Shown: positions 1 to 64,000 of the stretch, piece by piece
Position numbering within the stretch: the first letter of the stretch is position 1
Layout: every line of letters starts with the position of its first letter
Notes under the pieces: generated by a model
Databases searched by the model: none
What the model saw: the letters and a program-made list of their open reading frames with translations, nothing else
Told to the model about the DNA's origin: nothing
Source: Pristiophorus japonicus
Lineage: Eukaryota
Assembly: GCF_044704955.1 (NCBI RefSeq)
Contig: NW_027253893.1
Location: 1 to 64,000, forward strand
Reading direction: 5' to 3'
DNA length: 64,000 nucleotides
Program-made: the position numbers and the translations under genes

Positions 1-22
1 GGGCCCATTCAAGGATCACTCT

Positions 23-152
23 GGGGGGTGTCGGGGGTGAAGATTCAAGGACCCACAGGTTGGGTCGGGGGGTCGGGGGTGAAGGTTCAAGGACCCACAG
101 GTTTGGTCGGGGGGTCGGGGGTGAAGGTTCAAGGACCCACAGGTTGGGTCGG
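23..152. repeat. ~43-bp minisatellite, ~3 copies (gggggtgaaggttcaaggacccacaggttgggtc...)
   Basis: Visible tandem copies. Confidence 0.8.
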
Positions 153-296
153 CCTACACTGCACTGGCGACTGCTCCCAGTGGTGATACTCGGGATCTCA
201 GTCGGATAATCAGATGTGGCGATAAATGGCAGGTCACACCGTGGGCATTATGGGATGTCTCAGGTGTTGCTCATGTGACAGGAAAAGTCTGGTTAC

Positions 297-439
297 CTTG
301 ACGATGGTGACGAAGGTGCTGTAGAGGAAACTGAGAATAAAGAGAATGGTGAAGGCAGCGACTGTCAGCACGTTCCCGTCTCCATCCCAATCTCCCGCTT
401 CCTCCTTCCCTTCCTCTCCTGTCCCGTCCGGCGCCAATC
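297..439 (-). CDS. IgW: IgW transmembrane exon 1: (G)LAPDGTGEEGKEEAGDWDGDGNVLTVAAFTILFILSFLYSTFVTIVK
   Basis: Acceptor gtttcAG at 441-440 (phase 1, fits the CH6 internal donor); donor AAG|GTAACC at 296. Acidic connecting peptide followed by the CART-type LF.LS..YST.VT..K motif. Confidence 0.92.
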
Positions 440-565
440 CTGAAACCATTGAGCAATTGGGGCTGTTAGAGTTTCCTGTGGGCCTTCCACGGCCAGCAAC
501 ATCTCAACACAGTGAGGGGGAGGGCACGGTGGGGGAACACTGGGGGCAGTCACTCATCGGACAGG

Positions 566-1428
566 CTCCCTCCCTCCCTCCCTCCCTCTCCCCTCACCCC
601 CTCTCCCCCTCCCTCCCTCCCTTCCTCCCTCTCCCCCTCTCTCCCTCCCTCACCTCCCTCCCTCNNNNNNNNNNNNNNNNNNNNNNNNNNNNNNNNNNNN
701 NNNNNNNNNNNNNNNNNNNNNNNNNNNNNNNNNNNNNNNNNNNNNNNNNNNNNNNNNNNNNNNNNNNNNNNNNNNNNNNNNNNNNNNNNNNNNNNNNNNN
801 NNNNNNNNNNNNNNNNNNNNNNNNNNNNNNNNNNNNNNNNNTTCNNNNNNNNNNNNNNNNNNNNNNNNNNNNNNNNNNNNNNNNNNNNNNNNNNNNNNNN
901 NNNNNNNNNNNNNNNNNNNNNNNNNNNNNNNNNNNNNNNNNNNNNNNNNNNNNNNNNNNNNNNNNNNNNNNNNNNNNNNNNNNNNNNNNNNNGATTCTTT
1001 CTCTCTCCCACCCTCTCTCTCCCCCTCTCCATCTCCCTCCCCTTCTCTCTCTCCCTCCCCCCTCTCTCTCTCTCTCTCTCTCTCCCTCCCCCCTCTCTCT
1101 TCCCCCCTCTCTCTCTCACTCCCCCCTCTCTCTCTCCTCCCCCCTCTCTCTCTCACTCCCCCGCTCTCTNNNNNNNNNNNNNNNNNNNNNNNNNNNNNNN
1201 NNNNNNNNNNNNNNNNNNNNNNNNNNNNNNNNNNNNNNNNNNNNNNNNNNNNNNNNNNNNNNNNNNNNNNNNNNNNNNNNNNNNNNNNNNNNNNNNNNNN
1301 NNCTCAACCACCCCACTCTCTCTCTCTCTCCCTCCTTTCTCTCTCCCTCTCCCTCCTTTTTCTCTCCCTCCCCCCTCTCTCTTTCCCTCCCCCTTCTCTC
1401 ACTCCCTCCCCCTCTCTCACTCCCTCCG
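566..1428. repeat. CT-rich polypyrimidine low-complexity tract with N runs (665-841, 845-992, 1170-1302)
   Basis: Base composition and N blocks. Confidence 0.9.
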
Positions 1429-1555
1429 GGAGGCTAACGGGCGCTGAGGACATTTTGCCCCCGGGGGCAGGCGGGGAAACGGATTTGTGTCGCGCTGTGG
1501 GAGCCATCTGTTTGTTGTTGGCAGGCAATGGGGAACGCTGGTTCGTCCGGGCCGC

Positions 1556-2160
1556 CCACAGAGCTCGGAGTAACCCCCCCCCCACCCCCCACAGAGCTCG
1601 GAGTGTCCCCCCCTCCCCCCACAGAGCTCGGAGTGACCCCCCCCCCACACAGAGCTCGGAGTACCGCCCCCACCAACCCATAGAGCTCGGAGTGACCCCC
1701 CCTCCCACACAGAGCTCGGAGTGACCCCCCCCCCCACACAGAGCTCGGAGTACCGCGCCCCCCACACAGAGCTCGGAGTGACCCCCCCCCCACACAGAGC
1801 TCGGAGTCCCCCCCCCACCAACCCATAGAACTCGGAGTGACCCCCCCCACAGAGCTCGGAGTGACCCCCCCCCCCCCACACAGAGCTCGATGTGACCACC
1901 CCCCCCACACAGAGCTCGGAGTGACCCCCCCCCACAGAGCTCGGAGTGACCCCCCCCCCCACACAGAGCTCGGTGTGACCACCCCCCCCACACAGAGCTC
2001 GGAGTGACCCCCCCCCACAGAGCTCGGAGTGACCCCCCCCCCACAGAGCTCGGAGTGACCCCCCACCCCCACACAGCTCAGAGTACCCCCGCCCCCCCCC
2101 CCCCACAGAGCTCGCAGTGTCGTTTCCCCCCCCTGCCCCACAGAGCTCGGAGTCCCCCCG
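1556..2160. repeat. ~25-30-bp minisatellite cacagagctcggagtgac(c)n, ~20 copies
   Basis: Visible tandem copies; most contain GAGCTC. Confidence 0.9.
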
Positions 2161-2207
2161 CAACAGAAGGTTTAAGTTAAACGGCTCAATTCCGAGAATT
2201 TTACATC

Positions 2208-2700
2208 AGAACCGACCCCAGGACACTAGCCCCCGAACCGACCCCGGGACACTACCCCCCGAACCGACCCCAGGACACTACCCCCCGAACCGACCCCGGG
2301 ACACTACCATCTGAACCGACCCTGGGACACTACCCCCCGAACCGATCCCGGGAAACTACCCCCCTGAACCGACCCCGGGACACTACCCCCCGAACCGACC
2401 CCGGGACACTACCCCCCGAACCGACCCCAGGACACTACCCCCCGAACCGACCCCGGGACACCACCCCCCTGAACCGACCCCGGGACACTACCCCCCGAAC
2501 TGACCCCGGGACACTACCCCCCCGAACCGACCCCGGGACACTACCCCCTGAACCGACCCCGGGACACTATCCCCCGAACCGACCCCGGGACACTATCCCC
2601 CGAACCGACCCCGGGACACTACCCTCCGAACCGACCCTGGGACACTAGGCCCCGAAACCGACCCCGGGACACTAGGCCCCGAACCGACCCGACACACTAC
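2208..2700. repeat. ~26-27-bp minisatellite gaaccgaccccgggacactacccccc
   Basis: Visible tandem copies. Confidence 0.9.
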
Positions 2701-2751
2701 ACTGCCCCACCCCCTGTTCCATTTACCCAAACATATGATACTGTCCCAGCC

Positions 2752-4538
2752 TCAGAAGATGAGAAGGGGGATTTAATAATGGGAAATGTGGAAATGGCTG
2801 AGACCTTAAACAATTATTTTGCTTCAGTCTTCACAGTGGAAGACACAAAAACCATGCCAGAAATTGCTGGTCACAGGAATGTGGGAAGGGAGGACCTTGA
2901 GACAATCACTATCACTAGGGGGGTAGTGCTGGACAGGCTAATGGGACTCAAGGTAGACAAGTCCCCTGGTCCTGATGAAATACATCCCAGGGTATTAAAA
3001 GAGATGGCGGAAGTTATGGCAGATGCATTCGTTATAATCTACCAAAATTCTCTGGACTCTGGGGAGGTACCAGCGGATTGGAAAGCAGCTAATGTAACGC
3101 CTCTGTTTAAAAAAGGGGGCAGACAAAAGGCAGGTAACTATAGGCCGGTTAGTTGTAGTGGGGAAAATGCTTGAAACTATCATTAAGGAAGAAATAGCGG
3201 GACATCTAGATAGGAATAGTGCAATCAAGCAGACGCAACATGGATTCATGAAGGGGAAATCATGTTTAACTAATTTACTGGAATTCTTTGAGGATAGAAC
3301 GAGCATGGTGGATAGAGGTGTACCGATGGATGTGGTGTATTTAGATTTCCAAAAGGCATTCGATAAGGTGCCACACAAAAGGTTACTGCAGAAGATAAAG
3401 GTACGTGGAGTCAGAGGAAATGTATTAGCATGGATAGAGAATTGGCTGGCTAACAGAAAGCAGAGAGTCAGGATAAATGGGTCCTTTTCCGGTTGGAAAT
3501 CGGTGGTTAGTGGTGTGCCACAGGGATCGGTGCTGGGACCACAACTGTTTACAATATACATAGATGACCTGGAAGAGGGGACAGAGTGTTGTCTAACAAA
3601 ATTTGCAGATGACACAAAGATTAGTGGGAAAGCGGATTGTGTAGAGGACACAGAGAGGCTGCAAAGAGATTTAGATAGGTTAAGTGAATGGACGAAGGTT
3701 TGGCAGATAAATACAATGTCGGAAAGTGTGAGGTCATCCACCTTGGAAAAAAAAACAGTAAAAGGGAATATTATTTGAATGGGGAGAAATTACAACATGC
3801 TGCGGTGCAGAGGGACCTGGGGGTCCTTGTGCATGAATCCCAAAAGGTTAGTTTGCAGGTGCAGCAGGTAATCAGGAAGGCGAATGGAATGTTGGACTTC
3901 ATTGCGAGAGGGATGGAGTACAAAAGCAGGGAGGTCCTGCTGCAACTGTACAGGGTATTGGTGAGGCCGCACCTGGAGTACTGCGTACAGTTTTGGTCAC
4001 CTTACTTAAGGAAGGATATACTAGCTTTACATGGGGTACAGAGACGATTCACTCAGCTGATTCCGGAGATGATGGGGTTACCTTATGATGATAGATTGAG
4101 TAGACTGGGTCTTTACTCGTTGGAGTTCAGAAGGATGAGGGGTGATCTTATAGAAACATTTAAAATAATGAAAGGGATAGACAAGATCGAGGCAGAGAGG
4201 TTGTTTCCACTGGTAGGGGAGACTAGAACTAGGGGACACAGCCTCAAAATACGGGGTAGCCAATTTAAAACTGAGTTGAGAAGGAATTTCTTCTCCCAGA
4301 GGGTTGTGAATCTGTGGAATTCTCTGCCCAAGGAAGCAGTTGAGGCTAGCTCATTGAATGTATTCAAATCACAGATAGATAGATTTTTAACCAATAAGGG
4401 AATTAAGGGTTACGGGGAGCGGGCGGGTGAGTGGAGCTGAGTCCACGGCCAGATTAGCCATGATCTTGTTAAATGGTGGAGCAGGCTCGAGAGGCTAGAT
4501 GGCCTACTCCTGTTCCTAATTCTTATGTTCTGATGTTC
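2752..4538 (+). mobile_element. CR1-clade LINE, 5'-truncated, frameshifted ORF2 (reverse transcriptase) plus 3' end
   Basis: Motifs [63 protein letters not shown] and TRGHSLK are spread over three frames. The 3' end is tggcctactcctgttcctaattcttatgttc. Confidence 0.93.
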
Positions 4539-4762
4539 ACCCCCTGTCCCATTTACCGAAACACACAATACTGCCCCACCCCCTGTCCCATTTACCCAAA
4601 CACACGACACTGCCCCACCCCCTGTCCCATTTACCCAAACACACGACACTGCCCCACCCCCTGTCCCATTTACCCAAACACACGATACTGCCCCACCCCC
4701 TGTCCCATTTACTCAAACACACGATACTGCCCCACCCCCTGTCCCATTTACCCAAACACACC
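4539..4762. repeat. 39-bp minisatellite accccctgtcccatttacccaaacacacgatactgcccc; another unit lies at ~2700-2750 on the far side of the CR1
   Basis: Visible tandem copies. Confidence 0.85.
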
Positions 4763-4801
4763 AACAATGAACACCTGAAGCAGAAACCTTGTCACATCTG
4801 T

Positions 4802-4807
4802 TTTATT
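4802..4807 (-). promoter_or_regulatory. AATAAA poly(A) signal for the long secretory form
   Basis: Plus-strand tttatt about 350 nt past the tailpiece stop, at the end of unique sequence and followed by GT-rich sequence on the minus strand. Confidence 0.7.
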
Positions 4808-5155
4808 GAATTGGATGGTTACATTGACATTTTGCGACATCCATTTAACACTTGGTGGTGTCTCACAGGTTTCAAACTGGATCAAACCCGGCACAACAAC
4901 GTTTCAAAAGGAACTCCAGACTTTCAAAGATTTGGAGATGATGTTTGTTGCCCGATTTGATCCTTGACCACACATTATTTTCTCAATGACTGAAGGAGAT
5001 CGGATTGTGATCAGGGTTTTAAGCATTCTACTAGCAGAAGGGAGATTTCACAGTGAGCACAGCCACCCTGTGGTAGGGTGAACCAGCCATTTACAGGGAT
5101 TATATAACCAGATATATATATGGGGGGCGAGGATTGATGAAATCACTGGATGGTA

Positions 5156-5538
5156 TCAGCAGGATTGAAAGCTATCGGTTAGAACGAGTGAGACATTGAC
5201 CAGGGTGGGTTTACCCTGTGATTTATTGATGCTCCTGATCAGGCTGGTGGTAAGAGACTCGTGCCCCACCACACAGGAGAAGGTGGTATCCCTGTCCCAC
5301 TGCTCTGTGGTGACCGTCAGCTGACTGGACACCGAGTTCCAGCCGTTGGTGCCGTCCTCGCTCAGTGCCTGGGTCACCAACCCTGACCTCACAAGGGTGT
5401 CGTTGGCCATCCAGGCCACGTAGATCTCCGCGGGGAAGAACCTGGTGACCAGGCACACCAGGGTCGCCGTCCGATCCATCTCCATCTCTTGCGGTAAAGG
5501 GGGGAGGAGGTAGACTCGAGGGCGGGTCTTGGCACCGA
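5156..5538 (-). CDS. IgW: IgW terminal C exon, CH6-like, with secretory tailpiece GKPTLVNVSLVLTDSFQSC*; internal donor after 5215 for the membrane form
   Basis: Acceptor tttgcAG at 5540-5539; stop TGA at 5158-5156; internal donor CAGG|GTAAAC at 5214. The PAEIYV.WMANDTL, SC.VGHESL and LIRS.NKS motifs match IgW CH6 / IgNAR C5. Confidence 0.93.
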
Positions 5539-5604
5539 CTGCAAACAGAGACAACCTTGGGTTAGACCGAGTCCTGTCCCGTCCTCGCACACAGTATTGT
5601 AAAG

Positions 5605-6050
5605 TAGGGAAGTTACACTCAACCTGTATCGACTCTTGGTTAGACCTCGCTTGAAAACTGGGAGATTTCTACACCCAGAGGGTGGTGGGGGTCTGGAACT
5701 CACGGCCTGAAAGGGTGGTAGAGGCAGAAACCCTCACCACATTTAAACAGTACTTGGGTGTACACCTGAAGTGCTGTAACCCACAGGGCTACGGACCGAG
5801 AGCTGGACAGTGGGATTAGGCCGGGTAGCTCTTGGTCGGCCAGTGTGGACACGATGGGCCGAATGGCCTCCTGTGTGGGAAGTGCTCTATGATTCCCTGA
5901 CACACATTTAACTGGCAAGGGAACCAGAGGGGAGGTGAGGAGACTTGCGTTTTACTCAGCGAGTTATGATGGTCTGGAACGCATTGCCTGAACGAGGGTG
6001 GTGGAGGCAGAATCAACAGTAACTTTCACAAGGGAATTGGAGACATGTTC
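5605..6050 (+). mobile_element. Degraded CR1 3'-end fragments
   Basis: ctgtatcgactcttggttagacctc and cagagggtggtgggggtctggaactcacggcctgaaagggtggtagaggcag, plus the gggccgaatggcctcct 3' motif. Confidence 0.7.
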
Positions 6051-6132
6051 AACCTCGGCCTCAGACAGACAATCTCCCTCACCCTTCCAATGGCTCTTCT
6101 GCCTCGGGCTCCTCCTAATACCGTGACATCTG

Positions 6133-6900
6133 CCAATCCCTCGGGGTCTATCCCAATCCCTCGGGGTCTATCCCACCCACGCCACCAGGGTCTATCCCAA
6201 TCCCTCATGGTCTATCCTACCCACTCCCTCGGGGTCTATCCCACTCCCTCGGGATCTATCCCAATCCCTCGGGGTCTATCCCACCCACTCCCTCGGGGTC
6301 TATCCCACTCCCTTGGGGTCTATCCCACTCCCTCGGGGTCTATCCCACTCAATACCTCGGGGTCTATCCCAATCCCTCGGGGTCTATCCCACTCCCTCGG
6401 GGTCTATCCCAATCCCTCGGGGTCTATCTCACCCAATCCCTCGGGGCCTATCCCAATCCCTCGGGGTCTATCCCACCCAATCCCTCGGGGTCTATCCCAA
6501 TCCCTCGGGGCCTATCCCAATCCCTCGGTGTCTATCCCACTCCTTTGGGGCCTATCCCAATCCCTCGGGGCCTATCCCAATCCCTCAGGGCCTATCCCAA
6601 TCCCTCGGGGCCTATCCCACTCCCTCGGGGTTTATTCCACTCCCTCGGGTCTATCCCACTCCCTCGGAGTCTATCCCACCCACTCCCTCGGGGCCTATCC
6701 CAATCCCTTGGGGCCTATCCCAATCCCTCGGGGTCTATCCCACTCCCTCGGGGTCTATCCCACCCAATCCCTCGGGGTCTATCCCACCCACTCCCTCGGG
6801 GTCTATCCCACTCCCTCGGGGTCTATCCCACCCAATCCCTCGGGGTCTATCCCACCCACTCCCTCGGGGTCTATCCCACTCCCTCGGGGTCTATCCCACT
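6133..6900. repeat. 20/25-bp minisatellite ccctcggggtctatccca(ccca)(a/c)t
   Basis: Visible tandem copies. Confidence 0.9.
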
Positions 6901-7117
6901 GCCACTAACCCATCCCGCGGGAGCCAGTGTGGTTTGGTGCCGGGCCGTTGTTGTGATTTGGGATTGTTTTCCTGATCCGTTTCTCGGCAGGGTTCCAGCT
7001 TCTCTCTGTCTTTAACACACTCAGACACCGCGGACTGGACAGCTCACCACGAGACGGTAATAAATGGCCTCATGGGCTCAGACCCAGACACACACACCGA
7101 GCTCTCTCCACACGTAC

Positions 7118-7438
7118 CTTGCGCCTTCTTGATCAGCCTCTTCTCCGGCGTTGGCAGGCTCTTGTCCTCCACCAAACACCAATACTCGACCCCGCTCTCC
7201 CACTCTGCGGCAGGGACGGTCAGTCTGCTGGAGATCATGTCTTTATCTCCGTGCCTCTCGGGCCCCCGGGTCTCCACCCCGTCTTCTCGCTCACTCCCGT
7301 CCACCTGCCAGGTTACCCTGACCCCCTCTAAATCACCGTGAAGCACCTCGCACAGAATGGTGGCTGTCCGGTTCCTCCAGATCTCCTCGAAGGGCGGCTT
7401 GCTCAAAGTGACCGAGATACCGGCGTCCAAACATTCAC
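7118..7438 (-). CDS. IgW: IgW penultimate C exon, CH5-like (321 nt): GECLDAGISVTLSKPPFEEIWRNRTATILCEV...WQVDG...EWESGVEYWCLVEDKSLPTPEKRLIKKAQ
   Basis: Acceptor tttcccccAG at 7440-7439; donor CAAG|GTACGT at 7117. The FEEIW...TATI.C, WQV.G.ER..GVET and EY.CLVED..LPTP motifs are those of IgW CH5 / IgNAR C4. Confidence 0.9.
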
Positions 7439-7614
7439 CTGGGGGAAATGTCACAATTATTATTTCACCATTCCCCCGGCGGGATGTGGGCTTCGCTGGC
7501 AAAGGCCGGCATTTCTCAGTCCTCTCCGCAGGACGGTGAAGGGTCAACCACATTGGTGTGGGACGGGAGTCACGTGTGGCGTGGACAGGGCGAGGTCAGC
7601 AGGTCTCCTTCCCC

Positions 7615-7785
7615 AGTGTCAGCTGTGGCTCAGTGGGCAGCTCACTCACCTCAGAGTCACAAGGTTCAGAGTCTCTGAGTCACAAGGTGCTGGCTTCAAG
7701 TACCACTCCAGGAGCTTGAGCACAGAAATCTAGGCCGACACTCCCAGTGCAGTACTGAGGGAGTGCCGCACTGTCGGAGGAGCAG
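7615..7785 (+). mobile_element. tRNA-derived SINE 5' part (resembles recalled shark Deu-domain SINEs)
   Basis: A-box-like tggctcagtgg and B-box-like ttcaagtacc, then the body cttgagcac...atctaggccgacactcccagtgcagtactgagggag. Homologous to 59595-59716. Confidence 0.65.
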
Positions 7786-8830
7786 TACTGAGGGAGCACC
7801 GCACTGTCAGAGGGGCAGTACTGAGGGAGTGCCACACTGTCAGAGGGCAGTACTGAGGGAGTGCCGCACTGTCAGAGGGGCAGTACTGAGGGAGTGCCGC
7901 ACTGTCAGAGGGGCAGTACTGAGGGAGTACCACACTGTCGGAGGGTCAGCACTGAGGGAGCTCCGCACTGTCGGAGGGGCAGTACTGAGGGAGTGCCACA
8001 CTGTCGGAGCGGCAGTACTGAGGGAGCGCCACACTGTCGGAGGGGCAGTACTGAGGGAGCGCCGCACTGTCGGAGGGGCAGTACTGAGGGAGAGCCGCAC
8101 TGTCGGAGGGGCAGTACTGAGGGAGCGCCGCACTGTCGGAGGGGCAGTACTGAGGGAGTGCCGCACTGTCACAGGGGCAGTACTGAGGGAGTACCACACT
8201 GTCGGAGGGTCAGTACTGAGGGAGCTCCGCACTGTCGGAGGGGCAGTACTGAGGGAGTGCCACACTGTCGGAGGGGCAGTACTGAGGGAGCGCCGCACTG
8301 TCGGAGGGGCAGTACTGAGGGAGCGCCGCACTGTCGGAGGGTCAGTACTGAGGGAGCTCCGCACTGTCGGAGGGGCAGTACTGAGGGAGCGCCGCACTGT
8401 CGGAGGGTCAGTACTGAGGGAGCTCCGCACTGTCGGAGGGGCAGTACTGAGGGAGCGCCGCACTGTCGGAGGGGCAGTACTGAGGGAGCTCCGCACTGTC
8501 GGAGGGGCAGTACTGAGGGAGTGCCGCACTGTCAGAGGTGCAGTCCTGAGGGAGCTCCGCACTGTCAGAGGGGCAGTACTGAGGGAGCTCCGCACTGTCA
8601 GAGGGGCAGTACTGAGGGAGCTCCGCACTGTCGGAGGGGCAGTACTGAGGGAGTGCTGTCAGAGGGGCAGTACTGAGGGAGCGCCGCACTGTCGGAGGGG
8701 CAGTACTGAGGGAGTGCCACACTGTCGGAGGGGCAGTACTGAGGGAGTGCTGTCAGAGGGGCAGTACTGAGGGAGCGCCGCACTGTCAGAGGGGCAGTAC
8801 TGAGGGAGCTCCGCACTGTCAGAGGGGCAG
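7749..8830. repeat. 33-bp minisatellite cagtactgagggagcgccgcactgtcggagggg, ~33 copies
   Basis: Visible tandem copies, continuous with the SINE body. Confidence 0.92.
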
Positions 8831-9360
8831 GGTCAGGGGCAGAGCAGGCAGCCCAACTCTCCGCCCGCGGAGGCCCTTTATCCGGATGTGTGCGACCTGT
8901 GGCGAGGATTGCTGTGGGTTTGGGCACACGCTGTGAATGCCTAAACCTGCAGCTCACACACCCTCGAGGCCAGTGACATCCTTCACACATTCCCCCTTTA
9001 CACTGGTCTCTCACAGGACCATGGTCACTTCAGAAACCTCGCAGCTCACTGCGTGTTCTGAGCGCTATTCACACACACACATTCACTGTGTGTCACAACT
9101 CAGGCAATGTTTACCCTGTGTATATGTAATCTCAACACTGGGGGAGGGTGGAGGCAGGATGGCCATCTCTGGGTCAGGATTGAAACCTTTAATGAGTACC
9201 GGGAATCACCATGTCCGGCTGCAGATTGAGCTGCTGTGTCAGCACAGTCTCTGTCTGACAGGACCGTGTCGTGGATTCATTTAAAGATCGTCTCTGTTCC
9301 TCTCCCCAGCATTTTAAACAGAAATGCTGTCAGATTGGGATTGGTCACATTGAGACTTGT

Positions 9361-12300
9361 CACAGTGTGCAATCAGTGATTCTCAAACCCTGGTGTAGTA
9401 TACACCGTGTATAGTCAGTGATTATCAAACCCAGGTTTAATATACACCGTGTATAATCAGTGATTATCAAACCCAGGTTTAATATACACCGTGTGCAATC
9501 AGTGATTCTCAAACCCAGGTGTAGTGTACACCGTGTATAGTCAGTGATTCTCAAACCCAGGTTTAATATACACTGTATATAGTCAGTGATTATCAAACCC
9601 AGGTTTAATATACACCGTGTATAATCAGTGATTATCAAACCCAGGTTTAATATACACCGTATATAGTCAGTGATTCTCAAACCCAGGTGTAATATACACT
9701 GTATATCGTCAGTGATTATCAAACCCAGGTTTAATATACACCATATATAGTCAGTGATTATCAAACCCAGGTGTAATATACACCGTATATAGTCAGTGAT
9801 TATCAAACCCAGGTTTAATATACACTGTATATAGTCAGTGATTATCAAACCCAGGTGTAATATACACTGTATATAGTCAGTGATTCTCAAACCCAGGTTT
9901 AATATACACTGTATATAGTCAGTGATTCTCAAACCCAGGTTTAATATACACTGTATATAGTCAGTGATTCTCAAACCCAGGTGTAATATACACCGTATAT
10001 AGTCAGTGATTATCAAACCCAGGTTTAATATACACTGTATATAGTCAGTGATTGTCAAACCCAGGTTTAATATACACCGTATATAGTCAGTGATTATCAA
10101 ACCCAGGTTTAATATACACTGTATATAGTCAGTGATTCTCAAACCCAGGTTTAATATACACTGTATATAGTCAGTGATTCTCAAACCCAGGTTTAATATA
10201 CATCGTATATAGTCAGTGATTATCAAACTCAGGTTTAATATACACCATATATAGTCAGTCATTATCAAACCCAGGTGTAATATACACCGTATATAGCCAG
10301 TGATTATCAAACCCAGGTTTAATATACACTGTATATAGTCAGTGATTATCAAACCCAGGTGTAATATACACTGTATATAGTCAGTGATTATCAAACCCAG
10401 GTGCAATATACACTGTATATAGTCAGTGATTATCAAACCCAGGTTTAATATACACTGTACATAGTCAGTGATTATCAAACCCAGGTTTAATATACACCAT
10501 ATATAGTCAGTGATTCTCAAACCCAGGTTTAATATACACCGTGTATAATCAGTGATTATCAAACCCAGGTTTAATATACACCGTATATAGTCAGTGATTC
10601 TCAAACCCAGGTTTAATATACACCGTGTATAGTCAGTGATTCTCAAATCCAGGTTTAATATACACCGTGTATAGTCAGTGATTCTCAAACCCAGGTTTAA
10701 TATACACCGTATATAGTCAGTGATTCTCAAACCCAGGTTTAATATACACCGTATATAGTCAGTGATTATCAAACCCAGGTTTAATATACACCGTATATAG
10801 TCAGTGATTATCAAACCCAGGTTTAATATACTCCGTGTATAATCAGTAATTATCAAACCCAGGTTTAATATACACCGTGTATAGTCAGTGATTATCAAAC
10901 CCAGGTTTAATATACACCGTATATAGTCAGTGATTATCAAACCCAGGTTTAATATACACTGTATATAATCAGTGATTATCAAACCCAGGTTTAATATACA
11001 CCGTATATAGTCAGTGATTATCAAACCCAGGTTTAATATACACCGTATATAGTCAGTGATTATCAAACCCAGGCTTAATATACATCGTATATAGTCAGTG
11101 ATTCTCAAACCCAGGTTTAATATACACTGTATATAGTCAGTGATTCTCAAACCCAGGTTTAATATACACCGTATATAGTCAGTGATTATCAAACCCAGGT
11201 TTAATATACACCATGTATAGTCAGTGATTATCAAACCCAGGTGTAATATACACCGTATATAGTCAGTGATTATCAAACCCAGGTTTAATATACACCATGT
11301 ATAGTCAGTGATTCTCAAACCCAGGTGTAATATACACCGTGTAATGTCAGTGATTCTCAAACCCAGGTGTAATATGCACCGTGTATAGTCAGTGATTATC
11401 AAACCCAGGTTTAATATACACCGTATATAGTCAGTGATTATCAAACCCAGGTTTAATATACACCGTGTATAGTCAGCGATTATCAAACCCAGGTTTAATA
11501 TACACTGTATACAGTCAGCGATTATCAAACCCAGGTTTAATATACACTGTATATAGTCAGCGATTATCAAACCCAGGTTTAATATACACCGTATATAGTC
11601 AGTGATTCTCAAACCCAGGTTTAATATACACCGTATATAGTCAGTGATTATCAAACCCAGGTTTAATATACACCATGTCTAGTCAGTGATTATCAAACTC
11701 AGGTTTTTTATACACCATGTATAGTCAGTGATTATCAAACCCAGGTTTAATATACACCGTATATAGTCAGTGATTATCAAACCCAGGTGTAATATACACC
11801 GTATATAGTCAGTGATTATCAAACCCAGGTTTAATATACACCATGTATAGTCAGTGATTCTCAAACCCAGGTGTAATATACACCGTGTAATGTCAGTGAT
11901 TCTCAAACCCAGGTGTAATATGCACCGTGTATAGTCAGTGATTATCAAACCCAGGTTTAATATACACCGTATATAGTCAGTGATTATCAAACCCAGGTTT
12001 AATATACACCGTGTATAGTCAGCGATTATCAAACCCAGGTTTAATATACACTGTATATAGTCAGTGATTATCAAACCCAGGTGTAATATACACTGTATAT
12101 AGTCAGTGATTATCAAACCCAGGTGCAATATACACTGTATATAGTCAGTGATTATCAAACCCAGGTTTAATATACACTGTACATAGTCAGTGATTATCAA
12201 ACCCAGGTTTAATATACACCATATATAGTCAGTGATTCTCAAACCCAGGTTTAATATACACCATATATAGTCAGTGATTATCAAACCCAGGTGTAATATA

Positions 12301-15300
12301 CACCGTATATAGTCAGTGATTATCAAACCCAGGTTTAATATACACTGTATATAGTCAGTGATTATCAAACCCAGGTGTAATATACACTGTATATAGTCAG
12401 TGATTCTCAAACCCAGGTTTAATATACACTGTATATAGTCAGTGATTCTCAAACCCAGGTTTAATATACACTGTATATAGTCAGTGATTCTCAAACCCAG
12501 GTGTAATATACACCGTATATAGTCAGTGATTATCAAACCCAGGTTTAATATACACTGTATATAGTCAGTGATTGTCAAACCCAGGTTTAATATACACCGT
12601 ATATAGTCAGTGATTATCAAACCCAGGTTTAATATACACTGTATATAGTCAGTGATTCTCAAACCCAGGTTTAATATACACTGTATATAGTCAGTGATTC
12701 TCAAACCCAGGTTTAATATACATCGTATATAGTCAGTGATTATCAAACTCAGGTTTAATATACACCATATATAGTCAGTCATTATCAAACCCAGGTGTAA
12801 TATACACCGTATATAGCCAGTGATTATCAAACCCAGGTTTAATATACACTGTATATAGTCAGTGATTATCAAACCCAGGTGTAATATACACTGTATATAG
12901 TCAGTGATTATCAAACCCAGGTGCAATATACACTGTATATAGTCAGTGATTATCAAACCCAGGTTTAATATACACTGTACATAGTCAGTGATTATCAAAC
13001 CCAGGTTTAATATACACCATATATAGTCAGTGATTCTCAAACCCAGGTTTAATATACACCGTGTATAATCAGTGATTATCAAACCCAGGTTTAATATACA
13101 CCGTATATAGTCAGTGATTCTCAAACCCAGGTTTAATATACACCGTGTATAGTCAGTGATTCTCAAATCCAGGTTTAATATACACCGTGTATAGTCAGTG
13201 ATTCTCAAACCCAGGTTTAATATACACCGTATATAGTCAGTGATTCTCAAACCCAGGTTTAATATACACCGTATATAGTCAGTGATTATCAAACCCAGGT
13301 TTAATATACACCGTATATAGTCAGTGATTATCAAACCCAGGTTTAATATACTCCGTGTATAATCAGTGATTATCAAACCCAGGTTTAATATACACCGTGT
13401 ATAGTCAGTGATTATCAAACCCAGGTTTAATATACACCGTATATAGTCAGTGATTATCAAACCCAGGTTTAATATACACTGTTCTAATCAGTGATTATCA
13501 AACCCAGGTTTAATATACACCGTATATAGTCAGTGATTATCAAACCCAGGTTTAATATACACCGTATATAGTCAGTGATTATCAAACCCAGGCTTAATAT
13601 ACATCGTATATAGTCAGTGATTCTCAAACCCAGGTTTAATATACACTGTATATAGTCAGTGATTCTCAAACCCAGGTTTAATATACACCGTATATAGTCA
13701 GTGATTATCAAACCCAGGTTTAATATACACCATGTATAGTCAGTGATTATCAAACCCAGGTGTAATATACACCGTATATAGTCAGTGATTATCAAACCCA
13801 GGTTTAATATACACCATGTATAGTCAGTGATTCTCAAACCCAGGTGTAATATACACCGTGTAATGTCAGTGATTCTCAAACCCAGGTGTAATATGCACCG
13901 TGTATAGTCAGTGATTATCAAACCCAGGTTTAATATACACCGTATATAGTCAGTGATTATCAAACCCAGGTTTAATATACACCGTGTATAGTCAGCGATT
14001 ATCAAACCCAGGTTTAATATACACTGTATACAGTCAGCGATTATCAAACCCAGGTTTAATATACACTGTATATAGTCAGCGATTATCAAACCCAGGTTTA
14101 ATATACACCGTATATAGTCAGTGATTCTCAAACCCAGGTTTAATATACACCGTATATAGTCAGTGATTATCAAACCCAGGTTTAATATACACCATGTCTA
14201 GTCAGTGATTATCAAACTCAGGTTTTTTATACACCATGTATAGTCAGTGATTATCAAACCCAGGTTTAATATACACCGTATATAGTCAGTGATTATCAAA
14301 CCCAGGTGTAATATACACCGTATATAGTCAGTGATTATCAAACCCAGGTTTAATATACACCATGTATAGTCAGTGATTCTCAAACCCAGGTGTAATATAC
14401 ACCGTGTAATGTCAGTGATTCTCAAACCCAGGTGTAATATGCACCGTGTATAGTCAGTGATTATCAAACCCAGGTTTAATATACACCGTATATAGTCAGT
14501 GATTATCAAACCCAGGTTTAATATACACCGTGTATAGTCAGCGATTATCAAACCCAGGTTTAATATACACTGTATATAGTCAGTGATTATCAAACCCAGG
14601 TGTAATATACACTGTATATAGTCAGTGATTATCAAACCCAGGTGCAATATACACTGTATATAGTCAGTGATTATCAAACCCAGGTTTAATATACACTGTA
14701 CATAGTCAGTGATTATCAAACCCAGGTTTAATATACACCATATATAGTCAGTGATTCTCAAACCCAGGTTTAATATACACCGTGTATAATCAGTGATTAT
14801 CAAACCCAGGTTTAATATACACCGTATATAGTCAGTGATTCTCAAACCCAGGTTTAATATACACCGTGTATAGTCAGTGATTCTCAAATCCAGGTTTAAT
14901 ATACACCGTGTATAGTCAGTGATTCTCAAACCCAGGTTTAATATACACCGTATATAGTCAGTGATTCTCAAACCCAGGTTTAATATACACCGTATATAGT
15001 CAGTGATTATCAAACCCAGGTTTAATATACACCGTGTATAGTCAGTGATTATCAAACCCAGGTTTAATATACACCGTATATAGTCAGTGATTATCAAACC
15101 CAGGTTTAATATACACCGTATATAGTCAGTGATTATCAAACCCAGGCTTAATATACATCGTATATAGTCAGTGATTCTCAAACCCAGGTTTAATATACAC
15201 TGTATATAGTCAGTGATTCTCAAACCCAGGTTTAATATACACCGTATATAGTCAGTGATTATCAAACCCAGGTTTAATATACACCATGTATAGTCAGTGA

Positions 15301-18300
15301 TTATCAAACCCAGGTGTAATATACACCGTATATAGTCAGTGATTATCAAACCCAGGTTTAATATACACCATGTATAGTCAGTGATTCTCAAACCCAGGTG
15401 TAATATACACCGTGTAATGTCAGTGATTCTCAAACCCAGGTGTAATATGCACCGTGTATAGTCAGTGATTATCAAACCCAGGTTTAATATACACCGTATA
15501 TAGTCAGTGATTATCAAACCCAGGTTTAATATACACCGTGTATAGTCAGCGATTATCAAACCCAGGTTTAATATACACTGTATACAGTCAGCGATTATCA
15601 AACCCAGGTTTAATATACACTGTATATAGTCAGCGATTATCAAACCCAGGTTTAATATACACCGTATATAGTCAGTGATTCTCAAACCCAGGTTTAATAT
15701 ACACCGTATATAGTCAGTGATTATCAAACCCAGGTTTAATATACACCATGTCTAGTCAGTGATTATCAAACTCAGGTTTTTTATACACCATGTATAGTCA
15801 GTGATTATCAAACCCAGGTTTAATATACACCGTATATAGTCAGTGATTATCAAACCCAGGTGTAATATACACCGTATATAGTCAGTGATTATCAAACCCA
15901 GGTTTAATATACACTGTATATAGTCAGTGATTATCAAACCCAGGTGTAATATACACTGTATATAGTCAGTGATTCTCAAACCCAGGTTTAATATACACTG
16001 TATATAGTCAGTGATTCTCAAACCCAGGTTTAATATACACTGTATATAGTCAGTGATTCTCAAACCCAGGTGTAATATACACCGTATATAGTCAGTGATT
16101 ATCAAACCCAGGTTTAATATACACTGTATATAGTCAGTGATTGTCAAACCCAGGTTTAATATACACCGTATATAGTCAGTGATTATCAAACCCAGGTTTA
16201 ATATACACTGTATATAGTCAGTGATTCTCAAACCCAGGTTTAATATACACTGTATATAGTCAGTGATTCTCAAACCCAGGTTTAATATACATCGTATATA
16301 GTCAGTGATTATCAAACTCAGGTTTAATATACACCATATATAGTCAGTCATTATCAAACCCAGGTGTAATATACACCGTATATAGCCAGTGATTATCAAA
16401 CCCAGGTTTAATATACACTGTATATAGTCAGTGATTATCAAACCCAGGTGTAATATACACTGTATATAGTCAGTGATTATCAAACCCAGGTGCAATATAC
16501 ACTGTATATAGTCAGTGATTATCAAACCCAGGTTTAATATACACTGTACATAGTCAGTGATTATCAAACCCAGGTTTAATATACACCATATATAGTCAGT
16601 GATTCTCAAACCCAGGTTTAATATACACCGTGTATAATCAGTGATTATCAAACCCAGGTTTAATATACACCGTATATAGTCAGTGATTCTCAAACCCAGG
16701 TTTAATATACACCGTGTATAGTCAGTGATTCTCAAATCCAGGTTTAATATACACCGTGTATAGTCAGTGATTCTCAAACCCAGGTTTAATATACACCGTA
16801 TATAGTCAGTGATTCTCAAACCCAGGTTTAATATACACCGTATATAGTCAGTGATTATCAAACCCAGGTTTAATATACACCGTATATAGTCAGTGATTAT
16901 CAAACCCAGGTTTAATATACTCCGTGTATAATCAGTGATTATCAAACCCAGGTTTAATATACACCGTGTATAGTCAGTGATTATCAAACCCAGGTTTAAT
17001 ATACACCGTATATAGTCAGTGATTATCAAACCCAGGTTTAATATACACTGTATATAATCAGTGATTATCAAACCCAGGTTTAATATACACCGTATATAGT
17101 CAGTGATTATCAAACCCAGGTTTAATATACACCGTATATAGTCAGTGATTATCAAACCCAGGCTTAATATACATCGTATATAGTCAGTGATTCTCAAACC
17201 CAGGTTTAATATACACTGTATATAGTCAGTGATTCTCAAACCCAGGTTTAATATACACCGTATATAGTCAGTGATTATCAAACCCAGGTTTAATATACAC
17301 CATGTATAGTCAGTGATTATCAAACCCAGGTGTAATATACACCGTATATAGTCAGTGATTATCAAACCCAGGTTTAATATACACCATGTATAGTCAGTGA
17401 TTCTCAAACCCAGGTGTAATATACACCGTGTAATGTCAGTGATTCTCAAACCCAGGTGTAATATGCACCGTGTATAGTCAGTGATTATCAAACCCAGGTT
17501 TAATATACACCGTATATAGTCAGTGATTATCAAACCCAGGTTTAATATACACCGTGTATAGTCAGCGATTATCAAACCCAGGTTTAATATACACTGTATA
17601 CAGTCAGCGATTATCAAACCCAGGTTTAATATACACTGTATATAGTCAGCGATTATCAAACCCAGGTTTAATATACACCGTATATAGTCAGTGATTCTCA
17701 AACCCAGGTTTAATATACACCGTATATAGTCAGTGATTATCAAACCCAGGTTTAATATACACCATGTCTAGTCAGTGATTATCAAACTCAGGTTTTTTAT
17801 ACACCATGTATAGTCAGTGATTATCAAACCCAGGTTTAATATACACCGTATATAGTCAGTGATTATCAAACCCAGGTGTAATATACACCGTATATAGTCA
17901 GTGATTATCAAACCCAGGTTTAATATACACCATGTATAGTCAGTGATTCTCAAACCCAGGTGTAATATACACCGTGTAATGTCAGTGATTCTCAAACCCA
18001 GGTGTAATATGCACCGTGTATAGTCAGTGATTATCAAACCCAGGTTTAATATACACCGTATATAGTCAGTGATTATCAAACCCAGGTTTAATATACACCG
18101 TGTATAGTCAGCGATTATCAAACCCAGGTTTAATATACACTGTATATAGTCAGTGATTATCAAACCCAGGTGTAATATACACTGTATATAGTCAGTGATT
18201 ATCAAACCCAGGTGCAATATACACTGTATATAGTCAGTGATTATCAAACCCAGGTTTAATATACACTGTACATAGTCAGTGATTATCAAACCCAGGTTTA

Positions 18301-21300
18301 ATATACACCATATATAGTCAGTGATTCTCAAACCCAGGTTTAATATACACCGTGTATAATCAGTGATTATCAAACCCAGGTTTAATATACACCGTATATA
18401 GTCAGTGATTCTCAAACCCAGGTTTAATATACACCGTGTATAGTCAGTGATTCTCAAATCCAGGTTTAATATACACCGTGTATAGTCAGTGATTCTCAAA
18501 CCCAGGTTTAATATACACCGTATATAGTCAGTGATTCTCAAACCCAGGTTTAATATACACCGTATATAGTCAGTGATTATCAAACCCAGGTTTAATATAC
18601 ACCGTGTATAGTCAGTGATTATCAAACCCAGGTTTAATATACACCGTATATAGTCAGTGATTATCAAACCCAGGTTTAATATACACCGTATATAGTCAGT
18701 GATTATCAAACCCAGGCTTAATATACATCGTATATAGTCAGTGATTCTCAAACCCAGGTTTAATATACACTGTATATAGTCAGTGATTCTCAAACCCAGG
18801 TTTAATATACACCGTATATAGTCAGTGATTATCAAACCCAGGTTTAATATACACCATGTATAGTCAGTGATTATCAAACCCAGGTGTAATATACACCGTA
18901 TATAGTCAGTGATTATCAAACCCAGGTTTAATATACACCATGTATAGTCAGTGATTCTCAAACCCAGGTGTAATATACACCGTGTAATGTCAGTGATTCT
19001 CAAACCCAGGTGTAATATGCACCGTGTATAGTCAGTGATTATCAAACCCAGGTTTAATATACACCGTATATAGTCAGTGATTATCAAACCCAGGTTTAAT
19101 ATACACCGTGTATAGTCAGAGATTATCAAACCCAGGTTTAATATACACTGTATACAGTCAGCGATTATCAAACCCAGGTTTAATATACACTGTATATAGT
19201 CAGCGATTATCAAACCCAGGTTTAATATACACCGTATATAGTCAGTGATTCTCAAACCCAGGTTTAATATACACCGTATATAGTCAGTGATTATCAAACC
19301 CAGGTTTAATATACACCATGTCTAGTCAGTGATTATCAAACTCAGGTTTTTTATACACCATGTATAGTCAGTGATTATCAAACCCAGGTTTAATATACAC
19401 CGTATATAATCAGTGATTATCAAACCCAGGTTTAATATACACCGTATATAGTCAGTGATTATCAAACCCAGGTTTAATATACACCGTATATAGTCAGTGA
19501 TTATCAAACCCAGGCTTAATATACATCGTATATAGTCAGTGATTCTCAAACCCAGGTTTAATATACACTGTATATAGTCAGTGATTATCAAACCCAGGTT
19601 TAATATACACCGTATATAGTCAGTGATTATCAAACCCAGGTTTAATATACACCATGTATAGTCAGTGATTATCAAACCCAGGTGTAATATACACCGTATA
19701 TAGTCAGTGATTATCAAACCCAGGTTTAATATACACCATGTATAGTCAGTGATTCTCAAACCCAGGTGTAATATACACCGTGTAATGTCAGTGATTCTCA
19801 AACCCAGGTGTAATATGCACCGTGTATAGTCAGTGATTATCAAACCCAGGTTTAATATACACCGTATATAGTCAGTGATTATCAAACCCAGGTTTAATAT
19901 ACACCGTGTATAGTCAGCGATTATCAAACCCAGGTTTAATATACACTGTATACAGTCAGCGATTATCAAACCCAGGTTTAATATACACTGTATATAGTCA
20001 GCGATTATCAAACCCAGGTTTAATATACACCGTATATAGTCAGTGATTCTCAAACCCAGGTTTAATATACACCGTATATAGTCAGTGATTATCAAACCCA
20101 GGTTTAATATACACCATGTCTAGTCAGTGATTATCAAACCCAGGTTTAATATACACCGTGTATAGTCAGTGATTATCAAACCCAGGTTTAATATACACCG
20201 TATATAGTCAGTGATTATCAAACCCAGGTTTAATATACACCGTATATAGTCAGTGATTATCAAACCCAGGCTTAATATACATCGTATATAGTCAGTGATT
20301 CTCAAACCCAGGTTTAATATACACTGTATATAGTCAGTGATTCTCAAACCCAGGTTTAATATACACCGTATATAGTCAGTGATTATCAAACCCAGGTTTA
20401 ATATACACCATGTATAGTCAGTGATTATCAAACCCAGGTGTAATATACACCGTATATAGTCAGTGATTATCAAACCCAGGTTTAATATACACCATGTATA
20501 GTCAGTGATTCTCAAACCCAGGTGTAATATACACCGTGTAATGTCAGTGATTCTCAAACCCAGGTGTAATATGCACCGTGTATAGTCAGTGATTATCAAA
20601 CCCAGGTTTAATATACACCGTATATAGTCAGTGATTATCAAACCCAGGTTTAATATACACCGTGTATAGTCAGAGATTATCAAACCCAGGTTTAATATAC
20701 ACTGTATACAGTCAGCGATTATCAAACCCAGGTTTAATATACACTGTATATAGTCAGCGATTATCAAACCCAGGTTTAATATACACCGTATATAGTCAGT
20801 GATTCTCAAACCCAGGTTTAATATACACCGTATATAGTCAGTGATTATCAAACCCAGGTTTAATATACACCATGTCTAGTCAGTGATTATCAAACTCAGG
20901 TTTTTTATACACCATGTATAGTCAGTGATTATCAAACCCAGGTTTAATATACACCGTATATAATCAGTGATTATCAAACCCAGGTTTAATATACACCGTA
21001 TATAGTCAGTGATTATCAAACCCAGGTTTAATATACACCGTATATAGTCAGTGATTATCAAACCCAGGCTTAATATACATCGTATATAGTCAGTGATTCT
21101 CAAACCCAGGTTTAATATACACTGTATATAGTCAGTGGTTATCAAACCCAGGTTTAATATACACCGTATATAGTCAGTGATTATCAAACCCAGGTTTAAT
21201 ATACACCATGTATAGTCAGTGATTATCAAACCCAGGTGTAATATACACCGTATATAGTCAGTGATTATCAAACCCAGGTTTAATATACACCATGTATAGT

Positions 21301-24300
21301 CAGTGATTCTCAAACCCAGGTGTAATATACACCGTGTAATGTCAGTGATTCTCAAACCCAGGTGTAATATGCACCGTGTATAGTCAGTGATTATCAAACC
21401 CAGGTTTAATATACACCGTATATAGTCAGTGATTATCAAACCCAGGTTTAATATACACCGTGTATAGTCAGCGATTATCAAACCCAGGTTTAATATACAC
21501 TGTATACAGTCAGCGATTATCAAACCCAGGTTTAATATACACTGTATATAGTCAGCGATTATCAAACCCAGGTTTAATATACACCGTATATAGTCAGTGA
21601 TTCTCAAACCCAGGTTTAATATACACCGTATATAGTCAGTGATTATCAAACCCAGGTTTAATATACACCGTGTATAGTCAGCGATTATCAAACCCAGGTT
21701 TAATATACACTGTATACAGTCAGCGATTATCAAACCCAGGTTTAATATACACTGTATATAGTCAGCGATTATCAAACCCAGGTTTAATATACACCGTATA
21801 TAGTCAGTGATTCTCAAACCCAGGTTTAATATACACCGTATATAGTCAGTGATTATCAAACCCAGGTTTAATATACACCATGTCTAGTCAGTGATTATCA
21901 AACTCAGGTTTTTTATACACCATGTATAGTCAGTGATTATCAAACCCAGGTTTAATATACACCGTATATAGTCAGTGATTATCAAACCCAGGTGTAATAT
22001 ACACCGTATATAGTCAGTGATTATCAAACCCAGGTTTAATATACACCATGTATAGTCAGTGATTCTCAAACCCAGGTGTAATATACACCGTGTAATGTCA
22101 GTGATTCTCAAACCCAGGTGTAATATGCACCGTGTATAGTCAGTGATTATCAAACCCAGGTTTAATATACACCGTATATAGTCAGTGATTATCAAACCCA
22201 GGTTTAATATACACCGTGTATAGTCAGCGATTATCAAACCCAGGTTTAATATACACTGTATATAGTCAGTGATTATCAAACCCAGGTGTAATATACACTG
22301 TATATAGTCAGTGATTATCAAACCCAGGTGCAATATACACTGTATATAGTCAGTGATTATCAAACCCAGGTTTAATATACACTGTACATAGTCAGTGATT
22401 ATCAAACCCAGGTTTAATATACACCATATATAGTCAGTGATTCTCAAACCCAGGTTTAATATACACCGTGTATAATCAGTGATTATCAAACCCAGGTTTA
22501 ATATACACCGTATATAGTCAGTGATTCTCAAACCCAGGTTTAATATACACCGTGTATAGTCAGTGATTCTCAAATCCAGGTTTAATATACACCGTGTATA
22601 GTCAGTGATTCTCAAACCCAGGTTTAATATACACCGTATATAGTCAGTGATTCTCAAACCCAGGTTTAATATACACCGTATATAGTCAGTGATTATCAAA
22701 CCCAGGTTTAATATACACCGTGTATAGTCAGTGATTATCAAACCCAGGTTTAATATACACCGTATATAGTCAGTGATTATCAAACCCAGGTTTAATATAC
22801 ACCGTATATAGTCAGTGATTATCAAACCCAGGCTTAATATACATCGTATATAGTCAGTGATTCTCAAACCCAGGTTTAATATACACTGTATATAGTCAGT
22901 GATTCTCAAACCCAGGTTTAATATACACCGTATATAGTCAGTGATTATCAAACCCAGGTTTAATATACACCATGTATAGTCAGTGATTATCAAACCCAGG
23001 TGTAATATACACCGTATATAGTCAGTGATTATCAAACCCAGGTTTAATATACACCATGTATAGTCAGTGATTCTCAAACCCAGGTGTAATATACACCGTG
23101 TAATGTCAGTGATTCTCAAACCCAGGTGTAATATGCACCGTGTATAGTCAGTGATTATCAAACCCAGGTTTAATATACACCGTATATAGTCAGTGATTAT
23201 CAAACCCAGGTTTAATATACACCGTGTATAGTCAGAGATTATCAAACCCAGGTTTAATATACACTGTATACAGTCAGCGATTATCAAACCCAGGTTTAAT
23301 ATACACTGTATATAGTCAGCGATTATCAAACCCAGGTTTAATATACACCGTATATAGTCAGTGATTCTCAAACCCAGGTTTAATATACACCGTATATAGT
23401 CAGTGATTATCAAACCCAGGTTTAATATACACCATGTCTAGTCAGTGATTATCAAACTCAGGTTTTTTATACACCATGTATAGTCAGTGATTATCAAACC
23501 CAGGTTTAATATACACCGTATATAATCAGTGATTATCAAACCCAGGTTTAATATACACCGTATATAGTCAGTGATTATCAAACCCAGGTTTAATATACAC
23601 CGTATATAGTCAGTGATTATCAAACCCAGGCTTAATATACATCGTATATAGTCAGTGATTCTCAAACCCAGGTTTAATATACACTGTATATAGTCAGTGA
23701 TTATCAAACCCAGGTTTAATATACACCGTATATAGTCAGTGATTATCAAACCCAGGTTTAATATACACCATGTATAGTCAGTGATTATCAAACCCAGGTG
23801 TAATATACACCGTATATAGTCAGTGATTATCAAACCCAGGTTTAATATACACCATGTATAGTCAGTGATTCTCAAACCCAGGTGTAATATACACCGTGTA
23901 ATGTCAGTGATTCTCAAACCCAGGTGTAATATGCACCGTGTATAGTCAGTGATTATCAAACCCAGGTTTAATATACACCGTATATAGTCAGTGATTATCA
24001 AACCCAGGTTTAATATACACCGTGTATAGTCAGCGATTATCAAACCCAGGTTTAATATACACTGTATACAGTCAGCGATTATCAAACCCAGGTTTAATAT
24101 ACACTGTATATAGTCAGCGATTATCAAACCCAGGTTTAATATACACCGTATATAGTCAGTGATTCTCAAACCCAGGTTTAATATACACCGTATATAGTCA
24201 GTGATTATCAAACCCAGGTTTAATATACACCATGTCTAGTCAGTGATTATCAAACCCAGGTTTTTTATACACCATGTATAGTCAGTGATTATCAAACCCA

Positions 24301-27300
24301 GGTTTAATATACACCGTATATAGTCAGTGATTATCAAACCCAGGTTTAATATACACTGTATATAGTCAGTGATTATCAAACCCAGGTTTAATATACACCG
24401 TATATAGTCAGTGATTATCAAACCCAGTTGTAATATACACCGTATATAGTCAGTGATTATCAAACCCAGGTTTAATATACACCGTATATAGTCAGTGATT
24501 ATCAAACCCAGGTTTAATATACACTGTATATAGTCAGTGATTATCAAACCCAGGTTTAATATACACCGTATATAGTCAGTGATTATCAAACCCAGGTGCA
24601 ATATACACCGTATATAGTCAGTGATTATCAAACCCAGGTTTAATATACACTGTATATAGTCAGTGATTCTCAAACCCAGGTTTAATATACACCGTATATA
24701 GTCAGTGATTATCAAACCCAGGTTTAATATACACTGTATATAGTCAGCGATTATCAAACCCAGGTTTAATATACACTGTATATAGTCAGTGATTATCAAA
24801 CCCAGGTTTAATATACACCGTATATAGTCAGTGATTGTCAAACCCAGGTTTAATATACACCGTATATAGTCAATGATTATCAAACCCAGGTTTAATATAC
24901 ACTGTATATAGTCAGTGATTCTCAAACCCAGGTTTAATATACACTGTATATAGTCAGTGATTCTCAAACCCAGGTTTAATATACATCGTATATAGTCAGT
25001 GATTATCAAACTCAGGTTTAATATACACCATATATAGTCAGTCATTATCAAACCCAGGTGTAATATACACCGTATATAGTCAGTGATTATCAAACCCAGG
25101 TTTAATATACACTGTATATAGTCAGTGATTATCAAACCCAGGTGTAATATACACTGTATGTAGTCAGTGATTATCAAACCCAGGTGCAATATACACTGTA
25201 TATAGTCAGTGATTATCAAACCCAGGTTTAATATACACTGTACATAGTCAGTGATTATCAAACCCAGGTTTAATATACACCATATATAGTCAGTGATTCT
25301 CAAACCCAGGTTCAATATACACCGTGTATAATCAGTGATTATCAAACCCAGGTTTAATATACACCGTATATAGTCAGTGATTATCAAACCCAGGTTTAAT
25401 ATACACGTGTATAATCAGTGATTATCAAACCCAGGTTTAATATACACCGTGTATAGTCAGTGATTATCAAACCCAGGTTAATATACACCGTATATAATCA
25501 GTGATTATCAAACCCAGGTGTAATATACACTGTATATAGTCAGTGATTATCAAACCCTGGTGTAATATACACCGTATATAATCAGTGATTCTCAAACCCT
25601 GGCTTAATATACACCATATAAAAGTCAGTGATTATCAAACCCAGGTTTACTATACACCGTATATAGTCAGTGATTATCAAACCCAGGTTTAATATACACC
25701 GTATATAGTCAGTGATTATCAAACCCAGGTTTAATATACACTGTATATAGTCAGTGATTATCAAACCCAGGTTTAATATACACAGTGTATAGTCAGTGAT
25801 TATCAAACCCAGGTTTAATATACACCGTATGTAGTCAGTGATTATCAAACCCAGGTTTAATATACACCGTGTATAGTCAGTGATTATCAAACCCAGGTTT
25901 AATATACACCATGTATAGTCAGTGATTATCAAACCCAGGTTTAATATACACCGTGTATACAGTGATTATCAAACCCAGGTTTAATATACACCGTGTATTA
26001 TCAGTGATTATCAAACCGAGGTTTAATATACACTGTATATAGTCAGTGATTATCAAACCCAGGTTTAATACACACCGTATATAGTCAGTGATTCTCACAC
26101 CCAGGTTTAATATACACCGTATGTAGTCAGCGATTATCAAACCCAGGTTTTTTATACACCGTATATAGTCAGTGATTATCAAACCCAGGTTTAATATACA
26201 CCGTATATAGTCAGTGATTATCAAACCCAGGTTTAATATACACCGTATATAGTCAGTGATTATCAAACCCAGGTTTAATATACACTGTATATAGTCAGTG
26301 ATGATCAAACCCAGGTTTAATATACACCGTATATAGTCAGTGATTATCAAACCCAGGTGTAATATACACCGTATGTAGTCAGTGATTATCAAACCCAGGT
26401 TTAATATACACCGTATATAGTCAGTGATAATCAAACCCAGGTTTAATATACACTGTATATAGTCAGTGATTATCAAACCCAGGTTTAATATACACTGTAT
26501 ATAGTCAGTGATTCTCAAACCCAGGTTTAATATACATCGTATATAGTCAGTGATTATCAAACTCAGGTTTAATATACACCATATATAGTCAGTCATTATC
26601 AAACCCAGGTGTAATATACACCGTTTTTAGTCAGTGATTATCAAACCCAGGTTTAATATACACTGTATATAGTCAGTGATTATCAAACCCAGGTGTAATA
26701 TACACTGTATGTAGTCAGTGATTATCAAACCCAGGTGCAATATACACTGTATATAGTCAGTGATTATCAAACCCAGGTTTAATATACACTGTACATAGTC
26801 AGTGATTATCAAACCCAGGTTTAATATACACCATATATAGTCAGTGATTCTCAAACCCAGGTTCAATATACACCGTGTATAATCAGTGATTATCAAACCC
26901 AGGTTTAATATACACCGTATATAGTCAGTGATTATCAAACCCAGGTTTAATATACACGTGTATAATCAGTGATTATCAAACCCAGGTTTAATATACACCG
27001 TGTATAGTCAGTGATTATCAAACCCAGGTTAATATACACCGTATATAATCAGTGATTATCAAACCCAGGTTTAATATACACCGTATATAGTCAGTGATTA
27101 TCAAACCCAGGTGTAATATACACCGTATGTAGTCAGTGATTATCAAACCCAGGTTTAATATACACCATATATAGTCAGTGATAATCAAACCCAGGTTTAA
27201 TATACACTGTATATAGTCAGTGATTATCAAACCCAGGTGTAATATACACCGTATATAGTCAGTGATTATCAAACCCAGGTTTAATATACACCATATATAG

Positions 27301-30300
27301 TCAGTGATTATCAAACCCAGGTTTAATATACACTGTATATAGTCAGTGATTCTCAAACCCAGGTTTAATATACACTGTATATAGTCAGTGATTCTCAAAC
27401 CCAGGTTTAATATACACCGTATATAGTCAGTGATAATCAAACCCAGGTTTAATATACACTGTATATAGTCAGTGATTATCAAACCCAGGTTTAATATACA
27501 CCGTATATAGTCAGTGATTATCAAACCCAGGTGTAATATACACCGTATATAGTCAGTGATTATCAAACCCAGGTTTAATATACACCATATATAGTCAGTG
27601 ATTATCAAACCCAGGTTTAATATACACTGTATATAGTCAGTGATTCTCAAACCCAGGTTTAATATACACTGTATATAGTCAGTGATTCTCAAACCCAGGT
27701 TTAATATACATCGTATATAGTCAGTGATTATCAAACTCAGGTTTAATATACACCATATATAGTCAGTCATTATCAAACCCAGGTGTAATATACACCGTAT
27801 ATAGTCAGTGATTATCAAACCCAGGTTTAATATACACTGTATATAGTCAGTGATTATCAAACCCAGGTGTAATATACACTGTATGTAGTCAGTGATTATC
27901 AAACCCAGGTGCAATATACACTGTATATAGTCAGTGATTATCAAACCCAGGTTTAATATACACTGTACATAGTCAGTGATTATCAAACCCAGGTTTAATA
28001 TACACCATATATAGTCAGTGATTCTCAAACCCAGGTTTAATATACACCGTGTATAATCAGTGATTATCAAACCCAGGTTTAATATACACCGTATATAGTC
28101 AGTGATTATCAAACCCAGGTTTAATATACACCGTGTATAATCAGTGATTATCAAACCCAGGTTTAATATACACCGTGTATAGTCAGTGATTATCAAACCC
28201 AGGTTAATATACACCATATATAATCAGTGATTATCAAACCCAGGTGTAATATACACTGTATATAGTCAGTGATTATCAAACCCTGGTGTAATATACACCG
28301 TATGTAGTCAGTGATTATCAAACCCAGGTTTAATATACACCGTATATAGTCAGTGATAATCAAACCCAGGTTTAATATACACTGTATATAGTCAGTGATT
28401 ATCAAACCCAGGTTTAATATACACCGTATATAGTCAGTGATTATCAAACCCAGGTGTAATATACACCGTATATAGTCAGTGATTATCAAACCCAGGTTTA
28501 ATATACACCATATATAGTCAGTGATTATCAAACCCAGGTGTAATATACACCGTATATAGTCAGTATGATTATCAAACCCAGGTTTAATATACACTGTATA
28601 TAGTCAGTGATTATCAAACCCAGGTTTAATATTCACCGTATATAGTCAGTGATTATCAAACCCAGGTGTAATATACACCGTATGTAGTCAGTGATTATCA
28701 AACCCAGGTTTAATATACACCGTATATAGTCAGTGATAATCAAACCCAGGTTTAATATACACTGTATATAGTCAGTGATTATCAAACCCAGGTTTAATAT
28801 ACACCGTATATAGTCAGTGATTATCAAACCCAGGTGTAATATACACCGTATATAGTCAGTGATTATCAAACCCAGGTTTAATATACACCATATATAGTCA
28901 GTGATTATCAAACCCAGGTGTAATATACACCGTATATAGTCAGTGATTATCAAACCCAGGTTTAATATACACCGTGTATAGTCAGTGATTATCAAACCCA
29001 GGTTTAATATATACCGTATATAGTCAGTGATTATCAAACCCAGGTTTAATATACACCGTATATAGTCAGTGATTATCAAACCCAGGTTTAATATACACCG
29101 TATATAGTCAGTGATTATCAAACCCAGGTTTAATATACACCATGTATAGTCAGTGATTATCAAACCCAGGTTTAATATACACCGTGTATAGTCAGTGATT
29201 ATCAAACCCAGGTTTAATATACACTGTATATAGTCAGCGATTATCAAACCCAGGTTTAATATACACTGTATATAGTCAGTGATTATCAAACCCAGGTTTA
29301 ATATACACCGTATATAGTCAGTGATTGTCAAACCCAGGTTTAATATACACCGTATATAGTCAATGATTATCAAACCCAGGTTTAATATACACTGTATATA
29401 GTCAGTGATTCTCAAACCCAGGTTTAATATACACTGTATATAGTCAGTGATTCTCAAACCCAGGTTTAATATACATCGTATATAGTCAGTGATTATCAAA
29501 CTCAGGTTTAATATACACCATATATAGTCAGTCATTATCAAACCCAGGTGTAATATACACCGTATATAGTCAGTGATTATCAAACCCAGGTTTAATATAC
29601 ACTGTATATAGTCAGTGATTATCAAACCCAGGTGTAAGATACACTGTATGTAGTCAGTGATTATCAAACCCAGGTGCAATATACACTGTATATAGTCAGT
29701 GATTATCAAACCCAGGTTTAATATACACTGTACATAGTCAGTGATTATCAAACCCAGGTTTAATATACACCATATATAGTCAGTGATTCTCAAACCCAGG
29801 TTTAATATACACCGTGTATAATCAGTGATTATCAAACCCAGGTTTAATATACACCGTATATAGTCAGTGATTATCAAACCCAGGTTTAATATACACTGTA
29901 TATAGTCAGTGATTATCAAACCCAGGTTTAATATACACCGTATATAGTCAGTGATTATCAAACCCAGTTGTAATATACACCGTATATAGTCAGTGATTAT
30001 CAAACCCAGGTTTAATATACACCGTACATAGTCAGTGATTATCAAACCCAGGTTTAATATACACTGTATATAGTCAGTGATTATCAAACCCAGGTTTAAT
30101 ATACACCGTATATAGTCAGTGATTATCAAACCCAGGTGCAATATACACCGTATATAGTCAGTGATTATCAAACCCAGGTTTAATATACACTGTATATAGT
30201 CAGTGATTCTCAAACCCAGGTTTAATATACACCGTATATAGTCAGTGATTATCAAACCCAGGTTTAATATACACTGTATATAGTCAGCGATTATCAAACC

Positions 30301-33300
30301 CAGGTTTAATATACACTGTATATAGTCAGTGATTATCAAACCCAGGTTTAATATACACCGTATATAGTCAGTGATTGTCAAACCCAGGTTTAATATACAC
30401 CGTATATAGTCAATGATTATCAAACCCAGGTTTAATATACACTGTATATAGTCAGTGATTCTCAAACCCAGGTTTAATATACACTGTATATAGTCAGTGA
30501 TTCTCAAACCCAGGTTTAATATACATCGTATATAGTCAGTGATTATCAAACTCAGGTTTAATATACACCATATATAGTCAGTCATTATCAAACCCAGGTG
30601 TAATATACACCGTATATAGTCAGTGATTATCAAACCCAGGTTTAATATACACTGTATATAGTCAGTGATTATCAAACCCAGGTGTAATATACACTGTATG
30701 TAGTCAGTGATTATCAAACCCAGGTGCAATATACACTGTATATAGTCAGTGATTATCAAACCCAGGTTTAATATACACTGTACATAGTCAGTGATTATCA
30801 AACCCAGGTTTAATATACACCATATATAGTCAGTGATTCTCAAACCCAGGTTCAATATACACCGTGTATAATCAGTGATTATCAAACCCAGGTTTAATAT
30901 ACACCGTATATAGTCAGTGATTATCAAACCCAGGTTTAATATACACGTGTATAATCAGTGATTATCAAACCCAGGTTTAATATACACCGTGTATAGTCAG
31001 TGATTATCAAACCCAGGTTAATATACACCGTATATAATCAGTGATTATCAAACCCAGGTGTAATATACACTGTATATAGTCAGTGATTATCAAACCCTGG
31101 TGTAATATACACCGTATATAATCAGTGATTCTCAAACCCTGGCTTAATATACACCATATAAAAGTCAGTGATTATCAAACCCAGGTTTACTATACACCGT
31201 ATATAGTCAGTGATTATCAAACCCAGGTTTAATATACACCGTATATAGTCAGTGATTATCAAACCCAGGTTTAATATACACTGTATATAGTCAGTGATTA
31301 TCAAACCCAGGTTTAATATACACAGTGTATAGTCAGTGATTATCAAACCCAGGTTTAATATACACCGTATGTAGTCAGTGATTATCAAACCCAGGTTTAA
31401 TATACACCGTGTATAGTCAGTGATTATCAAACCCAGGTTTAATATACACCATGTATAGTCAGTGATTATCAAACCCAGGTTTAATATACACCGTGTATAC
31501 AGTGATTATCAAACCCAGGTTTAATATACACCGTGTATTATCAGTGATTATCAAACCGAGGTTTAATATACACTGTATATAGTCAGTGATTATCAAACCC
31601 AGGTTTAATACACACCGTATATAGTCAGTGATTCTCACACCCAGGTTTAATTTCCACCGTATGTAGTCAGCGATTATCAAACCCAGGTTTTTTATACACC
31701 GTATATAGTCAGTGATTATCAAACCCAGGTTTAATATACACCGTATATAGTCAGTGATTATCAAACCCAGGTTTAATATACACCGTATATAGTCAGTGAT
31801 TATCAAACCCAGGTTTAATATACACTGTATATAGTCAGTGATGATCAAACCCAGGTTTAATATACACCGTATATAGTCAGTGATTATCAAACCCAGGTGT
31901 AATATACACCGTATGTAGTCAGTGATTATCAAACCCAGGTTTAATATACACCGTATATAGTCAGTGATAATCAAACCCAGGTTTAATATACACTGTATAT
32001 AGTCAGTGATTATCAAACCCAGGTTTAATATACACTGTATATAGTCAGTGATTCTCAAACCCAGGTTTAATATACATCGTATATAGTCAGTGATTATCAA
32101 ACTCAGGTTTAATATACACCATATATAGTCAGTCATTATCAAACCCAGGTGTAATATACACCGTATATAGTCAGTGATTATCAAACCCAGGTTTAATATA
32201 CACTGTATATAGTCAGTGATTATCAAACCCAGGTGTAATATACACTGTATGTAGTCAGTGATTATCAAACCCAGGTGCAATATACACTGTATATAGTCAG
32301 TGATTATCAAACCCAGGTTTAATATACACTGTACATAGTCAGTGATTATCAAACCCAGGTTTAATATACACCATATATAGTCAGTGATTCTCAAACCCAG
32401 GTTCAATATACACCGTGTATAATCAGTGATTATCAAACCCAGGTTTAATATACACCGTATATAGTCAGTGATTATCAAACCCAGGTTTAATATACACGTG
32501 TATAATCAGTGATTATCAAACCCAGGTTTAATATACACCGTGTATAGTCAGTGATTATCAAACCCAGGTTAATATACACCGTATATAATCAGTGATTATC
32601 AAACCCAGGTGTAATATACACTGTATATAGTCAGTGATTATCAAACCCTGGTGTAATATACACCGTATATAATCAGTGATTCTCAAACCCTGGCTTAATA
32701 TACACCATATAAAAGTCAGTGATTATCAAACCCAGGTTTACTATACACCGTATATAGTCAGTGATTATCAAACCCAGGTTTAATATACACCGTATATAGT
32801 CAGTGATTATCAAACCCAGGTTTAATATACACTGTATATAGTCAGTGATTATCAAACCCAGGTTTAATATACACAGTGTATAGTCAGTGATTATCAAACC
32901 CAGGTTTAATATACACCGTATGTAGTCAGTGATTATCAAACCCAGGTTTAATATACACCGTGTATAGTCAGTGATTATCAAACCCAGGTTTAATATACAC
33001 CATGTATAGTCAGTGATTATCAAACCCAGGTTTAATATACACCGTGTATACAGTGATTATCAAACCCAGGTTTAATATACACCGTGTATTATCAGTGATT
33101 ATCAAACCGAGGTTTAATATACACTGTATATAGTCAGTGATTATCAAACCCAGGTTTAATACACACCGTATATAGTCAGTGATTCTCACACCCAGGTTTA
33201 ATATACACCGTATGTAGTCAGCGATTATCAAACCCAGGTTTTTTATACACCGTATATAGTCAGTGATTATCAAACCCAGGTTTAATATACACCGTATATA

Positions 33301-36300
33301 GTCAGTGATTATCAAACCCAGGTTTAATATACACCGTATATAGTCAGTGATTATCAAACCCAGGTTTAATATACACCGTATGTAGTCAGTGATTATCAAA
33401 CCCAGGTTTAATATACACCGTATATAGTCAGTGATAATCAAACCCAGGTTTAATATACACTGTATATAGTCAGTGATTATCAAACCCAGGTGTAATATAC
33501 ACCGTATATAGTCAGTGATTATCAAACCCAGGTTTAATATACACCATATATAGTCAGTGATTATCAAACCCAGGTTTAATATACACTGTATATAGTCAGT
33601 GATTCTCAAACCCAGGTTTAATATACACTGTATATAGTCAGTGATTCTCAAACCCAGGTTTAATATACACCGTATATAGTCAGTGATAATCAAACCCAGG
33701 TTTAATATACACTGTATATAGTCAGTGATTATCAAACCCAGGTTTAATATACACCGTATATAGTCAGTGATTATCAAACCCAGGTGTAATATACACCGTA
33801 TATAGTCAGTGATTCTCAAACCCAGGTTTAATATACATCGTATATAGTCAGTGATTATCAAACTCAGGTTTAATATACACCATATATAGTCAGTCATTAT
33901 CAAACCCAGGTGTAATATACACCGTATATAGTCAGTGATTATCAAACCCAGGTTTAATATACACTGTATATAGTCAGTGATTATCAAACCCAGGTGTAAT
34001 ATACACTGTATGTAGTCAGTGATTATCAAACCCAGGTGCAATATACACTGTATATAGTCAGTGATTATCAAACCCAGGTTTAATATACACTGTACATAGT
34101 CAGTGATTATCAAACCCAGGTTTAATATACACCATATATAGTCAGTGATTCTCAAACCCAGGTTTAATATACACCATGTATAATCAGTGATTATCAAACC
34201 CAGGTTTAATATACACCGTATATAGTCAGTGATTATCAAACCCAGGTTTAATATACACCGTGTATAATCAGTGATTATCAAACCCAGGTTTAATATACAC
34301 CGTGTATAGTCAGTGATTATCAAACCCAGGTTAATATACACCGTATATAATCAGTGATTATCAAACCCAGGTGTAATATACACTGTATATAGTCAGTGAT
34401 TATCAAACCCTGGTGTAATATACACCGTATGTAGTCAGTGATTATCAAACCCAGGTTTAATATACACTGTATATAGTCAGTGATAATCAAACCCAGGTTT
34501 AATATACACTGTATATAGTCAGTGATTATCAAACCCAGGTTTAATATACACCGTATATAGTCAGTGATTATCAAACCCAGGTGTAATATACACCGTATAT
34601 AGTCAGTGATTATCAAACCCAGGTTTAATATACACCATATATAGTCAGTGATTATCAAACCCAGGTGTAATATACACCGTATATAGTCAGTATGATTATC
34701 AAACCCAGGTTTAATATACACTGTATATAGTCAGTGATTATCAAACCCAGGTTTAATATTCACCGTATATAGTCAGTGATTATCAAACCCAGGTGTAATA
34801 TACACCGTATGTAGTCAGTGATTATCAAACCCAGGTTTAATATACACCGTATATAGTCAGTGATAATCAAACCCAGGTTTAATATACACTGTATATAGTC
34901 AGTGATTATCAAACCCAGGTTTAATATACACCGTATATAGTCAGTGATTATCAAACCCAGGTGTAATATACACCGTATATAGTCAGTGATTATCAAACCC
35001 AGGTTTAATATACACCATATATAGTCAGTGATTATCAAACCCAGGTGTAATATACACCGTATATAGTCAGTGATTATCAAACCCAGGTTTAATATACACC
35101 GTGTATAGTCAGTGATTATCAAACCCAGGTTTAATATATACCGTATATAGTCAGTGATTATCAAACCCAGGTTTAATATACACCGTATATAGTCAGTGAT
35201 TATCAAACCCAGGTTTAATATACACCGTATATAGTCAGTGATTATCAAACCCAGGTTTAATATACACCATGTATAGTCAGTGATTATCAAACCCAGGTTT
35301 AATATACACCGTGTATAGTCAGTGATTATCAAACCCAGGTTTAATATACACCGTATATAGTCAGTGATTATCAAACCCAGGTTTAATATACACTGTATAT
35401 AGTCAGTGATTCTCAAACCCAGGTTTAATATACACCGTATATAGTCAGTGATTATCAAACCCAGGTTTAATATACACTGTATATAGTCAGCGATTATCAA
35501 ACCCAGGTTTAATATACACTGTATATAGTCAGTGATTATCAAACCCAGGTTTAATATACACCGTATATAGTCAGTGATTGTCAAACCCAGGTTTAATATA
35601 CACCGTATATAGTCAATGATTATCAAACCCAGGTTTAATATACACTGTATATAGTCAGTGATTCTCAAACCCAGGTTTAATATACACTGTATATAGTCAG
35701 TGATTCTCAAACCCAGGTTTAATATACATCGTATATAGTCAGTGATTATCAAACTCAGGTTTAATATACACCATATATAGTCAGTCATTATCAAACCCAG
35801 GTGTAATATACACCGTATATAGTCAGTGATTATCAAACCCAGGTTTAATATACACTGTATATAGTCAGTGATTATCAAACCCAGGTGTAAGATACACTGT
35901 ATGTAGTCAGTGATTATCAAACCCAGGTGCAATATACACTGTATATAGTCAGTGATTATCAAACCCAGGTTTAATATACACTGTACATAGTCAGTGATTA
36001 TCAAACCCAGGTTTAATATACACCGTATATAATCAGTGATTCTCAAACCCTGGCTTAATATACACCATATAAAAGTCAGTGATTATCAAACCCAGGTTTA
36101 ATATACACCATATATAGTCAGTGATTCTCAAACCCAGGTTTAATATACACCGTGTATAATCAGTGATTATCAAACCCAGGTTTAATATACACCGTATATA
36201 GTCAGTGATTATCAAACCCAGGTTTAATATACACCGTGTATAATCAGTGATTATCAAACCCAGGTTTAATATACACCGTGTATAGTCAGTGATTATCAAA

Positions 36301-39300
36301 CCCAGGTTAATATACACCGTATATAATCAGTGATTATCAAACCCAGGTGTAATATACACTGTATATAGTCAGTGATTATCAAACCCTGGTGTAATATACA
36401 CCGTATGTAGTCAGTTATTATCAAACCCAGGTTTAATATACACCGTATATAGTCAGTGATAATCAAACCCAGGTTTAATATACACTGTATATAGTCAGTG
36501 ATTATCAAACCCAGGTTTAATATACACCGTATATAGTCAGTGATTATCAAACCCAGGTGTAATATACACCGTATATAGTCAGTGATTATCAAACCCAGGT
36601 TTAATATACACCATATATAGTCAGTGATTATCAAACCCAGGTGTAATATACACCGTATATAGTCAGTATGATTATCAAACCCAGGTTTAATATACACTGT
36701 ATATAGTCAGTGATTATCAAACCCAGGTTTAATATTCACCGTATATAGTCAGTGATTATCAAACCCAGGTGTAATATACACCGTATGTAGTCAGTGATTA
36801 TCAAACCCAGGTTTAATATACACCGTATATAGTCAGTGATAATCAAACCCAGGTTTAATATACACTGTATATAGTCAGTGATTATCAAACCCAGGTTTAA
36901 TATACACCGTATATAGTCAGTGATTATCAAACCCAGGTGTAATGTACACCGTATATAGTCAGTGATTATCAAACCCAGGTTTAATATACACCATATATAG
37001 TCAGTGATTATCAAACCCAGGTGTAATATACACCGTATATAGTCAGTGATTATCAAACCCAGGTTTAATATACACCGTGTATAGTCAGTGATTATCAAAC
37101 CCAGGTTTAATATATACCGTATATAGTCAGTGATTATCAAACCCAGGTTTAATATACACCGTATATAGTCAGTGATTATCAAACCCAGGTTTAATATACA
37201 CCGTATATAGTCAGTGATTATCAAACCCAGGTTTAATATACACCATGTATAGTCAGTGATTATCAAACCCAGGTTTAATATACACCGTGTATAGTCAGTG
37301 ATTATCAAACCCAGGTTTAATATACACCGTATATCGTCAGTGATTATCAAACCCAGGTTTAATATACACTGTATATAGTCAGTGATTCTCAAACCCAGGT
37401 TTAATATACACCGTATATAGTCAGTGATTATCAAACCCAGGTTTAATATACACTGTATATAGTCAGCGATTATCAAACCCAGGTTTAATATACACTGTAT
37501 ATAGTCAGTGATTATCAAACCCAGGTTTAATATACACCGTATATAGTCAGTGATTGTCAAACCCAGGTTTAATATACACCGTATATAGTCAATGATTATC
37601 AAACCCAGGTTTAATATACACTGTATATAGTCAGTGATTCTCAAACCCAGGTTTAATATACACTGTATATAGTCAGTGATTCTCAAACCCAGGTTTAATA
37701 TACATCGTATATAGTCAGTGATTATCAAACTCAGGTTTAATATACACCATATATAGTCAGTCATTATCAAACCCAGGTGTAATATACACCGTATATAGTC
37801 AGTGATTATCAAACCCAGGTTTAATATACACTGTATATAGTCAGTGATTATCAAACCCAGGTGTAAGATACACTGTATGTAGTCAGTGATTATCAAACCC
37901 AGGTGCAATATACACTGTATATAGTCAGTGATTATCAAACCCAGGTTTAATATACACTGTACATAGTCAGTGATTATCAAACCCAGGTTTAATATACACC
38001 ATATATAGTCAGTGATTCTCAAACCCAGGTTTAATATACACCGTGTATAATCAGTGATTATCAAACCCAGGTTTAATATACACTGTATATAGTCAGTGAT
38101 TATCAAACCCAGGTTTAATATACACCGTGTATAATCAGTGATTATCAAACCCAGGTTTAATATACACCGTGTATAGTCAGTGATTATCAAACCCAGGTTA
38201 ATATACACCGTATATAATCAGTGATTATCAAACCCAGGTGTAATATACACTGTATATAGTCAGTGATTATCAAACCCTGGTGTAATATACACCGTATATA
38301 ATCAGTGATTCTCAAACCCTGGCTTAATATACACCATATAAAAGTCAGTGATTATCAAACCCAGGTTTAATATACACCGTATATAGTCAGTGATTATCAA
38401 ACCCAGGTTTAATATACACCGGATATAGTCAGTGATTATCAAACCCAGGTTTAATATACACTGTATATAGTCAGTGATTCTCAAACCCAGGTTTAATATA
38501 CGCCATATATAGTGAGTGATTATCAAACCCAGGTTTAATATACACCGTATATAGTCAGTGCTTATCAAACCCAGGTTTAACATACACCGTGTATAGTCAG
38601 TGATTATCAAACCCAGGTTTAATACACACCGTATATAGTCAGTGATTCTCACACCCAGGTTTAATATACACCGTATATAGACAGTGATTATCAAACCCAG
38701 GTTTAATATACACTGTATATAGTCAGTGATGATCAAACCCAGGTTTAATATACACCGTATATAGTCAGTGATTATCAAACCCAGGTGTAATATACACCGT
38801 ATGTAGTCAGTGATTATCAAACCCAGGTTTAATATACACCGTATATAGTCAGTGATAATCAAACCCAGGTTTAATATACACTGTATATAGTCAGTGATTA
38901 TCAAACCCAGGTTTAATATACACCGTATATAGTCAGTGATTATCAAATCCAGGTGTAATATACACCGTATATAGTCAGTGATTATCAAACCCAGGTTTAA
39001 TATACACCATATATAGTCAGTGATTATCAAACCCAGGTGTAATATACACCGTATATAGTCAGTATGATTATCAAACCCAGTTTTAATATACACTGTATAT
39101 AGTCAGTGATTATCAAACCCAGGTTTAATATACACCGTATATAGTCAGTGATTATCAAACCCAGGTGTAATATACACCGTATGTAGTCAGTGATTATCAA
39201 ACCCAGGTTTAATATACACCGTATATAGTCAGTGATAATCAAACCCAGGTTTAATATACACTGTATATAGTCAGTGATTATCAAACCCAGGTTTAATATA

Positions 39301-42300
39301 CACCGTATATAGTCAGTGATTATTAAACCCAGGTGTAATATACACCGTATATAGTCAGTGATTATCAAACCCAGGTTTAATATACACCGTATATAGTCAG
39401 TGATTATCAAACCCAGGTTTAATATACACTGTATATAGTCAGTGATTATCAAACCCAGGTTTAATATACACCGTATATAGTCAGTGATTATCAAACCCAG
39501 GTGCAATATACACCGTATATAGTCAGTGATTATCAAACCCAGGTTTAATATACACTGTATATAGTCAGTGATTCTCAAACCCAGGTTTAATATACACCGT
39601 ATATAGTCAGCGATTATCAAACCCAGGTTTAATATACACTGTATATAGTCAGTGATTATCAAACCCAGGTTTAATATACACCGTATATAGTCAGTGATTG
39701 TCAAACCCAGGTTTAATATACACCGTATATAGTCAATGATTATCAAACCCAGGTTTAATATACACTGTATATAGTCAGTGATTCTCAAACCCAGGTTTAA
39801 TATACACTGTATATAGTCAGTGATTCTCAAACCCAGGTTTAATATACATCGTATATAGTCAGTGATTATCAAACTCAGGTTTAATATACACCATATATAG
39901 TCAGTCATTATCAAACCCAGGTGTAATATACACCGTATATAGTCAGTGATTATCAAACCCAGGTTTAATATACACTGTATATAGTCAGTGATTATCAAAC
40001 CCAGGTGTAATATACACTGTATGTAGTCAGTGATTATCAAACCCAGGTGCAATATACACTGTATATAGTCAGTGATTATCAAACCCAGGTTTAATATACA
40101 CTGTACATAGTCAGTGATTATCAAACCCAGGTTTAATATACACCATATATAGTCAGTGATTCTCAAACCCAGGTTTAATATACACCGTGTATAATCAGTG
40201 ATTATCAAACCCAGGTTTAATATACACCGTATATAGTCAGTGATTATCAAACCCAGGTTTAATATACACCGTGTATAATCAGTGATTATCAAACCCAGGT
40301 TTAATATACACCGTGTATAGTCAGTGATTATCAAACCCAGGTTAATATACACCGTATATAATCAGTGATTATCAAACCCAGGTGTAATATACACTGTATA
40401 TAGTCAGTGATTATCAAACCCTGGTGTAATATACACCGTATATAATCAGTGATTCTCAAACCCTGGCTTAATATACACCATATAAAAGTCAGTGATTATC
40501 AAACCCAGGTTTAATATACACCGTATATAGTCAGTGATTATCAAACCCAGGTTTAATATACACCGTATATAGTCAGTGATTATCAAACCCAGGTTTAATA
40601 TACGCCATATATAGTGAGTGATTATCAAACCCAGGTTTAATATACACAGTGTATAGTCAGTGATTATCAAACCCAGGTTTAATATACACCGTATGTAGTC
40701 AGTGATTATCAAACCCAGGTTTAATATACACCGTGTATAGTCAGTGATTATCAAACCCAGGTTTAATATACACCGTATATAGTCAGTGCTTATCAAACCC
40801 AGGTTTAACATACACCGTGTATAGTCAGTGATTATCAAACCCAGGTTTAATATACACCGTATATAGTCAGTGCTTATTAAACCCAGGTTTAATATACACC
40901 GTGTATAGTCAGTGATTATCAAACCCAGGTTTAATATACACCATGTATAGTCAGTGATTATCAAACCCAGGTTTAATATACACCGTGTATACAGTGATTA
41001 TCAAACCCAGGTTTAATATACACCGTGTATTATCAGTGATTATCAAACCCAGGTTTAATATACACTGTATATAGTCAGTGATTATCAAACCCAGGTTTAA
41101 TACACACCGTATATAGTCAGTGATTCTCACACCCAGGTTTAATATACACCGTATGTAGTCAGCGATTATCAAACCCAGGTTTTTTATACACCGTATATAG
41201 TCAGTGATTATCAAACCCAGGTTTAATATACACCGTATATAGTCAGTGATTATCAAACCCAGGTTTAATATACACCGTATATAGTCAGTGATTATCAAAC
41301 CCAGGTTTAATATACACTGTATATAGTCAGTGATGATCAAACCCAGGTTTAATATACACCGTATATAGTCAGTGATTATCAAACCCAGGTGTAATATACA
41401 CCGTATGTAGTCAGTGATTATCAAACCCAGGTTTAATATACACCGTATATAGTCAGTGATAATCAAACCCAGGTTTAATATACACTGTATATAGTCAGTG
41501 ATTATCAAACCCAGGTTTAATATACACCGTATATAGTCAGTGATTATCAAACCCAGGTGTAATATACACCGTATATAGTCAGTGATTATCAAACCCAGGT
41601 TTAATATACACCATATATAGTCAGTGATTATCAAACCCAGGTGTAATATACACCGTATATAGTCAGTATGATTATCAAACCCAGGTTTAATATACACTGT
41701 ATATAGTCAGTGATTATCAAACCCAGGTTTAATATACACCGTATATAGTCAGTGATTATCAAACCCAGGTGTAATATACACCGTATATAGTCAGTGATTA
41801 TCAAACCCAGGTTTAATATACACCGTATATAGTCAGTGATAATCAAACCCAGGTTTAATATACACTGTATATAGTCAGTGATTATCAAACCCAGGTTTAA
41901 TATACACCGTATATAGTCAGTGATTATCAAACCCAGGTGTAATATACACCGTATATAGTCAGTGATTATCAAACCCAGGTTTAATATACACCATATATAG
42001 TCAGTGATTATCAAACCCAGGTGTAATATACACCGTATATAGTCAGTGATTATCAAACCCAGGTTTAATATACACCGTGTATAGTCAGTGATTATCAAAC
42101 CCAGGTTTAATATACACTGTATATAGTCAGTGATTATCAAACCCAGGTTTAATATACACCGTATATAGTCAGTGATTATCAAACCCAGGTTTAATATACA
42201 CCGTATATAGTCAGTGATTATCAAACCCAGGTTTAATATACACCATGTATAGTCAGTGATTATCAAACCCAGGTTTAATATACACCGTGTATAGTCAGTG

Positions 42301-42373
42301 ATTATCAAACCCAGGTTTAATATACACCGTATATAGTCAGTGATTATCAAACCAAGGTTGAGTCTGCACGGTG
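9361..42373. repeat. 42-bp AT-rich satellite, ~785 copies (~33 kb), consensus caccgtatatagtcagtgattatcaaacccaggtttaatata, with higher-order repeats
   Basis: Uninterrupted tandem array; the ORF track shows 14-aa periodicity. Confidence 0.98.
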
Positions 42374-42675
42374 CTGATGTTAAATGTTGCGGTTTTTGGA
42401 AGGTGCTCAGCCCCTGTCTTGCATCAGTGATCAAGTCTGGACATTGAACAGTTCCCAGTGACAGAGGCTCACCCATCATCAGCCCACACAGGGCCGCAAT
42501 ATTCCCCTTGTTATTCCAAAATGATGATATTATTGGGCGAGAGACGCTTCATTCCGTTTACTCAGGGGGAGGAGGGGAGGGGAATTTATAAAACCACTTC
42601 CCAAACTTGAATTCCTTGTGATCATTGAGCTCCTGTCGTTGACTGATGTCAGTATCCGGGAGCTGGGTGAATGAT

Positions 42676-43239
42676 ACATAGAAACATAGAAAATAGGTGC
42701 AGGAGTAGGCCATTTGGCCCTTCGAGCCTGCACCACCATTCAATAAGATCATGGCTGATCATTCCTTCAGTACCCCTTTCCGGCTTTCTAACCATACCCC
42801 TTGATCCCTTTAGCCGTAAGGGCCATATCTAACTCCCTCTTGAATATATCCAATGAACTGGCATCAACAACTCTCTGTGGCAGGGAATTCCACAGGTTAA
42901 CAACTCTCTGAGTGAAGAAGTTTCTCCTCATCTCAGTCCTAAATGGCCTACCCCTTCTCCTCATACTGTGACCCCTGGTTCTGGACTTCCCCAACATCGG
43001 GAACATTCTTCCTGCATCTAACCTGTCTAGTCCCGTCAGAATCTTATATGTCTCTAGAGATCCCCTCTCATCCTTCTAAACTCCAGTGAATACAGGCACA
43101 ATTGATCCAGTCTCTCCTCATATGACAGTCCAGCCATCCCTGGAATCAGTCTGGTGAACCTTCGCTGCACTCCCTCAATAGCAAGAACGTTCTTCCTCAG
43201 ATTAGGAGACCAAAACTGTACACAATATTCCAGGTGTGG
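42676..43239 (-). mobile_element. CR1 LINE 3' fragment (same subfamily as 61518-63487)
   Basis: MFPMLGKSRTRGH...FFTQRVVNLWNSLP and a (tttctatg)n tail. Confidence 0.88.
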
Positions 43240-43371
43240 AACCCTTTCTATTTCTGCTACCCAGAGTTTTCATCCAAAACCTATCAGGTTGTGCAGGGTA
43301 CCAGTCGGGCTGCTGTGTCCTTTCTCAGCAATGTGCCTCAGGACCAACATCATTAAAGATGCCCCCCCGCC

Positions 43372-43880
43372 TTACACTGGATCAATGGGACATTACGCCC
43401 CTCCCTTTCACTGGATCAATGGGACATTCCCCCCACCCCTTTCACTGGATAAATGGGACATCCCCCCCCTTTCAATGGATCAATGTGACATTCCTCCCCT
43501 TGCACTGGATCAATTGGACATTACCCTCCCCCCCCCCCCCCACGTCACTGGATCAATGGAACATCCCCCCCCGTCACTGGATCAATGGAACATCCCCCCC
43601 CCCCCCCCCGTCACTGGATCAATGGGACATTCCCACCCCCCTTTCAATGGATCAATGTGACATTCCTCCCCTTCCACTGGATCAATTGGACATTCCCCTC
43701 CGCCCCCCCCCCACGTCACTGGATCAAGGAACGTCCCCCCCCCCCCACCCCCCCGTCACTGGATCAATGGAACATTTCCCCGCCGCCCCACCCAGTCACT
43801 GGATCAATGGGACATTCCCCCCTCCCCCGTCACTGGATCAATGGGACATTATTCTTTCCCCCCTCCCCCCCCCCCGCCCT
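43372..43880. repeat. ~30-bp minisatellite cactggatcaatgggacatt(c)n
   Basis: Visible tandem copies. Confidence 0.85.
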
Positions 43881-44036
43881 TACTGTATCCCTGGGCCAGA
43901 GATGGTCCTCCAATTGTTGCCCACTCGGCCCAGACCAAAGAGGCAACGGTCAAGCTGTGGGGCCGGGACCGACCCGAAGTGACCCAGCAAAGAATGACCA
44001 TGTAGACCAGGAGTGGGCTGGACTGGGGAACCGAGC

Positions 44037-45410
44037 TTGGGCTGTACCCCCTCCCTCTGTGTACACTCTATCCCCATATACACCGTGGGCTGTACCCCCT
44101 CCCTCTGTGTACACTCTATCCCCACACACACCATGGGCTGTACCCTCCCTCTGTGTACACTGTATCCCAATATACACCATGGGCTGACCCTCCCTCTGTG
44201 TACACTCTATCCCACACACACCGTGGGCTGTACCCTCTCTCTGTGTACACTGTATCCCCATATACACCGTGGGCTGACCCTCCCTCTGTGTACACTCTAT
44301 CCCACACACACCGTGGGCTGTACCCTCCCTCTGTGTACACTCTATCCCCACACACACCGTGGGCTGACCCTCCCTCTGTGTACACTCTATCCCCACACAC
44401 ACCGTGGGCTGTAGCCCCTCCCTCTGTGTACACTGTATCCACACACACCGTGGGTTGACCCTCCCTCTGTGTACACTCTATCCCCATATACACCGTGGGC
44501 TGTACCCCCTCCCTCTGTGTACACTCTGTCCCCACACACACCGTGGGCTGACCCTCCCTCTGTGTACACTTTATCCCCATATACACGGTGGGCTGACCCT
44601 CCCTCTGTGTACACTCTACCCCCATATACACCGTGGGCTGACCCTCCCTCTGTGTGCACTCTATCCCCACACACACCGTGGGCTGTACCCCCTCTCTCTG
44701 TGTACACTCTATCCCCACACACCGTGGCCTGACCCTTCCTCTGTGTACACTCTATCCCCACACACCGTGGCCTGACCCTTCCTCTGTGTACACTCTATCC
44801 CACACACCGTGGGCTGTACCCTCCCTCTGTGTACACTCTATCCCCACACGCCGTGGGCTGTACCCTCCCTCTGTGTACACTCTATTCCCAACACACACCA
44901 TGGGCTGTACCCCCTCCCTCTGTGTACACTATATCCCCATATACACCGTGGGCTGTACCCCCTCCCTCTGTGTACACTCTATCCCCACACACACCATGGG
45001 CTGTACCCTCCCTCTGTGTACACTCTATCCCCACACACACCATGGGCTGTACCCCCTCCCTCTGTGTACACTCTATCCCCACACACTGTGGGTTGACCCT
45101 CCCCCTGTGTACACTCTATCCCCACACACACCATATGCTGACCCTCCCTCTGTGTACACTCTATCCACACACACCATGGCCTGACCCTCCCTCTGTGTAC
45201 ACTCTATCCCCACACACACCGTGACCTGACCCTCCCTCTGTGTACACTCTATCCCCACACACACTGTGGCCTGACCCTCCCTCTGTGTACACTCTATCCA
45301 CACACACACTGTGGGCTGTGCCCCTCCCTCTGTGTACACTCTATCCCCACACACAGTGTGGGTTGTACCCTCCCTCTGTGTACACTCTATCCCCACACAC
45401 ACTGTGGACC
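44037..45410. repeat. ~43-49-bp minisatellite ccctctgtgtacactctatccccacacacaccgtgggctgtaccc
   Basis: Visible tandem copies; same family as 56523-57186. Confidence 0.92.
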
Positions 45411-45472
45411 GTGTCTATTAGCCATCAGACACTTTGTAATAAAATCAAGCGGCCAATTCCATTCACAACCAA

Positions 45473-45603
45473 TCACTTTATTTCGCATTTGTTTTGGTGA
45501 CATTTATATTGATGCTCGTCACCATCGGGAAGGGTCACTTTAAGGTTAGTCTGGTAGAGAAACTTCGGCACACACCCAGAACAAGAGCACGCAGCGTTTC
45601 CAC
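45473..45603 (-). CDS. IgW: IgW short-form secretory exon: (G)GNAACSCSGCVPKFLYQTNLKVTLPDGDEHQYKCHQNKCEIK*
   Basis: Translated by hand. Pyrimidine-rich acceptor ctcttccggttccAG (45605-45604), phase 1 and in frame with CH2; TGA at 45475-45473; 5 Cys. The C..C.PKF.YQ.NL.V...DG...QY.C...KCEIK pattern matches the recalled skate IgX/IgW-short tail. Confidence 0.9.
45477..45482 (-). promoter_or_regulatory. AATAAA poly(A) signal for the short secretory form, overlapping the last codons (GAA ATA AAG TGA)
   Basis: Plus-strand tttatt at 45477-45482. GT-rich TTGGTTGTG follows on the minus strand. No other AATAAA or ATTAAA before the minisatellite. Confidence 0.6.
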
Positions 45604-45839
45604 CTGGAACCGGAAGAGTTGCAGATTTAAGTGTTATACATTTTCACCTCCCGTCCCGTGCTGGGAAAGTGGGAGCTCCACACGGCCCCGGAGCTCTGCT
45701 CCATCCGGAGTTTATATGATGCTAAAAGGGAGCAGATCGTGTGGACCATAACACGCTGTCTCACCTGGTCCTGAACAGGCGAACCAGAGACACGAGCTGC
45801 GCTTAAAGGGGAGCTGGGGACGGCTCACTTCAAATCTGA

Positions 45840-46660
45840 TGTGGGGGATCAATATTTCAGTGAGTGGTCAATCGATGGAACACGTTCCCTCAGGAGAGGG
45901 TGCAGCAGCTCGTGGCAATTCATTCAAATGCAAAACTGGGCAGATTTCTTTCCTACCTGTGGGTGTATGTGCAGAAATCGCAGAAGGTTGAGAGGAGATT
46001 TGACAGAGGTGTTCTCAGGTTGGGAAAGCAGTTCTAAAGGCTTCCGGGATCCTGGGCTTCATAAACCGAGGCACAGAGTACTGCCCGTGGGAATGTTGAT
46101 GGACCTGTATAAAACACGGGTTCGGCCCCAGCTGGAGTATTGTGTCCAGTTCTGGGCCCCGCACTGTAGGAAGGATGTGAAGGCCTTAGAGAGGGTGCAG
46201 AGGGGATTTCCGAGAATGGTTCCAGGGATGTGGGACTTCAGTGACGGGGATAGACTGGAGAAGCTGGGGTTGTTCTCCTTGGAGCAGAGAAGGTTGAGAG
46301 GAGATTTGATCGAAGTGTTCACAATCATGAGGGGTCTGGACAGAGGTCGAGAGAAACTGTTCCCATTGGTGGAAGGGTCGGGAACCAGAGGGACACAGAT
46401 TTAAGGCGATTGGCAGAAGAACCAAAGGGATGTAAGAAAATACTTGTTTACGCAGCGAGTGGTTGGGATCTGGAATTCACGGCCTGAGAGGGTGGAGGAG
46501 GCAGACTCAATCGCTGCTTTCAAAAGGGAGTTGGATATATATCTGAAGGGAAAAATATTGGCGGGCTACGGGGAAAGGGCGGGGAGTGGGACTGGCTGGG
46601 GTCAGCACGGGCTCGATGGGCTGAATGGCCTTTCGTGCTGTGACCATTCTCTGGTTCTAG
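45840..46660 (+). mobile_element. CR1 LINE 3' fragments
   Basis: LYKTRVRPQLEYCVQFWAPH...LEKLGLFSLEQRRLRGDLIEVF and FTQRVVGIWNS. Confidence 0.85.
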
Positions 46661-47027
46661 TCTATAAAATAACATTTGGGAGACAGTAGGAAGGGAACAG
46701 GTAGGAGGTGAAGGTATCGATGGGCCGCCCGTTTCACGCTCCGCACCATTATCCTTTCCATTGAAGTTAGCGGAGAGTAAAATCGGGCGAGAGTGTAAAC
46801 GGGTGACCAGCCCAACCCCGGCAGTTTCCCCGCCCAGCGCCTTGGGTTAACGTTACTCTCTCTAAGTGTCGGTTCAGTATCAACACGTAAAATACTAAAC
46901 ATCTCGCCTCTCTCACCAGGGGCGATATTCGGGACAGTGATTCACGAGTTAAGGGCGAACATCAGCGCATTAAGTTAATACAAGGCTGGATTACTGACCA
47001 TATTCCTCCCCCTCAGACACCACTTAC

Positions 47028-47333
47028 CCTCTTGATACCTCATGCTGATTGTGTTAGGGAGGTTCGAAGATCCATGGGCCACTTCACAGGTGTAGACCTC
47101 CCCTTTGGTCCATTCCTTCACAGGCACCGTCAGGTAAGCCACCGTTTCAAAGGTATCGGCGGCTCCAGGTCTGGAAGGGAGAACGATACCCTTCTGGTCT
47201 ACCCCGCCTTTCTTCCAGAAAACCTTTAGTTTGTCGGGATAGAATCCAGATATGGCACAGCCCAGGACAACGGTGGTTTGATTGTAGACAACCTCCGGCG
47301 ATGGAACAAGCGAGATGAGGCTTGGAGCTTGAA
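47028..47333 (-). CDS. IgW: IgW CH2 exon (306 nt): QAPSLISLVPSPEVVYNQTTVVLGCAISGFYPDKLKVFWKK...FETVAYLTVPVKEWTKGEVYTCEVAH...ISMRYQE
   Basis: Acceptor gttacAG at 47335-47334; donor GAGG|GTAAGT at 47027. The LVPSPE..NQTT.VLGC.ISGF.PD, FETVAYL and MRYQE motifs match recalled IgW/IgX CH2. Confidence 0.93.
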
Positions 47334-47659
47334 CTGTAACACGTTGCAAGATTTCAGATTAAATGGGGTTGGGATTGGCCGCGATCTAATGCAGTAGCAG
47401 AACGGGCCGGAGAGGCTGACTACCCCTGTTCCTGTGTTCCCCTGGACAGATATCGAGGGGTATCAACAGAACAAGGGAATCCTGTCGATCTCTCAGGTGA
47501 CCTTTCATCTCACTCAGCCTGTCAATCCAACCCCAATTGTGACTGGGTTCTCTCTCGGCCTCTCCTGAAATGTGTGGTTACTTTTCAGATCTGGGCTCGG
47601 AAAACCAGCCTCCCTTTTCACATTTCAGATGCTGACCGATTTGCTGTGTATGTTCACAT

Positions 47660-48085
47660 CATCATAGAAATTTACAGCACGGAAGGAGGCCATTTCGGCC
47701 CATCGTGACCACACCGGCCGACCAAGAGCTACCCAGCCTAATCCTACTTTCCAGCTCTCGGTCGGTAGCCCTGTGGGTTACAGCACTTCAGGTATACATC
47801 CAGGTACTGTTTAAATATGGTGAGGGTTTCTGCCTCTACCACCCCTTCAGGCAGTGAGTTCTAGACCCCCACCACCGTCTGGGTTAAAAACTTTCCCCTC
47901 AAATTCCCCCAATCAATTACTTAAAATCTACATCCCCTGGTTAATGACCCCTCGGCTAAGGGAAACGAGTCCTTCCTATCCACTCTATCCAGGCCCCACA
48001 TAATTTTATACATCTCAATCAGGTCTCCCCTCAGCCTCCTCTGTTCCAAAGTAAACAACCCCAGCCTATCCAATCTGTCCTCACA
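47660..48085 (-). mobile_element. CR1 LINE 3' fragment
   Basis: EDRLDRLGLFTLEQRRLRGDLIEMYKIM, plus the gggccgaaatggcctccttcc 3' motif on the minus strand. Confidence 0.85.
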
Positions 48086-48207
48086 GACAATGTTTCTGCA
48101 GGGACCTGAAGATCCCACAGTGCCCATAACCGGGTCTGGGATCGGAGTCGACAGGGCTGCACTTTGTAACCTTCTCGCTGAGCCTGTGGGGAAACTACAA
48201 TTATCCA

Positions 48208-51200
48208 CAAGGTGCAGGCAGTGTGAGCCCGTACCTTCACCATTCCCCCTCCATGGTGCAGCGTGAGCCCGTACCGTCACCATTCCCCCTCCATGGTGCA
48301 GTGTGAGACGTACCGACACCATTCCCCCTCCATGGTGCAGTGTGAGCCCGTACCATCACCATTCCCCCTCCATGGTGCAGTGTGAGACGTACCGACACCA
48401 TTCCCCCTCCATGGTGCAGTGTGAGACGTACCGACACCATTCCCCCTCCATGGTGCAGTGTGAGCCGTACCGACACCATTCCCCCTCCATGGTGCAGGCA
48501 GTGTGAGACGTACCGACACCATTCCCCCTCCATGGTGCAGTGTGAGCCGTACCGACACCATTCCCCCTCCATGGTGCAGTGTGTGACGTACCGACACCAT
48601 TCCCCCTCCATGGTGCAGTGTGAGACGTACCGACACCATTCCCCCTCCATGGTGCAGTGTGAGACGTACCGGCACCATTCCCCCTCCATGGTGCAGTGTG
48701 AGACGTACCGACACCATTCCCCCTCCATGGTGCAGTGTGAGACGTACCGACACCATTCCCCCTCCATGGTGCAGTGTGAGACGTACCGACACCATTCCCC
48801 CTCCATGGTGCAGTGTGAGACGTACCGACACCATTCCCCCTCCATGGTGCAGTGTGAGACGTACCGACACCATTCCCCCTCCATGGTGCAGTGTGAGACG
48901 TACCGACACCATTCCCCCTCCATGGTGCAGTGTGAGACGTACCGACACCATTCCCCCTCCATGGTGCAGTGTGAGACGTACCGACACCATTCCCCCTCCA
49001 TGGTGCAGTGTGAGACGTACTGACACCATTCCCCCTCCATGGTGCAGTGTGAGACGTACCTTCACCATTCCCCCTCCATGGTGCAGGCAGTGTGAGCCCG
49101 TACCGACACCATTCCCCCTCCATGGTGCAGTGTGAGACGTACCGACACCATTCCCCCTCCATGGTGCAGTGTGAGACGTACCGACACCATTCCCCCTCCA
49201 TGGTGCAGTGTGAGACGTACCGACACCATTCCCCCTCCATGGTGCAGTGTGAGACGTACCGACACCATTCCCCCTCCATGGTGCAGTGTGAGACGTACCA
49301 TCACCATTCCCCCTCCATGGTGCAGTGTGAGACGTACCGACACCATTGCCCCTCCATGGTGCAGTGTGAGACGTACCGACACCATTCCCCCTCCATGGTG
49401 CAGTGTGAGACGTACCGACACCATTCCCTCTCCATGGTGCAGTGTGAGACGTACCGACACCATTCCCCCTCCATGGTGCAGGCAGTGTGAGACGTACCGA
49501 CACCATTCCCCCTCCATGGTGCAGTGTGAGACGTACCGACACCATTCCCCCTCCATGGTGCAGTGTGAGACGTACCGACACCATTCCCCCTCCATGGTGC
49601 AGGCAGTGTGAGACGTACCGACACCATTCCCCCTCCATGGTGCAGTGTGAGACGTACCGACACCATTCCCCCTCGATGGTGCAGTGTGAGACGTACCGAC
49701 ACCATTCCCCCTCCATGGTGCAGTGTGAGACGTACCGACACCATTCCCCCTCCATGGTGCAGTGTGAGACGTACCGACACCATTCCCCCTCCATGGTGCA
49801 GTGTGAGACGTACCATCACCATTCCCCCTCCATGGTGCAGTGTGAGACGTACCGACACCATTCCCCCTCCATGGTGCAGTGTGAGCCCGTACCGACACCA
49901 TTCCCCCTCCATGGTGCAGTGTGAGACGTACCGACACCATTCCCCCTCCATGGTGCAGTGTGAGACGTACCGACACTATTCCCCCTCCATGGTGCAGGCA
50001 GTGTGAGACGTACCGACACCATTCCCCCTCCATGGTGCAGTGTGAGACGTACTGACACCATTCCCCCTCCATGGTGCAGTGTGAGACGTACCGACACCAT
50101 TCCCCCTCCATGGTGCAGTGTGAGACGTACCGACACCATTCCCCCTCCATGGTGCAGTGTGAGACGTACCGACACCATTCCCCCTCCATGGTGCAGGCAG
50201 TGTGAGACGTACCGACACCATTCCCCCTCCATGGTGCAGTGTGAGACGTACCGACACCATTCCCCCTCCATGGTGCAGTGTGAGACGTACCGACACCATT
50301 CCCCCTCCATGGTGCAGTGTGAGACGTACCGACACCATTCCCCCTCCATGGTGCAGTGTGAGACGTACCGACACCATTCCCCCTCCATGGTGCAGGCAGT
50401 GTGAGACGTACCGACACCATTCCCCCTCCATGGTGCAGTGTGAGACGTACCGACACCATTCCCCCTCCATGGTGCAGTGTGAGACGTACCGACACCATTC
50501 CCCCTCCATGGTGCAGTGTGAGACGTACCGACACCATTCCCCCTCCATGGTGCAGGCAGTGTGAGACGTACCGACACCATTCCCCCTCCATGGTGCAGTG
50601 TGAGACGTACCGACACCATTCCCCCTCCATGGTGCAGTGTGAGACGTACCGACACCATTCCCCCTCCATGGTGCAGTGTGAGACGTACTGACACCATTCC
50701 CCCTCCATGGTGCAGTGTGAGACGTACCGACACCATTCCCTCTCCATGGTGCAGTGTGAGCCCGTACCGACACCATTCCCCCTCCATGGTGCAGTGTGAG
50801 ACGTACTGACACCATTCCCCCTCCATGGTGCAGTGTGAGACGTACCGACACCATTCCCCCTCCATGGTGCAGTGTGAGACGTACCGACACCATTCCCTCT
50901 CCATGGTGCAGTGTGAGACGTACCGACACCATTCCCCCTCCATGGTGCAGTGTGAGACGTACCGACACCATTCCCCCTCCATGGTGCAGTGTGAGACGTA
51001 CCGACACCATTCCCCCTCCATGGTGCAGTGTGAGACGTACCGACACCATTCCCCCTCCATGGTGCAGTGTGAGACGTACCGACACCATTCCCCCTCCATG
51101 GTGCAGTGTGAGACGTACCGACACCATTCCCTCTCCATGGTGCAGTGTGAGACGTACCGACACCATTCCCTCTCCATGGTGCAGTGTGAGACGTACCGAC

Positions 51201-54200
51201 ACCATTCCCCCTCCATGGTGCAGTGTGAGACGTACCGACACCATTCCCCCTCCATGGTGCAGTGTGAGACGTACCGACACCATTCCCCCTCCATGGTGCA
51301 GTGTGAGACGTACCGACACCATTCCCCCTCCATGGTGCAGTGTGAGACGTACCGACACCATTCCCTCTCCATGGTGCAGTGTGAGACGTACCGACACCAT
51401 TCCCCCTCCATGGTGCAGTGTGAGACGTACCGACACCATTCCCCCTCCATGGTGCAGGCAGTGTGAGACGTACCGACACCATTCCCCCTCCATGGTGCAG
51501 TGTGAGCCCGTACCGACACCATTCCCCCTCCATGGTGCAGTGTGAGACGTACCGACACCATTCCCCCTCCATGGTGCAGTGTGAGACGTACCGACACCAT
51601 TCCCCCTCCATGGTGCAGTGTGAGACGTACCGACACCATTCCCCCTCCATGGTGCAGTGTGAGACGTACCGACACCATTCCCCCTCCATGGTGCAGTGTG
51701 AGACGTACCGACACCATTCCCCCTCCATGGTGCAGTGTGAGACGTACCGACACCATTCCCCCTCCATGGTGCAGTGTGAGACGTACCGACACCATTCCCC
51801 CTCCATGGTGCAGTGTGAGACGTACTGACACCATTCCCCCTCCATGGTGCAGTGTGAGACGTACCGACACCATTCCCCCTCCATGGTGCAGTGTGAGACG
51901 TACCGACACCATTCCCCCTCCATGGTGCAGGCAGTGTGAGACGTACCGACACCATTCCCCCTCCATGGTGCAGTGTGAGACGTACCGACACCATTCCCCC
52001 TCCATGGTGCAGTGTGAGACGTACCGACACCATTCCCCCTCCATGGTGCAGTGTGAGACGTACCGACACCATTCCCCCTCCATGGTGCAGTGTGAGACGT
52101 ACCGACACCATTCCCCCTCCATGGTGCAGGCAGTGTGAGACGTACCGACACCATTCCCCCTCCATGGTGCAGTGTGAGACGTACTGACACCATTCCCCCT
52201 CCATGGTGCAGTGTGAGACGTACCGACACCATTCCCCCTCCATGGTGCAGTGTGAGACGTACCGACACCATTCCCTCTCCATGGTGCAGTGTGAGACGTA
52301 CCGACACCATTCCCCCTCCATGGTGCAGGCAGTGTGAGACGTACTGACACCATTCCCCCTCCATGGTGCAGTGTGAGACGTACCGACACCATTCCCCCTC
52401 CATGGTGCAGGCAGTGTGAGACGTACCGACACCATTCCCCCTCCATGGTGCAGGCAGTGTGAGACGTACCGACACCATTCCCTCTCCATGGTGCAGTGTG
52501 AGACGTACCGACACCATTCCCCCTCCATGGTGCAGTGTGAGACGTACTGACACCATTCCCCCTCCATGGTGCAGTGTGAGACGTACTGACACCATTCCCC
52601 CTCCATGGTGCAGTGTGAGACGTACCGACACCATTCCCCCTCCATGGTGCAGTGTGAGACGTACCGACACCATTCCCCCTCCATGGTGCAGTGTGAGACG
52701 TACCGACACCATTCCCCCTCCATGGTGCAGTGTGAGACGTACTGACACCATTCCCCCTCCATGGTGCAGGCAGTGTGAGACGTACCGACACCATTCCCCC
52801 TCCATGGTGCAGGCAGTGTGAGACGTACCGACACCATTCCCCCTCCATGGTGCAGTGTGAGACGTACCGACACCATTCCCCCTCCATGGTGCAGTGTGAG
52901 ACGTACCGACACCATTCCCCCTCCATGGTGCAGTGTGAGACGTACCGACACCATTCCCCCTCCATGGTGCAGTGTGAGACGTACCGACACCATTCCCCCT
53001 CCATGGTGCAGTGTGAGCCCGTACCGACACCATTCCCCCTCCATGGTGCAGTGTGAGACGTACCGACACCATTCCCCCTCCATGGTGCAGGCAGTGTGAG
53101 ACGTACCGACACCATTCCCCCTCCATGGTGCAGTGTGAGACGTACTGACACCATTCCCCCTCCATGGTGCAGTGTGAGACGTACTGACACCATTCCCCCT
53201 CCATGGTGCAGTGTGAGACGTACCGACACCATTCCCCCTCCATGGTGCAGGCAGTGTGAGACGTACCGACACCATTCCCCCTCCATGGTGCAGTGTGAGA
53301 CGTACCGACACCATTCCCCCTCCATGGTGCAGTGTGAGACGTACGACACCATTCCCCCTCCATGGTGCAGTGTGAGACGTACCGACACCATTCCCCCTCC
53401 ATGGTGCAGTGTGAGACGTACCGACACCATTCCCCCTCCATGGTGCAGTGTGAGACGTACCGACACCATTCCCCCTCCATGGTGCAGTGTGAGACGTACC
53501 GACACCATTCCCTCTCCATGGTGCAGTGTGAGACGTACCGACACCATTCCCCCTCCATGGTGCAGTGTGAGACGTACCGACACCATTCCCCCTCCATGGT
53601 GCAGTGTGAGACGTACCGACACCATTCCCCCTCCATGGTGCAGTGTGAGACGTACCGACACCATTCCCCCTCCATGGTGCAGTGTGAGACGTACCGACAC
53701 CATTCCCCCTCCATGGTGCAGTGTGAGCCCGTACCGACACCATTCCCCCTCCATGGTGCAGGCAGTGTGAGACGTACCGACACCATTCCCCCTCCATGGT
53801 GCAGTGTGAGACGTACCGACACCATTCCCCCTCCATGGTGCAGTGTGAGCCCGTACCGACACCATTCCCCCTCCATGGTGCAGTGTGAGCCCGTACCGAC
53901 ACCATTCCCCCTCCATGGTGCAGGCAGTGTGAGACGTACCGACACCATTCCCCCTCCATGGTGCAGTGTGAGACGTACCGACACCATTCCCCCTCCATGG
54001 TGCAGTGTGAGACGTACTGACACCATTCCCTCTCCATGGTGCAGTGTGAGACGTACTGACACCATTCCCCCTCCATGGTGCAGTGTGAGACGTACCGTCA
54101 CCATTCCCCCTCCATGGTGCAGTGTGAGACGTACCGACACCATTCCCCCTCCATGGTGCAGTGTGAGACGTACCGACACCATTCCCCCTCCATGGTGCAG

Positions 54201-54593
54201 TGTGAGACGTACCGACACCATTCCCCCTCCATGGTGCAGGCAGTGTGAGACGTACCGACACCATTCCCCCTCCATGGTGCAGTGTGAGACGTACCGACAC
54301 CATTCCCCCTCCATGGTGCAGTGTGAGACGTACCGACACCATTCCCCCTCCATGGTGCAGTGTGAGACGTACCGACACCATTCCCCCTCCATGGTGCAGT
54401 GTGAGACGTACCGACACCATTCCCCCTCCATGGTGCAGTGTGAGACGTACCGACACCATTCCCCCTCCATGGTGCAGTGTGAGACGTACTGACACCATTC
54501 CCCCTCCATGGTGCAGTGTGAGACGTACCGACACCATTCCCCCTCCATGGTGCAGTGTGAGACGTACCGACACCATTCCCCCTCCATGGTGCA
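48208..54593. repeat. 39-bp minisatellite gcagtgtgagacgtaccgacaccattccccctccatggt, ~160 copies, with 40- and 43-bp variants
   Basis: Highly homogeneous tandem array in the CH1-CH2 intron. Confidence 0.97.
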
Positions 54594-54741
54594 ATAGTAA
54601 ATGGTGTCAATCGGTGTGGGGCGGGAGCTCGAGGCGCCGACAGCCAATCGGCAGCCCACTTGTAGCTCCGCCCCATTGTCCTCACCATTGACCTCGGTGT
54701 AGGAAGGACGGACAAAAGAGGTAACGCAAGTTAAATGGCGC

Positions 54742-56165
54742 ACTATTACAGGGAGTGAATGGTGCCCTATTACAGGGGGTGAATGGAGCCTTATTACAGG
54801 GGGTGAATGGTGTGCTATTACAGGGGGTGAATGGTGCCCTATTACAGGGGGTGAATGGTGCCCTATTACAGGGGGTGAATGGTGCCCTATTACAGGGGGT
54901 GAATGGAGCCCTATTACAGGGGGTGAATGGAGCCCTATTACAGGGAGTGAATGGTGCCCTATTACAGGGGGGGAATGGTGCCCTATTACAGGGGGTGAAT
55001 GGTGCCCTATTACAGGGGGTGAATGGTGCCCTATTACAGGGGGTGAATGGTGCCCTATTACAGGGGGGGAATGGAGCCCTATTACAGAGGGGGAATGGTG
55101 CCCTATTACAGGGAGTGAATGGTGCCCTATTACAGGGGTTGAATGGAGCCCTATTACAGGGGGTGAATGGTGCCCTATTACAGGGGGTGAATGGTGCACT
55201 ATTACAGGGGGTGAACGGAGCCCTATTACAGGGAGTGAACGGTGCCCTATTACAGGGGGTGAACGGAGCCCTATTACAGGGGAGGAATGGTGCCCTATTA
55301 CAGGGAGTGAATGGAGCCCTATTACAGGGGGTGAATGGAGCCCTATTACAGGGGGGGAATGGTGCCCTATTACAGGGAGTGAATGGTGCCCTATTACACG
55401 GGGTGAATGGAGCCCTATTACAGGGGGGGAATGGTGCCCTATTACAGGGGGTGAATGGTGCCCTATTACAGGGGTGAATGGTGCCCTATTACAGGGGGGG
55501 AATGGTGCCCTATTACAGGGGGTGAATGGTGTCCTATTACAGGGAGTGAATGGAGCCCTATTACAGGGGGGGAATGGTGCCCTATTACAGGGGGTGAATG
55601 GTGCCCTATTACAGGGGTGAATGGTGCCCTATTACAGGGGGGGAATGGAGCCCTATTACAGGGGGTGAATGGAGCCCTATTACAGGGGGTGAATGGTGCC
55701 CTATTACAGGGGGTGAATGGTGCCCTATTACAGGGGGTGAATGGTGCCCTATTACAGGGAGTGAATGGAGCCCTATTACAGGGGGTGAATGGTGCCCTAT
55801 TACAGGGGGGGAATGGTGCCCTATTACAGGAGGGGAACGGTGCCTTATTACAGGGGGGGAATGGTGCCCTATTACAGGGGGTGAATGGTGCCCTATTACA
55901 GGGGGGGGAATGGTGCCCTATTACAGGGAGTGAATGGTGCCCTATTACAGGGGTTGAATGGTGTCCTATTACAGGGGGTGAATGGTGCCCTATTACAGGA
56001 GGTGAATGGTGCCCTATTACAGGGGGTGAATGGTGCCCTATTAAAGGGGGTGAATGGTGCCCTATTACAGGGGGTGAATGTGCCCTATTACAGGTGGTGA
56101 ATGGTGCCCTATTACAGGGGGTGAATGTGCCCTATTACAGGGGGGGAATGGTGCCCTATTACAGG
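54742..56165. repeat. 24-bp minisatellite gaatggtgccctattacagggggt, ~59 copies
   Basis: Visible tandem copies. Confidence 0.95.
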
Positions 56166-56522
56166 GTTGCAGGGACCGAGGAGACCGGTGGGTTTGTGAA
56201 CACAAACCTTTGAAGTGCAGCAGGACAAGTGGCCGAGATTTTTCAGTAAAAAGCACACGGGATCCTAGGCTTTACAAACCGAGGCGTAGAGCACAAAGGC
56301 CAGGGAGTTAATCCCCACAACCGCTGTAAATCACCGGCCAGGCCCCAGCTGGCGGATTGCCGGAGCCGCACTGGACCAAGGAATTCAAGGCTATGGAGAG
56401 GCCGCGGGGGAGAGTTACTAAAATGGATGAGGGGCTTCAGTGACATGGGGAGACCACAGAAGCTGGGATTGTTCTCCTTCTGTACAGCAGAGAAGGTTCA
56501 GGGGGGAATGTAATGGATGTGT

Positions 56523-57186
56523 CCCACACACCGTAGGCTGTACCCTCCCTCTGTGTACACTCTATCCCCACACACACCATGGGCTGTACCCCCTCCCTCT
56601 GTGTACACTCTATCCCCATATACACCGTGGGCTGTACCCCCTCCCTCTGTGTACATTCTATCCCCACACACCGTGAGCTGTACCCCCTCCCTCTGTGTAC
56701 ATTCTATCCCCACACACCGTGAGCTGTACCCTCTCCCTCTGTGTACACTCTAGCCACACACACTGTGGGCTGTACCCTCCCTCTGTGTACTCTCTATCCC
56801 CACACACACTGTGGGCTGTACCCTCCCTCTGTGTGCACTCTATCCCCACACACTGTGGGCTGTACCCCCTCCCTCTGTGTACACTCTATCCCCACACACA
56901 CCGCGGGCTGTACCCCCTCCCTCTGTGTACACTCTATCCCCACACACACCGCGGGCTGTACCCCCTCCCTCTGTGTACACTCTATCCCCACACACACTGT
57001 GGGCTGTACCCTCCCTCTGTGTACACTCTATCCCCACACACACCGTGGGCTGTACCCCCTCCCTCTGTGTACACTCTATCCCCACACACACCGTGGGCTG
57101 TACCCTCCCTCTGTGTACACTCTATCCCCACACACACTGTGAGCTGTACCCTCCCTCTGTGTACACTCAATCCCCACACACACCGT
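56523..57186. repeat. ~45-48-bp minisatellite (family of 44037-45410) flanked by a 21-bp direct repeat
   Basis: gggggaatgtaatggatgtgt at 56502-56522 and again at 57187-57207. Confidence 0.9.
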
Positions 57187-57561
57187 GGGGGAATGTAATG
57201 GATGTGTGCCGGATTGTGAGGGGTTCAGTGGATGGGGGGAAACTGTTGCCACTGCCGGGAGGGTGGGTGGCCAGAGGTCACAGATAGAATTCAATTGGCA
57301 AAAAATCCAGGGGGGAGATGAGGAATTTAGCAAAAAATTTTTTGTTGTACCCTCAGCGACAAGCTAAGATCTGGAATGCAGTGTCTGGGAGAGGGGGTGG
57401 GAGCAGACTTAATCATATTTTTCCGAAGGGAATTGGATAAATACTTGAATCGGGAAAATCTGCAGGGCTTTGGGGAAAGAGCAGAGCGGGAGTGGGACTA
57501 ATGTGAAACCTCGGATATTGCTGGTACAGGCACGATGGGCCCAATGGATTCCTGTCCTGTA

Positions 57562-58358
57562 GGGTTGGGAGTGTGTGGGGTCGGGGGGGGGGGAATGTGT
57601 GTGTGGGGTGGGGGGGAGAGTGTGTGTGTGGGGGGGTGAGTGTGTGTGTGGGGGGGTGAGTGTGTATGTCGGGGGGAGGGTTATTGAGAGTGTGTGTGTG
57701 GGGGGGAGGGGGAGCGGGGGTTGGGAGTGTGTGTGAGGGTGGGGGGGAGAGGGAGGGGAAGAGGAGTGTGTGTGTGGGGGGGTGAGTGTGTGTGTCGGGG
57801 GTGGGGGGGGTGGTTATTGAGAGTGTGTGTGTGTGGGGGGGGGAGGGTGAGCGGGGGTTGGGAGTGTGTGTGAGGGTGGGGGGGAGGGGGAGGGGAAGGG
57901 GAGTGTGTGTGTGGGGGGGGAGGGGGAGTGTGTGTGTGGGGTGGGGGAGTGTGTGGGGATGGGGGGGAGGGATGTTGGGAGTGTGTGTGTGGGGGGGGGG
58001 CGTGTGTGTGCCGGGGGGGGAGGGGGAGTGTGTGGGGATGGGGGTAGGGGTGTTGGGAGTGTGTGTGGATGGGGGGAGGGGACGGGGAGTGTGTGGTGAG
58101 GGGGGTAGTGTTTGGGGAGGGGGAGGAGTGTGTGGGGAAGGGGGGGGGGTGTGTGGGGATGGGGGGGAGAGGGGGGAGTTTGTGGGGAGGGGGGAGTGTG
58201 TTGGGGAGGGGCGAGTGTGTGGGGAGGGGGGGGAGTGGGGGGGGAGTGTGTGGGGAGGGGGGGAGTGTGTGGGGATGGGGGGGAGAGGGGGGAGTTTGTG
58301 GGGAGGGGGGAGTGTGTGAGGAGGGGGGGGTGGAGTGTGTGGGGAGGGGGGGAGGGGA
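57562..58358. repeat. G/GT-rich low-complexity tract
   Basis: G runs interspersed with (gt)n. Confidence 0.9.
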
Positions 58359-58689
58359 CACGAGCGAGGACCCAATGGGCGGTATGACATCAGTCGCCCG
58401 TTACACACTTACATTGACTCCGAATATCGGGCGTGTCATATCACAGGCGGTAGAGGCGATTCGGATGACATTACGTCTCCGCCCATTGTCCAATTTCAGG
58501 TGATTTCTCATTGCCCTGTATTGTGCCACCATCAGCACCGCTGGTGTCCCGGGGATAGAGTGTCCGGGCACAGGACTCTGTACCGCTTCTATTGCCTAAC
58601 AACCTCCCACATTGCTGGTGACATTTCCTCGTCCAGTTTCACCCCCGACACCAGCGCAGTTTTAAATGGCCAATCATGTCTGTACTCAC

Positions 58690-59010
58690 TTTTAGGTCCA
58701 GGTTCTGGGGTCTGAGCCGGCACCATTTCACTGGCCTTGTACCCCGCCTTGCAGTAGTAGACCCGATTGGTTTCCCAATCTGCTGCAGAGACTTTGAGCA
58801 CACTGCTCATCGTGTACGCCATATTTTGCCCCAAGACAGCCGGATACTTCTTCACTCCAGTCGTGATGTCCGCACCATTAGTGGACCATGTCTGAATGAT
58901 GCTCTTGGGCTGAAAGTCTTTGACCAGGCACAGGAAGGTGATCCCATCTTGGTTGGAGTTGCTGCCACAGGAAGGGTTGGCGATGTAGACAGATGGTTTG
59001 GACTGAACAA
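58690..59010 (-). CDS. IgW: IgW CH1 exon (321 nt): VVQSKPSVYIANPSCGSNSNQDGITFLCLVKDFQPKSIIQTWSTNG...KKYPAVLGQNMAYTMSSVLKVSAADWETNRVYYCKAGY...PEPGPK
   Basis: Acceptor cttccAG at 59012-59011; donor AAAA|GTGAGT at 58689. Canonical B-strand Cys, C-strand Trp and F-strand Cys, plus an extra A-B loop Cys (probable light-chain bond). The QTWSTN...KYP.VLGQN..YTMSS and YYCKAGY motifs are typical of IgW CH1. Confidence 0.93.
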
Positions 59011-59159
59011 CTGGAAGGTAAATAGGTGCACACAGATAAGTCCAGTAAACAAAGTGCATGACAGGCACACACAGCAGGAGAGATTGTGTTGTGTATAACA
59101 CCAGCCATTTCCCCAAACAGTTACACTGTGACACAACCAGCTTACAGTTGTATTGTGGC

Positions 59160-59595
59160 TCATAGAAACATAAAAACATAGAAATTAGGTGCAGGAGCAA
59201 GTCATTCGGCCCTTCGAGCTTGCACCGCCATTCAATAAGATCATGACTGATCATGCAACCTCAGTACCTCTTTCCTGCTTTCTCTCCATACCACTTGATC
59301 CCTTTAGCCGTAAGGGCCGTATCTAACGAACTGGCATCAACAACTTTCTACGGTCGCGAATTCCACAGGTTAACCACTCTGAGTGAAGCAGTTTCTCCTC
59401 ATCTCGGTCCTAAATGGTTTCCCCTTATTCTTAGAGAGTGACCCCTGGTTCTGGAACTACCCAGCAATGGGAACATTCTTCCTGCCTCTAACCTGTCTAA
59501 TCCCGTCAGAATTTTATATGTTTCTATGAGATCTCCTCTCATTCTTCTAAACTCCAGTGGATACAAGCCCAGTTGATCCAGTCTCTCTTCGTATG
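59160..59595 (-). mobile_element. CR1 LINE 3' fragment, ~150 bp upstream of CH1
   Basis: Homologous to 42676-43110 and 61518-61965. Confidence 0.85.
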
Positions 59596-59716
59596 GCTCA
59601 GTTGGGAATCATGGTATCATTCTCAGCTCTGTGTCAGAAGGTAGTGGGTTCAAGCCCACTCCAGATCCTTGAGCCCATCATCTAGGCTGATACTCCAGTG
59701 CAGTGCTGAGGGAGTG
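59595..59716 (+). mobile_element. tRNA-derived SINE 5' part (same family as 7615-7785)
   Basis: ggctcagttgg...gggttcaagcccactccag...cttgagccc...atctaggctgatactccagtgcagtgctgagggag. Confidence 0.65.
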
Positions 59717-59757
59717 ATTAATGCAGTGACATTGATTGGGAGATTAACGCACTGACA

Positions 59758-61295
59758 GTGATAGCAGATGCATTCGTTATAATCTACCAAAATTCTCTGG
59801 ACTCTGGGGAGGTACCAGCGGATTGGAAAGCAGCTAATGTAACGCCTCTGTTTAAAAAAGGGGGCAGACAAAATGCAGGTAACTAAAGGCCAGTTAGTTT
59901 AACATCTGTAGTGAGGAAAATGCTAGAAACCATCATTAAGGAAGAAATAGCAGGACATCTAGATAGCATTAGTGCAATCAAGCAGACGCAACATGGATTC
60001 ATGAAGGGGAAATCATGTTTAACTAATTTACTGGAATTCTTTGAGGATATAATGAGCATGGTGGATAGAGGTGTACCGATGGATGTGGTGTATTTAGATT
60101 TCCAAAAGGCATTCGATAAGGAGCCACACAAAAGGTAACTGCAGAAGATAAAGGTACGCGGAGTCAGAGGAAATGTATTAGCATGGATGGAGAATTGGCT
60201 GGCTTACAGAAAGCAGAGAGTCAGGATAAATGGGTCCTTTTCAGGTTGGAAATCGGTGGTTAGTGTTGTGCCACAGGGATCGGTGCTGGGACCACAACTG
60301 TTTACAATATACATAGATGACCTGGAAGAGGGGACACAGTGTAGCGCAACAAAATTTGCAGATGACACAAAGATTAGTGGGAAAGCGGGTTGTATAGAGG
60401 ACACAGAGGCTGCAAAGAGATTGAGATAGGTTAAGCGAATGGGCTAAGGTTTTGCAGATGGAATACAGTGTCGGAAAATGTGAGGTCATCCACCTTGGAA
60501 AACAAAACAGTAAAAGGGAATATTATTTGAATGGGGAGAAATTACAACATGCTGCGGTGCAGAGGGACCTGGGGGCCCTTGTGCATGAATCCCAAAAAGT
60601 TAGTTTGCAGATGCAGCAGGTAATCAGGAAGGCGAATGGAATGTTGGCCTTCATTGCGAGAGGGATGGAGTACAAAAGCATGGAGGTCCTGCTGCAACTG
60701 TATAGGGTATTGGTGAGGCCGCACCTGGAGTGCTGCGTGCAGTTTTGGTCACCTTTCTTAAGGAAGGATATACTAGCTTTGGAGGGGGTACAGAGACGAT
60801 TCACTAGGCTGATTCTGGAGATGAGGGGGTTACCTTATGATGATAGATTAAGTAGACTGGATCTTTAATCGTTGGAGTTCAGAAGGATGAGGGGTGATAA
60901 TATAGAAACATTTAAAAAAATGAAAGGGATAGACAAGATAGAGGCAGAGAGGTTGTTTCCACTGGTCGGGGAGACTAGAACTAGGGGGCACAGCCTCAAA
61001 ATACGGGGGAGCCAATTTAAAACCGAGTTGAGAAGGAATTTCTTCTCCCAGAGGGTTGTGAATCTGTAGAATTGTCTGCCCAAGGAAGCAGTTGAGGCTA
61101 GCTCATTGAATGTATTCAAATCACAGATAGATAGATTTTTAACCAATAAGGGAATTAAGGGTTACGGGGAGCGGGCGGGTAAGTGGAGCTCAGTCCACGG
61201 CCAGATCAGCCGTGATCTTGTTGAATGGCGGATCTGGCTCGAGGGGCTAGATGGCCTACTCCTGTTCCTAATTCTTATGTTCTTATGTTCTTATG
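59758..61295 (+). mobile_element. CR1 LINE, 5'-truncated, with stops and frameshifts; same subfamily as 2752-4538
   Basis: Near-identical RT motifs and 3' end (ttcttatgttcttatgttcttatg). Confidence 0.93.
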
Positions 61296-61517
61296 ATTGG
61301 GAGATTAATGCATTGACATTGATTGGGAGATTAATGCGGTGACATTGATTGGGAGATTAATGCGGTGACATTGATTGGGAGATTAGTGCACTGACATTGA
61401 TTGGGAGATTAATGCACTGACATTGATTGGGAGATTAATGCGATGACATTGATTGGGAGATTAATGCGATGACATTGATTGGGAGATTAATGCACTGACA
61501 TTGATTGGGAGATTAAT
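61295..61517. repeat. 26-bp minisatellite gacattgattgggagattaatgcact (middle block)
   Basis: Visible tandem copies; also at ~59716-59757 and 63488-64000. Confidence 0.9.
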
Positions 61518-63487
61518 AGAAACATAGAAACATAGAAAATAGGTGCAGGAGTAGGCCATTCGGCCCTTCTAGCCTGCACCGCCATTCAATGAGTTCATGG
61601 CTGAACATGCAACTTCAGTACCCCATTCCTGCTTTCTCGCCATACCCCTTGATCCCCGAGTAGTAAGGACTTCATCTCACTCCTTTTTGAATATATTTAA
61701 TGAATTGGCCTCAACAACTTTCTGTGGTAGAGAATTCCACAGGTTCACCACTCTCTGGGTGAAGAAGTTTCTCCTCATCTCGGTCCTAAATGGCTTACCC
61801 CTTATCCTCAGACTGTGACCCCTGGTCCTGGACTTCCCCAACATTGGGAACATTTTTCCTGTATCTAACCTGTCTGAACCCATCAGAATTTTAAACGTTA
61901 TGATGAGGTCCCCTCTCATTCTTCTGAACTCCAGTGAATACAAGCCCAGTTGATCCAGTCTTTCTTGATAGGTCAGTCCCGCCATCCCGGGAATCAGTCT
62001 GGTGAATCTTCGCTGCACTCCCTCAATAGCAAGAATGTCCTTTCTCAAGTTAGGAGACCAAAACTGTACACAATACTCCAGGTGTGGCCTCAACAAGGCC
62101 CTGTACAACTGTAGTAACACCTCCCTGCCCCTGTACTCAAATCCCCTCGCTATGAAGGCCAACATGCCATTTGCTTTCTTAACCGCCTGCTGTACCTGCA
62201 TGCCAACCTTCAATGACTGATGTACCATGACACCCAGGTCTCGTTGCACCTCCCCTTTTCCTAATCTGTCACCATTCAGATAATAGTCTGTCTCTCTGTT
62301 TTTAACCACCAAAGTGGATAACCTCATATTTATCCACATTATACTTCATCTGCCATGCATTTGCCCACTCACCTAACGTATCCAAGTCACTCTGCAGCCT
62401 CATAGCATCCTCCTCGCAGCTCACACTGCCACCTAAATTAGTGTCATCCGCAAATTTGGAGATACTACATTTAATCCCCTCGTCTAAATCATTAATGTGC
62501 AGTGTAAACAGCTGGGGCTCCAGCACAGAACCTTGCGGTACCCCACTAGTCACTGCCTGCCATTCTGAAAAGTACCCATTTACTCCTACTCTTTGCTTCC
62601 TGTCTGACAACCAGTTCTCAATCCACGTCAGCACACTACCCCCAATCCCATGTGCTTTAACTTTGCACATTAATCTCTTGTGTGGGACCTTGTCGAAAGC
62701 CTTCTGAAAGTCCAAATATACCACATCAACTGGTTCTCCCTTGTCCACTCTACTGGAAACATCCTCAAAAAATTTCAGAAGATTTGTCAAGCATGATTTC
62801 CCTTTCACAAATCCATGCTGACTTGGACCTATCATGTCACCTCTTTCCAAATGCGCTGCTATGACATCCTTAATAATTGATTCCATCATTTTACCCACTA
62901 CTGAAGTCAGGCTGACCGGTCTATAATTCCCTGTTTTCTCTCTCCGTCCTTTTTTAAAAAGTGGGGTTACATTGGCTACCCTCCACTCGATAGGAACTGA
63001 TCCAGAGTCAATGGAATGTTGGAAAATGACTATCAATGCATCCGCTATTTCCAAGGCCACCTCCTTAACTACTCTGGGATGGAGTCCACCAGGCTCTGGG
63101 AATTTATCGGCCTTCAATCCCATCAATTTCCCCAACACAATTTCCCAACTAATAAAGATTTCCCTCAGTTCCTCCTCCTTACTAGACCCTCTGACCCCTT
63201 TTATATCCGGAAGGTTATTTGTGTCCTCCTTAGTGAATACCGAACCAAAGTACTTGTTCAATTGATCTGCCATTTCTTTGTTCCCCGTTATGACTTCCCC
63301 TGATTCTGACTGCAGGGGACCTACATTTGTCTTTACTAACCTTTTTCTCTTTACATATCTATAGAAACTTTTGCAATCCGTCTTAATGTTCCCTGCAAGC
63401 TTCTTCTCGAACTCCATTTTCCCTGCCCTAATCAAACCCTTTGTCTTCCTCTGCTGAGTTCTAAATTTCTCCCAGTTCCCGAGTTCG
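61518..63487 (-). mobile_element. CR1 LINE, 5'-truncated, ORF2 split by one frameshift near 62300
   Basis: ORFs 62302-63435 and 61677-62339 carry the RT motifs ([13 protein letters not shown]); (tttctatg)n tail. Confidence 0.93.
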
Positions 63488-64000
63488 CACTGACATTGAT
63501 TGGGAGATTAATGCACTGATGTTGATTGGGAGATTAATGCGCTGACATTGATTGGGAGATTAATGCACTGATGTTGATTGGGAGATTAATGCGCTGAAAT
63601 TGATTGGGAGATTAATGCGCTGACATTGATTGGGAGATTAATGAGATGACATTGATTGGGAGATTAGTGCACTGACGTTGATTGGGAGATTAATGCGATG
63701 ACATTGATTGGGAGATTAATGCATTGAACAGTGATTGGGAGATTAATACGGTGACCATTGATTGGGTGATTAATGCGCTGACATTCATTGAGACATTAAT
63801 GCGATGACATTGATTGGGAGATTAATGCACTGACGTTCATTGAGAGATTAATGCGATGACATTGATTGGGAGATTAGTGCACTGACATTGATTGGGAGAT
63901 TAATGCACTGACATTGATTGGGAGATTAATGCGCTGCCATTGATTGGGAGATTAATGCGCTGAGATTGATTGGGAGATTAATGCGCTGACATTGATTGGG
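63488..64000. repeat. 26-bp minisatellite, continues past the window end
   Basis: Visible tandem copies. Confidence 0.92.

What the first reader, a model, noticed from the sequence alone, without database searches (positions are those of the whole stretch)
9361..42373. The 42-bp satellite unit is laid out like a recombination signal sequence (heptamer-13-nonamer), ~785 times inside an Ig locus
Seen: the unit parses as CAC(C/T)GT(A/G) + 13 bp (TATAGTCAGTGAT) + T(A/C)TCAAACC + 13 bp. The array starts on a perfect CACAGTG (9361-9367, then 13 bp, then TCTCAAACC) and ends in phase on CACGGTG (42367-42373). Perfect CACAGTG units recur at 25781, 31321, 32872 and 40645, and 11-bp-spacer variants occur (e.g. 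~25949). The minus strand also reads CACTGAC-13-TATTAAACC. Known: the consensus RSS is CACAGTG-12/23-ACAAAAACC; CAC and the nonamer A-tract matter most, and off-by-one spacers work inefficiently. Shark isotype switching occurs without recognised S regions. Inference (speculative): the array may descend from an RSS, or act as a massed cryptic RAG substrate or decoy that allows C-region deletion or exchange between clusters.
Basis: partly seen in the sequence, partly recalled or inferred. Interest (0 to 1): 0.7.

Follow-up and report, generated by a model that had tools for sequence, protein, structure and literature searches.

The report
Runaway satellite in shark antibody intron
A 42-letter repeat sits in the same intron of every IgW antibody gene copy found in this genome (20 to 77 units in six copies) and has ballooned to about 786 units in one broken copy; its likeness to an antibody-gene cutting signal is weak and likely accidental, and its core likely comes from the end of a jumping gene.

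Summary
The layout is real, but the RSS reading is weak. The array is an intronic VNTR lying between the short secretory tail and CH3 in 7 of 7 IgW constant regions found. Six hold 20-77 units; this one holds 786. The host cluster has an out-of-frame joined VDJ and has lost CH3-CH4, with the junction about 530 bp from the array. Other minisatellites in these clusters run away the same way.

Against 50 real RSS from this genome, none has a 13-bp spacer. The commonest unit scores 0.3 bits (real 10.4-25.9), and 24% of shuffles match it. Only the edge unit reaches the real range. The four internal CACAGTG units are one variant copied by block duplication, and the heptamer is the most variable part of the unit.

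The stable core matches, at 14 of 15 bases, the terminal inverted repeat of an abundant DNA transposon with 8-bp target duplications (hAT-like; 0 of 20,000 shuffles). The 'nonamer' is the back half of that repeat. Low-level RAG cutting remains possible: the heptamers are competent and mouse gamma-satellite is a precedent. The scan noted satellite-filled introns elsewhere in this genome.

The parts
9361..42373 (+). 42-bp tandem array, 786 units, 33.0 kb, built by block duplications of up to 62 identical units in a row
9361..9389 (+). Edge unit, the best RSS-like parse (CACAGTG-13-TCTCAAACC; 14.1 bits, low end of the real range); J-like orientation relative to the minus-strand gene
9374..9388 (+). 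15-mer matching 14 of 15 bases of the terminal inverted repeat of a dispersed DNA transposon family (hAT-like by its 8-bp target duplications); the stable core of every unit
42354..42373 (+). Terminal partial unit ending on CACGGTG; resembles the 16 bp left of the array start, as expected for the short direct repeats that seed a minisatellite
   Evidence: mechanism from PMC6947457 passage
8822..8830 (.). Approximate junction of a 6.4-7.6-kb deletion of CH3 and CH4, joining the 33-bp array to a GGGGCA-type repeat through a short shared motif; about 530 bp from the satellite and not at a CAC
7749..8830 (+). 33-bp minisatellite (33 copies), left partner of the deletion
7118..7440 (-). IgW CH5 exon, open
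5140..5540 (-). IgW CH6 exon with long-form secretory tail
280..445 (-). IgW transmembrane exon (approximate limits)
45520..45770 (-). Short-form cysteine-rich secretory tail exon (approximate limits)
   Evidence: form described in PMC4279169 passage
47030..47335 (-). IgW CH2 exon, open
58690..59010 (-). IgW CH1 exon, open
48218..54593 (+). 39-bp minisatellite (161 copies here, 33-468 in paralogs): control for runaway growth
54734..56166 (+). 24-bp minisatellite (60 copies here, 16 to about 930 in paralogs): control for runaway growth

Best explanation
This is an intronic tandem repeat shared by all seven IgW constant regions found, likely neutral and likely seeded by a leftover end of a hAT-type DNA transposon, which has expanded to 786 units in a cluster that is likely a pseudogene. 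Shown: location, restriction to IgW, copy numbers, block duplications, the out-of-frame VDJ join and the loss of CH3-CH4, the weak RSS score, and the 14-of-15 match to a transposon terminal repeat. [quoted passage not shown] The RSS layout is a by-product: a CAC-containing 7-mer happens to lie 6 bp before the transposon end, so the end's first 7 bases fill the spacer and its bases 8-15 supply the 'nonamer'. Odds: neutral VNTR with incidental RSS likeness about 0.75; transposon-end origin of the core about 0.6.
For: Same flanks, 96-100% identical, at 7 loci. 7 of 7 close CH2 matches coincide with them. Units: 20, 38, 44, 53, 63, 77, 786. 601 of 601 exact 20-mer hits are accounted for (487 here plus 114 in six paralogs). 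Other arrays run away in other clusters: 39-bp 33-468 copies, 24-bp 16 to about 930, 56-bp at least 58 kb, 34-bp at least 898 copies. RSS matrix from 50 real RSS: modal unit 0.3 bits against 10.4-25.9 (leave-one-out); 1 of 786 units in the real range with relaxed spacers, 0 of 786 with 12/22/23; flanking DNA holds 11 sites per kb as good as the modal unit. Mean match to consensus falls from about 8.0 of 13 in six paralogs to 7.3 here, so growth favoured poorer signals. Heptamer columns: 0 of 7 invariant, minor-allele frequency 0.11-0.12 against 0.03 in the spacer. Of 734 units starting CAC, positions 4-5 read CG 421, TG 210, CA 98, AG 5, the pattern of CpG decay. The four internal CACAGTG units are one variant in near-identical neighbourhoods. 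Transposon end: 11 of 915 hits of the 16-mer lie outside the arrays; in 6 of the 10 fetched, shared homology starts exactly at the motif. The family has 886 first-look candidates. 8 of 34 copies showed a partner end with a 6-8 of 8 target duplication within 1.6 kb. The consensus 15-mer occurs 427 times against 5 for the reversed control. The edge unit scores 24.3 bits (24 of 25 members score 17-27.4), 0 of 20,000 shuffles reach it, and no other site reaches 12 bits in 464 kb of these loci.
Against: The transposon family was found by searching with the unit's own motif, so the shuffle test is not blind. A rough correction (3.6e-6 per family, times an assumed few hundred families) leaves about 1e-3. 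The match is only 15 bp: there is no partner end in the loci, no homology to the element body and no family whose end continues like the unit (0 hits). The 8-bp linker lacks the central TA seen in about 80% of the family's target sites. The edge unit is a fair cryptic RSS (1.5% of shuffles) and its perfect heptamer is kept in 5 of 7 loci. The conservation contrast is biased, because units were anchored on the nonamer. Giant arrays also occur in clusters with intact RSS, so pseudogene status is not needed for growth. No functional assay was possible.
Confidence: 0.75

Rival explanations
1. Incidental RAG substrate (compatible with the best explanation): some units are cut at a low rate in developing B cells, without a selected role, as for mouse gamma-satellite.
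For: The heptamer+2 sequences reach 0.07-0.20% in SARP-seq against 1.14% for CACAGTGAT and about 0.024% expected per sequence (PMC9723617 supplement). A 13-bp spacer keeps about 11% joining (PMC7753069 passage citing Akamatsu 1994). A gamma-satellite signal with a CACTGTA heptamer and a poor nonamer recombined at 0.6% (PMC2193808). The array lies in a locus that RAG visits.
Against: Those assays used consensus nonamers and 12-bp spacers. The penalties here stack: 13-bp spacer, T at nonamer position 3 where 49 of 50 real RSS have A, and A at position 2 in most units where 49 of 50 have C. CpG decay suggests methylated DNA (inference). This cluster has no 23-RSS left.
Confidence: 0.3
2. Functional deleting element: the J-oriented, 12-like signals pair with the V or D1 23-RSS and delete J, CH1 and CH2, silencing an IgW cluster as kde/RS silences Ig kappa.
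For: Orientation and spacer class would allow a deletional join to the V 23-RSS seen in five paralogs. The array is in 7 of 7 IgW clusters and was not seen in the stretches of 2 IgNAR clusters examined. The best unit is the first one. kde/IRS precedent (PMC2711918 passages).
Against: No 12-bp spacer with a good heptamer among 1,081 units. Drift is away from the consensus. The biggest array is in the cluster without partners. Presence in all clusters follows from recent duplication.
Confidence: 0.04
3. The unit descends from a real RSS (a lost D or J segment, or a RAG-inserted signal-end fragment).
For: The edge unit has a perfect heptamer and 6 of 9 nonamer matches. IgNAR D nonamers here also end in CAAACC. 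Sharks rearrange Ig genes in the germ line (PMC5192425 passage).
Against: No similarity to 30 V loci or 3 IgW D-J regions (best E 1.2). No J motif or paired D heptamer beside 9361. No 5-bp target duplication around the array (read). 0 of 50 real RSS have a 13-bp spacer. The transposon-end match is much stronger.
Confidence: 0.07
4. AID-targeted switch-like region for C-region exchange between clusters.
For: Repetitive, intronic and shared between clusters. [quoted passage not shown]
Against: AGCT 0 per kb; WGCW 1.2 per kb against about 18 in neighbouring DNA; WRCY below background. It lies after CH2, so it cannot swap a whole C region.
Confidence: 0.03
5. The 33-kb length is an assembly inflation of a short VNTR.
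For: Exact repeats of up to 62 units. No read data spanning the array could be examined.
Against: 93 distinct unit types and a gradient of variants along the array. Similar giants of other units occur in sister clusters.
Confidence: 0.07

Closest known systems
Cryptic RSS in mouse gamma (major) satellite (Cowell et al. 2003, PMC2193808; abstract, passages and section 19 read)
   Same: A tandem repeat whose unit parses as heptamer-spacer-nonamer with a CACTGTA-type heptamer. The authors already proposed descent from the RAG transposon and a harmless sink for RAG breaks.
   Different: There the signal has a canonical 23-bp spacer, passes RIC and was shown to be cut. It is genome-wide. Here the spacer is 13 bp, the score is at background, nothing is shown to be cut, and the array is confined to one intron of IgW.
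Transposon-derived mini/satellites seeded between short direct repeats (Haber and Louis model as summarised in PMC6947457; passages read)
   Same: Locus-specific array that begins and ends on a short imperfect direct repeat, varies in copy number among paralogs, grows by block duplication, and holds a piece of a transposable element.
   Different: Only a 15-bp terminal repeat is recognisable, with no element body. The host is a multicopy antibody gene.
Ig kappa deleting element (kde/RS) and intronic RS (PMC2711918; passages read)
   Same: An isolated RSS-like site among or beyond the constant exons, oriented so that a join to V would delete part of the locus.
   Different: kde/IRS are single sites with demonstrated rearrangement. 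Here there are many degenerate sites, an off-length spacer and no evidence of joining.
Germline-joined and domain-deleted IgW clusters of cartilaginous fish (PMC5192425, PMC4279169; passages read)
   Same: The host cluster is VDJ-joined, and 2-, 4-, 6- and 8-domain IgW forms are known.
   Different: The reviews ascribe the 4-domain forms to splicing; this cluster has lost CH3-CH4 in its DNA.

Membership tests
Physiological RSS (12/23) | CAC at heptamer positions 1-3 | tested here: met
   734 of 785 units start with CAC
Physiological RSS (12/23) | Permissive heptamer positions 4-7 (CACNRYR) | tested here: met
   The five commonest heptamers fit; published activity 6-17% of CACAGTGAT (rule from PMC9723617)
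Physiological RSS (12/23) | Spacer of 12 or 22/23 bp | tested here: not met
   987 of 1,081 units have 13 bp, 37 have 11, 5 have 12 (all with poor heptamers), 6 have 14, 46 have no CAC in range; 48 of 50 real RSS have 12/22/23 and none 13
Physiological RSS (12/23) | Nonamer within the range of real RSS of this genome | tested here: not met
   Modal unit 0.3 bits against 10.4-25.9; 1 of 786 in range. AAACC at positions 5-9 is present.
Physiological RSS (12/23) | Flanks a V, D or J coding segment | tested here: not met
   No J motif or D pair beside 9361
Physiological RSS (12/23) | RIC score above threshold; RAG cleavage | not testable with these tools
   RIC model parameters not held; the unit's nonamers are absent from the supplement searched (PMC12711392)
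kde/IRS-type deleting element | Orientation allows a deletional join to V | tested here: met
   J-like orientation; V 23-RSS in 5 paralogs; none left in this cluster
kde/IRS-type deleting element | Joints at the heptamer in lymphocytes or germ line | tested here: inconclusive
   No joint at 9361 in contigs of 4 runs (contigs drop rare variants); the genomic CH3-CH4 deletion ends about 530 bp away
AID switch region | Dense AGCT/WGCW motifs | tested here: not met
   0 AGCT and 1.2 WGCW per kb
Locus-specific minisatellite/VNTR grown to satellite size | Head-to-tail units with variable copy number at homologous sites | tested here: met
   20-786 units between near-identical flanks
Locus-specific minisatellite/VNTR grown to satellite size | Short direct repeats at both ends | tested here: met
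   CACAGTG and CACGGTG in phase, with similar bases before each
hAT-type transposon remnant | Match to the terminal inverted repeat of a family with 8-bp target duplications | tested here: met
   14 of 15; 8 of 34 family copies show both ends and a 6-8 of 8 duplication. The hAT and Buster/Charlie labels are recalled, not from a call.
hAT-type transposon remnant | Partner end, element body and matching target duplication | tested here: not met
   No second end at 12 bits or more in 464 kb; no body homology; the inverted arm in edge units is at chance level, 8 of 16

The most novel reading that the evidence does not exclude
A transposon-end-derived intronic repeat has been captured as an IgW-deleting element: its first, perfect-heptamer unit and the tandem copies behind it pair with the V 23-RSS, let RAG delete J-CH1-CH2, and so silence individual IgW clusters, a shark counterpart of the kappa-deleting element.
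Probability: 0.04. Interest if true: 0.8.

Novelty: new member of a known kind. Interest (0 to 1): 0.25.

Why it matters
As it stands it is a clean within-genome series (20 to 786 units at one paralogous site) of a minisatellite becoming a satellite, with a plausible DNA-transposon seed. It also warns that a hAT-like end preceded by a CAC mimics an RSS. It shows that IgW clusters in this genome are stretched by different runaway arrays (V to D1 is about 10 kb in two clusters and about 78 and 105 kb in two others), which may bear on how often each cluster rearranges. If the deleting-element case were true it would give sharks a RAG-based way to silence one of many independent heavy-chain clusters, which bears on the open question of heavy-chain exclusion in cluster-type loci.

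Tried and rejected
1. RAG-inserted signal-end fragment (inward-facing 12- and 23-RSS at the two ends): rejected. The minus-strand 23 parse scores only 7.9 bits, there is no 5-bp target duplication, and an unexpanded site of about 49 bp is too short for two RSS. 2. Unit as a 34-bp mini-transposon (two 16-bp arms) plus an 8-bp target duplication: inconclusive. The arms match 12-13 of 16 in derived units (41 and 10 of 3,000 shuffles) but 8 of 16 in the edge unit (2,987 of 3,000), and the linker lacks the family's central TA. 3. Hairpin-driven expansion: a three-unit fold looked strong against non-periodic shuffles (z -3.2) but not against periodic ones (41 of 300); rejected as evidence. 4. Donor family whose end continues like the unit: 0 hits. 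5. Orthologous intron in other organisms: runs of three other organisms covered only short dispersed-repeat parts of the left flank and none of the array start; no cover is no evidence. 6. No RNA holder was listed; no joint at 9361 in contigs; contig depth cannot give a copy number, so whether the 786-unit allele is shared by other individuals is open. 7. The primary IgW switching paper (Zhang, Du Pasquier and Hsu 2013) was not held; only review passages were seen, so where its switch junctions map was not checked. 8. Literature: 'satellite + recombination signal + heptamer + shark' gave one paper; 'IgW + cluster + tandem repeats + genome assembly + shark' gave none. The library lacks most subscription papers. 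9. The nonamer paper's supplement did not list the unit's nonamers; its full 11,201-nonamer data, not seen, may bear on the nonamer claim. 10. Rows dropped: 4 of 29 transposon copies lacked a recognisable end and were left out of the end matrix, and two copies picked by the motif were excluded. RSS were collected only if they began CAC, had G at position 5 and had at most 2 heptamer mismatches, which favours the consensus; paralogous RSS are not independent.
Full report
Observation. The array is as described: 42-bp period, 9361-42373, 786 units, 756 of 785 spacings exact. The parse, the five CACAGTG units, the 11-bp variants and the in-phase end are all in the sequence.

Setting. On the minus strand lie IgW CH1 (58690-59010), CH2 (47030-47335), the short secretory tail (45520-45770), the array, CH5 (7118-7440), CH6 with the long tail, and a transmembrane exon. 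IgW, and IgNAR elsewhere in the genome, imply a cartilaginous fish (inference). Five paralogs with sequence there carry CH3 and CH4 between CH5 and the array. This cluster lacks them. CH5 to left flank is 1,409 bp here against 7,835-8,987 bp in four paralogs. The junction near 8822-8830 joins a 33-bp array to a GGGGCA-type repeat, about 530 bp from the first CAC. Upstream, at contig position about 80.7 kb, V and J are already joined out of frame, and no RSS within 3 mismatches of the consensus remains in 124 kb. An earlier scan note says the same of the join. The cluster is therefore likely a pseudogene as an antigen receptor.

Distribution. A DNA search found the array on 7 contigs. Both flanks match at the same 7 places, at 96-100%, as do 7 close CH2 matches. 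The two weaker CH2 matches are IgNAR-type clusters with no trace of the unit in the 30 kb fetched of each. Unit counts are 20, 38, 44, 53, 63, 77 and 786. All 601 exact 20-mer hits in 5.9 Gb are accounted for by these arrays. Six have distinct V segments; the seventh, on a short contig, may be an allele. Runaway growth is the local rule: the 39-bp array has 33-468 copies, the 24-bp array 16 to about 930, and arrays of 56, 34, 47 and 44 bp reach at least 58, 30, 14 and 6 kb in one cluster or another.

Is it an RSS? In favour: 734 of 785 units start CAC. The common heptamers fit the CACNRYR rule and show 0.07-0.20% in SARP-seq, against 1.14% for CACAGTGAT (PMC9723617, passages and supplement rows). 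A 13-bp spacer keeps about 11% (PMC7753069 passage). The edge unit scores 14.1 bits, reached by 1.5% of shuffles. Against: of 50 distinct RSS collected beside V, D and J segments in 30 V loci and 4 IgW D-J regions, 48 have 12/22/23-bp spacers and none has 13. The modal unit scores 0.3 bits against 10.4-25.9; 24% of 4,000 dinucleotide shuffles equal it; flanking DNA has 11 such sites per kb; 1 of 786 units is in the real range. By plain match count 8-11% of shuffles and 18% of 3,873 background pieces equal the modal unit, and a 62-bp repeat in the same cluster scores higher than it. Only 5 of 1,081 units have a 12-bp spacer, all with poor heptamers; mean match falls from about 8.0 in paralogs to 7.3 here; the heptamer is the most variable part (the nonamer side of that contrast is biased by anchoring). 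The four internal CACAGTG units are one variant copied in blocks, and positions 4-5 show CpG decay on both strands. The unit resembles no real RSS region (best E 1.2). It is not switch-like (0 AGCT per kb).

Where the core comes from. A 16-mer from the stable core has 915 hits, 904 in the arrays. In 6 of the 10 outside hits fetched, shared homology begins exactly at the motif, and 7 of 10 have TA at positions 4-5 of the preceding 8 bp (read by eye). They belong to a dispersed family (886 first-look candidates, 40 scored) with terminal inverted repeats; 8 of 34 copies showed the partner end and a 6-8 of 8 target duplication. Short inverted ends with 8-bp duplications mark hAT elements (established knowledge; the Buster/Charlie label is recalled, and the listing was not read further). 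The consensus end occurs 427 times against 5 for the control. The edge unit matches it at 14 of 15 bases, 24.3 bits, 0 of 20,000 shuffles, and nothing else in 464 kb of these loci reaches 12 bits. The test is not blind, the match is short, and the partner end, body and target signature are missing, so I put this origin at about 0.6. It accounts for the layout: the 13-bp 'spacer' is 6 linker bases plus the first 7 of the transposon end, and the 'nonamer' is mostly the rest of that end.

Mechanism. Duplication between short direct repeats (model summarised in PMC6947457) explains why the array starts and ends in phase on similar 7-mers. Cluster duplication spread it, and block duplications of up to 62 identical units grew this copy. 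Contigs of two runs of the same organism (library type not on record) cover CH5 exactly exon to exon with paralog alleles, and one joins the CH4 end to CH5 and CH5 to CH6. Long-form IgW is thus made from sister clusters, which implies that their array intron is spliced out (inference; the CH2-CH3 joint itself was not seen).

Known comparators. Mouse gamma-satellite carries RAG-cut cryptic signals, and its authors already proposed both RSS-related ancestry and a decoy role (PMC2193808), so even a positive RAG result would be a new case of a known phenomenon. The functional analogue would be kde/IRS (PMC2711918). Reviews attribute shark isotype switching to AID and keep RAG rearrangement within clusters (PMC4279169; PMC5192425). 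Two searches found no report of this repeat.

Verdict. Real feature, ordinary class: a locus-specific intronic VNTR grown to satellite size, probably around a transposon end. Incidental low-level RAG cutting about 0.3; functional deleting element about 0.04. Interest 0.25.

Noticed in passing
G000:C3281 about 80,670-80,970 (beyond the window), L075: Out-of-frame VDJ join: V end plus 3 bases plus trimmed J; no D or RSS left.
   Followed up: yes
window 8822-8830: Genomic loss of CH3-CH4 through a repeat-to-repeat microhomology, which would give a 4-domain IgW at DNA level rather than by splicing.
   Followed up: partly
G000:C3281 95,539 to at least 154,000: 56-bp satellite of at least 58 kb upstream of the joined V.
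   Followed up: no
G000:C3019 (V 147,348; D1 about 69,200) and C2079 (V 209,979; D1 about 105,150): V-to-D1 distances of about 78 and 105 kb, beginning with a 44/45-bp satellite, against about 10 kb in C13 and C3915 and about 0.4 kb in IgM-type clusters; may affect rearrangement.
   Followed up: no
IgW J segments in C13, C3915, C3019, C2079: The J 23-RSS has a poor nonamer (4 of 9 to consensus), and a D-type nonamer lies 40 bp from the heptamer.
   Followed up: no
G000:C2079 near 104,300-104,750: The D2 3' RSS seen in other IgW clusters was not found here; D2 may be fused or altered.
   Followed up: no
L092-L099 (G000:C23): A set of near-identical IgM-type clusters with D already joined to J (V 23-RSS, one 12-RSS, then J).
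   Followed up: no
window 48080-48200: Short unique stretch between the 39-bp array and a LINE piece, conserved at 97-99% in all paralogs; a possible hinge-like exon, untested.
   Followed up: no
L111-L144: Abundant hAT-like DNA transposon family, 0.6-1.6 kb between ends, 8-bp target duplications with central TA.
   Followed up: partly
window 2760-4530 and 59760-61290: Two near-identical LINE (CR1-like, recalled) fragments in IgW introns.
   Followed up: no
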